The position numbers were made by a program, and so were the translations under genes. From Desulfomonilia bacterium (GTDB lineage Bacteria > Desulfobacterota > Desulfomonilia > UBA1062): 64,000 nt of DNA. The stretch spans positions 34,038 to 98,037 of the forward strand of contig JBEKDT010000017.1 of NCBI GenBank assembly GCA_050014195.1. The letters run 5' to 3'. The notes beneath the pieces were generated by a model that saw nothing but the letters and a program-made list of their open reading frames with translations, did no database searches and was not told the origin of the DNA. Shown here piece after piece: positions 1 through 64,000 of the stretch; positions within the stretch are counted from its first letter, which is position 1, and each line of letters starts with the position of its first letter.

Positions 1-780
1 ATCGTCCATACCGATCATGCCAGGAATTTTCCTGATAAGAAGCGCTACATGTTCGCAGAGTGGTGTATGTCGCATCTGGTATATAAAATGGTGGGAGTAT
101 CCGATCACACTGTAGCCAATCTAAGGAAATATGAAAGGATCCCCCATAAAAAATTAACCACCATTCCCAATGGAATTGATGGTGGAAAATATCAAGTATC
201 TATCGACAAAAACAGGAAAAGGAAAGAACTTGGCATTCCCCACGATGGCCCTATTATTGGGTTGGGTGTACGGATCGCCGAGCAGAAAGGCATCACCTAT
301 CTTTTACACGCCATGCCCGCTATCCTGAAGCGGTTTCCCGATCTCTCCCTGGTCATTGCCGGTGATGGCAATCTTGTGGAGGCATTGAAGCAGGAGGCAA
401 GGGAGTTGAACATCGACAGCCATGTGTTTTTTGTTGGGCCCCGCCTCGATATGCCGGAGCTTCTCAAGCTGTTTCATCTCTATGTGCTCCCCTCGCTGTG
501 GGAAGGCCTTCCCATGGTGCTGCTGGAGGCCATGGCAGCCGGTTGCCCTATCGTGGCCACCCATGTGGGAGGCAACGCCCAGGCCATAACAGATGGATAC
601 AACGGGACCCTGATCGAGTCGCGGAATCCACAAAAACTGGCTGAAGGAGTGGTGGACCTTCTTTGTCGGGAAGATCTAAGAGAAAAGTACATTCGTAACG
701 GTCTCCAGGTTTTTAGGGACAGATTCAGTGCGGATATCATGACGCGGCGGTATGAGGAGCTATATCTTAGAAAAGGATGA
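1..780 (+). CDS. Glycosyltransferase family 1 (GT4-like), C-terminal part; the 5' end lies outside the window
   Basis: The reading frame is open from nt 1 and in frame with the 49..780 ORF. It carries the GT1 C-terminal signature 'LPSLWEGLPMVLLEAMAAGCPIVATHVGGN…DGYNGTLI'. Confidence 0.75.
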   Translation: MVHTDHARNFPDKKRYMFAEWCMSHLVYKMVGVSDHTVANLRKYERIPHKKLTTIPNGIDGGKYQVSIDKNRKRKELGIPHDGPIIGLGVRIAEQKGITYLLHAMPAILKRFPDLSLVIAGDGNLVEALKQEARELNIDSHVFFVGPRLDMPELLKLFHLYVLPSLWEGLPMVLLEAMAAGCPIVATHVGGNAQAITDGYNGTLIESRNPQKLAEGVVDLLCREDLREKYIRNGLQVFRDRFSADIMTRRYEELYLRKG

Positions 781-795
781 GGGAGTTTTTTCTCA

Positions 796-1995
796 ATGTT
801 AAAAACAGAGGTAGGCACGAAAAGAAGAATCCTCTATATCGAATCGAACACGGATGGAACCATCGGCGGCTCCTATTATAGTCTCCTGTATCTCCTGGAA
901 GGGTTGAACAAAGAGCTCTATGAGCCGCACGTGCTCTTCTGCCAAGATAACATCCTGGTACCCAGATTTAAGGAGGTGGCGGAAGAGGTCATTGTGCATA
1001 ATTATGACCCTTCAGGCAGTAATCCGTTCAATTCCTGGAAGGCCATCCCGAGATTCATGAAGCACATCGTTCTGAAACAGCTGGAATTGCGGAAGATCAT
1101 CAAAAGGGTCAGGCCCGACCTTGTTCACCTGAATAATACCTATGCAGCAAACCACGAATGGATGCTGGCATGTCGCCTCAACAATATCAGGATCGTGGCT
1201 CACGACCGCGGAACCAGGCCCCCTTCAACATGGCAGACGAGAGTTTTCATCCGCTTCTTGGAGGCTACGATATCCGTTAGCGAAGCGTATAAAAATATAG
1301 TAATTGAGCAGGGGCTAAAACCCAAAAGAATCAGAAGGGTATACAATGGGCTGGACGCCGAAAAGTTAAAAAAATATCGTTCGATACAAGACAGGCGCAA
1401 GGTCAGGGAAAGCCTAGGAATAAATGAGAACACCATCCTCGTGGGTATGGTGGGGAACATTGATTACTGGAAAGGCCAGTTGGTTTTCATCAAGGCCATG
1501 GATATTTTGGTCAAGGAGAATAGGGATATTCATGGAGTAATCATTGGGAAAACCGCAATTGGCGCAGAAAGTTATGAACAGGAAATTCAACAATTTCTTA
1601 ATGATAAAAAGATCACGGGTAAAGTGAATCTGTTGGGGTTCAGACAAGATATCCCGCAACTTTTAAATGCAATGGACATATTTGTTCATGCCTCTGTGGA
1701 ACCGGAGCCCTTTGGGAGGGTGATTTTAGAGGCAATGGCCATGGCAAAACCCATCGTAGCCACAAAATCTGGAGGTACCTTAGAACAAATAGAGCATGAA
1801 CATTCGGGCTTGTTAGTTCCTATGGGCGATCATCAGTCTATGGCTAATGCGATTAAAAAATATACAACTGATATGAAATGGGCGAATAGCATCGGCGATA
1901 ATGCCTTAGAAAGATTAAATGGATTTTTTTCTATAGCAAATATGGTGAAGGGCGTTGAAGACGTTTACGAAGAGATATTCGACTCCAGGAAATAG
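796..1995 (+). CDS. Glycosyltransferase family 1 (GT4)
   Basis: The C-terminal motif 'EPEPFGRVILEAMAMAKPIVATKSGGTLEQIEHEHSGLLV' is the EX7E region typical of GT4 retaining glycosyltransferases. The protein is 399 aa. Confidence 0.8.
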   Translation: MLKTEVGTKRRILYIESNTDGTIGGSYYSLLYLLEGLNKELYEPHVLFCQDNILVPRFKEVAEEVIVHNYDPSGSNPFNSWKAIPRFMKHIVLKQLELRKIIKRVRPDLVHLNNTYAANHEWMLACRLNNIRIVAHDRGTRPPSTWQTRVFIRFLEATISVSEAYKNIVIEQGLKPKRIRRVYNGLDAEKLKKYRSIQDRRKVRESLGINENTILVGMVGNIDYWKGQLVFIKAMDILVKENRDIHGVIIGKTAIGAESYEQEIQQFLNDKKITGKVNLLGFRQDIPQLLNAMDIFVHASVEPEPFGRVILEAMAMAKPIVATKSGGTLEQIEHEHSGLLVPMGDHQSMANAIKKYTTDMKWANSIGDNALERLNGFFSIANMVKGVEDVYEEIFDSRK

Positions 1996-2029
1996 AAAGC
2001 TGAGCTGAGCATCAAAGTTTCTCAACACT

Positions 2030-3472
2030 ATGTCTGTTGAAATGAAAGCAGCTAAAGGCGCCACCTGGCTGGCCATATTCCAGTTTACCGGCCAGGTCGT
2101 CTCATGGGTGGCCACTGTTATTGTGGCGCGGATCCTTGTCCCCGCTGACTATGGGTTAATGGAGATGGCCACCCTTATCACCGGCTATGCATTCATCTTT
2201 AACGAGCTCGGGCTCGGGCAGGCCATCATCCAGAGCCCCACCGCATCAGAGGGTCAACTATCCTCGGTCTTCTGGTTTTCGATGCTGTTGAGTCTCTTCT
2301 TTGCCCTGTTCGCCGTGGTCATTGCATACCCGACTGCCCTCATTTTCAATGAACCCCGGGTTATTCCATTGACACAGACAACATCGATCCTGTTTATCCT
2401 TTCAGGCCTGCAGATTGTTCCCCAGTCCCTGTTAAACAAGGAGATGAAGTTCCGAAGCAGCGGCTATATCTATATGATGGGGGTTCTGGTTTCATGCATA
2501 TGCATGGTCATAATTGCCACATTGGGCGGTGGTGTATGGACCCTTATTTGGGGGCACATTATCAGGAGCTTCACACAAATGGTTCTTGTTTATTATACCA
2601 CTGGGTGGCGACCGAAATTTTCTTTTCATTTTCAGGAGGCGAGACAGTTCATACACTTCGGGGTATTGGTGGCGATCGGAAGGTCTCTGTTTTATGTATA
2701 TCAAAAGTCCGATAAGTTTTTTGCAGGCAGGGCCTGGCCGGCGCAATCACTAGGTCTTTACACCCTTGCCCTGCAGCTTGCCATGATCCCGACAGACAAG
2801 ATTGTCACCATCATCAACCAGGTTTCATACTCTGCATTCGCAGCCCTTCAGTATGAAAAGGAGAGGTTCAATGCATTGTATTTAAATATTTCAAAAATTA
2901 CCGCAACGTTGGTTTTTCCGATTTTCTGTGGGGGATTCTTAGTTGGTGATGACCTGATCAGGGTACTCCTTACTAAACAATGGTACCCCATGATTCCCCT
3001 GTTCCGGTACCTGTGCCTGGTACAGATTTTTGTTGCAATGAGCGCAGTGAATGGATTCGTTCATTCAGCCATGGGAAGACCCGGGAGGAATTTGATCTTA
3101 AATGCAACCCTGGTCGCATTCATGCCGATATCGTTTTATTTTGCAGTACAGTATGGATTGAACGCTATCCTGGTGCCCTGGTTTACGATATACCTGATCA
3201 TTAATTGTGCATGGTTGCTTTATTCATTACAGAAGACTGAAATACCCGTGGTTTCATACCTGAATTCAATTAAGATCCCCTTTATGGCTACTGCAATAAT
3301 GTTATTCGCAATTATCCTGGTGGAACATGGCTTGGGAATTCTCTATCCTTACCTGCCAATATACGGGTCATTTGCAATTGATGTGCTTGTTGGTACAGCA
3401 GTGTACGTGTTCTTTCTCTGGAAAATTGACGGTGACCTGGTGAGAATGTTGAGAATGTTGGTGAAAAGATAA
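2030..3472 (+). CDS. Polysaccharide biosynthesis protein, Wzx-like flippase (MOP superfamily)
   Basis: It is 480 aa with about 12–14 hydrophobic helices. The N-terminal 'AKGATWLAIFQFTGQVVSWVATVIVARIL' is typical of oligosaccharide-unit flippases. It sits inside a glycosyltransferase cluster. Confidence 0.7.
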   Translation: MSVEMKAAKGATWLAIFQFTGQVVSWVATVIVARILVPADYGLMEMATLITGYAFIFNELGLGQAIIQSPTASEGQLSSVFWFSMLLSLFFALFAVVIAYPTALIFNEPRVIPLTQTTSILFILSGLQIVPQSLLNKEMKFRSSGYIYMMGVLVSCICMVIIATLGGGVWTLIWGHIIRSFTQMVLVYYTTGWRPKFSFHFQEARQFIHFGVLVAIGRSLFYVYQKSDKFFAGRAWPAQSLGLYTLALQLAMIPTDKIVTIINQVSYSAFAALQYEKERFNALYLNISKITATLVFPIFCGGFLVGDDLIRVLLTKQWYPMIPLFRYLCLVQIFVAMSAVNGFVHSAMGRPGRNLILNATLVAFMPISFYFAVQYGLNAILVPWFTIYLIINCAWLLYSLQKTEIPVVSYLNSIKIPFMATAIMLFAIILVEHGLGILYPYLPIYGSFAIDVLVGTAVYVFFLWKIDGDLVRMLRMLVKR

Positions 3473-3490
3473 CGACTGAGGAGATTGTCT

Positions 3491-4663
3491 ATGCGTCCGG
3501 TTCGATTGCTCTTTCTTGGTGGTGGCCCTATGATGCCCACCACGCAACCTATGGAGATGCTGAAACATGAATACTTCAGCAAATATTTCAGTGGCGATAT
3601 CATCACGTCCATTATACACCCCAAACACAAGGTGATAAAATCCATCGGCAATTTTCAATATCATCCGTTTGTGGTTTCAGGAAACACCCTGGTGAAAAAC
3701 ATTAAATTGATAGCAATCTATATCAACAAAGCTTTGGAGATGTATCGAAGAAATGGAAAGTACGATGTTATTATTGCGCCCAATCCATTGCTTACCGGTT
3801 TGATCGCCTTGTTAGTAGGCAAGATAATTGGTGCTCGTGTAATCATTGAGGTGAACGGCAATTTTGAATCTGCATTCAAATATGGGAGAAAAGGGGAGAT
3901 TACACCAGCCCGCATTGAGTCGTTGAAGGAGATATATTCCAGGATAACCATTCCTTTTATCCTGAAGAGAGCCGATATGGTTAAGCTTGTGTCAGATAAC
4001 CAGTTGAAGCCCTTCAATATCAAACCAGATTCTATTCGGAGAAGCTCTTTCCCTAATTTTGTTCCAATTAAAAAGTTTATTGAAAGCCAGAAGAGCGATA
4101 AAAAGTATATTCTATTATTAGGGTATCCATGGTATTTGAAGGGGGTGGATCTACTCATAAAGGCATTCAATATGATAACAGTTGAATTCCCTGAATATCA
4201 ACTAAAGGTTGTCGGTTGGTGTCCTGAGGGAAAGGAATATTATGAATCATTGGCAGGTAACAATTCAAGAATAGAATTATGTGATCCCGTGTATTATGAA
4301 AGCGTGATCCCTTTAATGGCAGAATGTTCCCTGTATGTTCTTGCATCTCGGACAGACGCCTCACCACGGGTTTTGAGGGAGGCCATGGCATGCAGAAAAC
4401 CGATAATCGCATCAAACATCGATGGGGTGCCGGATTTAATTAAAGACGGGTATAATGGCCTGTTATTTGAAAAAGAAAACATTGATGATCTTGCGGAGAA
4501 ATTGAAGCTTCTTCTGGAAAATAAGGAATTGGCAGACACATTGGCTGAAAATGGTTTTCACTATGTACAGGAAAACCTATCAGAAGAGTGTTACATAAAT
4601 AATTACAGGAAAATGATTGATGAATGCTTATCAATTCATTGCGCTAATGAGATTCAAATATGA
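3491..4663 (+). CDS. Glycosyltransferase family 1 (GT4)
   Basis: It has the motif 'RTDASPRVLREAMACRKPIIASNIDGVPDLIKDGYNGLLFE'. The track start at 3485 is a TTG; the ATG at 3491 is preceded by GAGGAG. Confidence 0.75.
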   Translation: MRPVRLLFLGGGPMMPTTQPMEMLKHEYFSKYFSGDIITSIIHPKHKVIKSIGNFQYHPFVVSGNTLVKNIKLIAIYINKALEMYRRNGKYDVIIAPNPLLTGLIALLVGKIIGARVIIEVNGNFESAFKYGRKGEITPARIESLKEIYSRITIPFILKRADMVKLVSDNQLKPFNIKPDSIRRSSFPNFVPIKKFIESQKSDKKYILLLGYPWYLKGVDLLIKAFNMITVEFPEYQLKVVGWCPEGKEYYESLAGNNSRIELCDPVYYESVIPLMAECSLYVLASRTDASPRVLREAMACRKPIIASNIDGVPDLIKDGYNGLLFEKENIDDLAEKLKLLLENKELADTLAENGFHYVQENLSEECYINNYRKMIDECLSIHCANEIQI

Positions 4664-5733
4664 AACGGGGGAATATACCCGAGTTTGATGTAATGAGGGC
4701 TGTGGCCATACTGATCATACTCTTTCACCACCTTCCAGAGCACAGTGCTAATTTCTATAATCTACATTCCTTTGGCCTGAATGACTTCTCTTATGTAAAT
4801 GTTCTGAATAGATATTTTGCCCTTGGTATCTTTATATTCATTTCTGGTTTCGTATTGTCAAAAACAAACAGAGGGTTAGAAACAAGCAAGGGGGTGAGGA
4901 ACTTTATCGTAAAGAGATATATTAGGATTATTCCATTATATCTTATTGCATTTTTGATGTTTTTAAAAATATTCGGCAATCTCCTAGCCCCCATGACCCC
5001 TTTTTCTTTCATAGTACATATCCTCGGCCTACAAATACTCTTTGCTTCTAAATATTGTGAGCCGGTCTTTACTCTATGGTTTGTTGGTCTTATTATGGCA
5101 TATTATTTCGTGTTTGTAGTACTTGAGAGATTTGGCAAACAAATGATATCCCTATTAACATTGTCCATTATCATTCCCCTAATCAGTATTCTATTGATCT
5201 ATTACTTCGGTATTATAGATAAAAATTTTGTTTTGTATTTCGGGGTATTCATCGCCGGTATCATCTGTGCCAAATATGATATTCTTGATAAGATCAAAAC
5301 ATACCATATAGGGCTGGGAGTGGTTGCTTTTCTGGTTTCAACATATACTTATTCTTTTTTCATCTATCCTGCGATCACAGTTCAAGGTGCTAAACCAAGT
5401 TTGTTCTCTAATATAGGATTAGCTGCATTTCTCCTTACAAATATAATAATGCTGTCAACTGTTCTTATTGCATATAAATTGGCAAGGTGTATTGTTGGTA
5501 CTGGGCATTATCATCTCCTGAAAATGATTTCATATGCTTCATATTCAATATTCTTGTTTCACAGACCGCTGTGGTGGCTTATGGCTTTAATATACACCCC
5601 AGAGAATAGTCTATTCCGGATTGCTTATATGATCCTGCTTGGTATTCCCATCATTATTGGGTGTTCCTATTATATTCAGAAGGGATATGATACGTATCCA
5701 GCAAAATATTTATCCAAACTCCTAATAAATTAG
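4660..5733 (+). CDS. Acyltransferase family 3 membrane protein (putative O-acetyltransferase of sugars)
   Basis: The N-terminus 'FDVMRAVAILIILFHHLPEH' is the acyltransferase_3 hallmark and the protein has about 10 transmembrane helices. Its start overlaps the upstream stop by ATGA. Confidence 0.7.
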   Translation: MKRGNIPEFDVMRAVAILIILFHHLPEHSANFYNLHSFGLNDFSYVNVLNRYFALGIFIFISGFVLSKTNRGLETSKGVRNFIVKRYIRIIPLYLIAFLMFLKIFGNLLAPMTPFSFIVHILGLQILFASKYCEPVFTLWFVGLIMAYYFVFVVLERFGKQMISLLTLSIIIPLISILLIYYFGIIDKNFVLYFGVFIAGIICAKYDILDKIKTYHIGLGVVAFLVSTYTYSFFIYPAITVQGAKPSLFSNIGLAAFLLTNIIMLSTVLIAYKLARCIVGTGHYHLLKMISYASYSIFLFHRPLWWLMALIYTPENSLFRIAYMILLGIPIIIGCSYYIQKGYDTYPAKYLSKLLIN

Positions 5734-5791
5734 ACCGTATTCATAATCACAAAAATCAGTTACAACGGCTATCGATAGTTTAAATAATATC

Positions 5792-7087
5792 ATGACAAAC
5801 ATTACAGCATCAGATCGAGACGAATATACTATTTGGTTTTATCTGTTAATATTGTACTTGGTGTTCGATTATGGAAGGATTCATGATACGTTACATCTCG
5901 GATTCGCAAGGCCCTTGCTGATACTTATTCTGATATTCATTGTAATGATCATACAGAGTGGCCGGTTGTTTGATCTAAAAAATAAACAGGTAAAGTTGCT
6001 ATGGATGTTTATCCTGCTTACCGCCCTGTATGTCCCTTTTGCACGGAACAATTTTTTTGCATACGAAACCACAAAAACCATGTTTCTCTACATGACGTTC
6101 GTAATCTCAACCATCATCTGCATAAACTCCATCGAACGCTTGAAGAAGATGATGTTTTTCTGTGTATTAATTATGGCATATATCTCGATCTATGCCATAA
6201 CCCACAATGGGCATGGGCCCGGAAACTACTTTCTGGATGAGAACGATCTGTCCCTGTATATCAACATATGGATCCCTTTTTGTTATTTCCTATTTTTTGC
6301 TGAACAGAACAAGACTAAAAAGATACTCTACGCCGCATCAATGGCCCTGGGCCTGATGGCCATCGTAGTTTCATTCTCCCGGGGCGGATTTGTCGGGTTG
6401 ATTGCAGCATCTCTTGCTATATGGCTATTTAGTTATCGGAAGTTTATATCAATGATCATCATAGCCTTGATGTTTCTCCTGGTTTCTCTTTTCAGCAGCC
6501 ATTTGCCTTCGGATACATCATCTGTGCCAGTCAGTAGGCATCATGCCGGTCATACGTTTTGGGATGAAATGGCGACAATATCTGATACTGGCGAGTCAAC
6601 TAATAAAGAGAGAATTGAGTCCTGGAAATCTGCGTGGAACATGTTTCTGGCCCATCCACTTGGGGTTGGTGGTAACAACTTTCCTATGCGGTTTTCAGAG
6701 TACCAGACCAATTACTTCAAACGGGGCATGTGGGGACGGGAAGCCCATTCTTTATGGTTTACCCTGATTACGGAGCTTGGTATCGGGGGTATTATCATTT
6801 TTAGTTTGTTGCTCTATTACAATATCCGAGATATCTTCTTTTTGAAAAATATGGATTCTCAGGTGCAGAACCAGGACACAATCTATCTGAAACATGTCGG
6901 CCCCGCATTCATAGCCTCGCTGGCAGGGTTTTTTGCTTCAGCCACATTTCTCTCCGTGCTCTACTACGCACATTACTGGTACATGACAGGGTTCATTGTC
7001 GCTGCAGCCAATATTGCCAAGCAGATGGAGGCAAACGAGGGAGGCTATTCGACACAATACAAACCAATCTCGGGAATCGATCAATAA
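5792..7087 (+). CDS. O-antigen ligase / Wzy-like polymerase family membrane protein
   Basis: It is a multi-TM protein with 'SFSRGGFVGLIAASLAIWLF' and 'HSLWFTLITELGIGGIII', resembling the Wzy_C / O-antigen ligase domain. Confidence 0.6.
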   Translation: MTNITASDRDEYTIWFYLLILYLVFDYGRIHDTLHLGFARPLLILILIFIVMIIQSGRLFDLKNKQVKLLWMFILLTALYVPFARNNFFAYETTKTMFLYMTFVISTIICINSIERLKKMMFFCVLIMAYISIYAITHNGHGPGNYFLDENDLSLYINIWIPFCYFLFFAEQNKTKKILYAASMALGLMAIVVSFSRGGFVGLIAASLAIWLFSYRKFISMIIIALMFLLVSLFSSHLPSDTSSVPVSRHHAGHTFWDEMATISDTGESTNKERIESWKSAWNMFLAHPLGVGGNNFPMRFSEYQTNYFKRGMWGREAHSLWFTLITELGIGGIIIFSLLLYYNIRDIFFLKNMDSQVQNQDTIYLKHVGPAFIASLAGFFASATFLSVLYYAHYWYMTGFIVAAANIAKQMEANEGGYSTQYKPISGIDQ

Positions 7088-8106
7088 TGAACATGTTGAA
7101 AAAACTTGTCTCTATTTACTTTAAGTATTACCCCAAAACGTTTATTTTCTGCTACCACAGGGTCATTCCCGAATCAATTGCACAGGCTCAGTTGGTACAC
7201 AGGGCGCTCTTTGTTACACCGGAAACTTTCGAAAACCAAATAAAATGGATGTTGCAACACGGTAAGATCATAAGTCCTGATGAGTTGTATCAATATACAT
7301 CCCGTATGCGATTTATCATTACATTTGATGATGGATGGAAGGATAATTATACCTATGCTGTAAAGATTATGAAAAAATATAATATTGCTTCTACTTTTTT
7401 TATCACCACCGGAAATATTGATGATCGTGAACTTTTCTGGTCAGAAAATATCGGATTCTTGATAGCTGATGCTTTAAAAGCAAGCAGTCAAGAGCATGTA
7501 ATAACAGTAATGAAGCACCTTATTCGTGATATTATCCATGAATATAATCTCCAGGGAAAATTATATGTGAATGAGAAATCGAAGAATGTATATTATATTT
7601 TAGATAGATTCATTGAGCATGCCAAGTATTTATCTGCCAACGAAAGGAAAATGATGTGTCTTACATTATGTAAAAATTTGAATATAAGTTACCATAATGA
7701 AGGAGAAATAAATTTACTCAGCTGGAATGAAATAGCATCAATGGCAGAAGAAGGCCATAAATTCGGATCGCACACACATACACATGAGTTATTAGATAGA
7801 GTTGATAACAGTATTATTGATTACGAATTAAAGCAGTCAAAATTCATATTAGAAAAAAAATTAGGGAAAGAGATTGATATGTTTTCTTATCCAAATGGAA
7901 ATTACTTGAGAATATATATTCAAGAGAGTTTGAGGAGACATGGATTTAGGTACGCATTCACCTTGGGGGCTCAAGCCTTTCAATACAACGAAAGGTATCT
8001 AATACCCCGAGCTATACTGTTTGAAGACATATCTAGGTCTATGGATAGATATATTTTAAAATATATGTTAATTAATAGAACCAAGTCAATATGGAGAAAG
8101 AACTGA
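7087..8106 (+). CDS. Polysaccharide deacetylase (NodB-homology domain)
   Basis: It has 'ITFDDGWKDNYTYAVKIMKKYNIASTFFITTG' and a later 'HTHTHE' His motif. Confidence 0.7.
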   Translation: MNMLKKLVSIYFKYYPKTFIFCYHRVIPESIAQAQLVHRALFVTPETFENQIKWMLQHGKIISPDELYQYTSRMRFIITFDDGWKDNYTYAVKIMKKYNIASTFFITTGNIDDRELFWSENIGFLIADALKASSQEHVITVMKHLIRDIIHEYNLQGKLYVNEKSKNVYYILDRFIEHAKYLSANERKMMCLTLCKNLNISYHNEGEINLLSWNEIASMAEEGHKFGSHTHTHELLDRVDNSIIDYELKQSKFILEKKLGKEIDMFSYPNGNYLRIYIQESLRRHGFRYAFTLGAQAFQYNERYLIPRAILFEDISRSMDRYILKYMLINRTKSIWRKN

Positions 8107-8320
8107 AAGATCAATTGTGTGTGGAATGATGCAAGAACAACAATATGTTGAAATAGTTAACCTTGAATCTCAAGTGTGATTAAAGGCCATGTTACAAAAT
8201 TGGTAGAGTCTGGCACAATAATGCAATTCTTGTTTGTGTGTTTTTTGAAATTACAATGGGTTAAAATTTGGTATGCCTTCTGCAAGTAAGCTTAAATATC
8301 TTCAGAATGGAGGATAAGAG

Positions 8321-10129
8321 ATGACATTAACTATTAAATATAGCTCAGTAGTATTGTTTTTAGCTTTATTTTTTTCAACTGTCCAAGCAGCGAACCTCTA
8401 TGTAGATCGTGGAGGCCATCAAGCTACTTGGGATGGCACGAATGGGCACACCTATACATGCTCTCAGGGGACAGGAAAAGGTTACTCCACAATCCATGCA
8501 GCGGTTACAGCTATGGCTAGTGGCGATGATGTTTATATCCGAGGAGGGACTTACAATGAAAACGAAATATATCTCGGAAGTAGCGTTAGTGGGACATCGG
8601 GAAAATATTCTTCAATTCAGTCCTATCCAGGTGAATGGGCTATAATAGACGCTCAATACGCAGGTACGGGGAATAATCGTTCTGTGATTTGGTATGCTCA
8701 ACCTGTATCTTATATCAAGTTTGAGCGTCTTGAGATTACAGGTGGTGGTGAGGCTGTACCTACTACTACGAACTTATATGGGGCGGGGATCATGTTATAT
8801 GGGGCCTCTCATATAACCATGCGCTATCTGTATATACATGACAATTATGCAATGACGAACGTAGGCGCATCAGCCGGCATTCACCTGGCAAACGGCGGCG
8901 GTAATGGCGGCGGTTCCAACATAATCATAGAGTATTGTTACTTGAAAGGTAATGGCAATCCTCTCCCGCCGGGAAATGCGAATGCCAATAGAAATACAGC
9001 TAATGCCCAGATTGCTATTTATTCTGACTATATATATGGTACAGCACCAGTAAACTTAACCACTTGTACACATAATAATATAATCAGATATAATCTTCTG
9101 GACGGATCTGCTGCCACTGGGGGTAATGCCTTTATAGGCTTTATGCACAAGGCATCACAAAGGCTGACTGGGTGGACTTATGGAGAAACCGGGAACGCAG
9201 CAGACTATACCCCTAATGATACCACTGGTCGCCCATATGGGGACGACATCGAACACAATATAATAATAAATTCCCCAGAGGGTATGCGGCTCCAGCAAGA
9301 TTATGTCCAAGCACATCATAACATAATGGACCTTACCATTGGAACCGATCTCCCTGGTCCCGCAGTAGAAACCAGAGACTTTTCCTCCGATGCTAGAGGA
9401 CTAGATCAGGGTGTGCTGTATAACAATACGATCCTAGCCGGTGGTCAATACGGTTTTTCTATCTTGGTTCCTGCCTATCACTGGGACTGCAATACCAATG
9501 GAACATCTGTTCTTTATGATTATACAACAGTCCTTAATAATATAATTGGCAACACGGCATCGACTGCAGTTAATGGAGTAAACGCGCTAGTTCTCGGTTC
9601 TGGGGAATATAACAATAACTGCACTGGGACTCAGCCCATTACCCGTGCTTCAAATCCAAGTCCTGTATCATCGACGGCGTGGCGCCAGAATTTCAGCCGG
9701 AACCTCTTTTATAATTGCGCGAATCCGGCTTTTTCTATAGGACAAACATCCTATCCACCATCCCAGCTTGTATCTTTGGGTGTGGCGGATTATGTGTGGG
9801 CTTCAAGCTCTTCGCCTTTCGTCGGAAGTTCGAGAATGAACAAATACATAACCATGGGCAGCTATGCCCTTGATGGGAGCCATACGATAGCCAATGGGGG
9901 TCTTGGCGGGAGTCATCCGTATCTTTCAGGCGTGACATTACCATCCTATGTGGGGGCCGTAAATCCAAATGACAACTCATGGGTAGCGGGGGTACTTGGC
10001 CTCAATGCAACCTATTTTATAAGTGCCGTAGGTGGAAGCGTTCCGGCATGGATTGAGGGCGGTGGAGGTTCAGTACCATCAACTCCTCCAACAACACCAA
10101 CAGGCCTCAGTATAAAAATTATCGAGTAA
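8321..10129 (+). CDS. Secreted right-handed parallel beta-helix protein (pectate-lyase-like fold); candidate polysaccharide lyase/hydrolase
   Basis: It has a signal peptide 'MTLTIKYSSVVLFLALFFSTVQA'. There are repeated Gly/Asn-rich beta-helix rungs such as 'NGGGNGGGSNIIIEYCYLKGNGN', and a Pro/Thr-rich C-terminal tail. A good RBS, GGAGGA, lies upstream. Confidence 0.6.
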   Translation: MTLTIKYSSVVLFLALFFSTVQAANLYVDRGGHQATWDGTNGHTYTCSQGTGKGYSTIHAAVTAMASGDDVYIRGGTYNENEIYLGSSVSGTSGKYSSIQSYPGEWAIIDAQYAGTGNNRSVIWYAQPVSYIKFERLEITGGGEAVPTTTNLYGAGIMLYGASHITMRYLYIHDNYAMTNVGASAGIHLANGGGNGGGSNIIIEYCYLKGNGNPLPPGNANANRNTANAQIAIYSDYIYGTAPVNLTTCTHNNIIRYNLLDGSAATGGNAFIGFMHKASQRLTGWTYGETGNAADYTPNDTTGRPYGDDIEHNIIINSPEGMRLQQDYVQAHHNIMDLTIGTDLPGPAVETRDFSSDARGLDQGVLYNNTILAGGQYGFSILVPAYHWDCNTNGTSVLYDYTTVLNNIIGNTASTAVNGVNALVLGSGEYNNNCTGTQPITRASNPSPVSSTAWRQNFSRNLFYNCANPAFSIGQTSYPPSQLVSLGVADYVWASSSSPFVGSSRMNKYITMGSYALDGSHTIANGGLGGSHPYLSGVTLPSYVGAVNPNDNSWVAGVLGLNATYFISAVGGSVPAWIEGGGGSVPSTPPTTPTGLSIKIIE

Positions 10130-10255
10130 ATCACAAGAAAATTTAAAGAACTCCCATGACTGAATGGTCACAACGAGGGATGAAAATTAGGGATTGAAGG
10201 TCATGGATCATCCCTCCAATATGAAGTCAACAGTCATTCATAAAGGAGGGAATCC

Positions 10256-10471
10256 ATGACCAAGCGGAAAGATAGTACGGTAATTGAGGGAATTCATCCT
10301 GCGTGTTGTGGGCTTGATGTTCACAAGGAAAGCGTTTCTGCCTGCCTGCTGTATCCCGGAAGAAAAAGTGTTCAGGAAAGTGAGCTTCGATTGTTCGGAA
10401 CGTATCTCGATGATATGTATGAGGTGCATTTGGCTACATTCCATCTTTTTCATTCAGTGAAGCAAAGATGA
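10256..10471 (+). pseudogene. IS110-family transposase, N-terminal remnant (truncated)
   Basis: The 71-aa ORF 'MTKRKDSTVIEGIHPACCGLDVHKESVSACLL' matches the IS110 DEDD N-terminus (GIDVHK…) and is cut off after about 70 aa. Confidence 0.5.
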
Positions 10472-10779
10472 TCATAGTACACTGGGTCAGTGATTATAAT
10501 ACCGACCCTCCTAACCAGGAGTGCAGCGATTACTCCCTGGCCAGCCAAAAGGGAAGATTAATCGCATTATTGGTATTAATCCCAGGAAAGTTATTACAAT
10601 ATCTTGAAATGTATTCGAGGTAATATTTGAAAAGCCTCCTGAGAAGTCCTAGAAACAATTGGTATATACATGCATCGCTAATTGCTCGACAAGGTATTCA
10701 GAGAATTCTCCCATGGTCGGGTATTTCTTGATCTCGTTGAGAAAATCTAAAATTATCTAATGAAAGGGATCATTGTGTA

Positions 10780-11919
10780 ATGAAGAAAGTCATGATTGTT
10801 TTTGGCACAAGACCGGAAGCAATAAAACTTTGCCCCTTGGTGATAGCTCTGAAAAGAATTAATGAGAATTTCAAAGTGATAACGTGTGTAACGGCCCAGC
10901 ATAGAGAGATGCTTGACCAAGTCCTTGGTCTCTTTCATATAAGCCCCGAGTTTGACCTCAACCTCATGAAGAGCAATCAGACTCTGTTCCAGATCACAGT
11001 GAGCGTTCTCACCCAACTCCATGAGATTCTTAGCAGGGAGCCTATAGACATGATGATTGTGCAGGGCGACACTACGACCACGTTTGCCGCAGCGCTCTGT
11101 GCATACTACCACAAGATATCCATCGGCCATGTAGAAGCTGGCCTCCGTACATGGAATAAGTATTCCCCATACCCAGAAGAGATGAACAGAAAACTCACGA
11201 CCGGGCTTGCAGATCTTCACTTTGCACCAACGAAAAATAATAGTGAGAATCTTCTTGCCGAAGGGGTCCCGGAGGAAAGGATTATTGTCACCGGCAATAC
11301 GGTCATTGACGCGCTTCTCTGGGTTAGGGAGAAGATACGCAACGAAAGGAAGGAATTCCAGGAACTGAATGGAATTGACTTCACGAAGCGAATTGTACTT
11401 GTGACAGGCCACAGGAGAGAGAGCTTCGGACAGGGTATTGTTAATATCTGCAATGCCCTTAAGGACATTGCTTTTAGAAACCAAGATATCGAAATAGTAT
11501 ACCCGGTTCACCTAAATCCAAATGTATGGGAGCCAGTGAATTCCATTCTATCCGGTATTGGTAATATAAAGCTGATTGAGCCGTTGGACTATGAGCCTTT
11601 TGTTCTTCTCATGGATAAGTCATATCTAATCATTTCGGATTCCGGTGGCATACAGGAGGAGGCACCATCACTAGGAAAGCCAGTGTTGGTGACACGCGAC
11701 AAGACTGAACGTCCAGAGGCTCTAGCTACAGGGGCTGTCAAACTTATAGGCACGTCCAGGGAAAGGATCGTTACACAGGCACAGCAGCTCCTCGACGATC
11801 CTGAGACATATAAGCGTATGTCTATTATTCAAAATCCATATGGTGATGGCTATGCATGTGAGAGGATCATTGGAGCTATAAGCAACTATTTCTCGTTGCA
11901 TAACGAATCATTATTATAG
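10780..11919 (+). CDS. wecB: UDP-N-acetylglucosamine 2-epimerase (non-hydrolysing)
   Basis: It has 'MKKVMIVFGTRPEAIKLCPLV' and 'SDSGGIQEEAPSLGKPVLVTRDKTERPEA', which are hallmark motifs. Confidence 0.85.
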   Translation: MKKVMIVFGTRPEAIKLCPLVIALKRINENFKVITCVTAQHREMLDQVLGLFHISPEFDLNLMKSNQTLFQITVSVLTQLHEILSREPIDMMIVQGDTTTTFAAALCAYYHKISIGHVEAGLRTWNKYSPYPEEMNRKLTTGLADLHFAPTKNNSENLLAEGVPEERIIVTGNTVIDALLWVREKIRNERKEFQELNGIDFTKRIVLVTGHRRESFGQGIVNICNALKDIAFRNQDIEIVYPVHLNPNVWEPVNSILSGIGNIKLIEPLDYEPFVLLMDKSYLIISDSGGIQEEAPSLGKPVLVTRDKTERPEALATGAVKLIGTSRERIVTQAQQLLDDPETYKRMSIIQNPYGDGYACERIIGAISNYFSLHNESLL

Positions 11920-11922
11920 CAA

Positions 11923-13029
11923 ATGAATGTACTCCATATAATATCGGGAGACCTATGGGCAGGGGCTGAGGTTCAAGCAAATTCACTTGTTCTTTCATTA
12001 GCAAAGATTGAGAATTTTAACTTGCATGTTATTACCTTTAATAAGGGTATACTTGCTTTAAAACTGCATAGAGAAGGCATACCAGTTACCATTTTTGATG
12101 AGAATAAGCATTCAATGATCGCCTTGATTTTAGGATGTTTACAGGTAATGAAGACCTTTCAACCTGATATTGTACATGTTCATGGATTCAAGGAGAATCT
12201 CTTGGGAGGAATTGCTGCTAGGCTTGTTCAAGACAGGGTTATGATACGAACCCATCATGGTAAGGGTATGATCGGTTCCACGCAAAAATATAACATGATT
12301 GAGCGCTTCAATGCTAACTTTCTAACAAATAAAATTATTGCAGTTTCTCATGATCTCAAGAGGTTCCTGCAGGAGCACGGGCTTCCTGCTCCAAAGATCA
12401 CGGTTATACATAATGGTATAGAAGTGCATACCTCTGTCAATGATAAGATAATTAAGAAACTATGTGTGGAGTTGGGAATACCTGATGATATGAAGATTAT
12501 AGGCACTGTGGGGAGACTTGTCCCCATAAAAGATCATAAGACTTTTCTGTTTGGCGCAAAATTGATTTTGGAGAGCGAACCCAATGTAAGATTTGTGATT
12601 GTTGGTGATGGACCTCTGATGGCTGAGCTTAAAAAACAGTCCTATGAACTCGATATAGCGACACATGTATGTTTCACAGGATTCAGGGAAGATACGGATA
12701 TCCTACTAAACATGTTTGATGTGTTCTGCCTTACATCAATTCATGAAGGAATTCCCATGGCTCTACTCGAGGCCATGAGCCTTGGAAAACCCATTGTGGC
12801 CACACGTGTCGGTGGAATAAGTGAAGTGATTGATGATAATGGCAGTGGATTGCTGATTGACTCTGAAAATCCCCAATCTTTCGCTGATGCATGCATCAAA
12901 GTCCTGCGAGATAAAAACCTTAGGGCATCCCTTTCCGAACGAGCCGTTTCAGTGGTGAAGGAAAAATTTACCTTGGATGTTACTGTAAGGTTAACTCAAG
13001 ATCTATACCGGAGGGTTGTACAATCATGA
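11923..13029 (+). CDS. Glycosyltransferase family 1 (GT4)
   Basis: It has 'MNVLHIISGDLWAGAEV' and 'EGIPMALLEAMSLGKPIVATRVGGISEVIDDNGSGLL'. Confidence 0.8.
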   Translation: MNVLHIISGDLWAGAEVQANSLVLSLAKIENFNLHVITFNKGILALKLHREGIPVTIFDENKHSMIALILGCLQVMKTFQPDIVHVHGFKENLLGGIAARLVQDRVMIRTHHGKGMIGSTQKYNMIERFNANFLTNKIIAVSHDLKRFLQEHGLPAPKITVIHNGIEVHTSVNDKIIKKLCVELGIPDDMKIIGTVGRLVPIKDHKTFLFGAKLILESEPNVRFVIVGDGPLMAELKKQSYELDIATHVCFTGFREDTDILLNMFDVFCLTSIHEGIPMALLEAMSLGKPIVATRVGGISEVIDDNGSGLLIDSENPQSFADACIKVLRDKNLRASLSERAVSVVKEKFTLDVTVRLTQDLYRRVVQS

Positions 13030-14222
13030 ACATCCTCTATATCTGGGATGCAGATTACCCTTGGGATGTCCGGGTGGAGAAGATCTGTTCAACCTTGGCT
13101 AGTCATGGTCATAAAGTTCATATTGCTGCAAGGAACCTTAAAAGACTCCCGGAATATGAGATCAGTTCTGATCTGATGATCCATCGACTCAAAGCATGGC
13201 AAAATGCGAGAATGAATTATTTACTCTCGTTCCCTGCTTTTTTTAACCCAGTCTGGAGCCATTTCCTTGACAGGATCATCGGAGACAATGGTATTGATAT
13301 TATCATCGTCCGCGACCTCCCCATGGCCATCGCAGGAATTTGGGCAGGAAAGCGCCACAACATTCCTGTTATCTTTGATATGGCAGAAGATTATGTTGCC
13401 ATGGTATGGGATATCTGGAGAGCAAGGAAGTTTCAAGCGCTGAACTTTCTGGTAAGGAACCCCTATCTTGCAAAGCTCGTTGAAAATTACGTCTTCAAGA
13501 AGTCTGATCAAATTCTTGTTGTTGTAGAGGAGGCAAGAGACCTTGTCATTGCAAGAGGCGTGATGCCTGAAAAGGTGACAATAGTTGGCAACACTCCTGT
13601 CTTGGATGATTTCATTCAGGCCGATGTTGTTTCAAATGAAATTATTGATCAGATACGAAGCAGGCACTCTGTCATTTATACCGGAGGCATCCAAATGGGC
13701 AGGGGAATACAGGTGGTCTTCGATGCCATACCCGAGATTGTAAAGGAGATAGCCGATTTCCTTTTTGTGATTGTGGGAGATGGATATGCAACACCAATAC
13801 TTAAAGAGATGATGAGGGAAAAAAAAGTTCAGGACCATGTACTTTGGGTTGGCTGGGTTGACCATAAGTTTATTTTTGATTACATCAGAGCCTGCAAGGC
13901 AGGTATAATTCCTCATTTTACATCTGATCATGTGCACACAACAATCCCGAACAAAATATTTGACTACATGGGATTAGGTTTACCGGTGGTTTCCTCTGAT
14001 GCTGTACCTATGAAGAGGATTCTGGAACAGGAGATATGCGGTGTTACTTTTAAGAGTGGTGACCCAATAGAATTAGGAAGAGCTATCGTAAGTACATATA
14101 TGTCTGATGTTAACTATGGGATGAATGGAATCAGTGCAGTAAAAGAAAAATATAATTGGGCGGAAGATAAAGATAGATTACTTAAGGTTATATCAAGCAT
14201 AAAAAAGAAGAAGTTCAATTGA
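13026..14222 (+). CDS. Glycosyltransferase family 1 (GT4-like)
   Basis: The C-terminus 'TIPNKIFDYMGLGLPVVSSD…GVTFKSGDP' is GT1-like. It overlaps the upstream gene by ATGA. Confidence 0.7.
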   Translation: MNILYIWDADYPWDVRVEKICSTLASHGHKVHIAARNLKRLPEYEISSDLMIHRLKAWQNARMNYLLSFPAFFNPVWSHFLDRIIGDNGIDIIIVRDLPMAIAGIWAGKRHNIPVIFDMAEDYVAMVWDIWRARKFQALNFLVRNPYLAKLVENYVFKKSDQILVVVEEARDLVIARGVMPEKVTIVGNTPVLDDFIQADVVSNEIIDQIRSRHSVIYTGGIQMGRGIQVVFDAIPEIVKEIADFLFVIVGDGYATPILKEMMREKKVQDHVLWVGWVDHKFIFDYIRACKAGIIPHFTSDHVHTTIPNKIFDYMGLGLPVVSSDAVPMKRILEQEICGVTFKSGDPIELGRAIVSTYMSDVNYGMNGISAVKEKYNWAEDKDRLLKVISSIKKKKFN

Positions 14223-14299
14223 TAAAATCATGACATCAATAAGACGAGGTTTCTATTGTTGATATTCAAGTTACTTTATTATCATGAAACAAATGAGGA

Positions 14300-14423
14300 T
14301 TTGAAACCTTTGCACAACCCGGATAATTTGAGGTTTTTAAAAAATAATGCCATAAAGACTGTCAGAGAACAGTATTCAATTGATACAACCATTAGTAAAC
14401 TCATCTCACTGTATGGTGACTGA
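14300..14423 (+). pseudogene. Remnant of a GT1 glycosyltransferase C-terminus (gene scar)
   Basis: The non-initiated frame '…DLKPLHNPDNLRFLKNNAIKTVREQYSIDTTISKLISLYGD*' resembles a typical GT1 C-terminal tail. It lacks a start codon and an upstream domain. Confidence 0.35.
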
Positions 14424-14617
14424 ATATTGGCTTATCCAGATATACAGTATGACTATGTTGATACCATTCCGATATTATTACGCAAAGGCCTTATGTGACA
14501 TTAAGCCGAATGATGGACTGGAAAGGGTCGTTAAGCGAATGAAATGATCAAGATTCAGAAATGGGAATTCGAAGTACAAAAGATTCTCGCTAATTGACCG
14601 GGAAAGTCGAAGAACCA

Positions 14618-16138
14618 ATGCGTGTTAAGAATTGGGAAATGAAAGAGCAATCAGATACCGTGGAGGTATCCGCAGATGTAGACGGCTTTCGCCTGTGGTT
14701 CCGATCACCAAAGTCCTATCCAGTTTCAAGAACAGGCGATCCCTTCCTGGCATCCGCGCTTCTTCCGGCGATGCGCCAAGGAGAGAAGCTTGAGTTTGAC
14801 CCACGCCTGCCCGTTTCCCCGAAGTTACTGAGAAATGCTTTTGTGCTCCAGGAAATTTTCCATTCCTGGAATCCTGAAGAATTGAGAATGATCCCCGTCA
14901 GCGCTAAGACATCACCTGCCGAGCCGCTTAATACTGGCGCCATGTCCTTCTTCTCGGGAGGCGTGGACAGCATGTACACTTTTCTGAAGCGTAAGAATGA
15001 GCTCAGCCATGTGGTTAATATATATGGATTCGATTTCTTCTTCAACAGCGGGGATGCCTCGACATTCTCGGTTGCTGACCTCAAAGACTTGGCGCATTTC
15101 GCATGGAAGCTGATGTTACCGGTTGGCCCGGTGTCTGCCTACTTAAAGGGCATGCTCTCGAAAACAACGCTGCAAACTCTATCAAATTACGTAGATTCGG
15201 GCTCAGATCCAGGAGCAGTGGAAACAAGTCTGGTAGAGGATCTTAACAAGATCATCTCCGGGCAGTTGATCTACGACAGAAAGCGCTTTGCGGGTGTCAA
15301 CTTGCGGCCGCAAACAAGACATTTTATGTCGCGGGACCTGAAGGGAGAGGACCTGAGCGGCCTGAACCGGCTTCTTCTGGAGGACGCTTATCCACGTGAA
15401 ATATCGGGAAAGTATAATGGAGCCTACCAGACGGCCATCGAGCGCAACACCTGCTTCGTTCAAAGCTTTGGGAAGACCCTCGTCCCTGTCGAGAATAATC
15501 ATTATGCTTTTGGATATCGCTACAATCTGAGTAGAAATTTAACACAGGGAAGTGCCTTGGCCAGTGTCGCGCTTCTCCTTGGGTTTCCTCAAGTCTATGT
15601 GCCATCTGCTTATACTTACAGGCAGCTATGTCCTTTGGGTTCGCACCCGCTGACGGATGGGCTATGGTCGAATGAATGTGTAGAAATCATACACGATGGC
15701 TGCGAGGCGGGACGGACAGATAAGCTCAAGATGATATGCGAATGCGAATCAGCTCTTACGAATTTAAGGGTCTGCTTCGATAATGTGAATATCAATTGTG
15801 GAAAGTGTGCAAAGTGTTTGCGCACAATGATGCCCCTAAAATTGCTTCGTGCCTCTGCCGCCCCTTTCCCAACTCTTCCTTCCCTCAAAGTAATTCGGAA
15901 AAGCCGTATCTCTGATGATATCGAAACGAGCTTCTTCAAGGAGACGGTCGACCTTGCTTTGCAGACAGGAGACCAAGAAATGCGGTATGCTTTATGCGCA
16001 TGTATGAAAAGGAATGAACTATTAAAGCTCCTAATAGATCTCGATAAGGTGCTCCTGGGGGGATTCATCAAGCGTGCATATCGAAGAATAGTGCCTGGTA
16101 TAGGGATCCGTCGAATTGATACTACCCCGAGAGATTGA
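14618..16138 (+). CDS. PP-loop ATP pyrophosphatase superfamily protein with a C-terminal Cys cluster; putative amidotransferase/amide ligase
   Basis: It has an SGGxDS motif in 'SFFSGGVDSMYTF' and a Cys cluster 'CFDNVNINCGKCAKC' (C-x7-C-x2-C-x2-C), reminiscent of QueC/ExsB-type zinc sites. There is no glutaminase domain. The track start at 14594 is a TTG; the first ATG is at 14618. The gene is GC-richer than its neighbours. Confidence 0.5.
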   Translation: MRVKNWEMKEQSDTVEVSADVDGFRLWFRSPKSYPVSRTGDPFLASALLPAMRQGEKLEFDPRLPVSPKLLRNAFVLQEIFHSWNPEELRMIPVSAKTSPAEPLNTGAMSFFSGGVDSMYTFLKRKNELSHVVNIYGFDFFFNSGDASTFSVADLKDLAHFAWKLMLPVGPVSAYLKGMLSKTTLQTLSNYVDSGSDPGAVETSLVEDLNKIISGQLIYDRKRFAGVNLRPQTRHFMSRDLKGEDLSGLNRLLLEDAYPREISGKYNGAYQTAIERNTCFVQSFGKTLVPVENNHYAFGYRYNLSRNLTQGSALASVALLLGFPQVYVPSAYTYRQLCPLGSHPLTDGLWSNECVEIIHDGCEAGRTDKLKMICECESALTNLRVCFDNVNINCGKCAKCLRTMMPLKLLRASAAPFPTLPSLKVIRKSRISDDIETSFFKETVDLALQTGDQEMRYALCACMKRNELLKLLIDLDKVLLGGFIKRAYRRIVPGIGIRRIDTTPRD

Positions 16139-16641
16139 GCAGGATTTTCAGCTGGTATGTTGTTGGCTGCATGGCCTCTGCTTTGCAAAATTGCATGAAT
16201 GAAGGGGGAGTCCTTCCTGTGATCAATTTGGACTTGATCGCTATGAGCCTACCACCACTTGAGGCCCTTGAACAATTCCCATTGTGGCAAAACTTGGTTA
16301 GGAGCTGATATTCGACAATAATGGCATTTAATCCAATGATATCATTGCATTAAAATTGATATATTTTCTCTATCTTGAAATTCATGGGGAGTGCTGGAAT
16401 GGGATATAAGGAAACTTTTGCACAGCTCACCGGTGATTAGACGCAGATTTGGAGCTGATAATCTGTGATAACAGCAATTATCCAATTGATATTATTAATG
16501 ATAACTGGTAGTCTTACTTATCATTTAATCTCGTTTAGGGTTAATTCCCACGCTGCTTGCTGCGAAGGCATATTCTTTATAAAAAAATTTGAACCCTATA
16601 GCTTGCTGCAGGGTAGTTCAAAATGAAACAATTGAGGACTT

Positions 16642-18396
16642 ATGAAAAAATTTACATTTAATCTGTTTCACGGGCAGAAGCCCTCCAATAATCAGGAATT
16701 TATAAAATGTTTCCCTACCTGGTGGTACTATACTGAAGGAATACCTGTAAAAGCAGGTGACTTAAATGGAAATGCTAAGTGGCTTCTGGCGGGTCGGCTC
16801 TTAAATGATCAGGATCCGAGTAAAATTATAGATTATTTTTATAGGCGACGTGATTACGAGTATCTATATCAAATTGATGGCCAGTTCATTTTTATTCTGT
16901 ATTTTGAGAATGATGGAAGCGTTGAGATATATCGCGACCGTATTGGTACATTCCCAATTGCATATGCACAAGGTCGAAATGGTATTGCCATATCTGTAGA
17001 TATTAATGACGTAAAGGATATGACCGGTATAGTTCCTTCACCATCAACCGGTATCTTTGAACAATGGCCATTATATCGCAAAACATTTGCACCGGTTTCA
17101 CCATTTTATGAAATTCATACCCTTGCCCCGGAGCATTCTTTACGTATCACAGGCTCTTCTTTTAATGAGATCAGTCACCCCATGTGTTTCCCTACTGAAG
17201 AAGAATATCCTGATATGAATATATCGAGCCAGGTCTTAGGTGACGTACTTTCACGATCGATCCAGAAGAGAATTGAGATTTCAAAGAGAATGGGGGTCTT
17301 TCTCAGCGGGGGGAATGATTCCAGTTTGATTGTGGCAATTGTTAGAAAGTTCTATTTAAAAAAACTGAGAACACTCTTTGTCACATTTGAAGATAACCCT
17401 AGGGATTATGGTCATCATGCCCAGGAGGTAGCCGACAGGTTCGGCACCGATCATTCTTCTGTCACATTGAGCCCGAGAGACTATGTTGGAGTCTGGGCAG
17501 ACACGATTAAAGTGCTGCAAACGCCTGTTCCTATGCCGTGTCATATAGGGATTCATCATGCCTTAAAAATGCTTTCAGGTGATGTTGATTTGATGATTGA
17601 TGGCGATGGTGCTGATACGGTTTTTGGAAGCTCAATATGGCCAGAGATGATATTTTTATCACGTATTAATAGATTTATCCCAACATACCTGAAAGATGGT
17701 ATCGGAAGATTGGCACATTCAATGTCTTGTAATACGACCATAGTGCGAATAGCGGAGATGATTAAGACGGCCCTTAATTCTTCTCTCTATGAATACCCCC
17801 ATGTAAATGCAGCAATGATTTCTGAAAGTGAATTCAATCAGATCTTTCTAAGAGGTGACTGGCAACAGGCAGTTCATTTCAGACAAGGCTTCGCAAGGGG
17901 TGATTTCTATAAAGGATTGTTTTCTTATCTTATGTTGCATGGTATACCGGAAGATCTCGCCACCACTGTCCGCTTGGGTTTGTCGCAGGGCATTTTCTTT
18001 GCGTATCCTTTCTTGGATTATGGTTTATTGCAGGCATCAATGCGATTGCCCAATAAACATCGGTATCATTACCGCATCCGTAAGGCGCCTTTGAAAAAAT
18101 ATTCTTTGAATTATTTCGACAAGGATTTCGTATATAAACCAAAGGAAGGTTTCGGTGTTCCTCTTGCTTCATGGTTCACGAAGAAAGAATTTGAGCCTTT
18201 CCTGATGCTGCCTCTCGAAGAGCGCAGCTTAAAACGTGGGTGGTGGAAGGAACTCGAGTTAAAGAGGATAATAGATTTGCACCGGAGGGGAGAGGGCAAT
18301 GACAGTTCAGCAGAGGCTATACCATGGATTGTAATCAATTTGGAATTATGGGCTCGTATATGTATCGATGGGGATTCTCCGAGTCAGTATAAATAA
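16642..18396 (+). CDS. Asparagine synthetase-like PP-loop protein lacking the N-terminal Cys nucleophile
   Basis: It has a PP-loop 'GVFLSGGNDSSLIVAI'. An AsnB-like N-domain remnant, 'IDGQFIFILYF…YRDRIGTFPIAY', is present, but the protein begins MKKFTF with no Cys2. There is an in-frame stop 3 codons upstream. Confidence 0.7.
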   Translation: MKKFTFNLFHGQKPSNNQEFIKCFPTWWYYTEGIPVKAGDLNGNAKWLLAGRLLNDQDPSKIIDYFYRRRDYEYLYQIDGQFIFILYFENDGSVEIYRDRIGTFPIAYAQGRNGIAISVDINDVKDMTGIVPSPSTGIFEQWPLYRKTFAPVSPFYEIHTLAPEHSLRITGSSFNEISHPMCFPTEEEYPDMNISSQVLGDVLSRSIQKRIEISKRMGVFLSGGNDSSLIVAIVRKFYLKKLRTLFVTFEDNPRDYGHHAQEVADRFGTDHSSVTLSPRDYVGVWADTIKVLQTPVPMPCHIGIHHALKMLSGDVDLMIDGDGADTVFGSSIWPEMIFLSRINRFIPTYLKDGIGRLAHSMSCNTTIVRIAEMIKTALNSSLYEYPHVNAAMISESEFNQIFLRGDWQQAVHFRQGFARGDFYKGLFSYLMLHGIPEDLATTVRLGLSQGIFFAYPFLDYGLLQASMRLPNKHRYHYRIRKAPLKKYSLNYFDKDFVYKPKEGFGVPLASWFTKKEFEPFLMLPLEERSLKRGWWKELELKRIIDLHRRGEGNDSSAEAIPWIVINLELWARICIDGDSPSQYK

Positions 18397-18463
18397 AATA
18401 TGGAAGATAATTATAAAAAATCTTAAGTAGATACAAGGACTGCTTCTAGAAAAGGTAGATAAA

Positions 18464-19600
18464 ATGAAGATTGGTATTATACGAACTTCGCATAAGGAAA
18501 ATGAACGTCGTGTCCCGATATATCCGGAACACTTACCATGGATTGACCTTGAGTTGAGGAAACATCTTGTTTTCGAGAGTAATTATGGGCAGGATTATGG
18601 CTTTTCAGATGAATATTTTATTCGACATCAATCAAGTTTGTCTGACCGCCAGGGACTATTTAAGACATGTGATATGTTAATTCTACCGAAACCTATTCTT
18701 CAAGATTATGAACAGATGAAGGAATTTCAGACAATATGGGGATGGCATCATTGTGTCCAGGGTAGGAAAATTTCCCAGGCAGCAATTGATCGAAAATTGA
18801 CTTTGATTGCCTGGGAGGCCATGCACCAATGGAGTAAAGGCGGAGAACGCCTTATGCACTCTTTTTATAAAAACAATGAAATAGCTGGTTACTCTGCTGT
18901 TCTACACGTCTTGGAGTTGCTGGGTGTTGATGGGCACTATGGACCGAGGAAAAATGTTATTATTATTGGATACGGTTCAGTCAGTCGCGGAGCAATCTAT
19001 GCTCTTCAGGGAAGAGGATACAATAATATTCATGTCTATACCCGACGCCCAGTACATTTAGTAGCAGATCAGAATCCCGATGTGTATTATCATCATCTAG
19101 AAGTTGCACCAAATGGTCAGATGTTTGGGGTCCATAATGATAGATCAAGACGTCCTTTCGTTGAAGAACTTGCTGAAGCAGATATTATCTGCAATGGTAT
19201 TCTTCAGGATACAGATAATCCTCTGATATTTGTAGATGAAAAAAATATTGATCTTCTAAAACCTCGGTCTGTAATTATTGATATCAGTTGCGATGAGGGT
19301 ATGGGCTTTTCTTTTGCACGTCCAACGACATTTAAAGACCCCATTTTTTCAGTAGGACAAAATATCACTTACTATTCCGTTGACCATATTCCATCTTATC
19401 TTTGGAATGCGGCCTCAAGGGAAATTTCAAGAGTTGTGCTATCTTTTCTGCCGATTTTAGCCGGGGGAATTCAATCCTGGTGTGAATGTGAGACTGTTAA
19501 AAAAGCCATTGAGATACGTAATGGCGTTATACAAAACCCCAAAATACTGTCATTTCAGAATCGACAAGAGGAATATCCACACCTAGAAGTAATTACATAA
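18464..19600 (+). CDS. N5-(1-carboxyethyl)-L-ornithine synthase homologue (AlaDH/PNT superfamily, opine-forming NAD(P)H reductase)
   Basis: Segments recalled from memory match Lactococcus CeoA in order: 'MKIGIIRTSHKENERRVPIYPEHL', 'IWGWHHCVQG', the Rossmann motif 'NVIIIGYGSVSRGAIYA', 'ADIICNGI', and 'IIDISCDEGMGFSF…FKDPIF'. Confidence 0.6.
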   Translation: MKIGIIRTSHKENERRVPIYPEHLPWIDLELRKHLVFESNYGQDYGFSDEYFIRHQSSLSDRQGLFKTCDMLILPKPILQDYEQMKEFQTIWGWHHCVQGRKISQAAIDRKLTLIAWEAMHQWSKGGERLMHSFYKNNEIAGYSAVLHVLELLGVDGHYGPRKNVIIIGYGSVSRGAIYALQGRGYNNIHVYTRRPVHLVADQNPDVYYHHLEVAPNGQMFGVHNDRSRRPFVEELAEADIICNGILQDTDNPLIFVDEKNIDLLKPRSVIIDISCDEGMGFSFARPTTFKDPIFSVGQNITYYSVDHIPSYLWNAASREISRVVLSFLPILAGGIQSWCECETVKKAIEIRNGVIQNPKILSFQNRQEEYPHLEVIT

Positions 19601-19711
19601 TAATGTGTTAACATCCCCAATAATAACCATATTTGATGCTATTGGGTGTCTCGCTGAAGACCATTCTTTTGCATCATACAAAATAGGGAATTAAGCAGTA
19701 GCCAAAGATAT

Positions 19712-21049
19712 ATGCATCCATTCATAGCCAAACATCTCATTTATTATCCAATCCAGCTCCTTAGGGGCCAGATAGTCAGAAGATATAAACACCGGGTTAT
19801 CTCCTGCCAAATTGCACCTACCAAAGTGATTTATGAAATCCGTGATAAGAAGATATGTGACCTGATCAAGTATGCCTATAACTATATTCCCTACTATCGT
19901 GAAAAATTTGATGAGCGAGATATTAATCCAGACCGGATCAAAGGATTTAATGATCTGTCATGTCTTCCAATACTGTCTAAGCTTGATATTTTGACTAATG
20001 AACATAATCTCATTTCACACAATTGTAGCCAAAAACTGTATACCAGAAAAACCAGCGGATCGACCGGAATGACCCTCCACTTTCAGAAAGAGGCCAGGGC
20101 ACTGGCGCTCAATGATGCCGTCATGTACCGCTGCTATGCATGGTATGGTATCGATATCGGGGATAAACAAGTTAGGTTCTGGGGGGTGCCGGTAGACCCC
20201 GCTCTGAGACGAAGGGAAAAGGTCAAAGACTTCATCCTAAACAGGATCAGGATCTCGGCTTTCGATATCTCCGAGCAATCCTGTCTGGCGCAGTACCAGA
20301 GAATAAAGCGGTTTAGGCCGGCATATTTTTACGGTTATACTACCGCCATCTACGGTTTCTGCTCCTTTGCACAGAAGCTCGGCCTTGACCTTAATACACT
20401 TGGTCTGAGGGCCGTCATCTGCACTGCTGAGAAGATGTACCCGCATCATCAGGATCTTTTCGATAAGGTGTTCAAATGCCCTGTGGTTGATGAATACGGT
20501 TCCAGCGAGAACGGCATCATCGCCTTCCAGTGTAAAGAGGGGAGCATGCATGTGATGGCGGATCATCTGGCCGTTGAATTTGTAGATGAAGCCGGGCAGA
20601 GGGTTAAACCCGGCGAGCTTGGAAGGATTGTTATAACGGATCTCAATGGATACGCCATGCCCCTTATACGGTATGAGATAGGCGATATGGGAAGGTATAC
20701 GGAACAAGCATGTTCATGTGGAGTAACTTTGCCGGTGATGGACATCATTGAAGGGCGCAAAGAGGATTTCATCCGGACCCGGGAAGGAAAGCTCATCCAT
20801 GCGGCCTACCTCTGTTATACCCTGAAGGATGACGCCGTCCATGAATTCAAAATGTATCAGAAGGATCTCAACAGGTTTCTTGTCCAGATAGTCAAATCGA
20901 ATAAGTTTAATGCAGACTCCCAGAAGAAGCTCGAACATAAACTCAGGACAGCCCTGGGGGATAGCGTAGTTTTTGAGTTCCAGTTTCTGGAAAGGATTCC
21001 GAGAGAGGCATCAGGCAAGCTCAGATATTTCATCTCTGAAATCCGGTAA
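19712..21049 (+). CDS. Phenylacetate-CoA ligase-like adenylate-forming enzyme (CapK/PaaK family)
   Basis: It has the AMP-binding P-loop 'TRKTSGSTGMTLHF'. Its size and context match CapK-type capsule-locus ligases. Confidence 0.65.
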   Translation: MHPFIAKHLIYYPIQLLRGQIVRRYKHRVISCQIAPTKVIYEIRDKKICDLIKYAYNYIPYYREKFDERDINPDRIKGFNDLSCLPILSKLDILTNEHNLISHNCSQKLYTRKTSGSTGMTLHFQKEARALALNDAVMYRCYAWYGIDIGDKQVRFWGVPVDPALRRREKVKDFILNRIRISAFDISEQSCLAQYQRIKRFRPAYFYGYTTAIYGFCSFAQKLGLDLNTLGLRAVICTAEKMYPHHQDLFDKVFKCPVVDEYGSSENGIIAFQCKEGSMHVMADHLAVEFVDEAGQRVKPGELGRIVITDLNGYAMPLIRYEIGDMGRYTEQACSCGVTLPVMDIIEGRKEDFIRTREGKLIHAAYLCYTLKDDAVHEFKMYQKDLNRFLVQIVKSNKFNADSQKKLEHKLRTALGDSVVFEFQFLERIPREASGKLRYFISEIR

Positions 21050-21165
21050 CGATTACAGAGAATAATCCAGCAGGCAAAAGGCATAACCTGATAATCATAT
21101 AAAAAGCTCAACAAGGCCATTGCGGATGACGTTCAAGAAGGAAAAAAGAGGAGCAGGGAACCGCG

Positions 21166-21435
21166 ATGGAATTGTATGCCGGATTGGATCTGCATTCACA
21201 GTACACCTACATTGGAGTGCTTGAGAAAGGGAGTATGAGGAAGGTGTTTCAGATGAGGGTATCGAATGAACTGCAGAGGATTATCTCTGCACTGGAGCCA
21301 TTCAGAAATGAGCTCCAAGGTATTGCGATAGAGAGTACTTTCAATTGTTACTGGCTTGTGGATGGGCTTATGGGTAGAGGGCAAAAGGGGAAAATCGGGC
21401 AGCAGATACAGCTCGAATTCATGGTGTTTGAATGA
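21166..21435 (+). pseudogene. IS110-family transposase, N-terminal remnant (truncated)
   Basis: The sequence 'MELYAGLDLHSQYTYIGVL…IAIESTFNCYWLVDGL' matches the IS110 DEDD domain and terminates after 89 aa. Its sequence differs from the 10256 remnant. Confidence 0.6.
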
Positions 21436-21651
21436 AGAATGAACCTAAATCACCAGATCCGATCCTGACCTGGAAATATGCAAAGGTCTCGTATGGAGTG
21501 TGGGAATACCACCGGAAAGAGCAGATAATGGAGGAAATAGGCAGTAAACTAAGCTTTATTTCTTGAGATTTTCATGAAAAAAGCACCAATCAGTTTCCTC
21601 CGATTCCTTTCTTGTCCTTGTGCAAAGGTCTCTGTATGGAGAACATCTCAA

Positions 21652-22746
21652 ATGGACAGTGAAATTTATGATAGATATTCAATCGAAGTGGATAGCATAG
21701 GAGCAGAAGAATGGAACACTGTGCTCAGAGTATTCTCTGATGCGTCTATATTTCAAACATATGAGTATGGGGTCGAAAATTGGGGAAAGAACCATCTTAG
21801 TCATATAGTATTAAGAAAGGATAATGATATAGTGGCTGCTTCCCAAGTCTGGGTGGTAGAACTCCCGATTTTAAAATGTGGTTTTGCCCATATTCCGTGG
21901 GGCCCCATGTGGAAATGCAAAAATCGAGAAAGAGATGTACAGACTGTTAGAATGATGCTTAGAGCGCTAAGAGATGAGTATGTGGAAAAGAGAGGACTTC
22001 TGCTGAGGTTAAGGGGTTACTCGGTATCGGGTACGGATGAAGGCAATGAAGTTATTCAACAGTTGAGCGAAGAAGGATTTACGTTCCAAAAGAGGGAAGC
22101 CGCATATCGTACGTATCGAATTAATCTGACCAAGAGTTTGGAAGAACTGCGTACTAAGTTTAAAGGAAACTGGCGGAGAGATTTAATCAAGGCAGAGAGA
22201 CAAGATCTAGAGATAGAAATAGGGAATAGTGTTTCCATGTTAGTGGTATTTTCAGAGATATATAAAGATATGGTTAGGAGAAAAGGCTTTAAAGAGTATG
22301 TTGCAGACATGAACAAATACATCGAAATGCAGAGAAGGTATCGGGATGATTTGAAGATGAATATCTTTTTATGTAAGCATGAGGGAACTTATGTAGCTGG
22401 CGCTGTTGTTCCGGCAATAGGTGATACGGGGATGTATTTATTAGGGGCAACGAGTACTATATGTTTTGAAAAGAAATTACTTGCTTCTCACCTGATCCAG
22501 TGGCGAGTTCTCAGTTGCTTGAAATCAAATGGATTCCGATACTATGACTTACGTGGAGGGATCGATGGTGACATGGAGGGAGTTAGGCATTTCAAAAGCG
22601 GTCTTTCTGGGGAGGAGATTCACTACATAGGTTCGTATGAGTGTTCTCATAGAGTGTTAAGTGAGGTTGCCGTACGTACTGGTGAACATATTCAAAGAAT
22701 GAAAGCCGGTCTACAAAATTTTGTGTGGAAGTTAGCAAGTAAATAA
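21652..22746 (+). CDS. FemAB-family / GNAT-fold acyl(aminoacyl)transferase-like protein
   Basis: Its size and the motif 'RYYDLRGG…HFKSGLSG' resemble the FemAB/BioF2-like acetyltransferase domain. The track start at 21574 gives a 26-aa hydrophobic or Cys-rich leader 'MKKAPISFLRFLSCPCAKV'. The ATG at 21652 (MDSEIY…) is the more likely start. Either start is possible. Confidence 0.5.
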   Translation: MDSEIYDRYSIEVDSIGAEEWNTVLRVFSDASIFQTYEYGVENWGKNHLSHIVLRKDNDIVAASQVWVVELPILKCGFAHIPWGPMWKCKNRERDVQTVRMMLRALRDEYVEKRGLLLRLRGYSVSGTDEGNEVIQQLSEEGFTFQKREAAYRTYRINLTKSLEELRTKFKGNWRRDLIKAERQDLEIEIGNSVSMLVVFSEIYKDMVRRKGFKEYVADMNKYIEMQRRYRDDLKMNIFLCKHEGTYVAGAVVPAIGDTGMYLLGATSTICFEKKLLASHLIQWRVLSCLKSNGFRYYDLRGGIDGDMEGVRHFKSGLSGEEIHYIGSYECSHRVLSEVAVRTGEHIQRMKAGLQNFVWKLASK

Positions 22747-22837
22747 GCAGATCTTTGAAGTCAATAGCTCTGATAGTGGCCTGGCAATGTCGCTTTCCTG
22801 GAAATAATCGTACTATTCGAGAGGATAAGTTAAACCT

Positions 22838-24541
22838 ATGAAAGGGCGTATTACATTCGGTTACCCCGATGATACGAAAGATGTTATTGTTCGCCTTCAG
22901 GGAGAGATATGGTCGATCCAAGGACAGTCAACTCAGGGCATGGATATTCTTGAGCGGATTAAAATTGAATACTTGAATAAAGGAGTTGCTCTATTTGAAA
23001 AATTAGATGGATCATTTTCTCTTGTCATCGAAGATCATCAAAAAATGAAACTCTTTCTTGTACGAGACAAGCTCGGCACTATTCCTCTGTATCACGCAAA
23101 AAAAAGATGTACATTTACCTGGGGCAATCTCATAAGTGATATCCTTTCTGACCTGGAAATTGAAACGTCAGCCAATCATGATGTAATTCATGAATACTTA
23201 GTGTTTCGTTATGTTAGCGGGAGGAATACTCTTTTTCAAGGAATTCATGAGCTTTTACCGGCACATTATCTAGAGGTTGACCTTAGAAAAGGAGAAGTAG
23301 AGGAAAAGCAGTATTGGGATATTCCTTATCCCTGTAAATCTGAAATGATTAAAGATAATGATGAAACCTGTGTCGATAAAATAGAAGAGATTCTAATACG
23401 TATTCTCAAAAGAACTTTAAGTAAGAATTGTCGCTATGGAATCATGTTGAGCGGTGGGCTTGATTCAAGCCTGATAGCAGCTCTTGCGTCAAAACATGTT
23501 AATCATGGTTTCCCAACATTCTTTATAGGATTTACAGATTATGAGAGTGATCGCTCTCATGATGCCCAAATGGTAGCAGAAACATATCATATGATCCATT
23601 CAAATTTCTATGTTAACTCAAAACAGTATGCTGAAGGTCTTATAGAAGCAATCAGAACCAACGAGGAACCACTTAACCATCCCGGTCATGTAGGAAGGGT
23701 TCTTTTCGATTCTCATACAAAAGATAAAGTTGATGCTCTCCTTATGGGAGAAGGAGTCGATACAATGTTTTGTGGGGCAAAGGCTTACCCACTTCTTAAA
23801 TATGGTTATATGTTCAATCCATTCAGGAAATTAACTAGGAGAATATTTTCATTGATAGACCCAGAAATAATTCCCGACTCACATAAGCGGTACTACACAA
23901 AGATAAGAGATGCATTTGTCATGAATGCTGATGAGTATATGATCCGAACTTTTGCAGCGGCAGAATTTCAAGAGGCAAGTGATCTATTGGAGCTTGAGGC
24001 TGATATGAGCTATCTTAACTATTATAAAAGCTTTATATCTGAATGTACGAGAGAAAATGTTCTTGAGAAATACCTTATGCTCAATCAGCACACATTTATA
24101 GTTGAAGTACTGAATTCTGATGCAAAGTATAGAGAATTAAACCAAATAATTAATTATTATCCATTCCTGGATGTCGAATTACTATCGTTTTCAAATCACA
24201 TTCCATTTAAAATACGGACCAAGGGGTTCACGGGAAAATATCTCATCAAGAAACTCGCTGAGAGATATTTTTCCAAGCATTTCATATATCAGCAAAAAGA
24301 GGGCTTTGGTGTGCCTTTGAAGACCTACTTCCAGGATCCAGAGAGTATGGGGAGATATTTTGACCTCCTTTTGGAGAAGAGGACAATGGAAAGAGGAATT
24401 TTTAAAAGGAGAGAACTCTCTAATTTTGTTGAAGGATTTCGGAAAGGCGAAATGCCTTCTGAGAGTTATGAGTCTTTGCTCTGGACTGCAATTAACCTTG
24501 AGTTATGGTACAGGATTTTTATCGATAGGAATGGTGTATGA
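22838..24541 (+). CDS. Asparagine synthetase-like PP-loop protein lacking the N-terminal Cys nucleophile
   Basis: It has a PP-loop 'IMLSGGLDSSLIAALA'. An AsnB-like N-domain, 'DGSFSLVIEDHQKMKLFLVRDKLGTIPLYH', is present, but the protein begins MKGRITFGY and an in-frame TAA lies 3 codons upstream. Confidence 0.7.
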   Translation: MKGRITFGYPDDTKDVIVRLQGEIWSIQGQSTQGMDILERIKIEYLNKGVALFEKLDGSFSLVIEDHQKMKLFLVRDKLGTIPLYHAKKRCTFTWGNLISDILSDLEIETSANHDVIHEYLVFRYVSGRNTLFQGIHELLPAHYLEVDLRKGEVEEKQYWDIPYPCKSEMIKDNDETCVDKIEEILIRILKRTLSKNCRYGIMLSGGLDSSLIAALASKHVNHGFPTFFIGFTDYESDRSHDAQMVAETYHMIHSNFYVNSKQYAEGLIEAIRTNEEPLNHPGHVGRVLFDSHTKDKVDALLMGEGVDTMFCGAKAYPLLKYGYMFNPFRKLTRRIFSLIDPEIIPDSHKRYYTKIRDAFVMNADEYMIRTFAAAEFQEASDLLELEADMSYLNYYKSFISECTRENVLEKYLMLNQHTFIVEVLNSDAKYRELNQIINYYPFLDVELLSFSNHIPFKIRTKGFTGKYLIKKLAERYFSKHFIYQQKEGFGVPLKTYFQDPESMGRYFDLLLEKRTMERGIFKRRELSNFVEGFRKGEMPSESYESLLWTAINLELWYRIFIDRNGV

Positions 24542-24561
24542 CCAAGGTTAATGGAGGTTGA

Positions 24562-25713
24562 ATGTACACGAATCCTCAGAAATTGGGAATTATTAAACCA
24601 CTCAGTCACATGAATGAACTTTTCAAAATCGAGGATATGTGGAGAAATATATATGAAACGGTATCTCCTAATTCAATTTTTATTTCTTTTGACTATATTA
24701 TGCTGTGGTATAATTGCTTTGCTAGGCCCGAGCAGGTGAGGGTCTATCCAGCATATGAAGGTGATAAAATTATAGGTTATCTTCCATTAATATTAAATAA
24801 AAAAGGGCCATTTCGGTTTCTGTCAAGCCTTACCAATCTACATTGCTTTCACCCTGCTGCACTAATTGCTGAAGGTTATGAAGAGACATTTTCTAACAGT
24901 TGCTTGCACGCAATATTTTCAGATAAATGCGGCTGGGATGTTTTTCAATACCGTAGCGGCTACTCCTTCCAATATGGTCTAAGTTTGAGCATACTAAGTC
25001 CATTAGCCTATCACTTCAAAGAAATCAAACTACCAACATATTCTATGCTTATACCAGGTTCTTTTGAAGAATATTTCAATAAGCATCTATCCCCTCAAAT
25101 GCGTAAAAATGCAAAAAGCTCAAAAAAAAGGCTACAAACAGTTCCCTCATATAGATTTTGCCACTATACAGGAGATGATGCTGTTGCATCATGGCCTACG
25201 TTTCTATCGATTGAAGATTCTGGGTGGAAGGGAGTAAAAGGTTCATCATTAAAGAAGCTTCCTCAGAACTATCATTCATATTATGTAGGCCTCATCGATA
25301 TGTTATCTAAAAATAACCAGTTACACATGTATTTTCTCGAAATCAATGGCCACCCTGTTGCGGGTACATTCTGTTATGTGGATCAAGATGTGTTTCACGC
25401 TTGGAAGGCCGGATACGTAGAAGAATTTTCCTCGCTCTCTCCCTCAACCCTGCTCTTACTTTATATCATAGAAGATCTCAATACTAATTTTCCAATGGTG
25501 AAACGTCTGCACATGTTTCCTGGTGATTTTGGCTATAAACACCGTTATGTTAACGAAGAATCTTTTTATTCTGAAGTCGTCTTGTACGATAGAACAATTC
25601 TCGGAAGTTCCGCACATATTCTTTCCCCGATAAAACAAAGAGTTGAGCTACTTCCAGGTATGTCTGCTGCCATTGGGTTTATTAGAAAGCATTTTTTTAG
25701 AGATGATGATTAA
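24562..25713 (+). CDS. CelD/BioF2-like GNAT-fold acetyltransferase-domain protein (FemAB-like)
   Basis: At 383 aa its architecture is typical of PF13480-like proteins found in EPS loci. It has a strong RBS (GGAGG) and lies 20 nt after the AsnB-like gene. Confidence 0.5.
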   Translation: MYTNPQKLGIIKPLSHMNELFKIEDMWRNIYETVSPNSIFISFDYIMLWYNCFARPEQVRVYPAYEGDKIIGYLPLILNKKGPFRFLSSLTNLHCFHPAALIAEGYEETFSNSCLHAIFSDKCGWDVFQYRSGYSFQYGLSLSILSPLAYHFKEIKLPTYSMLIPGSFEEYFNKHLSPQMRKNAKSSKKRLQTVPSYRFCHYTGDDAVASWPTFLSIEDSGWKGVKGSSLKKLPQNYHSYYVGLIDMLSKNNQLHMYFLEINGHPVAGTFCYVDQDVFHAWKAGYVEEFSSLSPSTLLLLYIIEDLNTNFPMVKRLHMFPGDFGYKHRYVNEESFYSEVVLYDRTILGSSAHILSPIKQRVELLPGMSAAIGFIRKHFFRDDD

Positions 25714-26116
25714 CCATACAACGCAATGTGTGATTTGAGAAGTGTACCGCTCCTTATCTATTCCCTGAACTGAGCCCAGGAAAATAGAGACAGACAGAGA
25801 TCAATCATCGTAATATCCAGTGTGTAAACATTCTGATCCAATTACCCCGAAGGATTTTCCGGTATAAAGCGATGCCTGCCTGCCAAGGCTTCGCTTAGGT
25901 TATTTCGATTAATGAGAACATCTTGATTTAGGCTGTCGGGAATCTTTACAATTCTAAATTTATCATCTTTATTTATGAATATCAAACACATATAAGCTAT
26001 TATACCAACGAATTAATTAAAATTAATTCATAAAATTGTCGAAATACTTTACACAAATACTCCGATATTTATCTTGTCTGGAGTAATTAAAGCTTGTAAA
26101 TCAAAGAGATACGTTA

Positions 26117-26132
26117 ATTGGCATTAATATTG
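26117..26132 (+). promoter_or_regulatory. Candidate sigma-54-type -24/-12 element (imperfect) upstream of the PEP-CTERM gene
   Basis: TTGGCATTAATATTGT has GG-N10-GT against the consensus GG-N10-GC. It ends 37 nt upstream of the ATG, in a 450-bp AT-rich leader. Confidence 0.25.
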
Positions 26133-26168
26133 TATAACTATCATTAATAAAAATATACAGGAGGTCAT

Positions 26169-26801
26169 ATGAAAAAAACTTTCATGACAATCGCAGCACT
26201 TTTTATTGTGCTCGGATTCACAGCATCAGTAGGAGCAACTACAATTCAAATTGTCGGCAGCTATTCGACTCTGGATTCGCTGACCTTCACTCTTCTTGGC
26301 CACACCTACCACGACCAGTTGGTGGGTGAGTTTAATCTCCTTATCGATAGCAAGCCGGAAACAGGATATTGTGTTGACTTGGGTCATCTTTTATATGTTC
26401 CCAGCGGACCCTTTAATGTAAACCTTACTAGCGATCTGACCGATGAGGGCGATGTCCCCAACGGGTATGAAGCAGCATGGTTGTGGAACTATGTGGGTGA
26501 TGCTCTAGATAAGGACCATAGAGCAGCGTTGCAGTTGGCAATATGGGATGTTGTGTTTGGGCCGGTTACCGGTATCTCCGAGCCGGCAGTCGCCGCAGAA
26601 TACAATGCTTACTTAGCAGATCTTGCATTATATAGCTCATTTAATGGTGCAGGGTATGCTATTGCTGAACTAGGTGACCTACGCACACCATACCAGGATC
26701 TGCTGGTAAAAACCCCCGCCCCCGTTCCTGAGCCCATGACACTGTTGCTTCTCGGGTCAGGTCTTCTCGGACTGGCAGGATTCAGAAGGAAGATGAAATA
26801 G
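26169..26801 (+). CDS. PEP-CTERM sorting-domain protein (exosortase cargo)
   Basis: It has a signal peptide 'MKKTFMTIAALFIVLGFTASVGA'. The C-terminus 'PVPEPMTLLLLGSGLLGLAGFRRKMK' is the PEP motif, then a TM helix, then a basic tail. Confidence 0.85.
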   Translation: MKKTFMTIAALFIVLGFTASVGATTIQIVGSYSTLDSLTFTLLGHTYHDQLVGEFNLLIDSKPETGYCVDLGHLLYVPSGPFNVNLTSDLTDEGDVPNGYEAAWLWNYVGDALDKDHRAALQLAIWDVVFGPVTGISEPAVAAEYNAYLADLALYSSFNGAGYAIAELGDLRTPYQDLLVKTPAPVPEPMTLLLLGSGLLGLAGFRRKMK

Positions 26802-26830
26802 TAATACAACATATTGACTGGGTTTCAGAG

Positions 26831-26864
26831 GCAGGGCCATTGAAAGGCCCTGCCTTTTTATTTA
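26831..26864 (+). terminator. Rho-independent terminator after the PEP-CTERM gene
   Basis: GCAGGGCC-attgaaa-GGCCCTGC is followed by CTTTTTATTTATT. Confidence 0.6.
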
Positions 26865-27029
26865 TTAGGATATCTTGTTCAAATATTTAAATTTTGATAA
26901 CTGTCGATATTCTTTACAGTCAGATATATGAGAATCAATCCCATTCATGCTTTTATATGAACTGTAGATAACTGCGGTGCGCGATATAAATCTCAGATGA
27001 CACTTTTAGGAGACCTTTGTATAACCCTA

Positions 27030-27200
27030 TGTCAGTCATTGCGAGCGTAGCGAAGCAATCCCTGCATCTTGGCACATTCTAGGTTTGTCGAGATTGCCAT
27101 GTCGCCTTTGGTTCCTCGCAATGACCGATTAGTAGGCTTTGCAAAGGTTTCAATAGGGAGATGACCAACCTGATGTTTTCATCGGGATTGGTCATCATTC
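27030..27200. repeat. Degenerate palindromic repeat element (GTCATTGCGAG…CTCGCAATGAC plus a second hairpin ATGACCAA…TTGGTCAT)
   Basis: The arms are at 27036-27046 and 27114-27124, and there is an inner hairpin at about 27151-27196. It resembles a widespread bacterial intergenic palindromic repeat whose frames read …HCERSEAI… / …PRNDR…. Confidence 0.3.
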
Positions 27201-27359
27201 TTTATAGGAGCTATTTTAGACGCGATGTGGTGGTGGGGAAGGCCTTGTGCCCGCCCTTTCTTTATTGTCACGCCATGATCGCGAATAAATTCGCTCCTAC
27301 GGGGTGGTAGGGAATGCCGGGTGTAGATCATAGAATGAAGTCAGTCCCTTGCAGCACGA

Positions 27360-27989
27360 TTACTTTTTATATCGCTTCAACAATATGTTTACACTATATT
27401 TATTCAAGAAATATACCTTTACTAAAAGTAAGATAGGTTTAGCTCCAAGTTTTTGCTTGAACCTCATTGCGGATATATTGAAGTATTCGGTTATACTATA
27501 GATCTTATAACAACCCATTCCATGGAGATGTTTATAAAACTGAAGTCTAAGATATGGTGCTATGCCCCTACCTCGGTACTCCTCTACTGTAAGAGCATTG
27601 GACAGATATGCTTCATCATGGTCCAACAGAAAAGGATAAAGGTTTGAATCACACTCCCGTGTATTACACCACATATGTGCGATAATACGAGTCCCGCACA
27701 TAAGGCCAAGGCATAACCACCCTCTTTCCAACCTCTCCAGCAGTATCTCCTCTGTCTCCTTTACACCGGGTGTCTCTGATACCTGTTTCATATCTAAAGA
27801 TCCCAGTAAGAGCAGATTAAATTCATCTGCATTCATCTTAATGCTGATGGCAGAGTGTGTAAGTGATCCGAGTCCTTCCTCCATCACATAAAAAGGCACT
27901 ATACGGACCAATGACTTGGATATGTCATAGAGAGATTGTAGTAAAGAATGCTTATTAATAAATTCTTTTGTTCTGAATAAAGGGTTCAT
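27360..27989 (-). CDS. GNAT-family N-acetyltransferase
   Basis: It has motif A 'VEEYRGRGIAPYLRLQFY'. The track ORF, which reaches 28058, overlaps kce by 65 nt. The ATG at 27989 (MNPLFR) lies 4 nt after the kce stop and is the more likely start. Confidence 0.55.
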   Translation of the reverse strand: MNPLFRTKEFINKHSLLQSLYDISKSLVRIVPFYVMEEGLGSLTHSAISIKMNADEFNLLLLGSLDMKQVSETPGVKETEEILLERLERGWLCLGLMCGTRIIAHMWCNTRECDSNLYPFLLDHDEAYLSNALTVEEYRGRGIAPYLRLQFYKHLHGMGCYKIYSITEYFNISAMRFKQKLGAKPILLLVKVYFLNKYSVNILLKRYKK

Positions 27990-27993
27990 AATT

Positions 27994-28827
27994 CTATATC
28001 TGAAGGATCTCCCTTGCCTCATGCGGTGAATAAGGGCTGAAGCCCATTGCCTTTGCAATGGTCACCACTCGTTTTACCAACGAATAATTCGTAGCAAGCT
28101 TACTCCTATCGCTATCGAACCATATATTATCTTCCAACCCCACTCTCACACCACCTCCTGATATGATGGAGATTACATTCATCTTGAGCTGGGAATTTCC
28201 TATCCCACCTACAGACCAGACAGAATGTTCAGGTAATTCCCTTACCATAAGGCCGAGATGAAGTATATCTGCTTGAGCACAGGCAATGTTTCCCAGGATC
28301 AGGTTAAAATAATATGGAGGTTCAATAAGGTCTTTATTTATTAGGTACTTTGCATAATTAATCATGCCAAGGTCAAAGGCTTCAAGTTCTGGCTTAATCC
28401 TCTCTTTCATCATCTTCGCCGCAAGGGCTTGAATCATGTCCGGAGTGCTGATGCTTGCCTGCTTATTAAAATTTAGTGAGCTTAAGGTGAGGCTGGCAAA
28501 ATCCGGCTTTAGCTCACCTTTAAGATCGAGGCAGTCTGATCTTTGTTCAAATGCATTAAAATCTCTTCCGCTTGTTGAAACCCCTAAAATCAGATCCTTA
28601 TTTCTCTGCCGTATCCCATGGATAATTTCTCCATAAATCTCTTTTTTATAAGTTACTCTGCCTGTTTCGGGGTCCCTTGCATGAAGATGCACCATGCTTG
28701 CACCGAGAGTAGCAATATCAAGTACCTCTTGGACGATATCACCTGGGGTTAAAGCAATATGTGGTGTCATTTCTTTGGTAGGGATCATGCCTGTTGGGGT
28801 GAAATTTAATATAAACTTATTTGACAT
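27994..28827 (-). CDS. kce: 3-keto-5-aminohexanoate cleavage enzyme family (BKACE/DUF849) protein
   Basis: The motifs 'FILNFTPTGMIPTK…ALTPGDIVQEVLDIATLGASMVHLHARDPETG' and 'RVVTIAKAMGFSPYSPHEAREIL' match Kce. Confidence 0.8.
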   Translation of the reverse strand: MSNKFILNFTPTGMIPTKEMTPHIALTPGDIVQEVLDIATLGASMVHLHARDPETGRVTYKKEIYGEIIHGIRQRNKDLILGVSTSGRDFNAFEQRSDCLDLKGELKPDFASLTLSSLNFNKQASISTPDMIQALAAKMMKERIKPELEAFDLGMINYAKYLINKDLIEPPYYFNLILGNIACAQADILHLGLMVRELPEHSVWSVGGIGNSQLKMNVISIISGGGVRVGLEDNIWFDSDRSKLATNYSLVKRVVTIAKAMGFSPYSPHEAREILQI

Positions 28828-29078
28828 ATGCCACCGCCATCGCAGACAATTCTTTTATTACTATCAAGCCAATTGCAAAACTCGCAGTTTGCGATAATAT
28901 TGCAATAAGCCTGATAACTAATTGAAGATATGAAGACAAAACTCTATTCTTTTTGTGTAGAGCAAAAAGAAAGGAGTAAAGATGAGCAATCTCTTCGACA
29001 TCTAGCATACCACATAGGCGATACTTTTTCCATTTTAACAGTAACGGCACACGATATGCTGATTGCAATGAAGCATGC

Positions 29079-30404
29079 TTATCCCCTTCCGATGCCGAAA
29101 TAGGTAAACCCGTGTGAATGCATCTCAGGTGGATTGAGTATGTTTCTCCCGTCAAAGATTACAGGGCGCTTCAAGAGATCTTTCATGCGCTTGATGTCCG
29201 GGCTCTTGAACATGTTCCATTCGGTGATAATGGCCAGGGCATCGGACCCTTCAATGGCTGCGTAATGGTCATGCGCATATGTGATCCTCTCACCGAGAAT
29301 CCGTCGTGCATTCTCTTTTCCCTCGGGATCGAAGGCCTTTACTGTTATGCCCTGAGACAAGAGCGCTTCGATAATATCAAGAGCAGGTGATTCACGCACA
29401 TCATCGGTCTTGGGCTTGAAGGTGAGGCCCCAGATTGCGATTGTGATCTTGTTGAGATCCTCACCATGGAAGAAGTTGATTATCTTCTGGGCAAAGTAGC
29501 GCTTCTGCCGCTGGTTTGCACGCCAAGTCGCCTCACAGATCTCTAGGGTATGATCATTGCTCTTTGCAGTTGCAATAAGGGCCTGAACATCTTTAGGGAA
29601 ACATGAACCTCCAAACCCAGGCCCGGCAAGGAGGAAACGTGGGCCAATACGATCATCCGTGCCCATACCCTCCCTTACGAGGTCGATATTCGCACCGAGC
29701 TTATCACAGAGGATGGCAAGCTCGTTGATAAAGGATACCTTGGTAGCCAGGAAGCAGTTGGATGCGTACTTGGTGAGTTCCGCGCTTCTGATGTCCATTA
29801 CGATAATGGGATTGTTCGTCGTCTTGATGAAAGGGCTATAGAGCTCCTTGAGGATCTCGGCAGTGCGGACGTTGTCTGTGCCGATGATCACCCGGTCAGG
29901 CCGCATGAAGTCCTGGATGGCATTGCCTTCCTTGAGAAATTCCGGGTTGGACACCATGTCGAACTCCAAGTGTTTAAGCAGCCTGGCATCTAGTTTTCTC
30001 CTGATCGTATCGTGCACCTTCTCCGCGGTCCCTACCGGGACCGTGGATTTGTCGACAATGATCTTGTAGTCGTCTATGATGTCGCCAAGCTGGGAGGCGA
30101 CGGTGAGCACGTAGGAGAGGTCTGCCGAACCGTCTTTATCCTGCGGTGTGCCGACACAGATGAAACAAAGCAGGCTCTTCTTTACACCCTCCTGCAAGTC
30201 GGTGGTGAAGATGATCCTTCCTTCTTCCTTGTTTCGGGCAATGATGTCCTTGAGCCCGGGCTCATAGATAGGTACTTCTCCCCTCTGAAGCATAGAGATC
30301 TTTTCTGAGTTCTCATCAACACAAATAACATCATTGCCCATTTCAGCAAGACATGCCCCGGTAACAAGCCCAACGTATCCACTGCCGATCATACAGATTT
30401 TCAT
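29079..30404 (-). CDS. ugd: UDP-glucose 6-dehydrogenase (nucleotide-sugar dehydrogenase)
   Basis: The N-terminus 'MKICMIGSGYVGLVTGACLAEMGNDVICVD' and 'GGSCFPKD' match Ugd. Confidence 0.85.
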   Translation of the reverse strand: MKICMIGSGYVGLVTGACLAEMGNDVICVDENSEKISMLQRGEVPIYEPGLKDIIARNKEEGRIIFTTDLQEGVKKSLLCFICVGTPQDKDGSADLSYVLTVASQLGDIIDDYKIIVDKSTVPVGTAEKVHDTIRRKLDARLLKHLEFDMVSNPEFLKEGNAIQDFMRPDRVIIGTDNVRTAEILKELYSPFIKTTNNPIIVMDIRSAELTKYASNCFLATKVSFINELAILCDKLGANIDLVREGMGTDDRIGPRFLLAGPGFGGSCFPKDVQALIATAKSNDHTLEICEATWRANQRQKRYFAQKIINFFHGEDLNKITIAIWGLTFKPKTDDVRESPALDIIEALLSQGITVKAFDPEGKENARRILGERITYAHDHYAAIEGSDALAIITEWNMFKSPDIKRMKDLLKRPVIFDGRNILNPPEMHSHGFTYFGIGRG

Positions 30405-30552
30405 CTATGCCCCCAAGTCACTATGTCTAATCCAAGTAGTCCTATATCTCTTTGTTATCTAAATCAACTTAGTTATTATACAGGTATTAAGGAACTCAAT
30501 GCGTTATTATGAGTTGATTCGTATTACATTGCTTAAATTCAGTTTTACTTGT

Positions 30553-30628
<76 letters not shown>

Positions 30629-30665
30629 AACCGCTTGGATGTGTATTGGAATTTGGGGGGGCTTG

Positions 30666-30953
30666 TCAAGACTTTTCGTCTTCGCTGAAATCAAAGCTTT
30701 CAAGGGTTTCACCCTCTTCTTTGAGAACATCATCCATTGAAACTTCCTTGCTTTTTCGGGGTGTTTCCTGGCCAAGGAGGTCCTTGCGCTCTTCATCTAG
30801 TTTTTCGACGGCGAAGCCTTCATCGCTGATCTCGATTTCCGGTTGTTTTGTATAGATGTTGAGTTTTATCTTACTGGGGACAAGGTCTTCCCCGCAGCTC
30901 TTGCATCGGTCTAAGTAATCATAACTGATATAACCACATTTTGGGCACCTCAT
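30666..30953 (-). CDS. Small zinc-ribbon domain protein with an acidic C-terminus
   Basis: It has 'MRCPKCGYISYDYLDRCKSCGEDL', which is CPxCG…CxxCG. Confidence 0.5.
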   Translation of the reverse strand: MRCPKCGYISYDYLDRCKSCGEDLVPSKIKLNIYTKQPEIEISDEGFAVEKLDEERKDLLGQETPRKSKEVSMDDVLKEEGETLESFDFSEDEKS

Positions 30954-31072
30954 GTACGGTAACCTCCTAAGTGATATCTTAAGTTTATCGGTATAACGAA
31001 ATAATTACATTAGTAAAGCCATTTTCGTTTTCTGTATGATTCCAATGATGAATTCTTAAAGATAAAGATGGG

Positions 31073-31531
31073 ATGTACCAGATATGTCCCCTCGTGTTAT
31101 CATATGAGCGAATCATACAAGGCCATCAAGGAGAGGTTATGGACACAAGCCCAAAAATTCTATTCTGGGGTTTCAACAGCGATGAAAAGGACAGGTTCAA
31201 CAAGTTTCTCCAGGGGCTCGCCGCTCCGCAAACAGTCGTAATTGATCCTGATCAGGGCCATCTCCTGGTCCACGAGATCCTCTTTTCAGACAAGAGGGAA
31301 GAGGAGCCCCTTGACTCAGACGAGAAGATAATGTTTTTCTTCAATGTTCCTGCGGAGGTCATCCACAAGATTATGAACGAGGCAAAGAAGAAAGAACTTC
31401 CGCTACCCATTTTTGCCATGGTCACCAGGGAGAACATTTCCTGGAAGTTCAGCGACCTGGTCGATCATCTAAAAAAAGAGCATGAATTTGTCCAGAAGAA
31501 ACTGAAGGAGAAAAAAAGGAGGAAGAACTGA
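31073..31531 (+). CDS. Hypothetical protein
   Basis: It is a 152-aa ORF with no recognisable motif. The start is uncertain and the first in-frame ATG downstream of the track start is at 31139 (MDTSPK). Confidence 0.3.
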   Translation: MYQICPLVLSYERIIQGHQGEVMDTSPKILFWGFNSDEKDRFNKFLQGLAAPQTVVIDPDQGHLLVHEILFSDKREEEPLDSDEKIMFFFNVPAEVIHKIMNEAKKKELPLPIFAMVTRENISWKFSDLVDHLKKEHEFVQKKLKEKKRRKN

Positions 31532-31633
31532 TTGGACAACCAACCTACATCCTCACAACATCAAGAAGACCGCCTCCATGAAGCCGGTCTTATTATGAGT
31601 CATCCATATACTGATCGGAAGAGAGGTCCCGCG

Positions 31634-32362
31634 ATGAAGGCATCATTTCTAAAGAAGATCTCCATCATGGCAACCACAATCGCCCCAACTTTAGCAATCT
31701 CAATATATGTGCTCTACATGAGGTTAACCAATACTTATGACAGGGAACGCGCAAGCAATATACTCAGGTGGTGGTCTGCCCTCCTTCTCCGGTCTGTAGA
31801 AGCATCATGGGATGTAAAAAAAATCTATGATGTCAGCATAACACCGGGACGGCCATACATCATCATGTCAAACCACCGGAGCCATTATGATATCCCTCTC
31901 ATCTATGTCTCTCTACCCGGCAGCATACGTATGCTGACCAAGAAAGAACTCTTTAAGATCCCCCTATGGGGCAGGGGTATGAAGGCGGCTGAATTTATTT
32001 CTATCGATCGGAAAGATCATGAGCAGGCCCTCAAAGACCTTGATGAAGCACGCAGAATGATGCAGGGCGGCATAGTGCTCTGGGTAGCACCTGAGGGTAC
32101 AAGATCGCGTACCGGTAAACTCGGTGAATTCAAAAAAGGGGGTTTCATGCTCGCCCTTCAGACAGGTGCCATCATCATCCCAGTCGGCATCAAAGGCTCG
32201 GAGAATATACTCAAGCCTGATAAATTTGAATTCTATCTTGGGCAACAGGTCCAGGTGAATATCGGTGAGCCCATAGATGCCTCGCATTATAGTCTGGATG
32301 AGCGGGATCGCCTGATGGATGATGTCCGAAAGGCGATCCTGGCATTGGCGGAGGAAAACTAA
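31634..32362 (+). CDS. plsC: 1-acyl-sn-glycerol-3-phosphate acyltransferase-like (lysophospholipid acyltransferase family)
   Basis: It has an HX4D motif in 'MSNHRSHYDIPL' and 'PEGTRSRTGKL'. The track start at 31532 is a TTG; ATG alternatives are at 31595 and 31634. Confidence 0.65.
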   Translation: MKASFLKKISIMATTIAPTLAISIYVLYMRLTNTYDRERASNILRWWSALLLRSVEASWDVKKIYDVSITPGRPYIIMSNHRSHYDIPLIYVSLPGSIRMLTKKELFKIPLWGRGMKAAEFISIDRKDHEQALKDLDEARRMMQGGIVLWVAPEGTRSRTGKLGEFKKGGFMLALQTGAIIIPVGIKGSENILKPDKFEFYLGQQVQVNIGEPIDASHYSLDERDRLMDDVRKAILALAEEN

Positions 32363-32436
32363 ATATATCTGATGAAGGCTCCTGCAGAAAATAAAAACCT
32401 GGTTCTCTGAAACCGGCCGGCCTCAGATGCTTATCA

Positions 32437-33150
32437 TTATGATGGGCGATAATACCCGTTCAAAAATATCGAAGTCCATTCATGAGGCAGATGGATCCGG
32501 CCTTTTGCCTGCCATTTTTTTACGGACCTCATAAAACGTTTCAGGTTCAGCTGTTTCATGATTCCAGGCAGCCTATCGAACTGATGCGCCTTATCAAGAT
32601 CGAGCACCCACAGGTTCTTGGTGTCATCTAAGAGTATATTTTTAATGTGGAGGTCCGCGTGATATACTCCTGAATCGTGAATTTTTCTGATGAGCATACC
32701 GGATTTTTTTAACAGCTCTGCGCTGTCTTCATGTACAGTTTCAAGATACATGAGGAGATCAACGGCGCCCGGTATGAGCCTCGAAATCACATCGATGGCG
32801 TAAAAAGGCCCTTCTTTAATCAGCCTCACAGCGATGATTTCCGGTGTGAGTATGCCACGAGAAATAAGATGGGCACTCGCCTTGAGTTCCCTCATGGTCC
32901 GATTCGGAGTTAAAAATCTCTTTCCTGTGATATGCCTGAAGAGACCGCCATGCATAAGGGTCCGAACTACCATATCGGGTTCTATGAATCTCAACGGGGA
33001 TCTCCCATTTAGCAAGGAGATTTTCCCGAGAGGTTCCTTTTTACAAGCCATACCCCACAAATGAGCCATGTCAGGTTTATAGATGAAGGTAAGACGGCCC
33101 TCCCTGCGGATACGGTAATCCAGCACTTCCAAGTCTAGTTTCATGTTCAT
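32437..33150 (-). CDS. Lipopolysaccharide kinase (Kdo/WaaP) family protein
   Basis: It has '[17 protein letters not shown]…WVLDLDKA', a kinase-like catalytic loop typical of Kdo/InaA-type LPS kinases. Its start overlaps the uvrB stop by ATGA. Confidence 0.6.
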
Positions 33151-35141
33151 CCCTCCACCGCCAGGTGGATACGTTTCAGCCGCTTGATCTCATCCCTGAT
33201 CTCGGCTGCCTCCTCAAACCGAAGGTCCTTGGCGGCCTTCATCATCTTCTTTTCCAGCTCCTTTATCGTCTCCTTTACCCTCCTGATCTCGATCGTACCC
33301 ATTGATGTCTTGATCTGTGCTGAGATGTCAGGATAGTCGCGCTCATATATGGATGCAAGGATATCCCGTATGTTCTTCTGGATGCTCCTGGGTGTGATAT
33401 TGTTGGCCTTATTATACTGCTCTTGCTTGATTCTTCTCCTGATGGTCTCGGAGTATGCCTTCTCAATGGACGCAGTCTTCATGTCGGCATACATAATGAC
33501 CTTGCCGTTGATATTCCTGGCCGCCCTGCCTGAAGTCTGAATGAGTGAGCGCGTGGATCGCAAGAAGCCTTCCTTGTCGGCATCCAATATGGCGACGAGC
33601 GTCACCTCAGGGATGTCAAGCCCTTCCCGCAAGAGGTTAATGCCGACCAGCACGTCAAAGACGCCCTCCCTCAGGCCCTTGACAAGCTCGATCCTCTCCA
33701 GTGTGTCGATATCCGAGTGCATGTATTTTATTTTGATATCAAGACCCTGAAAATAATCGGTGAGTTCCTCTGACATCCTTTTGGTAAGTGTGGTGACAAG
33801 CACTCGCCCCCCGTTATCCACGGTCTTCCTGATCTCGCGGTAGAGATCATCCACCTGGCCCGTTGCGGGTCTGATCTCGACGACCGGGTCCAGCAGGCCC
33901 GTAGGCCTCACGACCTGCTCCACAACGTTCCCCTTGGTCTGCTTCAGCTCATAGTCACCCGGGGTGGCTGAGACATAAACGATTGAGTTGACGATCCGGT
34001 TGAACTCATCAAACCGCAGTGGCCGGTTGTCCAGGGCTGACGGCAGCCTGAACCCGTATTCCACGAGGGTGGATTTTCTTGAGTGGTCGCCACGGTACAT
34101 GCCGATGAGCTGGGGTACACCCACGTGTGACTCATCCAGGAACACGAGGGTATTTTGGGGAAGGTAATCCATGAGGGTAGGGGGGGGCTCGCCCGGTCTG
34201 CGTCCGGTGAGGTGCCTGGAATAGTTCTCGATCCCCTTGCAGCTCCCGGTTTCCATGAGCATCTCAAGGTCGTACCGTGTCCTTTCCTCGATACGCTGTG
34301 CCTCGATGAGCCGGTTGTGCGCCTGGTAGAATGCAATCCGTTCTTTCAGCTCTTCTTTAATGGCATCGATGGCATTCAGCAGGATAGATCTCGGGGTCAC
34401 GTAGTGAGAGGCCGGGTAGATGGGGAAATGGCCTATCCGCTTGATCTTCTTGTTGCGGATCGTGTCGATTTGCCAGAGCATCTCAATATCGTCTCCAAAG
34501 AGCTCGATACGGATGGCGGTCTCATCTTCGTGAACCGGAAAGACCTCGATGACATCACCCCTGACCCGGAAGGTGCCTCGGTGGAAATCAAGGTCATTGC
34601 GCTCGTACTGGATCTCTACGAGCTTTTTCAGGATCTCGTCCCGCGTAAAGGCACGTCCTTCTTCCAGGTAGAGGAGCATACCCTGGTAGGCCTCGGGTGA
34701 CCCGAGGCCGTAGATGCAGGAAACAGAGGCCACGATGATGCACTCCTGCTGTTCGAATAGAGCGCGTGTAGCCCTGTGTCTGAGCTTGTCGATATCTTCG
34801 TTGATGGAGGAGTCCTTTTCGATGTACAGGTCCCGTGATGGCACGTATGCCTCGGGCTGGTAGTAATCGTAGTAACTGATAAAATATTCTACCGCATTGT
34901 CCGGGAAGAGCTCCCGGAACTCCCCGTAAAGCTGGGCTGCCAGGATCTTGTTAGGTGCGATTACGAGGGCGGGCCTGCCGGTGCGCTCGATCACACAGGC
35001 CATGGTAAAGGTTTTGCCCGAACCGGTCACCCCGAGGAGGACCTGGTCCCGCGTACCGCGTTCAATACCCTTACATAGCGCATCTATCGCCTGAGGTTGG
35101 TCACCCTGCGGGCTGAAGGGCGAGACGAGGTTATATGCCAT
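33147..35141 (-). CDS. uvrB: Excinuclease ABC subunit B
   Basis: It has '[14 protein letters not shown]' and helicase motifs, plus the C-terminal UVR domain '…[15 protein letters not shown]'. Confidence 0.95.
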
Positions 35142-35235
35142 AATTTTTATGGTTTCCTCTGAGAACTGATTATCTCAAAACATTTAGAATTAATACGTGC
35201 CGGCAACATGACTTATTGAGATACCCATACAATAT

Positions 35236-36672
35236 TCATATCTTTTCCCAGACAGTACCTTCCGGGGAGTCTTTCAGCTGAATGCCCTTGTTCTTGAGCA
35301 TATCCCTTATTTCATCTGCCTTTTTAAAGTCTCGCGTCTTCCTGGCAAGGTTTCTCTCATCGATAAGTTTGCTTATCTCCTGTTCCGTAAGGCCTGTTAC
35401 CTGGACACTGCTGCCTCTTTTCATAGATTCCAGGAATAGTGCCGGTTCTTCCGTGAGTATGCCAAAAACCTCGGTGATCTCTTTAATCGCCTTGGCAAGT
35501 GCTGCTGTGTCTTCCGTGGATACCTTGGGATACTGGTCCAGGGCCCGGTTGATCTCTGTAGTGAGATCGTGCAGGGAGGCAATGGCCTTAGCCGTATTGA
35601 AATCATCGGCCATGGCCTCATCCAACTCTGCGATGAAGGTATTGATGTGTCCTTCAATGCGGGAATCCTGGCTGTCTGAAGCACTATGGGCAACCCTATC
35701 CAGCATCTCATAGAAACGTATAAGGGAATGTCTTACCGTACTCAGGGCATCGTGTGAGAAATCAATAGGGCTCCGATAATGGTGAGACAACATAAGCAGC
35801 CTCAATATCTCAGGGTGTACATCTTTGGTGAGCTCGCGGATGGTCATGAAGTTGCCAAGCGACTTGCTCATCTTCTCCCCATCCACGGTAACGAATCCAT
35901 TGTGTATCCAGTGCCTGACAAAGGGGACCCCATAGGCACATTCGGATTGGGCGGTCTCATTCTCGTGATGGGGAAAGATAAGGTCTCTGCCGCCTCCGTG
36001 GATATCAAGGGTGGGGCCTAAAAAATGCGTGCTCATAGCCGAGCACTCGATATGCCACCCCGGCCTGCCCTTTGACCAGGGGCTCTCCCACCAGGGCTCA
36101 CCTTCCTTGCTTCGTTTCCATAATGCAAAATCAAGCGGGTCCTTTTTCAGTTCCTCGATGTCGACCCTGGCACCGGCGATCATTTCTTCTGTCTTTCTCC
36201 CGCTGAGGCTCCCGTAACTCTTAAACTTCGAAACACTGAAATACACGCTGCCGTCACCTGCCTTATAGGCAAAGCCTTTATCCTCGAGGCGGCGAACCAT
36301 CTCAATAATGTCCTTAATGTGGTCCGTAGCCTTGGGTTCTCTATCGGCAGGCAGTACTTTTAAAATCTCCATGTCGGTCTTAAATTCATCGATGTAGCGG
36401 TCCGCCACCTCTCGATAGGATGTACCGAGTGCATTGGCCCTGGAAATAATTTTGTCATCGATATCCGTAAAGTTTCTTACATAGGTAAGCTTATAACCCT
36501 TTCTCCTTAAGAACCGTGATATGACATCAAAGACGATTAAAGAGCGTGCATGACCGATGTGACACATGTCGTAGACCGTTACCCCGCATACGTACATGCC
36601 CACGTTATTGCCGTTCAGAGGCTCAAAGATTTTCTTTTTTTTGAAGGGGGTGTTGAACACGTTCAGTTCCAT
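35236..36672 (-). CDS. cysS: Cysteine--tRNA ligase
   Basis: It has 'GMYVCGVTVYDMCHIGHARS' (HIGH region) and 'KMSKSLGN'. Confidence 0.95.
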   Translation of the reverse strand: MELNVFNTPFKKKKIFEPLNGNNVGMYVCGVTVYDMCHIGHARSLIVFDVISRFLRRKGYKLTYVRNFTDIDDKIISRANALGTSYREVADRYIDEFKTDMEILKVLPADREPKATDHIKDIIEMVRRLEDKGFAYKAGDGSVYFSVSKFKSYGSLSGRKTEEMIAGARVDIEELKKDPLDFALWKRSKEGEPWWESPWSKGRPGWHIECSAMSTHFLGPTLDIHGGGRDLIFPHHENETAQSECAYGVPFVRHWIHNGFVTVDGEKMSKSLGNFMTIRELTKDVHPEILRLLMLSHHYRSPIDFSHDALSTVRHSLIRFYEMLDRVAHSASDSQDSRIEGHINTFIAELDEAMADDFNTAKAIASLHDLTTEINRALDQYPKVSTEDTAALAKAIKEITEVFGILTEEPALFLESMKRGSSVQVTGLTEQEISKLIDERNLARKTRDFKKADEIRDMLKNKGIQLKDSPEGTVWEKI

Positions 36673-36762
36673 GGTTTCTCCTTGGGTACATCCTAAAGTA
36701 ACGTTCGTTTCAGGGAATAACAGGTTAACACATGAGAGATTCAGGATAAAGGGTTTTGGAGG

Positions 36763-37239
36763 TTACTTCTTTTCCAGGAGCACCACGGCCTGAGCAGCGA
36801 TGGCCCGGCCTTCGCCGATATCCCCGAGGCCCTCGTGGGTGCGGAATTTTACTGAAACAGCTGATGGATCAATACCTGCCGCCATCGCAATAGTGTTGAT
36901 CATTTCAGACCGATAGCCGGCCAGTCTCGGTCTTTCGCAGATGCAGTTGATGTCGATGTTGACAAGCACATAATTGCTTGCCGCTGTTTTGATGATGGCT
37001 TGCAGCATGTTCAGAGAGTTCATGCCCTCGGTTTCTTTTGCGCTGTCGGGATACAGCTCGCCGATGTCGGTATGCGCTAACGCGCCCAGGATTGCATCAC
37101 ACACCGAGTGGATGATTACGTCACCATCGGAATGGCCGAGCAGCCCTTTATCATGTCGGATGGTTACACCTCCGAGGATCAGGGACCTTCCTTCAACCAG
37201 TCTATGAATGTCAAAGCCTATTCCAACCCTGTACGGCAT
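36763..37239 (-). CDS. ispF: 2-C-methyl-D-erythritol 2,4-cyclodiphosphate synthase
   Basis: It has 'YRVGIGFDIHRL…GHSDGDV'. Confidence 0.9.
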   Translation of the reverse strand: MPYRVGIGFDIHRLVEGRSLILGGVTIRHDKGLLGHSDGDVIIHSVCDAILGALAHTDIGELYPDSAKETEGMNSLNMLQAIIKTAASNYVLVNIDINCICERPRLAGYRSEMINTIAMAAGIDPSAVSVKFRTHEGLGDIGEGRAIAAQAVVLLEKK

Positions 37240-37898
37240 CTCAGGATTGCCTCCGCCATAATGATATCGTCCTTGAAGGTTATCTTTACATTGAGCGGAT
37301 CACCCTCAACGATTCTTACCGTTTTTCCTGCTGCCTCCAAGAGGGCGCTGTCGTCGGTGAACAGGAGCGGGCCATTTTGAAGGGCCTTTTCATGTGCCTC
37401 CAGAAGTGTTTTTGTGACAAAGGCCTGGGGGGTCTGGACCTGATAGAGGCTTCCCCGGGGTATGGTTTCCACTACCATACCATTATGTGCCTTTTTCAAG
37501 GTATCGGTCATCTTAAGGGCGGGGATGCACCCGTCAACACCTTCTAGGCCCTTGATCACTCGGTCGATGAGGCTTGAGGAGACAAGCGGTCTTACCCCGT
37601 CATGGATAAGCACTGCATGGCTTTCATGGGCGCACTGTAATCCATTCATGACCGATTCCTGCCTGGTTCTGCCGCCCTTGGTTATGACAAGCTCTTTCCC
37701 CATATCTGTGAGCATCCGCCGGGTCTGCGATATATCTTCTTCGGGTACGACAACGACAAGCCTGTCGATTGCCGTGGTTGCATCGAAGCAGGAAACCGAC
37801 CTCTTCAGGACAGGAACGCCGAGGAGATCGAGGAACTGCTTTTTCAGGCCGAACCGGGCTCCGCTGCCTCCGGCAACGATGAGAGCGCTAAAAGACAT
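37218..37898 (-). CDS. ispD: 2-C-methyl-D-erythritol 4-phosphate cytidylyltransferase
   Basis: It has 'ALIVAGGSGARFG…KQF'. It overlaps ispF by 22 nt. Confidence 0.9.
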   Translation of the reverse strand: MSFSALIVAGGSGARFGLKKQFLDLLGVPVLKRSVSCFDATTAIDRLVVVVPEEDISQTRRMLTDMGKELVITKGGRTRQESVMNGLQCAHESHAVLIHDGVRPLVSSSLIDRVIKGLEGVDGCIPALKMTDTLKKAHNGMVVETIPRGSLYQVQTPQAFVTKTLLEAHEKALQNGPLLFTDDSALLEAAGKTVRIVEGDPLNVKITFKDDIIMAEAILRCRTGLE

Positions 37899-38874
37899 TG
37901 TTTTTAGGCGCTGCGAAAATCATCCTGCCGGCGGGGGTCTGGAGAATAGATGTTACAACAACTTCGATACTCTGATTAAGAAGGCTCTCCCCTTGCTCTA
38001 CCACGACCATGGTCCCGTCATCCAGGTACGCCACACCCTGACCGCGCTCCTTACCCGCTCTGGTGACATTTACCGACAGGCTCTCCCCAGGCAGTACAAT
38101 GGGTTTGACTGCATTGGCGAGCTGATTGATGTTCAAAACATCCACACCCTGGATCTGAGCGATCTTGTTCAGGTTGAAGTCGTTTGTAAGGATATCTGCG
38201 CCGAGGTCTTTGGCTAAAGCAATGAGCTTGGAGTCGACCTCTTTGATCTTGGGGAAATCTATCTCTATAACCTCTATCTTGGCATTCGGGCTCTTCTGGA
38301 GTTTGTTGAGGATATCGAGACCACGCCTTCCACGTGCTCGCTTGAGAGGATCGGAGGAATCGGCAATATGCTGCAGCTCGTTCAGGATGAACTGGGGTGC
38401 GATCAATGTCCCCTCGATGAACCCGGCATCGGAGATGTCCGAAATCCTGCCGTCAATGATGACACTCGTATCGAGGATCTTCAGCTTGGTGTTTTCGCCT
38501 TTGGATTTCTTTTGGAATATGGGGAGAGAGGAAATTTCTCTGCCCCAGGCGAGACCGACACTGTAGCCCAGATAGGCGAACATGGTATTGATGAGGATGA
38601 AGAGATAGATTCCACTCGCATTGATCCCGATGAGTACATATCCTAAAAGGCTGCCGATGATAAGGCCAAGGATCGTCCCGACGAGGCCGCCTGCATAAGC
38701 CATGGGATGAAGCTTGAAGCCCTTTGTTTCGCTGAAAAAAATGGCAAAGAGACAAATTTCGGAAATGAGCGGCAGGACTATGATCCAGATCCCACTTCCC
38801 ATTTGTTCAGATGCATACTGAAAGGACCCATAGAATACAACCAGGGCAATGAGAATGCGTAACATCCATTTCAT
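37888..38874 (-). CDS. yacL: PIN and TRAM domain membrane protein (YacL-like)
   Basis: It has N-terminal TM helices, a PIN domain 'ILDTSVIIDGRI', and a C-terminal TRAM beta-barrel. It sits in the conserved carD-yacL-ispD-ispF-cysS order. Confidence 0.75.
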   Translation of the reverse strand: MKWMLRILIALVVFYGSFQYASEQMGSGIWIIVLPLISEICLFAIFFSETKGFKLHPMAYAGGLVGTILGLIIGSLLGYVLIGINASGIYLFILINTMFAYLGYSVGLAWGREISSLPIFQKKSKGENTKLKILDTSVIIDGRISDISDAGFIEGTLIAPQFILNELQHIADSSDPLKRARGRRGLDILNKLQKSPNAKIEVIEIDFPKIKEVDSKLIALAKDLGADILTNDFNLNKIAQIQGVDVLNINQLANAVKPIVLPGESLSVNVTRAGKERGQGVAYLDDGTMVVVEQGESLLNQSIEVVVTSILQTPAGRMIFAAPKNNVF

Positions 38875-38893
38875 ATCAATATCCCATCCTATT

Positions 38894-39403
38894 TTAGGAA
38901 GATGATGCCGTGTCGATTTTCCCCATTGCGGAAAGAATCATCTTTTCAGCATCTTTTTTTTCAATTTTTTTTGATATCGAGATCTCGTTAACCAGGAGGT
39001 TCTTGGCAGTGTCATACATCTTCCTCTCACCGAAAGAGAGTTCCTTACCTCGCTTGAGGATATTAAGGTCTCTCAATACCTCTGCGATCTCATAGGCCGA
39101 ACCGCTTTTGATCTTTTCCATGTATTCGCGATACCGGCGGTTCCATGTCTGGTTATCGACATGAACGGATCGCTGTTTAAGGATATCAATGACCTGATCG
39201 ATCCCTTTATTTTTAATGAGTTCTCGGATGCCGACATTCTTTACATTTGACACAGGGACCATGACTGTCATCTGAGTATCGATGATCTTCAGTATGATGA
39301 AAGACATTTTACTGCCCGAGATCTCTCTATCCTCCACCAATTCCACTTCAGCAACCCCATGTGCTGGGTATACAACTATATCTCCGACCTTGAACATGAG
39401 CAA
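38894..39403 (-). CDS. carD: CarD/CdnL family transcriptional regulator
   Basis: It has 'MFKVGDIVVYPAHGVAEV', the CarD_CdnL_TRCF RNAP-interacting domain. Confidence 0.8.
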   Translation of the reverse strand: MLMFKVGDIVVYPAHGVAEVELVEDREISGSKMSFIILKIIDTQMTVMVPVSNVKNVGIRELIKNKGIDQVIDILKQRSVHVDNQTWNRRYREYMEKIKSGSAYEIAEVLRDLNILKRGKELSFGERKMYDTAKNLLVNEISISKKIEKKDAEKMILSAMGKIDTASSS

Positions 39404-39609
39404 TATCCCTTTCCTGTATAGGGAACAATAGCAATTCAGCGCAATTTAGTCAAGGCTACCTGAGGAATTATCCATAAAAGATAAATAATTATAGAATATA
39501 AAGCGTAAATAGACACATCATCAAGCATCTACCTTCAAGAGATCCCCTTTAGCCCCAAAGGACCGAGATCCTTGACTTACAGGTATGAGATATGAGAACA
39601 CCTTAGTCC

Positions 39610-40389
39610 ATGAGATACCCCCAGATTGATCCTGTGCTTATCCATATGGGCCCTTTGCAGCTGAGATGGTATGGTCTTATGTATATTATCGGCTTCATAG
39701 TAGCGTACTTTGTCATAATGGATCTCTGCCGCCGCAGAAAGCTCCCCATGACAAAGACCGAGGTGGAAGATCTCATCACCTATTGCATACTTGGACTCGT
39801 TATAGGGGCCCGTGTGGGTTACTGCCTTATCTACAATCCAGGATATTATCTTTCCCACCCTTTAAAGTTTCTTGCCGTATGGGAAGGTGGGATGTCGTTT
39901 CATGGAGGCCTGGCAGGTCTGGTCCTCACCGGATGGATCTTCTCGATATCACGCAAGAAGCCCTTCCTTATGCTGGCCGATATCGGTGCAATAGGCGCAA
40001 CTCCCGGCCTCTTTTTCGGCCGCATCGGCAACTTCATCAATGCCGAGCTCTATGGAAGGGTGACAAACGCCCCCTGGGGTATGATATTTCCTAATGGAGG
40101 GCCTTTCCCGAGGCATCCTTCCCAGATCTATGAGGCCCTTTCTGAAGGTCTTCTCCTTTTCATCATCCTCTATCTCGTCAGCAGGAAGGTAAGTATTCAT
40201 GGCATATTATTCGGCGTTTTTCTTACCTGCTACGGAACCATTCGATTTTCCTTGGAGTTCTTCAGGGAGCCTGACCCACAGCTCGGTTTTGTCATCGGGC
40301 CTTTTACCATGGGACAGCTTCTTTGCATGATCATGGTAGTCATTGGGTTAATCCTCATAACCTGGCGCCTAAAGTCGCGGGAAGTATAG
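39610..40389 (+). CDS. lgt: Prolipoprotein diacylglyceryl transferase
   Basis: It has 'PVLIHMGPLQLRWYGLMYIIGF' and 'MSFHGGLAG', which are Lgt signature regions. Confidence 0.9.
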   Translation: MRYPQIDPVLIHMGPLQLRWYGLMYIIGFIVAYFVIMDLCRRRKLPMTKTEVEDLITYCILGLVIGARVGYCLIYNPGYYLSHPLKFLAVWEGGMSFHGGLAGLVLTGWIFSISRKKPFLMLADIGAIGATPGLFFGRIGNFINAELYGRVTNAPWGMIFPNGGPFPRHPSQIYEALSEGLLLFIILYLVSRKVSIHGILFGVFLTCYGTIRFSLEFFREPDPQLGFVIGPFTMGQLLCMIMVVIGLILITWRLKSREV

Positions 40390-40405
40390 TGCGATAAGCA
40401 CATTA

Positions 40406-42304
40406 ATGAGGCATCCGGATACAAGTGTTTCAAGCGGTCTGAGGGCCTTTACAAGCTACAACCGCTACAAGAAGGACATTATGTACAAGTGTGACCCTGC
40501 GGGTGCGCGGGTCATCCTTGAACTTTTACCCTTGCTGATACATATCAATCACCCCAATCTGCCCGGTTATGTGGAGCATGGGGACTGCCCATGCGGCATC
40601 AAATACATGGAGTGGCCTTCACAGACATTCAGAGACATCGGGTCGCTTCTCACCTCCAGGGTCAATCTAGGGAGAATACAGGATTATATCCCCCGGCAGC
40701 ACGAGATCGAAGGGCTGTTCACCATTGGATCTGTGGGCAGCCTTGCCCAGACGAGAGAATCGGACTATGACATCTGGGTGGTGGTGGATGCCCAGCGCAT
40801 CGAGCCTGATAGGATCAGGTCCCTCGAAAAGAAGCTGAAGATTCTCCAGCGGTGGATTACCGGTAAATACCTTCTTGATATTCACTTTTTCCTCATGGAC
40901 CTTAAGGATATCAAAGCCAACAAATTCGGCTCTGTATCCCAGGAGGGTTCCGGCTCGGCCCTGAAGAGCATCCTTAAGGAAGAGTTCTACCGCACCTTGA
41001 CCCTCATCGAAGGGAGGGTGCCGCTTTGGTGGGTCGTATCTCCTGAGACGGAGAAAGATACCTATGAAAAGATGCGAACAATAGTGCATTCGCAATCCAG
41101 CTCAAATGATGAAGATATCATCGATCTCGGCAATCTTGAATCCATACCTGAACAAGAGCTCCTGGGTGCAGCATTGTGGCAGATGCACAAGGCACTCGAC
41201 GATCCTCTGAAATCGGTCCTCAAGATGGCCCTTGTCGCCAGTTATCTGGACACCTCGTCAAAGGACATGCTCTTATGCAATGTCCTTAAGAAAAAGGTTT
41301 TCCATGCCGTAGGGCAAGACATCGTTGATCCCTATTACCAAATCCTTCGCCGCGTGGAGGATTATTACCGTTTACGGGGTGATGACCGTACGGTTGATCT
41401 GCTCAGGAAGTGTTTTTACCTGAAGGTGAACCCCAATATTCGCAGCACCGATCTTATCAAGCTGGAGCGTGATGGTAAATCGTCGATGATGGTGGACATT
41501 GTTAAGTCATGGGGGTGGTCTTACCACGCCATCAAGGAACTGAATGAATTCTCTGAATGGGGAGTGGAAAAGTATCGGGAGTTCGGAGATGATATCCATG
41601 CATACCTCAAACTGGCCACCGTACAACTCATACGCAGGGCCAAGTCATACATGGTTCATTCAGCCCTTGACGAGGATGTTGAAGTAGAGGTCCTCAGGCG
41701 GAGAGTTGAGGCCTTTTATGTATCAAAAGACGGGAAGATCGAGTCTGAAAAGCGGGTGAAGAAAAAGGAGCCCGCATATCGAGATCTTTTCTTTGTTTAT
41801 AAAAAGGGTATCTGGAGCATTTTCGAGTGGTCTCCGGAAATGAGCGATGTTGCCCCCATCATGGAATCCGACAGGGTGACCAAAATCCTTGCATGGCTTG
41901 TCTACAACAAACGCTTCGATGCATCCACCGCCTTCCACATGATCCCCAATGCATCCAAGGTGGTGCTGTTCGACATTCAATCTCTGTTATGGAGGCTCAA
42001 CGCGCTGATCCCGGATGCCGGCTCCATCGGCCTTGACCGTTCATCTCTTATGGAAGACAAATACGCCAGGCACGTGGTTATTGTTGCAAACATTGAATGC
42101 CCTGACAGTCTGCATTCTATACGTGAGCTGGATGTGCTCTTTATGAATACATGGAACGAGCTCTTCTGCCTTTCCATTAAGCCCGAGCAAATAGGGGCAT
42201 GGATGGCCAAGATGAAGAGGCCTTCTACCCAGGTTAATATCTGGCTGCCCAAGGAGGGTAATCCCAAGTATCTCACCCAAACAGTCGTATCCCTCATCAG
42301 CTAA
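40406..42304 (+). CDS. cyaA: Class I (enterobacterial CyaA-type) adenylate cyclase catalytic-domain homologue
   Basis: Several blocks align with E. coli CyaA. 'LLPLLIHINHPNLPGYVEHGDCPCGI' matches '[25 protein letters not shown]'. 'GSVGSLAQTRESDYDIWV' matches 'GSTSSVGQSCSSDLDIWV'. 'RKCFYLKVNP' matches 'RRCFYLKVCE'. It is 632 aa and lacks the long E. coli C-terminal regulatory domain. Confidence 0.65.
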   Translation: MRHPDTSVSSGLRAFTSYNRYKKDIMYKCDPAGARVILELLPLLIHINHPNLPGYVEHGDCPCGIKYMEWPSQTFRDIGSLLTSRVNLGRIQDYIPRQHEIEGLFTIGSVGSLAQTRESDYDIWVVVDAQRIEPDRIRSLEKKLKILQRWITGKYLLDIHFFLMDLKDIKANKFGSVSQEGSGSALKSILKEEFYRTLTLIEGRVPLWWVVSPETEKDTYEKMRTIVHSQSSSNDEDIIDLGNLESIPEQELLGAALWQMHKALDDPLKSVLKMALVASYLDTSSKDMLLCNVLKKKVFHAVGQDIVDPYYQILRRVEDYYRLRGDDRTVDLLRKCFYLKVNPNIRSTDLIKLERDGKSSMMVDIVKSWGWSYHAIKELNEFSEWGVEKYREFGDDIHAYLKLATVQLIRRAKSYMVHSALDEDVEVEVLRRRVEAFYVSKDGKIESEKRVKKKEPAYRDLFFVYKKGIWSIFEWSPEMSDVAPIMESDRVTKILAWLVYNKRFDASTAFHMIPNASKVVLFDIQSLLWRLNALIPDAGSIGLDRSSLMEDKYARHVVIVANIECPDSLHSIRELDVLFMNTWNELFCLSIKPEQIGAWMAKMKRPSTQVNIWLPKEGNPKYLTQTVVSLIS

Positions 42305-42405
42305 CTCTTTGCACGTCTTGTCTGTTGTTTAAAGTGCTCAACAAGAATCCGTCCCAGGCATATGAAGGATATCCCTTGCCCCTGGCAAGTCCCGGTATAA
42401 CACCC

Positions 42406-43833
42406 TTAATGATCTGCTGGTTTACTATCTTGATGTTTAAGGTGCTTTACTGAATCATAGTCTAAAGTTGCTTCAGGTTTCTTCACGGTATCCTGAATGT
42501 TTTTCAGGCTGAAGCAGAACATTGAGCCGGTACCCGTTTCACTCTCTACCCATATCCGGCCCCCGTGCTCCTCGACGATCCTTCGTGCGATATACAGCCC
42601 GAGACCCGTGCTTGTCTCTCCCGAAGATGGCTGAATGCTGGTGGTCTGGAAGGGCCTGAAAAGGTTATACTGCTCATCAATGGGAATCCCCGGCCCCTGG
42701 TCTTGAACGGCAACCACGATCTCATCGGCTCTGTTATCAACCGAAACGGTTATTGTCGAGAATCTCGGAGAGAACTTGATTGCATTCGAGATGAGGTTGT
42801 TGAGCACCTGATCGATCTTTGCAGGGTCGATCCTTGCCATAAGCGGTCCTGCAGGGGCAATAAGGTTGACCTGGATACCTTTGGCCTCTGCCAGGTGCTG
42901 ATTAAATTGCACATCGTCGTTTACAACCTCCAATAGGTCGATTTCCTGGATACTTAAGGGAAAACGCGTAGTCTCAATCCGTGAAATATCCAGAAGCTCA
43001 TCCAGCAGGTTCTGCATGGTAATACCCGATCTGTGTATGAGTTCAAGGTATGTGCGCTCTTTTTTTGTCTGAGCCGTTACCTTTTCCAGGAGCATGTTGC
43101 TGCACCCAAGCAGAACGTTCAGGGAATTTTTCAGGTCATGGGCTGCGATGCCCAGGAACAGGTGCATCTGCTTATTGAGCCTTTGGGTCTGTTCGTTTGC
43201 CTTTTCGAGTTCAAGGGTTGCCCAGATCTCGTGGAGGTCTGAAATGACAAGGCGCGAGAACTTCTGGAGCAGGTTAATGAGCTGTTCGGAGTAATGGTTC
43301 TCTTCTGTGTCCATTACGCAGATAGTGCCGAAGATCTCACCCCCAGGCCAAGTAAGCGGCATACCCAGGTATGAGATCATACCCTGTTTGATCCAAGGAT
43401 TTTGGCACCACCTCGGATCATTGAGGGCATCAGCGATGAGCAGTGGATTTATGTTGCTCATGACATGTTCACAATACAGGCCCGTTTCATAGGACTCTTG
43501 ATTGCCGGGTTCATAAGGGTGCGCGGCATTCCGGTTCCGAACGAATACCTCGATATGGCGTTCATGTGCCCTCATGATAAGTGCTGTCGGGACATGGAAG
43601 ATATCGGATATCAGGTCAACGATCTCCTGCCATGCCCCGAGGACGGCCTTGGGCACCTCAATATAATCAAGAACAGGATATTTTGATTTCTCGCTGTTTT
43701 TGGAATCCATATGATTCCCAATGCAGATCGGATACATGCACTTCATTACATTCCACTCATATATTATAAGGGGAATATCGTTTTTGGGAACAGGGTAATT
43801 GATTATGTCATATAAAAAAATCGTATCGTGCAT
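42406..43833 (-). CDS. Cytoplasmic GAF-domain sensor histidine kinase
   Basis: It has an H-box 'IAAHDLKNSLNVL' and N/G-boxes 'QDQGPGIP' and 'TGLGLYIARRIVEEHGGRIWVES'. The N-terminal region, about 200 aa, is GAF-like. There is no TM helix and no adjacent response regulator. Confidence 0.75.
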   Translation of the reverse strand: MHDTIFLYDIINYPVPKNDIPLIIYEWNVMKCMYPICIGNHMDSKNSEKSKYPVLDYIEVPKAVLGAWQEIVDLISDIFHVPTALIMRAHERHIEVFVRNRNAAHPYEPGNQESYETGLYCEHVMSNINPLLIADALNDPRWCQNPWIKQGMISYLGMPLTWPGGEIFGTICVMDTEENHYSEQLINLLQKFSRLVISDLHEIWATLELEKANEQTQRLNKQMHLFLGIAAHDLKNSLNVLLGCSNMLLEKVTAQTKKERTYLELIHRSGITMQNLLDELLDISRIETTRFPLSIQEIDLLEVVNDDVQFNQHLAEAKGIQVNLIAPAGPLMARIDPAKIDQVLNNLISNAIKFSPRFSTITVSVDNRADEIVVAVQDQGPGIPIDEQYNLFRPFQTTSIQPSSGETSTGLGLYIARRIVEEHGGRIWVESETGTGSMFCFSLKNIQDTVKKPEATLDYDSVKHLKHQDSKPADH

Positions 43834-44001
43834 ATGAGGCTTTCTTCCAGGGCGCGAGGGTGTCCTGAAGCCTCAAGCCTCATTAAGAAGCTTATGATCA
43901 TCAGACAACATTATCACTTGACACCCGCTGTGCAACCTATTAACCCCTTGATTCATCCATTTAGAGATCCATACTGCATATGAACAAATGGGGAGGGGTG
44001 C

Positions 44002-45099
44002 ATGGCACAGGAGGAAAACAGCAGCGGAAATAATTCCAACAGATCGATGATCTTCGTTGTATTTGCACTCATTGCTGTTATGATCGCCACCGGTGTCTAT
44101 TTCTATATCAGACATACCAAATACTATATTTCAACGGATGATGCCTATGTGACCGGCAGGATCCATTCAATAGCCCCGAAGATTGCTGGAACGGTAAAGG
44201 CGGTCTATGCGGAAGACAACCAGTTGGTGAAGAATGGAGCCCTCCTTCTGGAGATTGACAGTAAGGATTACGATGTCAGGGTAAGCGATGCCAAGGCTGC
44301 CATGGAGTCCGAGCAATCGAAGCTCCTTGAGCTCTCTGTTCGGGTGGATGTTGCCGAAAAGCAGCTCACGGAGATCCAATCGAGGATCGATGCAGCCCGG
44401 GCAACGTATGCCTTACAAGAGGCAAACCTAAAGCAGGCAAGGCAGGATCTTAACCGTGCTCAGAAGCTCTATAACAAAGGGGTCTTGGCCGAGGCAACAC
44501 TCGAGAAGGCAACAACCGCTTATGATATAGCGAAGGCCCAGGTGGATGCGGCCGGCGAGCAGATCAAGCAGGCTTTAGCCTCACTGGAAACGCAGAAGCT
44601 TGTAGTCTTACAGTCTAATACGGCCCTCAAATCCCAGGGATATGTCGTAGAACAGAAAAAACAGCTACTCGCAACCGAGAGCTTGCGGCAGAGCTATACA
44701 AAGATATATGCCCCTTCAGACGGGTACATCACCAAGAAGAACATAGAGGTCGGCAACCAGATACAGGTGGGCCAGCCTGTCATGGCGGTTGTTCCGTTGA
44801 CTGATGTATGGGTTGTGGCCAATTATAAGGAGACACAGCTTACAAACGTGAAGCCCGGCCAGAAGGTAGATATTAAGGTAGACACCTATCCCGGCAAGAC
44901 CTTCTCAGGGACCGTGGACAGCATCATGGCTGGCACGGGCTCGGTCTTCTCGCTTTTCCCTCCGGAAAACGCCACAGGAAACTATGTGAAGGTGGTGCAG
45001 CGTGTCCCGGTGAAGATCATCCTGGAAAAAGGGACGGATCCTGATCATCTCCTGCGTGTGGGCATGTCGGTGGAGCCCACGATCAAAGTAAGAAAGTAG
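44002..45099 (+). CDS. emrA: HlyD/EmrA-family membrane fusion protein (multidrug efflux)
   Basis: It has a single N-terminal TM helix, coiled coils, and 'YVTGRIHSIAPKIAGTV…VRVSDAKA'. Confidence 0.8.
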   Translation: MAQEENSSGNNSNRSMIFVVFALIAVMIATGVYFYIRHTKYYISTDDAYVTGRIHSIAPKIAGTVKAVYAEDNQLVKNGALLLEIDSKDYDVRVSDAKAAMESEQSKLLELSVRVDVAEKQLTEIQSRIDAARATYALQEANLKQARQDLNRAQKLYNKGVLAEATLEKATTAYDIAKAQVDAAGEQIKQALASLETQKLVVLQSNTALKSQGYVVEQKKQLLATESLRQSYTKIYAPSDGYITKKNIEVGNQIQVGQPVMAVVPLTDVWVVANYKETQLTNVKPGQKVDIKVDTYPGKTFSGTVDSIMAGTGSVFSLFPPENATGNYVKVVQRVPVKIILEKGTDPDHLLRVGMSVEPTIKVRK

Positions 45100-45116
45100 C
45101 AGCAGGAGCTTAACGC

Positions 45117-46679
45117 ATGATAACCGCGCCATCGCCGCCCCAGGCGAATAAATGGCTCGTTGCCCCGACCGTGATGCTTCCCATGCTCATGGTCGTCCTC
45201 GACACCTCGGTGGTGAATGTATCGCTGGATCATATCCGGGGAAGTCTCTCTGCAGGCATCGATGAGGCGACCTGGTCCATCACCGCGTATCTTGCAGCCA
45301 ATGCGGTTATAATCCCCATGTCAGGGTGGATAAGCAGGCTCATCGGGCGGAAACGGTACCTCCTTTTATCGATTGTGCTGTTTACGCTGAGCTCTTTTCT
45401 CTGCGGGATCTCATGGAACATTCAGAGCCTCATTATCTTCAGGGTCATACAGGGCCTTACCGGCGGGGCAATGCCGCCGCTGTCCCAGGCTATTTTGTTG
45501 GAGTCATTCCCCCCTCAGCAATACGGCATGGCCATGGCCATCTTCGGGATCGGCGTCACGTTCGGGCCCATCATCGGTCCGGTTCTCGGAGGATGGATCA
45601 CCGACAACCTCACCTGGCACTGGGTATTCTTCATCAATATCCCCATCGGTATTGTCTCCGTTATCATGGCGATCTTGTTCATTGTAGACCCTCCCTACAT
45701 GAAGGGCATACGCATGAAGATCGACTATATCGGTCTCATCCTGCTTGCCCTCGGCGTGGGGTGCCTCCAACTCCTCCTCGACAGGGGCGAGAGGAACGAC
45801 TGGTTTAATTCCAACCTCATGCTTGCCCTTGCAATCATCTCGGTGTTCTCCATTGCCTTGTTCATCATTGTGGAGCGCCGCACCGAAAGGCCCATTGTTG
45901 ATCTGAAGGTATTTAGGAACTATTCCTTCTGCCTCGGGAATCTGGCCATATTCTTCTTTATGGTGAACCTCTTTGGAACGCTTGTCCTACTGCCTATCTA
46001 CCTACAAACCCTCATGGGTTATACATCGAGTCTGTCCGGCATCGTGCTTGCACCCGGGGGCGTTGCAAACCTGGTGGCCATGCCCCTCGTGGGGAGGTTT
46101 CTGCATCGATTCAACCCGAAGATTTTTGTCATACCCGGAGTTCTCCTCACAGCATATTCCACGCTCCTCATGGCCAGCTTTACCCTGGGTGTAGACTTTA
46201 TGACGGTTCTGTGGCCCAGGGTTGTCATGGGCCTGGGCATGGGTATGCTCTTCATCCCGCTCACCACCCTGACGGTCTCCGGCATCAGCAAGGAAAACAT
46301 GGGCAATGCCACTGCCATCTATAATCTCATCAGGAATATCGGGGGCAGCATAGGCATCGCCATCGTCACCACCATGGTAAACCGCAGGGCCCAGTTCCAC
46401 CAGATGCGACTGGTGGAGCATATGACCCCGTATGATTCGATGTACTACCAACGTGCCCAGCAGGGGGCCAATCTTCTGCAACAAAGCGGTTTGGACCCGT
46501 CTACGGCAAGGCAGGGCGGGCTCGGCATCATATATGAGAATATGATCAGACAGGCATCAATGCTCTCATTTGATGATGTCTTTTATGCCCTCGCGGTGAT
46601 GACCCTTATCCTTATCCCCCTGGTGCTCTTCATGAAACAGAGCAAAGAAGGGCAGGGACCGGCCGCACTCGGCGAGTGA
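45117..46679 (+). CDS. emrB: DHA2-family MFS drug efflux transporter (EmrB-like, 14 TM)
   Basis: It has 'MLMVVLDTSVVNVSLDHIRGSL' and 'GWITDNLTWHWVFFINIPIG'. Confidence 0.85.
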   Translation: MITAPSPPQANKWLVAPTVMLPMLMVVLDTSVVNVSLDHIRGSLSAGIDEATWSITAYLAANAVIIPMSGWISRLIGRKRYLLLSIVLFTLSSFLCGISWNIQSLIIFRVIQGLTGGAMPPLSQAILLESFPPQQYGMAMAIFGIGVTFGPIIGPVLGGWITDNLTWHWVFFINIPIGIVSVIMAILFIVDPPYMKGIRMKIDYIGLILLALGVGCLQLLLDRGERNDWFNSNLMLALAIISVFSIALFIIVERRTERPIVDLKVFRNYSFCLGNLAIFFFMVNLFGTLVLLPIYLQTLMGYTSSLSGIVLAPGGVANLVAMPLVGRFLHRFNPKIFVIPGVLLTAYSTLLMASFTLGVDFMTVLWPRVVMGLGMGMLFIPLTTLTVSGISKENMGNATAIYNLIRNIGGSIGIAIVTTMVNRRAQFHQMRLVEHMTPYDSMYYQRAQQGANLLQQSGLDPSTARQGGLGIIYENMIRQASMLSFDDVFYALAVMTLILIPLVLFMKQSKEGQGPAALGE

Positions 46680-46704
46680 TTAAGAGTCGTTGCAAGTCAC
46701 CGCA

Positions 46705-46750
46705 GGGGTCTTACGAGTTTCAAGATTTATTGAAAAGACCCCCTTTTTTT
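46705..46750 (+). terminator. Candidate rho-independent terminator after emrB
   Basis: GGGGTCTT…(22-nt loop)…AAGACCCC is followed by TTTTTTT. Confidence 0.45.
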
Positions 46751-46823
46751 CTCGAAGCAGGGCATTACTAAATGATTATTCGCACGAATAAACAAAGCGG
46801 TTTATAGCTTTATCGAGGATTGA

Positions 46824-48101
46824 ATGATGAGACCAATAAAACACAAGAAGGCTGAAATCAAGAAAAGACGGCTTCACAATGCACTTTGGGCCATGTTCAT
46901 CGGAGACGCTTTGGCCATGCCGGCTCATTGGTACTACAGCCTTGAGAACATTCAAAAAGTCTTTGACAATGGTGTACAGGGATACAGAGACCCCCCGAAT
47001 CCTCACCTTGAAAGCTTTATGGTGGGCATGGACTATACCCCTGATATTGAAACAGCCAAACGCCTTGGGCGTGCGTACGATATCCTCCACGAACATGCCC
47101 GATTTTATAAGACCAACTACAGCTCGCTTCAAATCCGGCTTTCTGATCAGGCAAAGGTAACCGGGAATACCGTTCCAGAGCTGGATGACCGCTATCATTA
47201 CCACTACGGCCTGAAGGCCGGAGAGAACACCCTCGGTGCACAACTCGTGCGTGTGCTCATGCGTTCGGTGATCAGGAGAGGCCGCTACGACCATAATGCG
47301 TTCTTAGACGACTTCATCACGCACCTCACCACACCCGGCAGGAACCGTGACCCGTATACCGAGATCTATATCCGCCGGTGGTTCGAAAATTATTCACGCG
47401 GCGTGCCGCCCCATGCCTGCGCCGAGCTGCAGCGCAATGTGTGGTCCATAAGTGCCCATGGCGGCATCATCAGGCCCCTGGTGCTCTCCACGCTCGTTGA
47501 CAGCCCCTACCAGGGCCTTGGCCTTGCCGTCGAGCATCAGAACATGACGCATCGCGCAGAAAATTCGATCAGTGCGCTGGGCGTCCTGGTCCCGCTCTTC
47601 AACGCATTATTATCAGGGGCCGAGCCGCGCAAAACAATATCCACATATGCCCGGACAATACGCATACCGCGTATAACAGGCAAGGAACTGTTTGGAGTTT
47701 ACCGTGACCATAATGGCCCGGGTAACATTCCAAAGGACGAGATGTGGAGACTCCATACGGAACTCATCGATAAACCGTTTGCGATTGATCGTTTTGTCAG
47801 GAAGTATACCGACAAGGATGTTATTGCTCATCTGCTTGCCACCGCATGTTATCCTGAGCACGGCCTGCCGTTGCTCCTTTACCTCGCCTGGAGCCGTAAC
47901 CTTGAAGTGGAACCCTCGCTGCTGGCCAATGTAAATGCCGGCGGTGACAATGTGCATCGCGGCATGCTCCTGGGCCTCATGCTCGGGGCTGCCAACGACA
48001 AGATACCGGGGCATCTTATCGAGGGCTTAATTGCACACGAGGACATTAAACACGAGATCGATGCCTTCATCGACATAGCCTTGAGCGGGAAGGGGATCTG
48101 A
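46824..48101 (+). CDS. ADP-ribosylglycohydrolase family protein
   Basis: It has the N-terminal 'ALWAMFIGDALAMPAHWYY' and the C-terminal 'NAGGDNVHRGMLLGLMLGAAND', which are metal-site motifs of DraG/ARH-like hydrolases. Confidence 0.7.
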   Translation: MMRPIKHKKAEIKKRRLHNALWAMFIGDALAMPAHWYYSLENIQKVFDNGVQGYRDPPNPHLESFMVGMDYTPDIETAKRLGRAYDILHEHARFYKTNYSSLQIRLSDQAKVTGNTVPELDDRYHYHYGLKAGENTLGAQLVRVLMRSVIRRGRYDHNAFLDDFITHLTTPGRNRDPYTEIYIRRWFENYSRGVPPHACAELQRNVWSISAHGGIIRPLVLSTLVDSPYQGLGLAVEHQNMTHRAENSISALGVLVPLFNALLSGAEPRKTISTYARTIRIPRITGKELFGVYRDHNGPGNIPKDEMWRLHTELIDKPFAIDRFVRKYTDKDVIAHLLATACYPEHGLPLLLYLAWSRNLEVEPSLLANVNAGGDNVHRGMLLGLMLGAANDKIPGHLIEGLIAHEDIKHEIDAFIDIALSGKGI

Positions 48102-48241
48102 TACCGAATCGCAAAGAGCTGAGTATCTTCTTTGTGAGTGCCACGGCCTAAAGATACACCTCGCGATTAAAAACTCTAAAGGATTTTTATATATGTCATG
48201 CAAATCCGCGACAGAGCTGATATTATAAAAACACAGCGCGT

Positions 48242-49261
48242 ATGAGAAGAACAATTCCTTCTTTCATCTATGTCTTTCTCCTTATCACCGGGCTCACACT
48301 CCCTTGCCTCGCCCAGGAGAAGACCTATAAGGTGGAAGTCCTCCAGATCACTGCAATAGAAGAGCTCCAGCAGGTATATGACGGTTTTCTCAAGGAGTTG
48401 GAGAAGAGCGGCCTCATCCAGGGGAAGAACCTTGAGGTCAGGCGGACTATCATCGACTTCGACCTGGAGAACCCAACACTTACGAAAAGGATCAATGTCT
48501 ATTTCAGGATTAAGAGTGAGGCCTCGCGAATCATAAAGGAGAAGCCTGACCTGGTCCTCACCATGGGGACCCCTGCCACAAGGTATTCCAAGGATAAGAT
48601 CATTGCAGCGGGTATACCGCTGGAGTTCACGGCGCTTGCCTTTCCCACTGCTGTAGGCTGCAAGTCTTTGACAGAGGCCGGCCCGGGTTTTACCGGTGCA
48701 ACCACGCACATGGACATGAAAGACGCGCTCAAGGTTGTGAGGCTGGCATTCCCCGCTATCAAGACATTGGGCATCGTGAACAGCGACGATTTGAACAGCA
48801 TCTCCCATGCGGAGGAGGCGAAAAAGGAAGGGCCCCCACAGGGCTTCACCGTAATATCGAAAAAGGTTGGTATGAAAGATAACATAGTACCCGCACTTAT
48901 TGAGCTTCAGAAACAGGGTGCGCAGGCCTTTGTAGTACCTCCCGACCCCTACTACGAGATACGTAACCATGAGAAGGCCGGTGAGCTCATCGAGTTCTCA
49001 AAGACCAATAAGATCCCGGCCTTCAGCTTTGTCATTGACAGGGTCCCCGGCGCAATCCTGTATGTAGGGGTGGACTTCGGGGTCATCGGCGCTCTCTCCG
49101 GCCAACAGGCGGTCAAGATCCTTAAGGATGGCGTGAAACCGGGCAGTCTACCCATTGTAAGGCAGCAAAACCTCACGGTCTTGGTGGACATGAATCTCGT
49201 GCAGGCCATGGGCATTCAGCTGCCACCGGAAGTCCTTCACATTGCCAAGCCTCTCGATTAA
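48242..49261 (+). CDS. ABC transporter substrate-binding protein (ABC_sub_bind/DUF534-like), secreted
   Basis: It has a signal peptide 'MRRTIPSFIYVFLLITGLTLPCLA'. Its size and composition are those of periplasmic binding protein type I-like proteins. Confidence 0.55.
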   Translation: MRRTIPSFIYVFLLITGLTLPCLAQEKTYKVEVLQITAIEELQQVYDGFLKELEKSGLIQGKNLEVRRTIIDFDLENPTLTKRINVYFRIKSEASRIIKEKPDLVLTMGTPATRYSKDKIIAAGIPLEFTALAFPTAVGCKSLTEAGPGFTGATTHMDMKDALKVVRLAFPAIKTLGIVNSDDLNSISHAEEAKKEGPPQGFTVISKKVGMKDNIVPALIELQKQGAQAFVVPPDPYYEIRNHEKAGELIEFSKTNKIPAFSFVIDRVPGAILYVGVDFGVIGALSGQQAVKILKDGVKPGSLPIVRQQNLTVLVDMNLVQAMGIQLPPEVLHIAKPLD

Positions 49262-49657
49262 CATGCCATCCATTGCGGGCTTTCTGTTATGCGCCGATCA
49301 TCCTGGGAGGTTCGGCATTCTCTTTATTCCCTGGAGAGATCACTGCATACCTGGGAGCGGATGGAGGGGTGAGGGGTGATGGAGAAGGGGCCCTTGATGT
49401 ATTCCGTAATCCTGATCATGGAAAGATGCCCTCATCACATTGCTCTGTACTCGAAGAAGTCGCATTTCCCAAAAACATCAGTGAACTGTTCCCATGTTTT
49501 CGCAGATATCGGGCCGTAGGAATCCAGGCTACACGCTGAGTCCCAATCATTGCATCTACTGCACGTATCCATGTCTTGAGGGAGGGACGGTAAGGACACG
49601 ATGCCCGGAGGTCGTTGCCGGAGAGATCGCCATGCTGCACAAGGATTTCAAATGATA

Positions 49658-50800
49658 TCAGAAATGTCTTTTCCCGGGTTTGTCCGACCTGTCGGATTTA
49701 TGAGAATCGGGAATCAGTCTCCATTCGCTCGTCTGCCAATTGTCCATATGTTTAACATCAAAGACCCAGGGGGGAATAGTTATGCACAGATATTTGGCCA
49801 GAGAATAGGCATAAGGCTCATACATGCGGCGCAGATCTCTCAGTTTCTGGTCAGTATCCTTTCCCTCACGCAGTTGCAATCCCGCTGCTGCAAGGGTGGA
49901 GCGCAGATGTGCAAGAACATGCTCGGGAAGGCGGTCATACTCCGGCTCTTGCGGGGGGGTGCTTAAGACTATTGAGAGATCGACAACGGCATGCCGGGCC
50001 ATGGCAAACGTTAATTCAGCTTGCCTGGCGCAGGCATCTTCTACACCAACGATGGTAAGCGCACAGGTATCCAGAATCGCCGTAAGGGCGCCCAGCCAGG
50101 ATTGGTTATCATGTTGTGAACGGAAAAAAGCAAGGGTCGGATATGACAAATGGATCTCAAGCAGCTCCGCAGACCATCGTTCCCAATCGTGGAGAAGCTG
50201 AAACAGCGTATCCAGGCCTTTGTCATGGCTGTGTCGAAGGAATATCTCGGCAGCTGTAGGTGGGGAGCCTGCCCGTGCATCCAAGAGGGAAATGGTTATC
50301 TCCCTTTGGGTAAATGACTGATTAAGTGCCGGGAGGTATCCGATGATGAGCGCGAGAAAGGCAAAGCCCATTCCTGCTTCCATCACGGTGAGGAACCTGG
50401 CAAACGCTGTGTGCGGGATAACATCACCCAACCCGAGTGTGAAGAATGTGGTACCGCTCAGATACAGGGCCATACCGAACCCGGGATATCCTTCTGCAGC
50501 ATGAAATGCCGATATTTGTGCGGAGTACATGAGGGCAAAGCCAAAGATCAGGCCTCCGGCCCAGATGATCAGTAAAAGCAGGAGAGAAAGCGGGCCATAA
50601 TAGCTCAGGTAGGTTTCACGGTATCTGTCTGAAACTATAGAGCGGGACAATCTTGACCACGGCAGCCATGTGAAGCGAAAGAAAAGACGGGCAAGTCGAA
50701 TGCGGCGGATCACCCGACGCGGAAGAAGGATCGTCTCGAAGGCATCACCGAGGATGATGGCGATGAGCCCGGCACCCAGAACTGCCGACAAAATCATCAT
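49658..50800 (-). CDS. Ion-transport (two-TM pore-loop) channel-like membrane protein with an atypical filter
   Basis: It has an N-terminal TM pair flanking 'FFTLGLGDVIP', a pore-loop-like sequence (TxGxGD, compared with the canonical TVGYGD). A large cytoplasmic C-terminal domain follows. Confidence 0.4.
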   Translation of the reverse strand: MMILSAVLGAGLIAIILGDAFETILLPRRVIRRIRLARLFFRFTWLPWSRLSRSIVSDRYRETYLSYYGPLSLLLLLIIWAGGLIFGFALMYSAQISAFHAAEGYPGFGMALYLSGTTFFTLGLGDVIPHTAFARFLTVMEAGMGFAFLALIIGYLPALNQSFTQREITISLLDARAGSPPTAAEIFLRHSHDKGLDTLFQLLHDWERWSAELLEIHLSYPTLAFFRSQHDNQSWLGALTAILDTCALTIVGVEDACARQAELTFAMARHAVVDLSIVLSTPPQEPEYDRLPEHVLAHLRSTLAAAGLQLREGKDTDQKLRDLRRMYEPYAYSLAKYLCITIPPWVFDVKHMDNWQTSEWRLIPDSHKSDRSDKPGKRHF

Positions 50801-51079
50801 CTATACTCCGGGCGGTATTCATTTTGCCTGATGTGACAGCTGTCATGAACCCTGAGATCGCACATGAATTTCATATCTTTGTCTGTCCTTACGTCTTTGA
50901 TGTTCAGGTATAGAATAAAGTCACAGAGAGCATTTTCAAGCTCTTCTTCCTGAACCCGGCTGTGAATGGACAATTAACCCTGCTTCATCCGATTCACAAA
51001 TTTTACGGATACCACCCATTGCCTCCGGCCCTGCTGCCTATTATTTGTTTGTAAAGCGCCTGGTAATTCAGGAGGTCTT

Positions 51080-51298
51080 ATGGACGCTCATAAGATGTAC
51101 AGATACCGGTACAAGGTCAAGATATTGAATGCATCCGGCTGCGGTCCGGTGCACAGGGACCGGGTCGTATCCAGGCATATCTCCTTGGAAAATGCAAGGA
51201 AGGCCAAGGGCAAAATTTTGAGTGCCGAGCAAGGCGGAGGGATCACATCACCATACTACATATGGGACGAGCTCGAGCAGAGGATAATAGAATTCTAA
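51080..51298 (+). CDS. Hypothetical small protein (72 aa)
   Basis: It is an isolated ORF in an otherwise non-coding gap and has no recognisable motifs. Confidence 0.25.
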   Translation: MDAHKMYRYRYKVKILNASGCGPVHRDRVVSRHISLENARKAKGKILSAEQGGGITSPYYIWDELEQRIIEF

Positions 51299-51346
51299 TT
51301 ACACTTGAATAAATAGTCTTAAAAACAAGGATACGAAAGATCCGTC

Positions 51347-51769
51347 ATGATGCTGAGGAAAAGAGATTGGGGGGTAATTGCAGGTGAAGCAGGTCTGTTC
51401 TTCATCATACTCATAGTTTTATATCTTGATGAGTATGTCGATCTGCCTTACCATATGCTTGGGGCACCGCATACACCGTACAGGCCTCAGGAATACATCC
51501 TTGAGTCACTTTCTGTCCTTGTTGTCGCCATAATCATCATCATGGTAACCTATATCATACTCCGGAGAACCGCCCGGCTTGAGCGATTCTTAAGGGTCTG
51601 CGCCTGGTGCAGAAAGGTATGGGTGAATGACAAATGGGTGAGCTTTGAAGAATACGCACTGAAACGGCACTCACTGAAATCCAGCCACGGCATCTGTGAA
51701 GAGTGTGTGGCCAGACTCGAGAAAAAGGCCGAACAAAAGAAGGCTGACAAGCAAGAAGACTCACAGTGA
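51347..51769 (+). CDS. Hypothetical membrane protein with a C-terminal CxxC…CxxC zinc-ribbon-like motif
   Basis: It has two hydrophobic helices, then 'CAWCRKVW…CEECVARL'. Confidence 0.3.
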   Translation: MMLRKRDWGVIAGEAGLFFIILIVLYLDEYVDLPYHMLGAPHTPYRPQEYILESLSVLVVAIIIIMVTYIILRRTARLERFLRVCAWCRKVWVNDKWVSFEEYALKRHSLKSSHGICEECVARLEKKAEQKKADKQEDSQ

Positions 51770-51863
51770 TTCCATAAGTGGTTCATTGCTTAATGTTGAC
51801 ATCATCTTTGTTCTCACTCATTCTATGACGTATGTGTGAACCCGTCAAAGGAGGATCGTAACA

Positions 51864-52532
51864 ATGAAGATCATGGCCATAAACGGAAGTCCCCGGAAAA
51901 GCCAGAGCCGTACCGGCCAGATTCTCAGAGAGGTCCTCTCCGGGGCGAAAGGTGCCGGTTCCGATATTGAATACATAGATATAACCACCCTGAATGTAGA
52001 CTGCTGCATCGGGTGCGACAAATGCCATCATCTGGGCCGGTGTGCCCGGAACGACGACTTCAATGACCTGTTTGAAAAGATGCTCGCCAGAGACGGCCTT
52101 ATTCTCGGCAGTCCCGTATATATCTTCCAGGTCACGGCACAGCTCAAGGCCTTCATAGACCGCCTCGGTCACGCCATCCACTGCCAGCGCCTGCTGGGCA
52201 AGTACGGTGCAGTGGTAGCCACCGCCGGCGGCTCCGGGCAGGTTGAGACCGCAGATTATATGGAGACCCTCCTGAACCGTATGGGCGTTCAGTGTACGGG
52301 CCGGGTGGCCTGCACCCTGGATGACGGCCTTGTCCCGGCCGGGTCTGATGTCATGAGGCGCTCAAGAGAGCTTGGCCAAACCCTTGTATCGGCAATCAGT
52401 GAGAAGAAGGATTTCCCCGAACAGCTCCACACACTATCCCAGATGCGCCAATATTTCTGTAATATCATGATAAAGCGGAAAGAACGGTGGGACTGGGAAT
52501 ATAAATATTGGCAGGAAAAGCGCTGGCTGTAG
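51864..52532 (+). CDS. Iron-sulfur flavoprotein / NADPH-dependent FMN reductase family
   Basis: It has 'MKIMAINGSPRKSQSRT' (flavodoxin-like) and a compact Cys motif 'CCIGCDKCHHLGRC'. A strong RBS, AAAGGAGG, is upstream. Confidence 0.7.
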   Translation: MKIMAINGSPRKSQSRTGQILREVLSGAKGAGSDIEYIDITTLNVDCCIGCDKCHHLGRCARNDDFNDLFEKMLARDGLILGSPVYIFQVTAQLKAFIDRLGHAIHCQRLLGKYGAVVATAGGSGQVETADYMETLLNRMGVQCTGRVACTLDDGLVPAGSDVMRRSRELGQTLVSAISEKKDFPEQLHTLSQMRQYFCNIMIKRKERWDWEYKYWQEKRWL

Positions 52533-52765
52533 CAGGGGAGAAAAGGGAGGTTTGATATGCACTTTGAATTGACTGCAGGGCAGCAAATCTTCAGCCATGG
52601 GATACAGGAGGCAGAGGTACCTGCGTGAAAGCTACTTGTCCCTCTATGCCTGCGGGACTTCGGAAATACATAAAAAACGTGATATCGAGATTTCCATAAT
52701 CCATAGCCCACTCACTATGACCTTGATCCCGGTAGACCCGGATACAACTGCTTTACTAATTGACT

Positions 52766-52778
52766 ATTTGAATCAAAT
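52766..52778. promoter_or_regulatory. Palindrome ATTTGA-a-TCAAAT, candidate TetR operator
   Basis: It is a perfect 6+6 inverted repeat 17 nt upstream of the tetR ATG. Confidence 0.3.
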
Positions 52779-52794
52779 ATTCTAATATTCATTA

Positions 52795-53382
52795 ATGGCA
52801 ATGGACAAAGACCGGAAGCTCAATGACATCCTCAAGGCTGCCTTAAGGCTGTTTGCCCATTACGGGTTCAAGAAGACCACGCTGGATGATGTGGCAAACG
52901 AGCTGGGAATGACCAAGAGCAACCTCTATTTCTACGTGACCAACAAGCGGGATCTCTACGAAAAGACCGTAAGCATGGCCTTCCAGGAGTGGCAGACCGC
53001 GGTGGTCGAGGCAGTAGGCGAGGTGGACGATGTGGCAGAGAAATTCTCAGTCATGGCCATGAGGTCCATTGAATACCTTGTAGACCATGAGGAGCTCCGT
53101 TCCGTATTCATGAAAGACCCCGGCATCTTTACCCTCTACCCGGCCGAAGACCGCTTCTATGAAATCAACAAGGGCGCCATGCTGCTCATAGAGGATATCC
53201 TGTCCCAGGGCATCAAGCAAGGCCGGTTTTACGACATGGATGTGCAACACATTGCCGAACTCTTCTTCTCCATCTACATCATGTTCCTGATCAAGACGTA
53301 CGTGAAATCCGAAGGGGTCTCCGCGATGCGCATGTATGAGGAAGGCCTCAAGATCATCCTGCGAGGATTGTGCAGGAACTGA
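52795..53382 (+). CDS. TetR/AcrR-family transcriptional regulator
   Basis: It has the HTH 'FAHYGFKKTTLDDVANELGMTKSNLYFYV'. Confidence 0.8.
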   Translation: MAMDKDRKLNDILKAALRLFAHYGFKKTTLDDVANELGMTKSNLYFYVTNKRDLYEKTVSMAFQEWQTAVVEAVGEVDDVAEKFSVMAMRSIEYLVDHEELRSVFMKDPGIFTLYPAEDRFYEINKGAMLLIEDILSQGIKQGRFYDMDVQHIAELFFSIYIMFLIKTYVKSEGVSAMRMYEEGLKIILRGLCRN

Positions 53383-53487
53383 CCGGGAAACCGGCAGGAT
53401 AAGAGGAACGGACTTAATAATCTCCCGCAACACGGGAATGCCCGGCGATTATTCGCGCACATAGGTGAAAAACATGAGGAGGGAACC

Positions 53488-54879
53488 ATGCCGAAAGAAA
53501 AAGAAATGTATGATCTTATTATCGTGGGCGCCGGCAGCGGCGGGTGCGCCACCGCCAAGGTAGCTGCGGAACAGGGTCTCAAGGTACTGCTGATCGACAG
53601 GCGGAAAAAAGCGGATATAGGGGACAAGCTCACCTTCGATACAATCCCCGTATACGCGTTTGAAGCGCTCGATATCCCTGTACCGGAAGGAGACGAGCTG
53701 GATATGAGGATGCTGAAGCTGAAGGTGTTCTCGCCGAACAGGAAACATTCCTTCGAAGCCGATCTCGATGGATACCTGGCACACAGGCACTTGCTGGGAC
53801 AGCGACTCCTGAAATATGCCCTGGATGCCGGTTGCACACTCCTTGCCGAGACGGAAGTGATTGACCCCCTGATAGATAAGGACTTTATCGTGGGCGTGAG
53901 ATGCCGGACTCCCAAGGATTCGATGCAAGAGTACCGTTCCAGGGTCGTTGTCGATGCAAGCGGATTCTTCGCGGTCGTACGGGACAAGCTTCCCCACACC
54001 GTCTACCACAAGGAAGGGATGATACCCGAAGATACCGTACTCTGTTATCGGGAGGTGCGGGACCTCACGGGCAGTTCCGATTACATCCCCCCGAACGACT
54101 ACCCCGGCTGGTATTGTACCCTTGAGAACCGCGGCTATTTCTGGATAGTGCCCGAAGATAAGGACAAGACCAATATCGGCTGCGGCATACCGAAGTATCC
54201 TGGCTATCCGAACCCCGAAAAGGTGACGCTGGATTTCTGTAAGGCGCATCCGGACAAGATCGGTGATAAGGTGTATGCAAAGGGTACAGGCCCTACGCCC
54301 AACCTGCCCATGAGGCCTTGCCAGCCCGAGCTTGTCGGGAACGGATTCATGCTGGTCGGTGATGCAGGTTATCAGGTATCGACGAATTCCGGATTCGGGG
54401 TTCCGGGGTCGGTGATTGCCGGCAAGATCGCTGCAAATGTGGCCGCCGCAGCCATCAAAAGGGGCGATGTCGACAGAAAAGGCCTGTGGGAGTATAACGT
54501 ACAATACAAGAGGGGGTTCGGATCTGTCCGTCCCTTTGCGGATGCCATCCGGATCTTTGTCCAGAACCTGTCCCACGAAGAAATCGACGCGCTGATTCAG
54601 ACCGGACTTATGGGCTCCAAGGAGTTCAGCGCGCTGTGGAGCGACCGCACCTTCGACTATACGGTTCAGGAACGCATCGCCAAATTCATGAGCAGCAAAA
54701 GACATTTGGGGCTGTTCATCAAGGTCTCCGTCGTATTCCTGATTGCGAAGCGTCTGGAGAAACTCTACAAGAATTTCCCCTTCGCGATCGATGATTTTAA
54801 TGCATGGATGCTCAAGCGGACTTTCCTGTATGCACTCCTATTCAAGTCCCTCGGCCTGAAAAGGGGGATTGCAGCTTAA
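53488..54879 (+). CDS. FAD-dependent oxidoreductase, geranylgeranyl-reductase-like family
   Basis: It has the dinucleotide-binding motif 'YDLIIVGAGSGGCATAKVAAEQGLKVLLIDRR' and 'GNGFMLVGDAGYQV'. Confidence 0.7.
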   Translation: MPKEKEMYDLIIVGAGSGGCATAKVAAEQGLKVLLIDRRKKADIGDKLTFDTIPVYAFEALDIPVPEGDELDMRMLKLKVFSPNRKHSFEADLDGYLAHRHLLGQRLLKYALDAGCTLLAETEVIDPLIDKDFIVGVRCRTPKDSMQEYRSRVVVDASGFFAVVRDKLPHTVYHKEGMIPEDTVLCYREVRDLTGSSDYIPPNDYPGWYCTLENRGYFWIVPEDKDKTNIGCGIPKYPGYPNPEKVTLDFCKAHPDKIGDKVYAKGTGPTPNLPMRPCQPELVGNGFMLVGDAGYQVSTNSGFGVPGSVIAGKIAANVAAAAIKRGDVDRKGLWEYNVQYKRGFGSVRPFADAIRIFVQNLSHEEIDALIQTGLMGSKEFSALWSDRTFDYTVQERIAKFMSSKRHLGLFIKVSVVFLIAKRLEKLYKNFPFAIDDFNAWMLKRTFLYALLFKSLGLKRGIAA

Positions 54880-54938
54880 GCGCCTTTGGTAAAGGTGGGG
54901 TATGCCGGGAAGAGTATACCCTTGAATGCAAACCGGTA

Positions 54939-56615
54939 TCAGGCCACATCGTTGGCCGCAGCCCGGCCTGCGGCCCGGCCTGAGAACATACATCCGCCGA
55001 GGAACGTCCCCTCCAGCGCACGGTAGCCGTGCATGCCCCCGCCGCCGAATCCGGACACCTCTCCTGCTGCATATACCCCGGGCAGAGGCTGGCCGTCGGC
55101 TTTCAAAACTCGGCCGGAGAGGTCGGTCTCCAGCCCGCCTAAGGTCTTGCGCGTGAGTATCCACAGCCTCACCGCAATCAGAGGGCCTGCAGCCGGATCG
55201 AGAATCCGGTGCGGCCTTGCCACCCGGACCAGCTTGTCGCCGAGATAGGCGCGCGCCGCCCTGATCGAGGTGACCTGTGCATCTTTGCCGAAGGGGTTGA
55301 TGATCTGCCGGTCGCGCCCCACTATCTCCCGTTCGAGCTCGACCGGATCGATAAGGGACTCGCCGGTCAGGGCGTTCATCCCTTGCACGAGTTCTCTCAG
55401 CGTGCGCCTAACCACAAAATCCGCACCGCGCTTTTTGAATGCCTCCACGGGTCCCGGCGCGCCGGGCAGGGCACGGCCTAGAGTTTTGAGGATGCTGCGG
55501 CCCGTGAGGTCGGGGTTCTGCTCGGAGCCGGACAGGGCGAACTCGCGGGCAATGATGCGCTGGTTGAGCAGGAACCACGAATAATCGTAACCTGTAGTGG
55601 CGATATGCTGGAGCGCCCCCAGGGTGTCGAACACGGGGAACAGGGGGATCGGCAGGCGATATCCTCTCGCGTCCAGCCACAGCGGCGACGGGCCGCTCAG
55701 GATGCGGATGCCGTGGCTGCTCCAGATCGGGGCGTAGTTTTGTATGCCCTCAGGGTAGTGCCACATCCGGTCGGGATTGATGATACGCCCACCGCTCAAG
55801 CCGACGATCTCGAGCATACGCCCGTCCACGTAGTCAGGCACGCCCGATATCATGCGCTGCGGCGGATCACCCATGCGCTTCGGCCAATTGCGGCGCACCA
55901 GGTCGTGGTTGGCGCCTATCCCGCCGGAGGTGACGATCACGGCCTGGGCCTTCAGCGCAAACTCGCCCGTTACCACACGGGAGCTGGGTGCGCCGCGAAC
56001 GGCATCGCTCGGTTCCAGCACATCACCGTGGACGCCCTCGACCGCACCTCCGCTCATGCTTAGCCCGGTGACCCGGTGCCGGAATCTAAACGTCACCAGG
56101 CCCTGTTTCTCGCCCTCGCGCACACGCCGGATGAACGGCTCAAGCACAGCCGGGCCCGTACCCCATGTCACATGAAAGCGGGGGACCGAGTTGCCATGCC
56201 CGGTCGCCAGATAGCCACCGCGCTCCGCCCACTGCACGATAGGAAATATCCGCACACCCAGGGCCTGCATCCAGGCGCGCTTCTCTCCGGAGGCGAAGCC
56301 GACATAGGCCTCTGCCCATCGGCGCGGCCAGTAGTCTTCATCCCGGTCAAATCCTGCGGTGCCGAGCCAGTCCTGCAGGGCCAGCTCGTAGGAATCCTTT
56401 ATGCCCAGCCGGCGCTGCTCCGGCGAGTTGACGAAGAACAGGCCGCCGAAGGACCAGAATGCCTGCCCGCCAAGCGACGCCTCCGGCTCCTGGTCCAGTA
56501 CGATCACCCGCCTGCCCGCATCCGTGAGCTCAGAGGCGGCAACGAGGCCGGCAAGACCTGCACCGATTATAATCACATCCGCATCATTACTCATCAATCT
56601 TCCTCCTGCAGCCAT
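54939..56615 (-). CDS. FAD-binding dehydrogenase (FAD_binding_2 / fumarate-reductase-flavoprotein-like)
   Basis: It has the N-terminal 'DADVIIIGAGLAGLVAASEL…LGGQAFWSFGG'. It is 558 aa and GC-rich. Confidence 0.65.
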   Translation of the reverse strand: MAAGGRLMSNDADVIIIGAGLAGLVAASELTDAGRRVIVLDQEPEASLGGQAFWSFGGLFFVNSPEQRRLGIKDSYELALQDWLGTAGFDRDEDYWPRRWAEAYVGFASGEKRAWMQALGVRIFPIVQWAERGGYLATGHGNSVPRFHVTWGTGPAVLEPFIRRVREGEKQGLVTFRFRHRVTGLSMSGGAVEGVHGDVLEPSDAVRGAPSSRVVTGEFALKAQAVIVTSGGIGANHDLVRRNWPKRMGDPPQRMISGVPDYVDGRMLEIVGLSGGRIINPDRMWHYPEGIQNYAPIWSSHGIRILSGPSPLWLDARGYRLPIPLFPVFDTLGALQHIATTGYDYSWFLLNQRIIAREFALSGSEQNPDLTGRSILKTLGRALPGAPGPVEAFKKRGADFVVRRTLRELVQGMNALTGESLIDPVELEREIVGRDRQIINPFGKDAQVTSIRAARAYLGDKLVRVARPHRILDPAAGPLIAVRLWILTRKTLGGLETDLSGRVLKADGQPLPGVYAAGEVSGFGGGGMHGYRALEGTFLGGCMFSGRAAGRAAANDVA

Positions 56616-56811
56616 GTCACAAGGCAGCTTATATGTGCCATCTGTTATGCCGTATGACTATTGCTTATATAAGTATTTGGAGGGCTGAAAGGGAGAGGGG
56701 CCGGGTTTTTTAGATTTATAATTCCGAACGGCCTTAGGCCTTCTCGGCAGGAACTACTGACTGAGGTACTTTCCTCCGACGACTCGTGCCGGCTAGCATC
56801 ATCAACCATGA

Positions 56812-58137
56812 TCATCCATAATGCGCTCTAGCCGCCTCCAACAGGATATCGATCATGTGCCGTAGATCCGACTCGTCAATGTTGAGCGGCGGCCACAGGT
56901 AAATCGTGGGCCCCAGGGGGCGGATGAAGAGGCCGAGTTCGTAAGCCCGGCGCACTATTTCACGGACGCGGGCGGCCCCACCGGCCGAATCCTTGATCTC
57001 GACGGCCGCAATCATCCCGAGCGCTTGCATGGGAGAATCTTCAAGCAGGACTGCGAGACGGCCCATGCCGTTCTCAAGGATACTCGCAGGGCCGGCCAGA
57101 CGCTCAATGACCTGTTCCTCTTCATAGACCTTAAGCGCAGCCAGGGCAACGGCACTGGTGATCGGGTTACCGCAGAACGTAGTGCCGTGATGAAAGGTTC
57201 GCGTCAGCTCACCGTCGGCGCGGAAGGTGTCATATATCTCATCGGTGACCATCGTGGCGCTCATGGGCAGCATACCCCCGGTCAGCCCCTTGCCCAGGGT
57301 TATTATATCGGGCTTGATGCCTGCCTTCTCGCAGGCGAACATGGCGCCGGTGCGGCCGAACCCTACCGCTACCTCGTCGGCGATGAGGAGGAGGCCGTGC
57401 TTGTCGCAAAGCTCGCGCAGGCGGCGCAGGTATCCTGAAGGGTAGATGCGCATCCCTGCGGCAGCCTGGCAGAGCGGCTCGACGATCACGGCGGCGCACC
57501 CGGAGTGATGTTCATGAACCAGCTCGGCCATCGAGTCAAAGCACTCGATGCCGCATCGTCCGGGCCGAAGGCCTAGGGGGCAACGGGCGCAGTGAGGCGA
57601 GGTCGCCCGCCACGACGGCGTGGCGGCAGGGCCGAACGGTTTATGGAAGGTATCGATGTAGCCCACGCCGATGCCGCCCAGGCTGTCGCCATGGTAGCCA
57701 TCCTTAAGGGCGATGAAGCGGGTACGGCCTGTCTTCCCAAGGTTGGTCCAGTACTGCAGCGCGATCTTGAGCGCCGCCTCTACGGCCATGGAACCGTCGG
57801 CTGCGAACATGGCATGGCCCAGGCCAAAAGGGACTACAAGGGAGAGGCGCTCAGCCAGCTCGATGGCCAGGGGATGCGACATGCCGCCCAGAAGCGTGTG
57901 CTGCAGGCGCGCGGCCTGTTCCTGAATGGCCCGTACCAACCTCGGGTGGCTGTGCCCCAGGTTCACGCACCACCATGAGGATATGCCGTCGAGTAATGCG
58001 CGGCCGTTCATTTCATAAAGTGTGCAGCCTTCGGCCCTGTCGATGATGGGAAACTCGGTCCGCTCGAAGGAAGTGATCTCGGTATAGGGATGCCATACGG
58101 CTTGGACGGACCGGCGGCGCATATCATGGTAACGCAT
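56812..58137 (-). CDS. bioA: Adenosylmethionine-8-amino-7-oxononanoate aminotransferase
   Basis: It is a class-III aminotransferase with 'VWHPYTEITSF' and the PLP-lysine region 'LLIADEVAVGFGRTG', and it sits in a bio operon. Confidence 0.85.
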   Translation of the reverse strand: MRYHDMRRRSVQAVWHPYTEITSFERTEFPIIDRAEGCTLYEMNGRALLDGISSWWCVNLGHSHPRLVRAIQEQAARLQHTLLGGMSHPLAIELAERLSLVVPFGLGHAMFAADGSMAVEAALKIALQYWTNLGKTGRTRFIALKDGYHGDSLGGIGVGYIDTFHKPFGPAATPSWRATSPHCARCPLGLRPGRCGIECFDSMAELVHEHHSGCAAVIVEPLCQAAAGMRIYPSGYLRRLRELCDKHGLLLIADEVAVGFGRTGAMFACEKAGIKPDIITLGKGLTGGMLPMSATMVTDEIYDTFRADGELTRTFHHGTTFCGNPITSAVALAALKVYEEEQVIERLAGPASILENGMGRLAVLLEDSPMQALGMIAAVEIKDSAGGAARVREIVRRAYELGLFIRPLGPTIYLWPPLNIDESDLRHMIDILLEAARAHYG

Positions 58138-58140
58138 GAT

Positions 58141-58854
58141 TCAGAGCTCCTTATGAAGATCCCACGCACCCAGGGCCCGGTCCAACAGGTCCGTGTCGGG
58201 CGGGGCGCCCAGCCAGGGGATACGGGCCAGGACCCGGATGTTCCCGAACGATTGGATGGCGTGCAGGTTGTCGTCGTAAATAAACCGGTCATGCTCCGCA
58301 ACGGAGCGGGTATCATTGAGAATGACCCCGAGAATCTTGAGATTGCGGCTGCGCAGGGCTTCGAGTGAAAGCAGTACGTGATTGATCGTGCCCAGACCCG
58401 AGTGGCCCACCAGCAGCACCGGCATCGACATCACAGCGGCAAGATCCAGCATGGTTTCGGATTCGTTCAGCGGAACCATAAGGCCCCCTGCACCCTCGAC
58501 CACCAGCAACCGGTGACGCTCTGCCAACACCCGGGCGCTCTCCAGGATGACCTCCAGGCGGATCGGCCTACCGGCCAGGCGGGCAGCCAGATGAGGCGAA
58601 CAGGCAGGTTCATAGAGGTAGGGTGCAAGGTGGTGCATGGTCTTATCATCCACGGTCAATCCGGTTGCCTGAAGTACGAAGTCGATATCCGGGGCTGTTG
58701 CATGCCCTGTTGCATCGAGGTAAGCACCGGTCTGCACGGGCTTCATCATCATGGCGTCCACACCGTGCCGTAGAAGGCGGCGCATGAGACCGGCAACGGT
58801 TATGGTTTTGCCTACATCAGTGCCCGTGCCGGTGACGAAGATCCCGGGGATCAT
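58141..58854 (-). CDS. bioD: Dethiobiotin synthase
   Basis: It has 'MIPGIFVTGTGTDVGKTIT'. The track start at 58926 overlaps bioF. The internal ATG at 58854, with an RBS, lies 20 nt after the bioF stop. Confidence 0.8.
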   Translation of the reverse strand: MIPGIFVTGTGTDVGKTITVAGLMRRLLRHGVDAMMMKPVQTGAYLDATGHATAPDIDFVLQATGLTVDDKTMHHLAPYLYEPACSPHLAARLAGRPIRLEVILESARVLAERHRLLVVEGAGGLMVPLNESETMLDLAAVMSMPVLLVGHSGLGTINHVLLSLEALRSRNLKILGVILNDTRSVAEHDRFIYDDNLHAIQSFGNIRVLARIPWLGAPPDTDLLDRALGAWDLHKEL

Positions 58855-58874
58855 GCGGTTTTCTTCCATCCCTT

Positions 58875-60038
58875 TCAAACCAGGCCCATATCCCGGAACA
58901 CCCGGCCGATCTGTGCTGCTGCCCACTGGAGATCATGCATCTCATGAGAGAGTGTGACTGAAAGGCGCAGGCGCGCTGTGCCGCGCGGTACGGTCGGGGG
59001 GCGTATGGCGGTCACCAGCAGACCTTGCCCGCGCAGGCGCTGCGCCAGCTCCAGCGCCGCTTCATTCTCGCCGACGGGCACGGGGAGAATCTGGGAAAAA
59101 AAATCCGGGAGTCTCAGCCCCTCGGCCTTCAACAGGCCATGGAAGGTCTTTGCACGATCCAGCAGCCGCTCGCCCATATCAGGATCTTGACTGATCCGCT
59201 CTATCGCCCCTAGTGCGGCCCCCAGGCAGGCAGGTGACAGGGCCGTTGCAAAAATGAAGCTGCGGGCGCGATTGATCAGGAACTCGCGGCTTATCTCCGA
59301 GCAGACGACAAAGCCGCCCATACTGCCCAGCGCCTTGCCGAGCGTACCGGCTGTGAAGTCCGGCAGGATACCCTTGCCCACTTGGCGGCAAACGCCCCCG
59401 CCTTTTCCCCAGATCCCTACGGCATGCGCCTCATCCACCAGCATGACGGCCCGGTGTTTAGCCGCCAGGGTTCGTATTTTTTCAAAAGGTGCCAGGTCGC
59501 CGTCCATGCTGAATACCGATTCTGTCACGATGAGCCGGCGTCCCCGGCAGGGTGTGGTCTCCATCAGGTGAGCTAAGCCGGCAACGTCGTTGTGGGGAAA
59601 GGGTTTGATGGTGGCTCGGCTCAGGCGGGCGCCATCGATCAGGCTGGCATGCACCAGCCGGTCTGAGAAAATGATGTCGTCGCGGCCTGCCAGCGCCGCC
59701 ACCACACCGACATTCATGCCGAAACCGCTGCTGAAAACCAGCGCTTTTTCCCCGCCGACAAGGCGGGCCAAGGCGGCTTCCAGTTCCTCGTGTAACTCAA
59801 GTGTGCCGCACATCAGGCGCGAGGCTGTGGCCCCGCAACCCCAACGCTCGATCACCTCTATGGCCCGGCGCTTGACATGCGGGTCTCGGGCGAGTCCAAG
59901 GTAATCGTTGGAGGAAAAGTTGAGCAGTGTCCTGCCGTCTGCGAGCTCGATTCTCCCTCCGGACTGTGGCCAAACCTCAGTGCGGCGGCGCAGTGCCGCG
60001 CGTTCAAGTTGTTCGAGTTCGCGTTGCAGAAAATCCAT
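58875..60038 (-). CDS. bioF: 8-amino-7-oxononanoate synthase
   Basis: It has 'FSSNDYLGL' and 'GTLGKALGSMGG', with the PLP lysine. Confidence 0.85.
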   Translation of the reverse strand: MDFLQRELEQLERAALRRRTEVWPQSGGRIELADGRTLLNFSSNDYLGLARDPHVKRRAIEVIERWGCGATASRLMCGTLELHEELEAALARLVGGEKALVFSSGFGMNVGVVAALAGRDDIIFSDRLVHASLIDGARLSRATIKPFPHNDVAGLAHLMETTPCRGRRLIVTESVFSMDGDLAPFEKIRTLAAKHRAVMLVDEAHAVGIWGKGGGVCRQVGKGILPDFTAGTLGKALGSMGGFVVCSEISREFLINRARSFIFATALSPACLGAALGAIERISQDPDMGERLLDRAKTFHGLLKAEGLRLPDFFSQILPVPVGENEAALELAQRLRGQGLLVTAIRPPTVPRGTARLRLSVTLSHEMHDLQWAAAQIGRVFRDMGLV

Positions 60039-60043
60039 AATGA

Positions 60044-61042
60044 TTACTCCTTGAAGCTTGCAGCGCCTTCCACTTCAAGCTCGAAACCCAGATCCTCTAT
60101 CATTCTCAAGGCCTCGTCCCGGGGCTGTCCCCCTTCGGTCAGATAACCGTTGACGAAGATTGAATTGACCAAGAACAGCGCCATTGGTTGGAGGCTGCGG
60201 AGATGTACCTCTCGGCCGCCGGCCATCCTGATATCGGCTGCAGGATGAAGGAGGCGCGCCAAGGCCAGAACCCGCAGGCAGCGTAGCGGCGTCAGGCATG
60301 GGTCCAACATCTGGAAAGGTGTGCCGGGAACAGGGATGAGAAAATTGATGGGGATCGACTCGGGGCTTATCTGCCGCAACGCCAGCAACATGTCGACGAT
60401 GTCTTCGTCGGTTTCGCCCTGGCCGATGATGCCGCCCGAGCATATCTCGAGCCCCGCTGCCCGGCAGACCTTCAGGTTATGTATGCGGTCGGACCAGGTA
60501 TGGGTCGTGCAGATCGAGGGATAGTGGCGTTCGCTGGTGTTGATATTGTGGTTGACACGGTCCAGTCCGGCCTCTTGCAGTCGTCGTGCCTGCTCCGGCG
60601 ACAGGAACCCCAGTGAGCAGCAGACGGAGATACCCGTACCGGCCTTAATTTCCCGGATTACCCCACACAGGGCATCCACCTCGGTATCATTGAGCGTGCG
60701 GCCGCTCAAGCCCATGCAGAAACGGTAGGCCTTGAGACGCCGGGCTTCCCTGGCCTCGGCGAGCAGTACATCACGGGTCTTGAGCGGATAGCGGGCGATC
60801 TCGGCCTTGGAGATTAAGGACTGTGAGCAGTAGTGGCAGTCTTCCGTGCAGATTCCGCTTTTGGCATTGCTCAGCACCTGAACCTGCACGCGATTGCCGT
60901 GGAAATGGTGGCGTACCCTCCAGGCCGCATCGAACAGGTCAAGAGAATCCCCATCGGAAGCGGCCAGGACAGCCAGGGCTTGTTTGCGGGATAGTATTTC
61001 GCCGGAAATGACGGATTGGGCTAAGAGAGCATATTCCATCAA
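60044..61042 (-). CDS. bioB: Biotin synthase (radical SAM)
   Basis: It has 'CTEDCHYCSQS' (CxxxCxxC) and 'YNHNINT'. Confidence 0.9.
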   Translation of the reverse strand: MMEYALLAQSVISGEILSRKQALAVLAASDGDSLDLFDAAWRVRHHFHGNRVQVQVLSNAKSGICTEDCHYCSQSLISKAEIARYPLKTRDVLLAEAREARRLKAYRFCMGLSGRTLNDTEVDALCGVIREIKAGTGISVCCSLGFLSPEQARRLQEAGLDRVNHNINTSERHYPSICTTHTWSDRIHNLKVCRAAGLEICSGGIIGQGETDEDIVDMLLALRQISPESIPINFLIPVPGTPFQMLDPCLTPLRCLRVLALARLLHPAADIRMAGGREVHLRSLQPMALFLVNSIFVNGYLTEGGQPRDEALRMIEDLGFELEVEGAASFKE

Positions 61043-61072
61043 ATGACATCCCTCATGGGAGAAACCTGCACA

Positions 61073-61996
61073 TCACGGCGGGCACTGGGCGCAGAAGGAA
61101 CGGAAGACCTCGGTTGAAAGGTAGCGGTCGCCCCGGTCCGGGAAGATGACCACAACGGTGGATCCGCGTTTAAGGTCGCGTGCGACCTGAAGCGCACCCC
61201 ACATGGCCGCACCCGAGCTGACCCCGCAGAACAGGCCTTCGTGGATGGAAAGGTCGCGGGTAGTCTCGAAGGCATCCTCGTCCGAGCAGATTATTTTGCT
61301 GTCCAACCGCGATGGATCGTAGATCTTGGGGACAATGGCCTCATTCATGTTCTTCAATCCCTGGATGCGATGGTCCAGCGTCGGTTCGACGCCGATGATC
61401 TTTATGGAAGGCCTCTTTTCCTTGAGGAACATGGAGCACCCCATGAGGGTGCCGGTTGTGCCCATGCCTGCCACAAAGGCATCGACCTCGCCCTTTGTCT
61501 GCTCAAAGATCTCGGGGCCCGTGGTCTTGTAGTGGGCCAGATAGTTGTGGGGGTTGTCGAACTGGTTTGGCATGAAGAAATGGCTGCCGTCGCATTCCAT
61601 GATATGGTGCGCCCGGTTGATGGCGCCGTCCGTTTTGTCGCAGCCGGGCGTCAACTCGAGGTCCGCTCCGAGGGCCTGGAGGACGGCCCTGCGCTCGGTG
61701 CTCACGCAGGTGGGCATGGTCAGCTTGATCTTGAATCCCATGGCCGCCGCCACCATGGCCATGCCGATGCCGGTATTGCCTGATGTGGGCTCCAGGATCA
61801 CCTTGCCCGGGGTCAGCTTTCCCGACTCCACGGCCTCCCTCAGCATGAAGAGCGCGGGCCGGTCTTTGACCGAGCCGCCCGGATTGGAGCCCTCCAGCTT
61901 GGCCATGATCCGCACGCCCGTCTTGGCGGAGTCCCAGATATTTTTTATCTCCACAAGAGGCGTATTCCCTATGGCATCCAGTACACTCATGAGCAT
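61073..61996 (-). CDS. cysK: Cysteine synthase (O-acetylserine sulfhydrylase)
   Basis: It has 'LDAIGNTPLVEI…KLEGSNPGGSVKDRPAL', the PLP-lysine motif. Confidence 0.85.
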   Translation of the reverse strand: MLMSVLDAIGNTPLVEIKNIWDSAKTGVRIMAKLEGSNPGGSVKDRPALFMLREAVESGKLTPGKVILEPTSGNTGIGMAMVAAAMGFKIKLTMPTCVSTERRAVLQALGADLELTPGCDKTDGAINRAHHIMECDGSHFFMPNQFDNPHNYLAHYKTTGPEIFEQTKGEVDAFVAGMGTTGTLMGCSMFLKEKRPSIKIIGVEPTLDHRIQGLKNMNEAIVPKIYDPSRLDSKIICSDEDAFETTRDLSIHEGLFCGVSSGAAMWGALQVARDLKRGSTVVVIFPDRGDRYLSTEVFRSFCAQCPP

Positions 61997-62117
61997 CTCT
62001 CCCTTTGAACCGTTTACTAATATCGAAGCACTCTGCCTTCACGTATGACTTTTTCCCATCACTTGCAAGTTTTTCCCTATCCTTAAATTTTTAGGAGGGC
62101 TGTCAGGGGCCCTTTCA

Positions 62118-62978
62118 TTACGCCGAAGTCCCGGTATAATGCCGCAATCCCAGGCGCCAGAAAACCCGTGAGATCACTGACAGGACCAAAGCCATGACGA
62201 TCGCGCCTGCCAGGGTGACCTCATTCATGCGGCCGGTCAGGGCCTCGGCGGGTACTGTCGTGACAAAGGCGACCGGCACGATGAAGGTAAGCGCGAAGCG
62301 CAGCCACCCCGGATACAGGCTCACCGGCCAGCGTCCTGCCTCGTACATGCTCTGGAAGATCATCAGGATATTTTCCACGCGCACAAACCAGAATGAGAGC
62401 GTGGCCAGGATCAGCCAGAAGCTATAGATGATGACCGTGCCTGCGAGCAGCATCACGGTGAATTCGCCAACCTGCTGCATCCCCACCTTCTCCCCCAACC
62501 GCAGAAGCGCCGTTACCAGAACAGCGAATCCCAGCATGATATCTATAAGCTTCCAGATTTCCACCTGCTGGATGCTGACGAGGAGTTGGGCGTCTTCCGG
62601 TTTGGTGAGTGTGAAATCGAGCGTCCCGGTTCTTACGGATGCAATGAGCTGCTCCATTCCCGGCTGTATCACAAAACCGATTATACCTCCGACAAGAATG
62701 TAAATCCCCACCAGTGCCAGCACCTCGTCGGGCCGCCAACCACCCAGCGTGCTGGTATGTGAGAAGATCACCGCCAGGCCGGCCACTGCCGTGGCCAATT
62801 CCAGGACGGACTGGAACAGTTGCACGAAAAAGTTGATTCGGTAGGCCAGTTCGCCCATGACGCTGACCCTGAAAAAAACAGCTAGGAGGCGGGGGTAGCT
62901 CATGCGCCCACCGCCGAATAGACATGCGTGCCCGCACGCCACACGATCCGGATCAATACCAGGCTTACACCCAGCCAT
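62118..62978 (-). CDS. ABC-2 family transporter permease
   Basis: It has 6 TM helices and pairs with the upstream permease and an ATPase. Confidence 0.55.
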   Translation of the reverse strand: MAGCKPGIDPDRVACGHACLFGGGRMSYPRLLAVFFRVSVMGELAYRINFFVQLFQSVLELATAVAGLAVIFSHTSTLGGWRPDEVLALVGIYILVGGIIGFVIQPGMEQLIASVRTGTLDFTLTKPEDAQLLVSIQQVEIWKLIDIMLGFAVLVTALLRLGEKVGMQQVGEFTVMLLAGTVIIYSFWLILATLSFWFVRVENILMIFQSMYEAGRWPVSLYPGWLRFALTFIVPVAFVTTVPAEALTGRMNEVTLAGAIVMALVLSVISRVFWRLGLRHYTGTSA

Positions 62979-63703
62979 ACAGCCTGGGCCATAAGGCCTG
63001 TCAGTGCATCGCCTAACGTAAGACGGCCGAGAAGGAGCTCAACCGGAAAGCCGATCATCCAGCGAAACGGCAGGACTGCGGCCGCCACCCGGATCGGATA
63101 GGGAAAAAGCGCAATCGGGGCGATCTGCCCGGAAAGGAACAGCACCAGGACAAAATAGATCTGGTTGATGGCGCTGGTGCGCGTGGTCCAGAAGGCGGAG
63201 AGCGCCAGCGTCCACTCCAGGAGGAACCGCAGTATGAAGGCAAGCAGCAACGCAGGGACAAATGCTGCGACAGCCCATAAAGCGGGTGTGGCGGCTGGTT
63301 TGAAGATTGCTGCCAGCCCGGCCGCAATGAGCAGCATGAAGGGAAGGGTGACCAGCTTTGCCGAGACATTGTCGGCAATGTCGGAGTGGATCGGATGCAC
63401 GGGCTTAAGCAGGGCGAACGACAGCCCCCCTTCCCGGATGCGGTATTCGTATTCATACATGATCCAGGTGTAGGTGAGGTGATTGACCAGCATAAGCACG
63501 ATGAAATAGGCTGCGAACCCCTGTGCGGTATAATCGCCGACACTGCCGCCCGCCCCATTCGAGACGACCGACCAGACAATGAGATAGACGAGTGGCTCCA
63601 GCACGTGCCCCATCATCCAGATGACGAGCGAGGCGCGGTACTGGAGCATCATGATGAAGGTGGTCTTAAACTGTTGGACATAGAGCTCCTTGAGCGCATT
63701 CAT
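62900..63703 (-). CDS. ABC-2 family transporter permease
   Basis: It has 6 TM helices and overlaps the ATPase gene stop. Confidence 0.55.
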   Translation of the reverse strand: MNALKELYVQQFKTTFIMMLQYRASLVIWMMGHVLEPLVYLIVWSVVSNGAGGSVGDYTAQGFAAYFIVLMLVNHLTYTWIMYEYEYRIREGGLSFALLKPVHPIHSDIADNVSAKLVTLPFMLLIAAGLAAIFKPAATPALWAVAAFVPALLLAFILRFLLEWTLALSAFWTTRTSAINQIYFVLVLFLSGQIAPIALFPYPIRVAAAVLPFRWMIGFPVELLLGRLTLGDALTGLMAQAVWLGVSLVLIRIVWRAGTHVYSAVGA

Positions 63704-64000
63704 AGGGGCTCCTGTGCAAAGACCCGCTCGATTACTTCCTCGATGGGCGGGTCCTCGACCAGCAGGTCGATCACGGGCAGATCGGCCAGCAGGCGCTCCG
63801 TGACATGGGCGGTCTCGGCCTTCGGGACGCGCAGCGTAACAAGGCCGTCGGAACAGGAGACCACCTCGCCGTAGACATTCAAGTCGTTATGGCAATTTCC
63901 CAATTGCACCACAATGGTTTTATGTGCGGTGAATTGCTGCACCAGATTCGAAAGGTCGCCGTCAAAGAGGAGCCTGCCGTGATGGATGACGACGACGCGG
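63700..64000 (-). CDS. ABC transporter ATP-binding protein, C-terminal part; the 5' end lies outside the window
   Basis: The frame stays open to the window edge ('…RVVVIHHGRLLFDGDLSNLVQQFTAHK…'), which is typical of an ABC ATPase C-terminal region. Confidence 0.55.
   Translation of the reverse strand, partial: RVVVIHHGRLLFDGDLSNLVQQFTAHKTIVVQLGNCHNDLNVYGEVVSCSDGLVTLRVPKAETAHVTERLLADLPVIDLLVEDPPIEEVIERVFAQEPL

Follow-up and report, generated by a model that had tools for sequence, protein, structure and literature searches.

The stretch of DNA we have analyzed (the window) comprises 64,000 nucleotides from a Desulfomonilia bacterium, and the genes and gene parts from 13026 to 21049 are located on its + strand. 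An intact GT4 glycosyltransferase gene (13026–14222) now abuts a gene scar. The scar (14310–14423) is what is left of a glycosyltransferase gene of the GT4 type (GT-B): a C-terminal tail which has no start but keeps its own stop codon (14421–14423). It is separated from the intact gene by a junction zone (14223–14309), which runs from the GT4 stop to the first remnant residue aligning with GT4 proteins. Next comes an open reading frame which ends at 16138 and may start at 14594 (TTG) or 14618 (ATG). Its homologues begin at the ATG, so the protein has 506 amino acids. This gene (14618–16138), which is intact and looks functional, codes for a long-form member of a QueC-like PP-loop ATP pyrophosphatase family. 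It is followed by an AT-rich non-coding spacer of 503 bp (16139–16641) and by three more genes. The first codes for an AsnB-like adenylating enzyme without the N-terminal Cys nucleophile (16642–18396), and lies between the PP-loop gene and a divergent alanine-dehydrogenase-like (AlaDH-like) gene (18464–19600), which is the conserved partner of PP-loop genes of the long form. The third codes for a CapK/PaaK-type adenylate-forming ligase (19712–21049); relatives have a TupA-like ATP-grasp ligase at that place. Genes for a UDP-glucose dehydrogenase and a UDP-GlcNAc 2-epimerase are also found in the window, together with two AsnB-type amidotransferase genes; a second, distant paralogue of the PP-loop protein is not. 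No gene remnant and no RNA family (Rfam) were detected in the spacer, and promoter and terminator scans around the PP-loop gene gave results no better than those of shuffled sequences.

The PP-loop protein begins with a family-specific N-terminal domain (amino acids 1–105, positions 14618–14932), in which helices come after three beta strands. This domain is kept in both the long and the short forms of the family, has no conserved Cys, and nothing was detected that resembles it. The PP-loop itself, SGGVDS, is found at amino acids 113–118 (14954–14971), which in the structural model correspond to the junction of a predicted strand (108–111) and a helix (116–124). In 58 diverse members its residues are conserved as follows: S in 57, G in 52, G in 58, D in 58, and S in 45. 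A helical insert of about 120 amino acids (approximately 145–265, positions 15050–15412; helices at 158–257 in the model) lies in the core between strand 2 and helix 2, is confined to the long-form clade and appears as a gap in paralogues with 382–388 amino acids. The tetracysteine cluster C386-x7-C394-x2-C397-x2-C400, CFDNVNINCGKCAKC, is located at 15773–15817. All four Cys are present in every one of the 58 members, and they probably form a Zn site. The protein ends with a C-terminal helical extension (approximately amino acids 410–506, positions 15845–16135), which is absent from QueC. The initial annotation, made from the sequence alone, had described a PP-loop combined with a QueC-like tetracysteine, in a protein about twice the size of QueC with an N-terminal domain of about 110 amino acids, and all of this is borne out.

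The family is large. We have found at least 596 close matches to the PP-loop protein, and the whole family includes 11,606 clusters at 50% identity (E ≤ 1e-3). It is present in 378 loci of GTDB species representatives, which belong to many phyla; the closest clade alone spans several phyla at 58–72% identity. Cultured carriers include Pseudomonas neustonica (protein P0444) and Williamsia muralis (WP_062796530). Practically all public names are "hypothetical protein"; automatic labels of "QueC" or "AANH family" have been given to a few members. The initial annotation had considered the family to be unassigned, and in fact the protein has no sequence match in Pfam, NCBIfam or PDB. When PDB was searched with this sequence alone, one match at chance level appeared (E 1.7); with the family profile there was no match. 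The C-terminal extension is distantly related to Pfam DUF6395, a family of no known function. In 17 of the 58 members, the Cys cluster together with the helices after it gives sub-threshold matches to DUF6395, but the gathering score is never reached and the protein in the window has no match. A literature search found no paper on the family and no mention of DUF6395. We have also considered and rejected QatC of the QatABCD defence system: neither the long nor the short form has a PADLOC match at E ≤ 1, and there are no QatA, QatB or QatD neighbours.

Profile comparison and fold search place the core of the protein among the QueC-type PP-loop ATP pyrophosphatases of the adenine nucleotide alpha hydrolase superfamily, with extra domains added to it. 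When the family was compared by hhalign with a diverse QueC profile (enterobacterial QueC plus nine phage QueC sequences), 175 collinear columns over QueC 5–218 were aligned with E 7.8e-5 and a probability of 61.6%, the usual bar being 90%. With a low-diversity enterobacterial QueC alignment, the Cys cluster alone was recovered. The PP-loop may also be aligned with that of AsnB-like proteins (probability 30.6%, the usual bar again being 90%; E 5e-4), and sub-threshold QueC matches are found in 9 of the 58 members. In the two AF2 models, both confident (pLDDT 90.8 and 89.6), the PP-loop has a beta-loop-alpha form and the number of beta-alpha units is five. In Foldseek neither model gave a match at E ≤ 1e-3, so that no solved structure is linked to the protein with strong statistics, and the long-form model gave only noise; the signal came from modelling a short-form paralogue without the helical insert. 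PP-loop enzymes are over-represented among its top matches, with YcfA, TrmU/MnmA, TtuA, ThiI, GMP synthetase and QueC (2pg3). Probabilities for TrmU/MnmA are 0.89–0.97 (MnmA 0.95, TrmU 0.97). All E-values of the Foldseek search are above 0.01. For QueC 2pg3 the probability is 0.92 and the TM-score normalised to QueC is 0.50, the best target-normalised value among the PP-loop enzymes listed. The likeness to QueC (PF06508) extends to individual features. Both have SGGxDS at the first strand-helix junction and the core is collinear over the whole of QueC. Family K369, a conserved phosphate-binding Lys, aligns with QueC K165, and the four Cys correspond one-to-one to C188, C197, C200 and C203, although the pattern is C-x7-C-x2-C-x2-C in the family and C-x8-C-x2-C-x2-C in QueC.

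The PP-loop gene opens a conserved module, which is part of an exopolysaccharide cluster: the PP-loop gene is followed by none or one gene, then by the AlaDH-like gene and usually by an amide ligase gene. In the closest clade, the AlaDH-like gene is found at most two genes downstream of the PP-loop gene in all seven loci, and a TupA-like ATP-grasp gene then follows in five of them. The order PP-loop, AsnB-like, AlaDH-like found in the window recurs in one NCBI MAG, and locus L099 has that order. Genes for GT2/GT4, Wzx, Wzt, pyruvyl transferase or ATP-grasp proteins are found near family members in at least 35 of 69 loci. In the clade of the window (at least 66% identity), polysaccharide-type genes adjoin in six of seven loci; the seventh, L097, is a 5.9-kb contig which shows the module alone.

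The base composition of the PP-loop gene is different from that of its neighbours. It has a GC of 0.489 and a GC3 of 0.529, compared with 0.415 and 0.426 in the intact GT4 gene upstream and 0.410 and 0.385 in the AsnB-like gene downstream. This places it 6–8 GC points and 10–14 GC3 points above both flanking genes, and its GC is the highest among the 15 genes at 3.4–25.7 kb. The initial annotation had described it by eye as GC-richer than the AT-rich genes on both sides, which is what we have calculated; the sliding-window profile (400 bp) goes up and down at the ends of the ORF, and codon usage also differs from that of the flanking genes. The synonymous-codon log-likelihood ratio, which compares a backbone model with a cluster model, is −0.023 for the PP-loop gene, −0.125 for the upstream GT4, and −0.226 and −0.324 for the two downstream genes, so that it departs from its module partners in the window. 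Nevertheless, its composition is nearer to that of housekeeping genes in the window (CysS 0.491, UvrB 0.546; Ugd has 0.507) than is that of its neighbours, and therefore its GC is no mark of greater foreignness. It is the AT-rich neighbours, rather than the PP-loop gene, which are compositionally unusual. In composition the cluster is a mosaic, and the PP-loop gene is one of its most backbone-like genes. A higher GC as a trait of the whole family is rejected: the mean difference from neighbouring genes is −0.006 in 82 members from other genomes. Possible IS110 fragments are also found in the cluster.

The glycosyltransferase tail is real. The initial annotation had placed it at 14300–14423 and called it GT1; a profile comparison with shuffled controls shows a GT4-type tail at 14310–14423. 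We have built a GT4 profile of 390 positions from 30 GT4 proteins of related loci. Within the stop-to-stop peptide at 14226–14420, the segment 14310–14414 aligns to profile positions 349–383 with 9.3 bits, a score reached by none of 5000 shuffles. This peptide is the best of the 644 stop-to-stop peptides of 40–120 amino acids in the window, the runner-up having 2.1 bits. It also aligns to residues 332–362 of the 368 amino acid GT4 protein coded at 11923–13029 (pairwise E 6e-4). Only about 35 codons align to GT4 C-termini, the upstream part of the frame (14226–14309) does not align to the profile, and the frame is closed by stops at 14220–14225. There is no Pfam match, and the start codon and both Rossmann-like domains are absent. 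In the NCBI MAG no coding sequence appears to be annotated for the remnant, to judge from the accession numbers: two of them lie between 330 (GT4) and 333 (AlaDH-like), which would correspond to the PP-loop and AsnB-like genes. The remnant is the scar of a third GT4 gene, which has lost its 5' part of about 330 codons. A full-length version of this gene in relatives, as suggested by the initial annotation, was not found: a search of 5.8 billion proteins gave only the same ORF of 55 amino acids, a scan of metagenome contigs gave no match, and the upstream genes and spacers of six relatives have no similarity to the remnant, with no upstream glycosyltransferase matching the tail. When the spacers were compared by blastx with 926 proteins from related loci, no significant match appeared.

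The initial annotation had explained these features by the insertion of a foreign, GC-richer gene, which replaced most of a glycosyltransferase and left its tail behind. The contrast in GC and GC3 with both flanks and the reality of the tail are in agreement with this explanation. In the seven loci of the closest clade, the GC of the PP-loop gene stays at 0.46–0.49 whatever the GC of its neighbours, which together with its spread over several phyla fits lateral transfer. In addition, the upstream genes differ in every relative, which makes the 5' edge of the module a recombination boundary. The position of the break does not agree with such a replacement. The piece which has been retained is the 3' end of the glycosyltransferase gene and lies upstream of the PP-loop gene, so the missing 330 codons or so belong further upstream, where the intact GT4 gene ends at 14222. 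The break is therefore at 14223 to about 14309, on the far side of the tail from the PP-loop gene, which does not occupy the deleted part, and it corresponds to an older rearrangement. The GC of the junction zone is 0.32–0.34 and that of the tail 0.315, as in the AT-rich cluster and unlike the PP-loop gene, whose GC matches that of CysS and Ugd; an intermediate codon usage like its own is shared by five other cluster genes. Flanking direct or inverted repeats are found at chance level only (17 of 19 at 14284–14302 and 16623–16641; 16 of 18 at 14214–14231 and 14375–14392). The absence of an upstream glycosyltransferase matching the tail in any relative also argues against this reading, and so does the position of the PP-loop gene at the head of the AlaDH-like module, which makes it no isolated insert. 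The replacement is contradicted by gene order and finds no support in the conserved module or in the composition, and we consider an insertion of this kind to be unlikely. The sequence at 14150–14700 is shared with 100% identity by five independent metagenome assemblies, so the junction is not an assembly artefact. A glycosyltransferase scar, possible IS fragments and mixed GC are ordinary features of polysaccharide loci.

Taking these results together, we think it fairly probable, although far from certain, that the gene belongs to a large unnamed PP-loop family collinear with QueC, that it heads an exopolysaccharide module and carries out an amide-type adenylation chemistry, and that the neighbouring scar comes from a separate break upstream. 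By analogy with other PP-loop enzymes, the protein would bind ATP at the PP-loop and would then adenylate its substrate at a carboxyl or carbonyl oxygen. The most likely substrate would be a carboxylate of a sugar precursor, belonging either to a uronic acid or to a side chain. AMP would then be displaced by a nitrogen nucleophile (ammonia or an amino compound, perhaps connected with the AlaDH-like partner), and the outcome would be an amide-type decoration on the polysaccharide. The initial annotation had proposed an amidotransferase. If this means a strict dependence on glutamine, there is no support for it, because no glutaminase domain has been detected, but an amide synthetase dependent on ammonia or amines is plausible. 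Amidotransferases of the AsnB type (WbpS-like; XrtA/PEP-CTERM amidotransferase TIGR03108) belong to the same superfamily, have an alignable PP-loop and are found in the same kind of cluster. They are composed of Ntn glutaminase and Asn_synthase domains, while the PP-loop protein has no GATase or Asn_synthase match and presents the QueC-like Cys cluster instead. TupA-like ATP-grasp enzymes have a similar type of role, as ATP-dependent tailoring enzymes which amidate the carboxylate of a uronic acid; the C-terminal domain of C. jejuni Cj1438 is a proven GlcA-carboxylate amidoligase (PMC11800379). Their fold is unrelated, their chemistry proceeds through an acyl-phosphate and not an acyl-adenylate, and they are neighbours of the PP-loop gene, not homologues. 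We should also note that the module already has amide-forming enzymes (AsnB-like, CapK-like and TupA-like), which counts against our explanation. Other points against it are the modest hhalign probability and Foldseek E-values, the loss of the substrate motifs of QueC, the loci with no obvious polysaccharide context, and the codon usage of the PP-loop gene, which is unlike that of its module partners in the window.

Other functions have been considered. A genuine QueC, devoted to preQ0 synthesis and misplaced here, might be suggested by the few automatic database names and by the tetracysteine, but the QueC models PF06508 and TIGR00364 give no match (E ≤ 10 in Pfam, E ≤ 1 in NCBIfam). The motifs YGQ, PGRN and YPDC, invariant in the QueC alignment, are replaced in the family by GFD, a variable S-R-N and GSHPLTD, and therefore the chemistry cannot be transferred from QueC. 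QueC also lacks the extra domains of the family (about 105 amino acids at the N-terminus, a helical insert of about 120 and a tail of about 100). The context is that of polysaccharides and not the 7-deazapurine setting of QueC: no queD, queE, folE or tgt is found near the PP-loop gene, whose neighbours are GT4, AsnB-like, AlaDH-like and ligase genes. This possibility is practically negligible, and it is refuted at the level of family membership. An enzyme similar to NASAT (WbpG/WbuX/PseA/LpNASAT; TIGR03573; 8WEX) would adenylate an N-acetyl carbonyl and add ammonia to give an acetamidino sugar. HisH/HisF-like glutamine amidotransferase partner genes are typical of wbuX-wbuY-wbuZ clusters; we have found no partner of this type among the ten genes scanned at 8.3–22.7 kb, and the partner of the PP-loop gene is AlaDH-like. 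NASATs are also PP-loop enzymes of polysaccharide clusters, with a PP-loop placed after an N-terminal region of about 110–120 amino acids and a Zn tetracysteine, CxxC-Xn-[GN]xCxxC (PMC10607449), and the short form of our family has a similar plan, with about 380 amino acids. Nevertheless, the pattern and position of the Cys are different, as the PP-loop protein lacks the first CxxC pair and its cluster is C-terminal to the core. TIGR03573 gives no NCBIfam match even at E ≤ 1, so both the QueC and the N-acetyl-sugar amidotransferase models proposed for comparison by the initial annotation were negative, and structure 8WEX is absent from the best 50 Foldseek matches. We regard a function of this kind as unlikely.

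The presence of YcfA, TrmU/MnmA, TtuA and ThiI among the best-ranked Foldseek neighbours, as well as the four invariant Cys, would agree with a sulfur-inserting enzyme of the TtuA/LarE/MnmA/YcfA type, in which the Cys cluster would bind Fe-S or carry sulfur and the product would be thio-modified. This is very unlikely: the four Cys align with the four Cys of QueC and not with a three-Cys Fe-S site, no genes for a sulfur carrier, cysteine desulfurase or rhodanese were noted among the neighbours, and all Foldseek E-values are above 0.01. It is also conceivable, although doubtful, that a small molecule or a peptide is the substrate of the family, exopolysaccharide clusters being one of several uses. 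In only about half of the loci is a polysaccharide gene annotated at a distance of five genes or less, and some loci are not obviously related to polysaccharides. In Aminicenantes the order is long form, DUF362, short form and class III aminotransferase, beside an M4 peptidase, and in one Verrucomicrobia locus a XylR-type regulator adjoins. Against this we find the polysaccharide-type genes beside the clade of the window, a family member which is fused to a polysaccharide pyruvyl transferase, and the copies in Pseudomonas, which are part of LPS-core-like clusters.

Returning to amide-type adenylation, a more specific proposal, which we consider a speculative one with a small chance of being correct, is a two-component system for sugar amidation, of a kind so far undescribed, made up of the long-form PP-loop protein and the AlaDH-like protein whose gene constantly accompanies it. 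The AlaDH-like enzyme might free ammonia from L-alanine for the PP-loop synthetase, in place of the glutaminase partner of AsnB or NASAT enzymes. Alternatively, it might use pyruvate to make an N-(1-carboxyethyl) amino-acid side chain of the opine type, to be attached to a uronic acid by the PP-loop enzyme together with the adjacent ligase.

If our reading is correct, more than 10,000 sequence clusters would gain a testable role, as adenylating enzymes which tailor surface polysaccharides. The family ranges from LPS-core-like clusters of Pseudomonas to anaerobes of peat soil, and annotation pipelines now name its members "hypothetical protein". The constant pairing with an AlaDH-like gene may point to genes for amide-type decorations of O-antigens and exopolysaccharides. 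To our knowledge, the biosynthetic enzymes for amino-acid or opine amide decorations of polysaccharides are largely unassigned; if the two-component proposal is true, it would assign genes to such decorations in bacteria.

The PP-loop gene lies on the + strand and ends at 16138. Its frame may open at TTG 14594 (514 aa) or at ATG 14618 (506 aa), and the second start is favoured, since homologues of the protein begin there. The SGGVDS motif (14954-14971) and the cysteine cluster (CFDNVNINCGKCAKC, 15773-15817) are both within this ORF, and the structural description of the protein in the initial annotation was correct. The same annotation considered the gene to be GC-richer than both its sides, which agrees with the per-gene values and with a 400-bp profile. 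GC is 0.489 and GC3 0.529 for the PP-loop gene (14618-16138), 0.415 and 0.426 for the GT4 gene upstream (13026-14222), and 0.410 and 0.385 for the AsnB-like gene downstream (16642-18396). Among the 15 genes between 3.4 and 25.7 kb it ranks first in GC, and the profile steps up and down at the ORF borders. Five independent metagenome assemblies agree in every base of 14150-14700, which rules out an assembly artefact as the source of this arrangement. An unusually long AT-rich spacer of 503 bp follows the gene (16139-16641). Within it are a 49-nt imperfect direct repeat (16298-16346 and 16448-16496, 71%) and a 17-nt palindrome at 16327-16354; no protein remnant and no Rfam family was found there.

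Very probably, the protein is a PP-loop enzyme which resembles QueC and belongs to an uncharacterised family. AF2 models of the protein and of a short-form paralogue (pLDDT 90.8 and 89.6) present a strand, the PP-loop and a helix, and four further beta-alpha units, followed by the Cys cluster and a helical tail. With the long-form model, Foldseek gave only noise. With the short-form model no match reached E<=1e-3, but PP-loop enzymes are over-represented among the best-ranked structures: YcfA, TtuA, ThiI, GMP synthetase and beta-lactam synthetase. TrmU/MnmA (prob 0.89-0.97, E >1e-3) and QueC 2pg3 (prob 0.92, TM 0.50 normalised to QueC, 214 columns, E >1e-3) are also found. We have aligned a profile of 58 diverse family members with a QueC profile (E. 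coli-type sequences and nine phage QueCs) using hhalign. The alignment has 175 collinear columns (prob 61.6%, E 7.8e-5) and extends from the PP-loop to the Cys cluster, QueC residues 5-218. K369 corresponds to QueC K165, P339 to P132, and the four cysteines to the four conserved cysteines of QueC. A local alignment with AsnB-like sequences also aligns the family PP-loop (prob 31%), and sub-threshold matches to QueC and DUF6395 are found in 9 and 17 of the 58 members. The fold list, the profile alignments and these matches all point to a core which is a divergent QueC-like PP-loop ATP pyrophosphatase. The PP-loop residues S, G, G, D and S (the fourth position is variable) are kept in 57, 52, 58, 58 and 45 of the 58 members. 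The four cysteines, K399, R366 and D347 are invariant, and K369 is kept in 57.

Nevertheless, the protein is not QueC: Family thresholds are not reached, the YGQ, PGRN and YPDC motifs of QueC are replaced in the family, and the neighbourhood is different. In fact, no Pfam or NCBIfam model matches it, even with permissive thresholds, including the QueC model, one of those which the initial annotation had proposed for a search. The protein is not an N-acetyl sugar amidotransferase (NASAT) either. There is no match to TIGR03573, and the Cys motif is unlike that of NASAT, which has a pattern of its own (PMC10607449). QatC was also rejected. A search of PDB sequences gave only a chance-level match with the single sequence (E 1.7) and none with the family profile.

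The first homologue search already gave at least 596 matches. The family comprises 11,606 clusters at 50% identity (E<=1e-3), 2,457 of them with E<=1e-30, and 378 loci among GTDB species representatives. Cultured carriers include Pseudomonas, Williamsia, Mycobacterium, Methylobacillus, Motiliproteus and Parahaliea. In public databases the members go by "hypothetical protein", apart from a few which were automatically labelled "QueC" or "adenine nucleotide alpha hydrolase". A typical member has about 380-400 aa, while ours falls in a narrow clade of long forms, which have a helical insert of about 120 aa past the second strand. Multi-copy or fused forms are also found (P0232, P0126, P0127 and P0179). 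For example, P0232 (1259 aa) is a member fused to a polysaccharide pyruvyl transferase domain, and P0126 (1150 aa) has six matched stretches.

A dehydrogenase is the constant partner within the clade. An AlaDH-like gene, coding for a full-length yet divergent alanine dehydrogenase homologue, is found at most two genes downstream of the PP-loop gene in all seven closest-clade loci (at least 66% identity), and a TupA-like ATP-grasp gene is then present in five. The order in the window is PP-loop, AsnB-like, AlaDH-like, CapK-like, and L099 has the same order for the first three. In L098 the order is PP-loop, AlaDH-like, TupA-like. An unknown gene precedes the AlaDH-like gene in L100, a distant paralogue follows it in L007, and in L009 the AsnB-like gene comes before the PP-loop gene, and all three of these loci close with the TupA-like gene; in L097 an AlaDH fragment is followed by an octopine-DH-like gene and then the TupA-like gene. 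The upstream gene is different at every one of these loci, which makes the PP-loop gene the 5' boundary of the conserved module. In the C. jejuni capsule, TupA-like ATP-grasp domains amidate the C6 carboxylate of glucuronic acid (PMC11800379). The CapK-like ligase has 445 aa in the window (19712-21049); in L004, from the same strain (JGI 3300025459, 11631-12961), it is split into ORFs of 173 and 204 aa, and the cause is a strain-level disruption or else an error in the assembly.

In the wider family, at least 35 of 69 loci have polysaccharide-type genes within five genes (GT2/GT4, Wzx, Wzt, pyruvyl transferase, ATP-grasp, carbamoyltransferase and LPS-kinase genes were counted), and 23 of 79 loci contain tandem paralogues. 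Aminicenantes loci, which have DUF362, aminotransferase and M4 peptidase genes, show no clear link to polysaccharides, and the family may also serve pathways of another kind. Two Aminicenantes MAGs (L011, L013) have the order M4 peptidase, outer-membrane beta-barrel, long form, DUF362 protein, short form, and a class III aminotransferase or Kelch protein. A third one (L017) appears to share it, judging by gene sizes.

Upstream of the PP-loop gene, the initial annotation described a start-less glycosyltransferase tail, left when a foreign gene replaced most of the original gene. The tail is genuine. Its frame, bounded by stops at 14220-14225 and 14421-14423, codes for a 65-aa peptide, which has no Pfam match and in a large protein search returned only that same ORF. 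We have compared it with a GT4 profile of 390 positions, made from 30 GT4 proteins of related loci. Residues 29-63 (14310-14414) align to positions 349-383, where the C-terminal helix region lies, and the register agrees with the stop codon. At 9.3 bits the alignment outscores all of 5000 shuffles (the best has 6.6). The six frames of the window give 644 stop-to-stop peptides with 40-120 aa, and this one ranks first, well ahead of the runner-up (2.1 bits), so that the scar must be real. A second alignment of the peptide is with residues 332-362 of the 368-aa GT4 coded at 11923-13029 (35% identity, E 6e-4). On the other hand, the replacement itself is not supported. The surviving piece is a 3' end placed upstream of the PP-loop gene, and the missing 330 or so codons would fall further upstream, where the intact GT4 ends (stop at 14222, a few bases ahead of the scar frame). 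This places the break at 14223-~14309, beyond the scar as seen from the PP-loop gene. The GC of the scar (0.315) resembles the AT-rich cluster and differs from the PP-loop gene, and no repeats beyond chance level flank this gene; both points, like the gene order, speak against a replacement. A full-length version of the glycosyltransferase was not found in the metagenomes or relatives searched. A 16/18-nt direct repeat, 14214-14231 and 14375-14392 (TTCAATTGATAAAATCAT and TTCAATTGATACAACCAT), has one copy at the intact GT4 stop and the other within the scar; it could be rearrangement microhomology or chance. A rearrangement of this sort is commonplace in polysaccharide loci.

The high GC of the gene, which had suggested a foreign origin, matches the housekeeping backbone. 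The window contains three zones: the polysaccharide cluster (1-29 kb, GC 0.33-0.50), a housekeeping stretch (29-55 kb, 0.42-0.56; UDP-glucose dehydrogenase 0.507, UvrB 0.546, CysS 0.491) and a last zone (55-64 kb, 0.58-0.65). A leave-one-out likelihood ratio of synonymous codons, backbone against cluster model, is +0.151 ± 0.092 for backbone genes, -0.023 for the PP-loop gene, -0.125 for the GT4 upstream and -0.226 and -0.324 for the two genes downstream. Five further cluster genes have intermediate codon usage (796-1995, 2030-3472, 5792-7087, 10780-11919 and 19712-21049). This makes the cluster a mosaic in which it is the AT-rich genes that depart from the host, a Desulfomonilia MAG. High GC is not a family trait either: The mean difference from neighbours is -0.006 in 82 members elsewhere. 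What survives of the foreign-gene proposal is lateral spread of the clade, not the replacement. Its PP-loop genes have GC 0.46-0.49 in all seven loci (neighbours 0.33-0.54), and they are found in Desulfobacterota, Ignavibacteriota, Aminicenantes, Verrucomicrobia and Planctomycetes with 58-72% identity; this steady GC and multi-phylum range fit lateral spread.

Other features of the window are the following. The compositional step near 54900 is sharp: Genes from 54939 on have GC 0.58-0.65 and GC3 0.69-0.81, compared with GC 0.42-0.56 in the previous 25 kb, and the first two code for an FAD-binding oxidoreductase and a class III aminotransferase. Two ORFs in long non-coding gaps have weak matches, far under the model cut-off, to the IS110-transposase N-terminus: 10256-10471 (+; E 0.082, model positions 1-26 of 343) and 21166-21435 (+; E 0.011, positions 1-72 of 343). 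These candidate fragments flank a block of about 10.7 kb (10780-21049) with GT4 genes, the scar, and the PP-loop gene with its module. A 210-aa protein (26169-26801, +) ends in a PEP-CTERM sorting signal, and AsnB-like and FemAB-like genes (16642-18396, 21574-22746 and 22838-24541) have sub-threshold matches to the XrtA/PEP-CTERM-associated TIGR03108 and TIGR03019. The cluster may be an exosortase-type EPS locus. The AsnB-like proteins (16642-18396 and 22838-24541, +) begin MKKFTF and MKGRITF, with no Cys at position 2; judging by these sequences, neither is likely to be an active glutaminase, and both probably work as adenylating amide synthetases.

QueC, AsnB, NAD synthetase, NASAT and tRNA thiolases are PP-loop ATP pyrophosphatases with established adenylating chemistry. 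By analogy, the PP-loop would bind ATP, the enzyme would adenylate its substrate on a carboxyl or carbonyl oxygen, and a nucleophile would displace AMP. The context suggests a sugar-linked carboxylate or carbonyl as substrate and ammonia or an amino compound as nucleophile, which would give an amide-type decoration. That the enzyme decorates a polysaccharide in this way is a tentative proposal, about as likely to fail as to hold. What the analysis shows is a PP-loop, Lys and four-Cys site which are intact and conserved, the synteny of the module, and the polysaccharide cluster around it. One may speculate that the AlaDH-like partner donates ammonia or builds an N-carboxyethyl group.

In summary, the family falls inside a well-known enzyme superfamily and does not stand for a new kind of system. 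Its size, wide distribution and lack of a name are more interesting than the rearrangement. Pseudomonas copies are found in LPS-core-like clusters, with a WaaP-like kinase, a carbamoyltransferase and GT2/GT4 genes: Pseudomonas sp. C11 (L060) and P. neustonica (L075), with two short-form copies each, and P. kuykendallii (L077), whose copy comes from the GTDB locus survey and is absent from the ORF calls of the locus. These three hosts are cultured, so the family could be tested there.

What the first reader, a model, noticed from the sequence alone, without database searches (positions are those of the whole stretch)
14594..30404. Candidate undescribed pathway for amide-linking an opine-type amino acid to uronic-acid residues of an exopolysaccharide
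The exopolysaccharide island contains a clear homologue of N5-(1-carboxyethyl)-L-ornithine synthase (18464-19600). That enzyme reductively condenses pyruvate with the side-chain amine of Orn/Lys using NADPH. The island also contains two asparagine-synthetase-like enzymes (16642-18396 and 22838-24541) and a third PP-loop protein (14618-16138). All three lack a glutaminase nucleophile. They are therefore expected to adenylate a carboxylate and amidate it with an exogenous amine rather than with glutamine-derived NH3. The locus also encodes UDP-glucose 6-dehydrogenase (29079-30404), which supplies uronic-acid carboxylates. N-epsilon-(1-carboxyethyl)-lysine amide-linked to GalA/GlcA occurs in Proteus/Providencia O-antigens. 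To my knowledge the enzymes that make and attach it are not assigned. This gene combination is a plausible candidate for that chemistry or a close analogue: CEOS-like makes the opine, a Cys-less AsnB-like protein ligates it to the sugar carboxyl, and Ugd makes the acid sugar. I have not seen it described as a cassette.
Basis: partly seen in the sequence, partly recalled or inferred. Interest (0 to 1): 0.85.

Follow-up and report, generated by a model that had tools for sequence, protein, structure and literature searches.

The report
Opine-synthase-like gene in polysaccharide decoration cassette
An exopolysaccharide gene island carries an uncharacterised relative of carboxyethyl-ornithine synthase next to several ATP-dependent amide-forming enzymes, a pairing that recurs across many bacterial phyla, including a Providencia O-antigen locus, and so gives testable candidate genes for the long-known but genetically unassigned "opine" amino acids on bacterial surface sugars.

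Summary

C is not a close CEOS homologue: identity is 26-28%. It belongs to a large separate family that is sister to Lactococcus CEOS (99% NJ bootstrap). It shares CEOS-only motifs, an indel and an NADPH-type signature, and it is not an alanine dehydrogenase.

The new evidence is comparative. In 21 of the 25 closest loci, C is directly flanked by an ATP-dependent carboxylate-amine ligase of one of five types: TupA-like or RimK-like ATP-grasp, A-like, Cys-less AsnB-like, or CapK-like. A gammaproteobacterial clade (Providencia rettgeri, E. coli plasmid, Shewanella, Vibrio, Edwardsiella) has ATP-grasp + C + wzx/wzy + GTs, mostly with ugd and an epimerase.

The general idea of an opine-type amino acid amide-linked to an acidic polysaccharide is therefore supported. 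The specific claim that the AsnB-like protein is the ligase is not. No chemistry has been demonstrated.

The parts
14618..16138 (+). A: QueC-like PP-loop (adenine-nucleotide alpha-hydrolase fold) protein of an unannotated family. Candidate carboxylate-adenylating amidoligase.
16642..18396 (+). B: asparagine-synthetase-like PP-loop enzyme. The N-terminal domain is truncated or diverged and has no Cys nucleophile.
   Evidence: PF00733 scores 154 bits. TIGR01536 scores 120 bits against a cut-off of 267, matching from model position 109 only. No upstream extension is possible. The alignment to human ASNS starts at ASNS residue 98.
18464..19600 (+). C: member of a large uncharacterised AlaDH/PNT-fold family that is sister to N5-(1-carboxyethyl)ornithine synthase. 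Predicted NADPH-dependent reductive 2-oxo-acid/amine condensing enzyme (opine-type).
   Evidence: Identities and motifs are, and the bootstrap is. R16, K76, H96 and D273/D277 are conserved in the family. Ligase adjacency is shown.
19712..21049 (+). D: PaaK/CapK-like adenylate-forming enzyme.
   Evidence: PF00501 hit. Precomputed CapK_C hit. PaaK-type NCBIfam hits fall below their cut-offs. PDB relatives are PaaK and AjiA1. In L004 a CapK_C protein directly precedes the C homologue.
21574..22746 (+). E: FemAB-family protein (possible aminoacyl transferase). Public gene calls start it at 21652.
   Evidence: PF02388 scores 54.7 bits against a cut-off of 24. TIGR03019 scores only 15 bits.
22838..24541 (+). 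F: second asparagine-synthetase-like PP-loop enzyme lacking the Cys nucleophile.
   Evidence: PF00733 scores 152 bits. TIGR01536 scores 192 bits against a cut-off of 267, matching from model position 109. F residue 3 aligns to residue 70 of TsnB9 7ylz.
24562..25713 (+). G: Acetyltransf_6 (FemAB-like GNAT) protein, starting 20 nt after F.
   Evidence: PF13480 scores 74.5 bits.
26169..26801 (+). H: PEP-CTERM sorting-signal protein, followed by a terminator-like hairpin.
   Evidence: PF07589 scores 27.4 bits against a cut-off of 20.7, and TIGR02595 also hits. The hairpin is at 26827-26857.
29079..30404 (-). K: UDP-glucose 6-dehydrogenase, the source of UDP-GlcA.
   Evidence: TIGR03026 scores 463 bits against a cut-off of 190. 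TuaD scores 504 bits, while WecC-type models score only 163-184 bits.
49..14222 (+). Assembly half of the same island: GT4 glycosyltransferases, Wzx flippase (2030-3472), Wzy/O-antigen-ligase-like protein (5792-7087), polysaccharide deacetylase (7087-8106), Pel9A-like beta-helix protein (8321-10129), and WecB UDP-GlcNAc 2-epimerase (10780-11919).

Best explanation
**What the region is.** Window 1-30.6 kb is a Wzx/Wzy-type exopolysaccharide island associated with a PEP-CTERM protein, in an uncultured bacterium. Its second half (14.6-25.7 kb) is a decoration module.

**Proposed mechanism.**
1. C is an NADPH-type enzyme related to carboxyethyl-ornithine synthase. It reductively condenses a 2-oxo acid (most likely pyruvate) with an amino group of an amino acid (most likely the side-chain amine of Lys or Orn). 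The product is an opine-type amino acid.
2. One of the neighbouring ATP-dependent adenylating enzymes then joins this substituent to the sugar chain by an amide bond. The candidates are A (QueC-like), B/F (Cys-less AsnB-like) and D (PaaK/CapK-like). The most plausible attachment point is the C6 carboxylate of glucuronic acid supplied by Ugd.
3. The remaining ligases and the two Fem-like transferases probably add or amidate further carboxyl or amino groups.

**Shown:**
- the gene content;
- the fold and family of each protein;
- the absence of a glutaminase nucleophile;
- the CEOS sister relationship;
- the conserved coupling between C and a ligase.

**Inferred:**
- the substrates;
- which ligase acts;
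- whether C acts before or after ligation;
- the acceptor sugar.
For: **C is CEOS-like, not AlaDH.**
- The alaDH equivalog scores 61 bits against a cut-off of 392.
- The C-family + CEOS clade appears in 99% of 300 NJ bootstraps.
- C and CEOS share a 12-residue loop deletion, the YKN[NS]..AGY and GWxH motifs, and a Y-x-R-[RK] strand end where AlaDH has the NAD-selecting Asp.
- The catalytic Arg, Lys, His and Asp are invariant in the family.

**C is coupled to ligases.**
- In the 25 closest loci from GTDB genomes and one metagenome contig, 26 of 50 flanking ORFs are ligase-like.
- Only 16 of the 348 other ORFs are ligase-like (Fisher p 1.7e-16).
- 21 of 25 loci have a ligase directly adjacent to C.
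- L095 reads TupA-C-A-AsnB-382 aa-flippase.
- In L019, AsnB-like genes flank C on both sides.

**Gammaproteobacterial clade.**
- This clade is 42% identical to the window's C.
- It has a RimK-like ATP-grasp gene overlapping the start of C, followed by wzx, GTs and wzy.
- Epimerase and ugd follow in the E. coli plasmid, P. rettgeri (directly after cpxA), Shewanella, E. tarda and V. cholerae.

**Biochemical precedent.**
- The TupA-like ATP-grasp domain of C. jejuni Cj1438 amidates the C6 carboxylate of GlcA with an amine and ATP (PMC11800379).
- Nε-(1-carboxyethyl)-L-lysine amide-linked to GalA exists in Providencia rustigianii O14 (PMC10609480).
Against: - No member of the C family, the A family or these AsnB-like subfamilies has been assayed.
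- Identity to real CEOS is only 26-28%, and C is about 65 residues longer.
- The window itself contains no ATP-grasp ligase, so the ligase role here rests on analogy.
- About 55 more distant C homologues (47-52% identity) stand alone next to unrelated genes. The family is therefore not exclusively glycan-linked.
- Ugd was detected within 10 kb in only a few of the environmental loci.
- A-family proteins mostly occur without C: only 2 of 32 long A-centred loci contain C.
- The related loci are not phylogenetically independent, so the p-value overstates the evidence.
Confidence: 0.5

Rival explanations
1. The parts are the same, but the order or substrate differs. A ligase first attaches an ordinary diamino acid (or another amine) to the sugar chain. 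C then carboxyethylates the free amine on the sugar-linked intermediate. Alternatively, C acts on the amine of an amino sugar, for example after the island's deacetylase has exposed GlcN.
For: - C and its ligase are often translationally coupled, with overlapping genes in L085, L177-L182 and L183. That fits either order.
- A polysaccharide deacetylase is encoded at 7087-8106.
- Many loci carry 2-4 ligases.
Against: - CEOS, the nearest characterised relative, uses free amino acids (established knowledge).
- Many C-family genes stand alone away from any glycan genes. That suggests a small free substrate.
- No sugar aminotransferase is present in the minimal gammaproteobacterial cassette.
Confidence: 0.2
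2. C is not an opine synthase. It is an amino-acid dehydrogenase that supplies a particular amino acid from its 2-oxo acid and ammonia, and the adjacent ligases then attach that amino acid to the polymer.
For: - The AlaDH catalytic residues are all conserved.
- Many annotation pipelines call these proteins alanine dehydrogenase.
- Uronic acids amidated with ordinary amino acids are common (PMC10609480).
Against: - C falls far below the alaDH equivalog cut-off.
- It groups with CEOS at 99% bootstrap.
- It lacks the AlaDH loop and the NAD-type Asp.
- Cells already make the common amino acids, so a dedicated enzyme glued to the ligase would be hard to explain.
Confidence: 0.15
3. The co-location has no pathway meaning for this window.
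- B and F make simple primary uronamides with free ammonia, or act on something else.
- D, E and G add unrelated acyl or aminoacyl groups.
- C is a passenger.
For: - AsnB-type synthetase domains can use NH3 (established knowledge), and uronamides are frequent.
- AsnB-like and FemAB-like genes are generic companions of PEP-CTERM EPS loci, as the NCBIfam model names TIGR03108 and TIGR03019 indicate.
- An IS-like fragment lies between D and E, which shows the block is a mosaic.
Against: - Ligase genes are strongly enriched exactly at the positions flanking C, across many phyla.
- The same A-C-AsnB combination recurs in L095. The AsnB-C-AsnB combination recurs in L019.
Confidence: 0.1

Closest known systems
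N5-(1-carboxyethyl)-L-ornithine synthase (CEOS, EC 1.5.1.24) of Lactococcus
   Same: - AlaDH/PNT two-domain fold.
- A shared loop deletion.
- The YKN[NS]..AGY and GWxH motifs.
- A basic, NADPH-type end of the second Rossmann strand.
- Sister clades at 99% bootstrap.
   Different: - Only 26-28% identity.
- C is about 65 residues longer. It has an insertion at about 197-225 and a C-terminal extension.
- The genomic context differs: glycan loci rather than Lactococcus plasmids or transposons.
- The activity of C is untested.
Cj1438 C-terminal TupA-like ATP-grasp amidoligase of Campylobacter jejuni capsule
   Same: It is an ATP-dependent enzyme that amidates the GlcA C6 carboxylate of a polysaccharide with an amine (PMC11800379). 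TupA-like ATP-grasp genes are the commonest neighbours of C-family genes.
   Different: - The window has no ATP-grasp gene. Its candidate ligases are PP-loop and ANL-type enzymes.
- The Campylobacter amines are serinol phosphate and ethanolamine phosphate, not an opine.
XrtA/PEP-CTERM exopolysaccharide loci (TIGR03108 amidotransferase, TIGR03019 FemAB-family protein)
   Same: An EPS locus with a PEP-CTERM protein, AsnB-family enzymes, FemAB-family proteins, GT4 transferases and an O-antigen-ligase-like polymerase.
   Different: - B and F score 108 and 179 bits against a cut-off of 817, and they lack the Cys nucleophile.
- E scores 15 bits against a cut-off of 260.
- No exosortase gene was seen in 1-32 kb.
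- C and A are not described parts of that system.
QueC (7-cyano-7-deazaguanine synthase) and the QueC-like CBASS protein Cap9
   Same: For protein A:
- An SGGxDS motif.
- A C-terminal Cys cluster, as in the QueC zinc site.
   Different: - A has 506 residues, with an N-terminal beta domain and a helical insertion of about 140 residues.
- It matches no QueC sequence model.
- It lies in glycan loci.

Membership tests
N5-(carboxyethyl)ornithine synthase (CEOS) | AlaDh_PNT_N + AlaDh_PNT_C architecture with a basic, NADPH-type end of Rossmann strand 2 | tested here: met
   PF05222 and PF01262 both hit. C has HVYTRRP and CEOS has RMYYRKT, where AlaDH has VLD.
N5-(carboxyethyl)ornithine synthase (CEOS) | Sequence-level membership in the clade of characterised Lactococcus CEOS | tested here: not met
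   C is 26-28% identical to CEOS. It forms a separate monophyletic family that is sister to CEOS. Used as a query, CEOS does not retrieve the plasmid-borne C-family genes at E <= 1e-6.
N5-(carboxyethyl)ornithine synthase (CEOS) | NADPH-dependent condensation of pyruvate with the side-chain amine of Orn/Lys | not testable with these tools
   This requires an enzyme assay.
L-alanine dehydrogenase (TIGR00518) | Score above the equivalog cut-off, and the NAD-selecting Asp and lid loop | tested here: not met
   C scores 61 bits against a cut-off of 392. The loop is deleted and the Asp is replaced.
Glutamine-hydrolysing asparagine synthetase (AsnB, TIGR01536) | N-terminal Cys nucleophile of the Ntn glutaminase domain | tested here: not met
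   B starts MKKFTF and F starts MKGRITF. No upstream extension is possible. Alignments begin at template residues 98 and 70. Scores are 120 and 192 bits against a cut-off of 267.
Glutamine-hydrolysing asparagine synthetase (AsnB, TIGR01536) | PP-loop SGGxDS and the C-terminal catalytic Lys of the synthetase domain | tested here: met
   The PP-loops are SGGNDSS and SGGLDSS. The lysine motifs are KPKEGFGVP and QQKEGFGVP. PF00733 covers the full length of the synthetase domain.
XrtA/PEP-CTERM system amidotransferase (TIGR03108) | Score above the curated cut-off | tested here: not met
   B scores 108.6 bits and F scores 179.2 bits, against a cut-off of 816.9.
QueC-like PP-loop ATPases (protein A) | Adenine-nucleotide alpha-hydrolase fold with a PP-loop | tested here: met
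QueC-like PP-loop ATPases (protein A) | Match to QueC sequence models (true QueC) | tested here: not met
   There is no Pfam or NCBIfam hit at E <= 0.01.
PEP-CTERM/exosortase system | PEP-CTERM sorting-signal protein in the locus | tested here: met
   PF07589 scores 27.4 bits against a cut-off of 20.7. TIGR02595 scores 23.6 bits against a cut-off of 16.
PEP-CTERM/exosortase system | Exosortase (EpsH/XrtA) gene in the locus | not tested
   No ORF of 1-32 kb that was scanned matched an exosortase model, but not every ORF was scanned. The contig also continues upstream of the window. A related locus, L004, does carry Exosortase_EpsH.

The most novel reading that the evidence does not exclude
The C family is the missing enzyme that makes the N-(1-carboxyethyl) amino acids, such as Nε-(1-carboxyethyl)-lysine, found on Providencia, Proteus and Shewanella polysaccharides. 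It defines a pan-bacterial, modular 'opine-amide' glycan decoration system in which five unrelated ATP-dependent ligase types are interchangeable. Those types include a previously unrecognised QueC-like glycan amidoligase family (A) and Cys-less AsnB-like enzymes.
Probability: 0.3. Interest if true: 0.75.

Novelty: new variant of a known kind. Interest (0 to 1): 0.62.

Why it matters
Opine-type amino acids amide-linked to uronic acids have been known in O-antigens for decades. Within the literature I could search, no genes are assigned to them.

If the C family makes them, three things follow:
- A large gene family would get a function.
- Serotype-determining chemistry could be predicted from sequence.
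- Glyco-engineers would gain a small cassette (ligase + C) for adding charged, zwitterionic side chains to polysaccharides.

The finding also points to culturable or already-sequenced test systems:
- Providencia rettgeri;
- an E. coli plasmid;
- Aeromonas;
- Shewanella;
- Dechloromonas;
- Pseudoduganella buxea.

Tried and rejected
- **tblastn co-occurrence.** A simple tblastn of the window proteins with a 50% coverage filter was too insensitive. It was replaced by ORF clustering, Pfam, phmmer and jackhmmer.
- **First bootstrap attempts.** One gave a corrupted tree because the Kimura distance was undefined at high divergence. It was redone with capped and p-distances.
- **Literature searches.** Searches for a gene assignment of carboxyethyl-lysine or alanopine in glycans found nothing relevant. 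The Proteus and Providencia O-antigen gene-cluster papers do not discuss amino-acid attachment. A marine-glycan review did not contain the Shewanella fidelis structure I recalled, so that point rests on memory only.
- **PDB sequence searches with the ATP-grasp neighbours.** These gave only marginal PurD/PurK hits.
- **'A is an obligate partner of C'.** Considered and rejected: only 2 of 32 long A-centred metagenome loci contain C.
- **'B or F regain a glutaminase through an alternative start'.** Considered and rejected: in-frame stops lie upstream, and the 500-nt spacer before B is AT-rich.
- **Rfam.** Only a tRNA was found. Promoter and terminator scans were at background level.


Full report
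**1. What is in the sequence**

Window 1-30.6 kb is one polysaccharide island. Its assembly half contains:
- GT4 glycosyltransferases;
- a Wzx flippase (2030-3472);
- a Wzy/O-antigen-ligase-like protein (5792-7087);
- a polysaccharide deacetylase (7087-8106);
- a Pel9A-like beta-helix protein;
- WecB (10780-11919, above its equivalog cut-off).

A block follows that I call the decoration module. All of its genes are on the + strand:

| Gene | Coordinates | Assignment |
|---|---|---|
| A | 14618-16138 | PP-loop protein, no family hit |
| B | 16642-18396 | AsnB-like |
| C | 18464-19600 | AlaDH/PNT fold |
| D | 19712-21049 | PaaK/CapK-like |
| E | 21574-22746 | FemAB family |
| F | 22838-24541 | AsnB-like |
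| G | 24562-25713 | Acetyltransf_6 GNAT |

After the module come:
- a PEP-CTERM protein (26169-26801);
- a GNAT and a BKACE gene on the minus strand;
- UDP-glucose 6-dehydrogenase (29079-30404, minus strand);
- a tRNA.

Beyond 32 kb the genes are housekeeping ones such as UvrB and CysRS. The identical locus occurs on about 108-kb metagenome contigs.

**2. The three PP-loop proteins**

B and F have full-length Asn_synthase domains with intact SGGxDS loops and the C-terminal KEGF lysine motif.
- Their match to AsnB models starts only at model position 109.
- They begin MKKFTF and MKGRITF.
- Their ORFs cannot be extended upstream.

The Ntn cysteine, and the 40-65 residues around it, are therefore missing.

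A matches no Pfam or NCBIfam model.
- It belongs to a family of at least 674 proteins in two size classes.
- It folds confidently, with pLDDT 91.
- Foldseek finds no PDB neighbour.
- With SGGVDS and four conserved cysteines, A is best described as a QueC-like carboxylate-adenylating enzyme. It has an extra N-terminal beta domain and a large helical insertion.

**3. What C is**

C scores 61 bits against the alanine dehydrogenase equivalog, whose cut-off is 392. It has no solved relative other than AlaDH and PntA at about 24% identity.

PGAP labels 42-44% identical plasmid genes 'N(5)-(carboxyethyl)ornithine synthase'. The Lactococcus-type CEOS on plasmids is only 26-28% identical to C, so 'clear homologue' is too strong.

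The relationship to CEOS is nevertheless specific:
- In an alignment with three CEOS, four AlaDH and one PntA, the C family and CEOS share a 12-residue deletion of an AlaDH loop.
- They share the YKN[NS]xxAGY and GWxH motifs.
- They share a Y-x-R-[RK] end of the second Rossmann strand, where AlaDH has the NAD-selecting Asp.
- NJ bootstrapping gives 99% support for a C-family + CEOS clade and 1% for C-family + AlaDH.
- The substrate-binding and catalytic Arg16, Lys76, His96 and Asp273/277 are invariant.

I conclude that C is a member of a distinct, uncharacterised sister family of CEOS. It is probably NADPH-dependent and probably condenses a 2-oxo acid with an amine.

**4. Comparative genomics, the main new evidence**

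A scan of one genome per GTDB species returned 80 loci at 46-68% identity from many phyla. I called ORFs and classified them with clustering, Pfam and profile searches.

In the 25 closest loci:
- The ORFs immediately flanking C are ATP-dependent carboxylate-amine ligases in 26 of 50 positions.
- Only 16 of the 348 other ORFs are ligase-like (Fisher p 1.7e-16).
- 21 of 25 loci have at least one adjacent ligase.
- The loci are related, so this p-value is generous.

The ligases are of five unrelated types:
- TupA-like ATP-grasp;
- RimK-like ATP-grasp, often with a PGA_cap protein;
- A-like;
- Cys-less or diverged AsnB-like;
- CapK-like.

Examples include:
- TupA-C-A-AsnB-382 aa-flippase (L095);
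- AsnB-C-AsnB (L019);
- AsnB-like directly before C in two cultured Dechloromonas strains;
- CapK-C in an exosortase locus (L004).

The roughly 55 more distant homologues (47-52% identity) stand alone beside unrelated genes such as NrdD and S9 peptidases.

In the reverse direction, A-family genes mostly occur without C. C is therefore a module that is combined with whichever ligase a locus uses.

**5. A gammaproteobacterial clade links the family to known chemistry**

An E. coli plasmid homologue is 42% identical to the window's C. It lies in a capsule-type locus, and a 322-residue protein overlaps its start. That protein belongs to the same RimK-like ATP-grasp family as the environmental neighbours.

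Close relatives of this C occur in Aeromonas, Shewanella, Vibrio cholerae, Providencia rettgeri, Edwardsiella tarda, Pseudoalteromonas and others. In every context examined, the order is ATP-grasp, C, wzx, glycosyltransferases, wzy. In five of the six contexts an NAD-dependent epimerase and ugd follow.

In P. rettgeri the cluster sits directly after cpxA. cpxA borders the O-antigen cluster in the related genus Proteus (PMC5560731). My recollection is that the same holds for Providencia.

In three E. coli chromosomes, the pair survives together in an IS-decayed island.

Two published facts make the chemistry plausible:
- Nε-[(S)-1-carboxyethyl]-L-lysine amide-linked to GalA occurs in the Providencia rustigianii O14 antigen (PMC10609480).
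- The TupA-like ATP-grasp domain of C. jejuni Cj1438 has been shown to amidate the C6 carboxylate of GlcA with an amine and ATP (PMC11800379).

From memory, and not confirmed here, Shewanella fidelis also carries this lysine derivative.

**6. Mechanism proposed, and its limits**

*Most likely reading (confidence about 0.5).*
1. C makes an opine-type amino acid from a 2-oxo acid and an amino acid.
2. A neighbouring ATP-dependent ligase joins it by an amide bond to the polysaccharide, most plausibly at glucuronic acid made by Ugd.
3. The other ligases and the Fem-like proteins extend or amidate further groups.

*What is shown:*
- the gene content;
- the folds;
- the loss of the glutaminase nucleophile;
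- the CEOS sister relationship;
- the C-ligase coupling.

*What is inferred:*
- the substrates;
- the order of steps;
- the acceptor;
- which of A, B, D or F is the ligase in this window, which has no ATP-grasp gene.

Free ammonia or an intramolecular amine are alternatives.

Ugd was found near C in only a few of the environmental loci.

**7. Comparison with what is known, and novelty**

The island works like a combination of three things:
- a CEOS-type opine synthase;
- a Cj1438-type uronate amidoligase;
- the AsnB/FemAB-containing PEP-CTERM EPS loci.

It fails the membership tests for CEOS proper, AlaDH, glutamine-dependent AsnB, TIGR03108, TIGR03019 and QueC.

My literature searches found no description of this cassette, and no gene assignment for carboxyethyl amino acids in glycans. 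The library lacks most subscription carbohydrate journals, so prior mention cannot be excluded.

I rate it a new variant of a known kind. It is of solid interest because it turns an old structural observation into a directly testable gene-function hypothesis in culturable bacteria.

Noticed in passing
window 21166-21435 (+): An 89-codon ORF begins MELYAGLDLHSQYTYIGVL. It looks like the N-terminal fragment of an IS110-type transposase. It lies in the 525-nt gap between D and E, which suggests the decoration block is a mosaic joined by an old insertion. This was judged by eye only.
   Followed up: no
window 27360-28827 (-): A BKACE-family gene (PF05853, 265 bits; below the 3-keto-5-aminohexanoate cleavage enzyme cut-off) overlaps a GNAT acetyltransferase gene. 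The pair sits between the PEP-CTERM gene and ugd. This is an unusual pair for a polysaccharide island and could make an uncommon acyl group.
   Followed up: no
window 30556-30628 (-) and the whole window: A tRNA gene sits immediately after ugd, at the island edge. G+C is 0.36-0.46 across 1-32 kb but 0.57-0.62 at 54-64 kb. Both features are consistent with a horizontally acquired island.
   Followed up: partly
L085 (E. coli plasmid NZ_AP027746.1), L177/L178 (Providencia rettgeri), L179-L182: One compact cluster is shared at 72-99% protein identity of its C-family gene among E. coli, Aeromonas, P. rettgeri, V. cholerae and E. tarda. Its order is ATP-grasp, C-family gene, wzx, GT4, a 273-aa protein, GT2, wzy, epimerase, ugd. 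Shewanella and Pseudoalteromonas carry a variant with the same first four genes but different downstream glycosyltransferases. The cluster is evidently mobile.
   Followed up: partly
L183 (E. coli chromosome NZ_CP148570.1, 10962-13078 of the locus): The ATP-grasp + C pair persists intact in an island next to tRNA-Phe. Around it the glycan genes are broken by IS elements, leaving a flippase fragment and an 'ATP-grasp fold amidoligase' fragment.
   Followed up: no
L029-L084 (e.g. L063 Ancylomarina salipaludis): A subgroup of the C family at about 47-52% identity stands alone beside unrelated genes (NrdD/NrdG, S9 peptidase, methyltransferase) in Bacteroidota, Cloacimonadota and others. Its role is unknown and may involve a free metabolite.
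   Followed up: partly
A-family proteins P0192/P0233, L009, L014, L095: The QueC-like family comes in a ~507-aa form and a ~384-aa form, and the two are often encoded side by side. The shorter form appears to lack part of the longer form.
   Followed up: no
window 26827-26857 (+): A strong terminator-like hairpin (12 pairs, 8 of them G-C, followed by a T-rich tail) lies directly after the PEP-CTERM protein gene. It probably marks the end of the plus-strand operon.
   Followed up: no

What the first reader, a model, noticed from the sequence alone, without database searches (positions are those of the whole stretch)
16642..24541. Two asparagine-synthetase paralogues that have lost the Cys2 glutaminase nucleophile
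Both proteins keep the AsnB N-domain fold remnants, such as 'DGQF…RDRIG…P' and 'DGSF…RDKLG…PLYH', and an intact SGGxDS PP-loop. They start MKKFTF and MKGRIT, with in-frame stops immediately upstream. Canonical AsnB and the exosortase-associated AsnB paralogues begin MCG. Loss of the nucleophile in two paralogues in one locus suggests a switch from glutamine-dependent amidation to direct use of another amine. That amine could be an amino acid or an opine.
Basis: seen in the sequence. Interest (0 to 1): 0.6.

Follow-up and report, generated by a model that had tools for sequence, protein, structure and literature searches.

The report
Glutaminase-dead AsnB-like ligases in EPS locus
Two asparagine-synthetase-like enzymes in an exopolysaccharide gene cluster have lost the glutamine-splitting half of their active machinery but keep the ATP-using half, so they most likely attach some other amine, or free ammonia, to acid groups on the sugar polymer, a step whose enzymes are barely known.

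Summary
ORFs 16642-18396 (A, 584 aa) and 22838-24541 (B, 567 aa) are two-domain AsnB-fold proteins (AlphaFold pLDDT 93-94). They have intact PP-loops and conserved catalytic Asp and Lys. They have no Cys2 nucleophile and no glutamine-site residues. In-frame stops lie just upstream, and no MCG occurs in any upstream frame. The loss is ancient, not an artefact. A belongs to a tight family of about 49 clusters, all about 583 aa, sharing a distinctive N-terminal motif. B belongs to a smaller family starting MKG, MNG, MHG or MYG. They share 28% identity. Both sit in a Wzx/Wzy, PEP-CTERM-type exopolysaccharide locus. In related loci these proteins nearly always accompany a CapK/PaaK-like adenylating enzyme. 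VpsH, a protein with the same family-level annotation, is required for the glycine amide of Vibrio VPS. One A subtype also accompanies an AlaDH/carboxyethylornithine-synthase-like dehydrogenase, which elsewhere pairs with TupA-type amidoligases. My best reading is that A and B are glutamine-independent, ATP-dependent amide ligases that decorate the polymer. The amine is unknown, and free ammonia is not excluded. They are a new variant of the known glutaminase-less AsnB-like kind. Function is untested.

The parts
16642..18396 (+). AsnB-like protein A (584 aa), family A, subtype with the DGDGADT motif. The N-domain (about residues 1-190) has no Cys2. The synthetase domain covers about residues 200-584.
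   Evidence: AlphaFold pLDDT 93. Foldseek matches TsnB9, BLS, CarA, ASNS and AsnB at E 1e-17 to 1e-20.
17305..17322 (+). PP-loop SGGNDS of A (residues 222-227). S222, G223, G224, D226 and S227 are invariant across family A.
17599..17619 (+). DGDGADT of A (residues 320-326). It aligns with E. coli AsnB SGEGSDE: D322 with E348, D325 with D351, and T326 with E352.
18136..18162 (+). KPKEGFGVP of A. K501 aligns with AsnB K449.
22838..24541 (+). AsnB-like protein B (567 aa), family B. Its N-domain is shortened by about 60 residues and lacks Cys2, the HRGPD/Arg49 segment, Asn74 and Asp98.
   Evidence: AlphaFold pLDDT 93.7. Foldseek.
23450..23467 (+). PP-loop SGGLDS of B (residues 205-210).
23747..23764 (+). 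GEGVDT of B (residues 304-309). E305, D308 and T309 correspond to AsnB E348, D351 and E352.
24290..24316 (+). QQKEGFGVP of B. K487 is invariant in the alignment with canonical AsnB and is the K449 equivalent.
18464..19600 (+). AlaDH/PNT-family dehydrogenase (378 aa), a candidate amino-acid or opine synthase. It neighbours the A subtype found here.
19712..21049 (+). CapK/PaaK-like adenylate-forming enzyme (445 aa), the most conserved partner of families A and B.
   Evidence: Pfam CapK_C on homologues. VpsH precedent (PMC13463779).
21574..22746 (+). FemAB-family protein (390 aa).
   Evidence: 89% identical to the FemAB gene of L001.
24562..25713 (+). Acetyltransf_6 (FemAB-like GNAT) protein (383 aa).
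14594..16138 (+). 514-aa protein of unknown family with a PP-loop-like SGGVDS (14954-14971) and CGKCAKC (15797-15817). Its homologues lie directly upstream of the AlaDH-like gene in other loci.
13026..14222 (+). GT4 glycosyltransferase, conserved in synteny just upstream of family A genes (63-73% identity).
10780..11919 (+). UDP-GlcNAc 2-epimerase WecB (above the NCBIfam cut-off), the ManNAc(A) route. It is conserved in related loci.
7087..8106 (+). Polysaccharide deacetylase, recurrent in related loci.
26169..26801 (+). PEP-CTERM sorting-signal protein that closes the locus.
29079..30404 (-). UDP-glucose 6-dehydrogenase (TuaD-like), a source of uronic acid. A 74%-identical gene lies beside the related locus L006.

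Best explanation
A and B are members of two old families of AsnB-like, PP-loop adenylate-forming enzymes. Their N-terminal Ntn-glutaminase domain survives as a fold but is catalytically dead. They act in the cytoplasm, since they need ATP and have no export signal. Their likely targets are intermediates of a Wzx/Wzy, PEP-CTERM-type exopolysaccharide. The proposed chemistry has two steps. First, the intact synthetase site adenylates a carboxylate. This could be the C6 carboxylate of a uronic acid (GlcA or ManNAcA type) on a nucleotide- or lipid-linked unit. It could also be the free carboxylate of an amino acid already attached to that uronic acid by the neighbouring CapK-like ligase. Second, the acyl-adenylate is captured by an amine from solution rather than by glutamine-derived ammonia, giving an amide-linked side group. 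For protein A, the amine is probably made or tailored by the adjacent AlaDH/carboxyethylornithine-synthase-like dehydrogenase, so it would be an amino acid or an N-carboxyethyl (opine-type) amino acid. Shown here: loss of the nucleophile, retention of the fold and of the ATP-site residues, family conservation, and exopolysaccharide context with conserved neighbours. Inferred: catalytic activity, the identity of carboxylate and amine, and the order of steps relative to the CapK-like and FemAB-like enzymes.
For: There is no Cys2 and no hidden MCG. The Cys-less N-termini are conserved in about 40 family A and 9 family B homologues, while canonical hits start MCG. The glutamine-site positions are deleted or variable. 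The PP-loop and the equivalents of AsnB D351 and K449 are invariant. The models are confident two-domain structures (pLDDT 93 and 93.7). Their best structural matches are TsnB9, beta-lactam synthetase, carbapenam synthetase, ASNS and AsnB. All 13 or more related loci are exopolysaccharide clusters with GT4, Wzy, Wzx, WecB, deacetylase and PEP-CTERM or EpsI genes. A CapK-like gene lies adjacent or within 10 kb in most of them. CapK/PaaK-like VpsH is required for adding glycine to GulNAcA on lipid-linked VPS intermediates (PMC13463779). The AlaDH-like family sits in exopolysaccharide loci beside TupA-type ATP-grasp, RimK-like ATP-grasp, CapK-like or family A genes. The TupA-type domain of Cj1438 is a proven GlcA amidoligase (PMC11800379). 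The AlaDH-like gene accompanies the DGDGAD subtype of A in 5 of 6 loci, and the other subtype in 0 of 6. A UDP-glucose dehydrogenase and WecB are nearby. Amino-acid and opine amides of uronic acids are known glycan decorations (PMC10609480). AsnB-like enzymes are known to adenylate large substrates' carboxylates and to transfer nucleophiles other than ammonia, such as hydroxylamine and hydrazine (PMC13060819, PMC13622209).
Against: No member of either family has been tested. Canonical AsnB and PesC can use free ammonia (PMC13060819), so loss of the glutaminase does not by itself imply a new amine. Because a CapK-like ligase is nearly always present, the amino-acid-to-uronate step may belong to it, which leaves the role of A and B open. 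One locus of the same A subtype (L008) has no AlaDH-like gene within 10 kb. The AsnB E348-equivalent varies in family A (D, E, K or Q), which might mean altered or weakened adenylation chemistry. I could not compare the window's CapK-like protein with the VpsH sequence. The co-occurrence counts are small and are not phylogenetically independent.
Confidence: 0.54

Rival explanations
1. A and B are ammonia-dependent amidotransferases. They adenylate a polymer or sugar carboxylate and capture free NH3/NH4+, producing primary uronamides or isoglutamine-type amides. The glutaminase became dispensable, for example in ammonium-rich anoxic habitats.
For: The synthetase site is intact. AsnB-family enzymes accept ammonia directly (PMC13060819). 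Structurally related PP-loop enzymes include NH3-dependent NAD synthetase. Some related loci also carry a canonical MCG-AsnB, so amidation chemistry is used in these polymers.
Against: The dead N-domain is retained at full confidence and carries family-specific invariant residues (W23, W47 and G51 in family A). That suggests it gained a new role rather than decaying. One A subtype is linked to an amine-making dehydrogenase. Neither point is decisive.
Confidence: 0.27
2. The polarity is reversed. A and/or B adenylate a small acid, such as an amino acid side-chain or alpha-carboxylate, much as AsnB activates aspartate. They then acylate a free sugar amine exposed by the co-conserved polysaccharide deacetylase.
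For: A polysaccharide deacetylase recurs in nearly all related loci. N-aminoacyl amino sugars are known in O-antigens (PMC10609480). The ancestral AsnB substrate is a small amino acid.
Against: PF01522-type deacetylases commonly act outside the cytoplasm, whereas ATP-dependent ligation needs the cytoplasm (general knowledge; not tested here). The AsnB E352 position, which I recall as substrate-proximal, is Thr in both families. FemAB-like enzymes in the locus already offer a route to N-aminoacylation.
Confidence: 0.1
3. A and B are intramolecular cyclases, like beta-lactam synthetase, carbapenam synthetase or lasso-peptide cyclases, making a lactam in a small molecule or peptide unrelated to the polysaccharide.
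For: The closest Cys-less structural relatives are BLS and CarA. There are weak NCBIfam hits to lasso and macrolactam cyclase models.
Against: Scores are far below the curated cut-offs (26-97 bits against 525, and 37-40 against 300). No precursor peptide, RRE/protease partner or clavam/carbapenem genes appear here or in any related locus. Synteny is with glycosyltransferases.
Confidence: 0.04
4. A and B are non-catalytic pseudoenzymes or scaffolds, retained for assembling the exopolysaccharide machinery.
For: One of the two active sites is dead. The E348-equivalent varies in part of family A.
Against: The PP-loop and the Asp and Lys of the ATP site are invariant across proteins as little as 20-40% identical. 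That is the pattern of a working site.
Confidence: 0.04
5. The finding is an artefact. A frameshift, mis-assembly or wrong start hides a normal MCG N-terminus.
For: None found.
Against: In-frame stops lie directly upstream, and no upstream frame holds MCG. The same N-termini occur in dozens of independent assemblies. In B, about 60 residues of the glutaminase domain are missing internally.
Confidence: 0.01

Closest known systems
Glutamine-dependent asparagine synthetase B (E. coli AsnB 1CT9, human ASNS; TIGR01536) and the XrtA/PEP-CTERM-associated amidotransferase (TIGR03108)
   Same: Same two-domain fold, PP-loop SGGxDS, and conserved Asp and Lys of the adenylation site. TIGR03108 proteins also occur in PEP-CTERM exopolysaccharide loci.
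   Different: A and B have no Cys nucleophile, and the Arg49, Asn74 and Asp98 positions are lost or deleted. HMM scores are far below the curated cut-offs (120 and 192 bits against 267; 109 and 179 against 817). They are 35-80 residues shorter than canonical relatives.
Beta-lactam synthetase (1JGT, 1MBZ) and carbapenam synthetase (1Q15)
   Same: These are AsnB-like enzymes whose N-domain is retained but lacks the glutaminase nucleophile. They adenylate a carboxylate that is then attacked by an amine which is not glutamine-derived. They are among the best structural matches.
   Different: They cyclise a single small molecule in antibiotic pathways. Sequence identity to A and B is 13-15%. A and B sit in polysaccharide loci with no clavam or carbapenem genes.
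TsnB9 hydroxyamidotransferase (7YLZ), FzmA, PesC, TsrC and ScdTA (AsnB-like tailoring enzymes)
   Same: TsnB9 is the best sequence and structure match for B. These enzymes show that the family can act on large carboxylate substrates and deliver nucleophiles other than ammonia.
   Different: As described in the papers read here, their nitrogen comes from a glutamine-type donor (glutamylhydrazine for FzmA; glutamine or ammonia for PesC). I recall the same for TsnB9 (glutamic acid gamma-monohydroxamate). They work on polyketides or ribosomal peptides, not on glycans.
VpsH of Vibrio cholerae (PaaK/CapK-like) and the TupA-like ATP-grasp domain of C. jejuni Cj1438
   Same: These are the two enzymes for which there is evidence of putting an amine (glycine; serinol-P or ethanolamine-P) on a uronic-acid carboxylate of a bacterial polysaccharide. 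CapK-like genes flank A and B. TupA-like genes stand beside the AlaDH-like gene in other loci.
   Different: Their folds differ (ANL superfamily and ATP-grasp). A and B would be a third, PP-loop solution, or they would catalyse a further step.
Lasso-peptide and macrolactam cyclases (NF033535, NF033561)
   Same: They are Cys-less AsnB-like enzymes that form isopeptide or lactam bonds.
   Different: Scores are far below the cut-offs. No precursor peptide or partner protease genes are present. The genomic context is different.

Membership tests
Asparagine synthetase B, glutamine-hydrolysing (TIGR01536 / EC 6.3.5.4) | N-terminal Cys nucleophile directly after Met (MCG...) | tested here: not met
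   A starts MKKFTF and B starts MKGRIT. Stops lie upstream, and no MCG occurs in any frame. The N-termini are conserved in homologues.
Asparagine synthetase B, glutamine-hydrolysing (TIGR01536 / EC 6.3.5.4) | Glutamine-binding and oxyanion residues (E. coli Arg49, Asn74, Gly75, Glu76, Asp98) | tested here: not met
   In B, the HRGPD..RRLSI segment is deleted, NGEIYN becomes QGEIWS (variable within the family), and the SDTE position is variable. In A, residues 1-60 have no detectable match to the model, and alignments start at AsnB residue ~98-100.
Asparagine synthetase B, glutamine-hydrolysing (TIGR01536 / EC 6.3.5.4) | Whole-protein HMM score above the curated cut-off | tested here: not met
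   119.7 bits (A) and 191.8 bits (B) against a cut-off of 267.1.
Asparagine synthetase B, glutamine-hydrolysing (TIGR01536 / EC 6.3.5.4) | PP-loop SGGxDS and the ATP-site Asp and Lys (D351, K449) | tested here: met
   A has SGGNDS, D325 and K501. B has SGGLDS, D308 and K487. All are invariant in the alignments.
Asparagine synthetase B, glutamine-hydrolysing (TIGR01536 / EC 6.3.5.4) | Two-domain Ntn plus PP-loop fold | tested here: met
   pLDDT 93 and 93.7. Foldseek E 1e-15 to 1e-21 against AsnB, ASNS and TsnB9 over about 560-640 aligned columns.
XrtA/PEP-CTERM system amidotransferase (TIGR03108) | HMM score above the cut-off and an MCG start | tested here: not met
   108.6 and 179.2 bits against 816.9. 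No MCG.
XrtA/PEP-CTERM system amidotransferase (TIGR03108) | Location in an exosortase/PEP-CTERM exopolysaccharide locus | tested here: inconclusive
   A PEP-CTERM protein lies at 26169-26801. Exosortase or EpsI genes occur in related loci. No exosortase was found among the window ORFs that I scanned, and not every ORF was scanned.
Glutaminase-less AsnB-like amide synthetases (BLS/CarA type) | AsnB fold with an N-domain that lacks the Cys nucleophile, plus an intact adenylation site | tested here: met
Glutaminase-less AsnB-like amide synthetases (BLS/CarA type) | Intramolecular beta-lactam formation on CEA or carboxymethylproline; Tyr-Glu catalytic dyad | not testable with these tools
   No coordinates or reference sequences were available for a residue-level superposition. 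No clavam or carbapenem pathway genes are in the locus.
Lasso-peptide isopeptide cyclase / macrolactam cyclase (NF033535, NF033561) | HMM score above the cut-off; adjacent precursor peptide and leader-peptidase/RRE genes | tested here: not met
   26.2 and 97.5 bits against 525, and 37.2 and 39.6 against 300. The neighbours are glycosyltransferases and AlaDH-like, CapK-like and FemAB-like genes.
Polysaccharide uronate amidoligase (functional class: Cj1438C, VpsH) | ATP-dependent amide formation on a glycan carboxylate | not testable with these tools
   Only context supports this: an exopolysaccharide locus, a UDP-Glc dehydrogenase and WecB nearby, and CapK-like and AlaDH-like partners. The fold differs from both known enzymes.

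The most novel reading that the evidence does not exclude
Families A and B, together with their nearest Cys-less relatives, form a clade of AsnB-like glycan ligases. Working with CapK-like and FemAB-like enzymes, they build short amino-acid, opine or peptide side chains on exopolysaccharide uronic acids. The dead glutaminase domain has been repurposed as the binding or gating site for the incoming amine. This would be a third, PP-loop-based enzymatic route to amino-acid-decorated polysaccharides, and a new reaction class for the asparagine synthetase superfamily.
Probability: 0.3. Interest if true: 0.72.

Novelty: new variant of a known kind. Interest (0 to 1): 0.55.

Why it matters
Many bacterial surface polysaccharides carry amino acids or opines amide-linked to uronic acids, and these groups shape charge, antigenicity and matrix properties. 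The enzymes that install them are almost unknown. In the papers I read, only a TupA-type ATP-grasp domain (C. jejuni) and the CapK-like VpsH (V. cholerae, genetic evidence, 2026) have been implicated. If the Cys-less AsnB-like families act as proposed, they would add a new reaction class to the asparagine synthetase superfamily. They would also supply annotation rules for a recurrent module in uncultured Nitrospirota, Acidobacteriota, Syntrophales and relatives, consisting of AsnB-like, CapK-like and sometimes AlaDH-like and FemAB-like genes. Finally, they would give glyco-engineers new amide-forming catalysts. At present these proteins are auto-annotated as 'asparagine synthase (glutamine-hydrolysing)', which the sequence evidence shows to be wrong.

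Tried and rejected
- **Hidden N-terminus.** I searched three frames 600 nt upstream of each gene and all six frames of the window for [MVL]CG[IVLF]. Nothing relevant turned up.
- **Literature on Cys-less AsnB homologues in polysaccharide loci.** The searches found no direct precedent. These included the Methanococcus AglU/MMP1084 threonine-transfer lead and the S. aureus CapK/taurine lead, both recalled from memory and neither confirmed.
- **E. coli O-antigen review.** It lists amide-linked amino acids, but none of my search terms (asparagine synthetase, amidotransferase, amidation) found an enzyme in it.
- **The 514-aa and 602-aa unknown proteins.** They gave no Pfam hits even at E = 10, no NCBIfam hits and no PDB sequence hits.
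- **The 89-aa ORF at 21166-21435.** It looks to me like an IS110-type transposase N-terminus, but it has no Pfam or NCBIfam hit, so this stays unverified.
- **Non-orthologous displacement.** I first read the AlaDH-like gene's alternation between TupA-like, CapK-like, RimK-like and family A neighbours as simple displacement of one ligase by another. I weakened that reading because family A nearly always co-occurs with a CapK-like gene rather than replacing it.
- **The A plus B clade.** It has 100% bootstrap support in a neighbour-joining tree, but it may be long-branch attraction. I do not rely on it.
- **Residue-level mapping.** I abandoned mapping of the AsnB aspartate-binding residues (D384, R387) and of the BLS Tyr-Glu dyad as unreliable without structure coordinates.
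- **Promoter and terminator scans.** Across 16-26 kb they found no more sites than the shuffled controls.

Full report
**1. The observation**

A is 16642-18396 (584 aa, MKKFTF...) and B is 22838-24541 (567 aa, MKGRIT...). In-frame stops lie 9 and 21 nt upstream of A and 12 nt upstream of B. A GAGGA-type ribosome-binding site precedes each ATG.

I translated all three frames for 600 nt upstream of each gene and scanned all six frames of the window for MCG-type starts. No hidden N-terminus appeared, and there is no canonical AsnB anywhere in the 64 kb. The quoted motifs are present:
- A: DGQF, RDRIG and SGGNDS.
- B: DGSF, RDKLG, PLYH and SGGLDS.

Both proteins match Pfam Asn_synthase at about 1e-44, but only the last third of the GATase_7 model. 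The TIGR01536 alignment begins at model position 109. The scores of 120 and 192 bits are below the curated cut-off of 267.

**2. The loss is conserved, not an artefact**

A search of 5.8 billion proteins puts A in a sharply bounded family. It has about 49 clusters at 39-78% identity, nearly all 582-586 aa. The E-value then jumps from 1e-105 to 1e-35, where canonical MCG proteins of 600-650 aa begin.

Every full-length member of family A starts with a shared motif and none starts MCG. The motif is approximately x-F-(T/S)-F-D-L-F-x-G-x3-P-S-x-D-F-x2-W-x-P-x-W-W-Y-x3-G-x-P-x3-G-x4-G-x2-W-L-L-x-G-W.

B belongs to a smaller family (P0122-P0129, 34-56% identity, 553-592 aa) starting MKG, MNG, MHG or MYG. 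The next hits are MCG proteins at about 28% identity.

I aligned family B with canonical relatives. About 60 residues are missing, including the HRGPD and RRLSI (Arg49) segment. NGEIYN is replaced by QGEIWS, which itself varies within the family. The SDTE (Asp98) position is not conserved.

In A, residues 1-60 have no detectable counterpart in the AsnB models. Alignments start at AsnB/ASNS residue ~98-100.

The synthetase site, by contrast, is preserved. The PP-loop and the Asp and Lys that align with E. coli D351 and K449 are invariant across both families and across the joint alignment:
- A: D325 and K501.
- B: D308 and K487.

AsnB E352 is Thr in both families. The E348 position is Asp in the window's A subtype, Glu in B, and Glu, Lys or Gln in the other A subtype.

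**3. Fold**

AlphaFold models built from the family alignments are confident (pLDDT 93.0 and 93.7, pTM 0.92). Foldseek against the PDB aligns both domains with TsnB9, beta-lactam synthetase, carbapenam synthetase, human ASNS and E. coli AsnB. E-values are 1e-15 to 1e-21 and TM-scores 0.5-0.7. The N-domain is therefore a retained Ntn-type fold without its catalytic residues, as in BLS and CarA.

**4. How A and B relate, and how rare they are**

A and B share 28% identity over 542 aa. In a neighbour-joining tree with 42 canonical proteins, each family is monophyletic (100 and 98 of 100 bootstraps). Together they form a clade (100 of 100), but long-branch attraction cannot be excluded.

A profile of both families was searched against 1.84 billion 50%-identity representatives. 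About ten representatives belong to the two families. The next best hits (380-430 bits) also lack Cys2; four of the five (P0364, P0365, P0368, P0370) keep the SGGxDS loop, and P0369 does not. They start MRG, MTS, MAG, MSS and MRN. After that, MCG proteins dominate, making up 105 of the 149 sequences examined from the best 150 hits.

One of these near relatives, P0368 (MAGIAG...), lies in the gene order deacetylase, GT2, AsnB-like, CapK-like, then EpsI two genes further on.

In one genome for each of 185,579 species, family A was found in only six. All six are MAGs: Bacteriovoracaceae, two Acidobacteriota, Nitrospirae, Syntrophales and one labelled archaeon.

**5. Genomic context**

Window 1-26.8 kb, all on the + strand, is a Wzx/Wzy exopolysaccharide locus. 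It contains, in order:
- several GT4 glycosyltransferases, a MOP flippase, an acyltransferase_3 and a Wzy-like protein;
- a polysaccharide deacetylase and WecB (485 bits, above its cut-off);
- GT4, a 514-aa unknown protein, then A;
- an AlaDH/PNT-like dehydrogenase and a CapK/PaaK-like adenylating enzyme;
- a FemAB-like protein, B, and a FemAB-like GNAT;
- a PEP-CTERM protein.

A TuaD-like UDP-glucose dehydrogenase lies just beyond the locus on the other strand.

Related loci have the same character. tblastn shows conserved synteny of WecB, GT4(13026), A, sometimes AlaDH, and CapK. The identities are 63-73% for GT4, 67-73% for WecB and 66-79% for CapK, but only 41-48% for A.

A CapK-like gene is adjacent or within 10 kb in almost every locus that carries A, B or P0368. 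A and B occur together in L001/L002.

**6. The neighbours give the functional leads**

*CapK-like enzyme.* A 2026 study of Vibrio cholerae VPS identifies VpsH as required for adding glycine to GulNAcA. VpsH is annotated as a phenylacetate-CoA-ligase-like protein with partial similarity to CapK-like proteins. GulNAcA is made from ManNAcA on the lipid-linked disaccharide. The authors propose ATP-dependent carboxylate activation (PMC13463779). The window's CapK-like enzyme is therefore the best candidate for linking an amino acid to a uronic acid. I could not align it with VpsH.

*AlaDH-like protein.* It keeps the AlaDH catalytic Arg, His and Asp. It belongs to a large, well conserved family, with more than 120 clusters at 58% identity or above. 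JGI auto-names these 'alanine dehydrogenase' or 'N5-(carboxyethyl)ornithine synthase'.

Its close relatives (57% identity or above) sit in exopolysaccharide loci next to one of the following:
- TupA-like ATP-grasp genes, in at least 11 loci;
- CapK-like genes, in 3 loci;
- a RimK-like ATP-grasp gene, in 1 locus;
- family A genes (window, P0010 contig, L007/L009, L013, L117).

More distant relatives (55% identity or below) had none of these genes nearby; the one such locus examined (L106) has ATP-synthase and MacB-type neighbours. The TupA-like domain of Cj1438 is an experimentally shown amidoligase. It puts serinol-P or ethanolamine-P on the GlcA carboxylate (PMC11800379).

*Subtypes of family A.* Family A splits into a DGDGAD subtype, which includes the window protein, and a GEGAD subtype. 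The AlaDH-like gene accompanies 5 of 6 independent loci of the first subtype and 0 of 6 of the second or mixed type. The one-sided Fisher p is about 0.008, not corrected for phylogeny.

*Chemical precedent.* Amino-acid amides (Lys, Ser, Thr, Orn, Gly, Glu) and opine amides of uronic acids are documented in bacterial glycans. The opines include N-epsilon-(1-carboxyethyl)-lysine and alanopine (PMC10609480).

**7. Mechanism proposed**

The AsnB-like superfamily adenylates a carboxylate at the PP-loop site and then captures a nitrogen nucleophile. Known members act on aspartate, on small beta-amino acids (BLS, CarA) and on peptide C-termini (TsrC, ScdTA, PesC, FzmA). They can deliver hydroxylamine or hydrazine instead of ammonia (PMC13060819, PMC13622209).

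With a dead glutaminase, A and B must take their nucleophile from solution or from the same substrate. Given the context, I think the following most likely (probability about 0.54). They adenylate a carboxylate on a cytoplasmic exopolysaccharide intermediate. This would be a uronate C6, or the free carboxylate of an amino acid that the CapK-like ligase has already attached. They then couple it to an amine. For A, the amine would be supplied or tailored by the AlaDH-like enzyme.

The main rival (about 0.27) is the same chemistry with free ammonia. Minor rivals are reversed polarity (acylation of a de-N-acetylated sugar amine), lactam formation, and a non-catalytic role.

**8. Comparison with known kinds, and verdict**

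A and B fail the defining tests for glutamine-dependent AsnB and for the XrtA-associated amidotransferase. They lack the nucleophile and the glutamine site, and they score below the cut-offs. They also fail the tests for lasso and macrolactam cyclases, on both scores and partner genes.

They do fit the broader known kind of glutaminase-less AsnB-like amide synthetases. Within it they are two uncharacterised families in a new context, polysaccharide loci, with a conserved partner set.

I rate them a new variant of a known kind. The interest is moderate, at 0.55. The chemistry itself remains inferred.

Noticed in passing
window 14594-16138 (+); also L087 5411-6934, L091 270-1424, L109 5887-7041, L090 1-525: A 514-aa protein with no Pfam, NCBIfam or PDB sequence match. 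It carries a PP-loop-like FFSGGVDSMYT motif (14954-14971) and a C-terminal CGKCAKC (15797-15817), which reminds me of QueC-type ATPases. Homologues (48-69% identity) with the same two motifs lie immediately upstream of the AlaDH-like gene in four other loci. It may therefore be a third ATP-dependent enzyme of the same decoration pathway.
   Followed up: partly
window 18464-19600 and loci L086-L117: The AlaDH/PNT-like gene family is a recurrent exopolysaccharide-locus gene, not a housekeeping alanine dehydrogenase. Close relatives sit beside TupA-like ATP-grasp, RimK-like ATP-grasp, CapK-like or Cys-less AsnB-like genes. This suggests an unrecognised module for making an amine and ligating it to exopolysaccharides.
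   Followed up: partly
window 21050-21573 (ORF 21166-21435, +): A 0.5-kb gap between the CapK-like and FemAB-like genes holds an 89-aa ORF (MELYAGLDLHSQYTYIGVL...). It looks to me like the N-terminus of an IS110-family transposase, but it has no Pfam or NCBIfam hit. It may be a remnant marking the junction of two modules, A-AlaDH-CapK and FemAB-B-FemAB-like.
   Followed up: partly
window 21574-22746 compared with L001 13365-14531: The FemAB-like gene is 89% identical at protein level to the one in metagenome locus L001. Its neighbours there are only 41-66% identical to their window counterparts. This hints at recent horizontal exchange of this single gene.
   Followed up: no
window 16298-16496: The 503-bp non-coding stretch upstream of A contains a 49-nt direct repeat (71% identity, 150 nt apart). 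It also contains a 14-nt perfect-spacing palindrome (TTTAATCCAATGAT/ATCATTGCATTAAA at 16327-16354). These may be a regulatory site.
   Followed up: no
window 1-32000 versus 33000-64000: There is a strong base-composition step. The exopolysaccharide locus is 36-46% GC, while the right half of the window rises to 50-62% GC. This is consistent with the locus being a horizontally acquired island.
   Followed up: no
window 27360-28827 (-): A BKACE-family gene (3-keto-5-aminohexanoate cleavage enzyme-like, 233 bits, below its cut-off) overlaps a GNAT gene, directly between the PEP-CTERM gene and the UDP-glucose dehydrogenase. It could be lysine or beta-amino-acid metabolism linked to the decoration, or it could be unrelated.
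   Followed up: no
window 8321-10129 (+): A 602-aa protein with no Pfam hit here. It is 33-42% identical to proteins in related loci, and the L007 homologue carries a Pel9A-like beta-helix annotation. It is probably a polysaccharide lyase or epimerase-type beta-helix protein of the locus.
   Followed up: partly
L092 438-2114: Another divergent 558-aa protein with only a weak Asn_synthase match (22 bits), a GGHDS motif and no MCG start. It lies directly upstream of an AlaDH-like gene and near a TupA-like gene. It may be a further glutaminase-less PP-loop lineage in the same kind of module.
   Followed up: no
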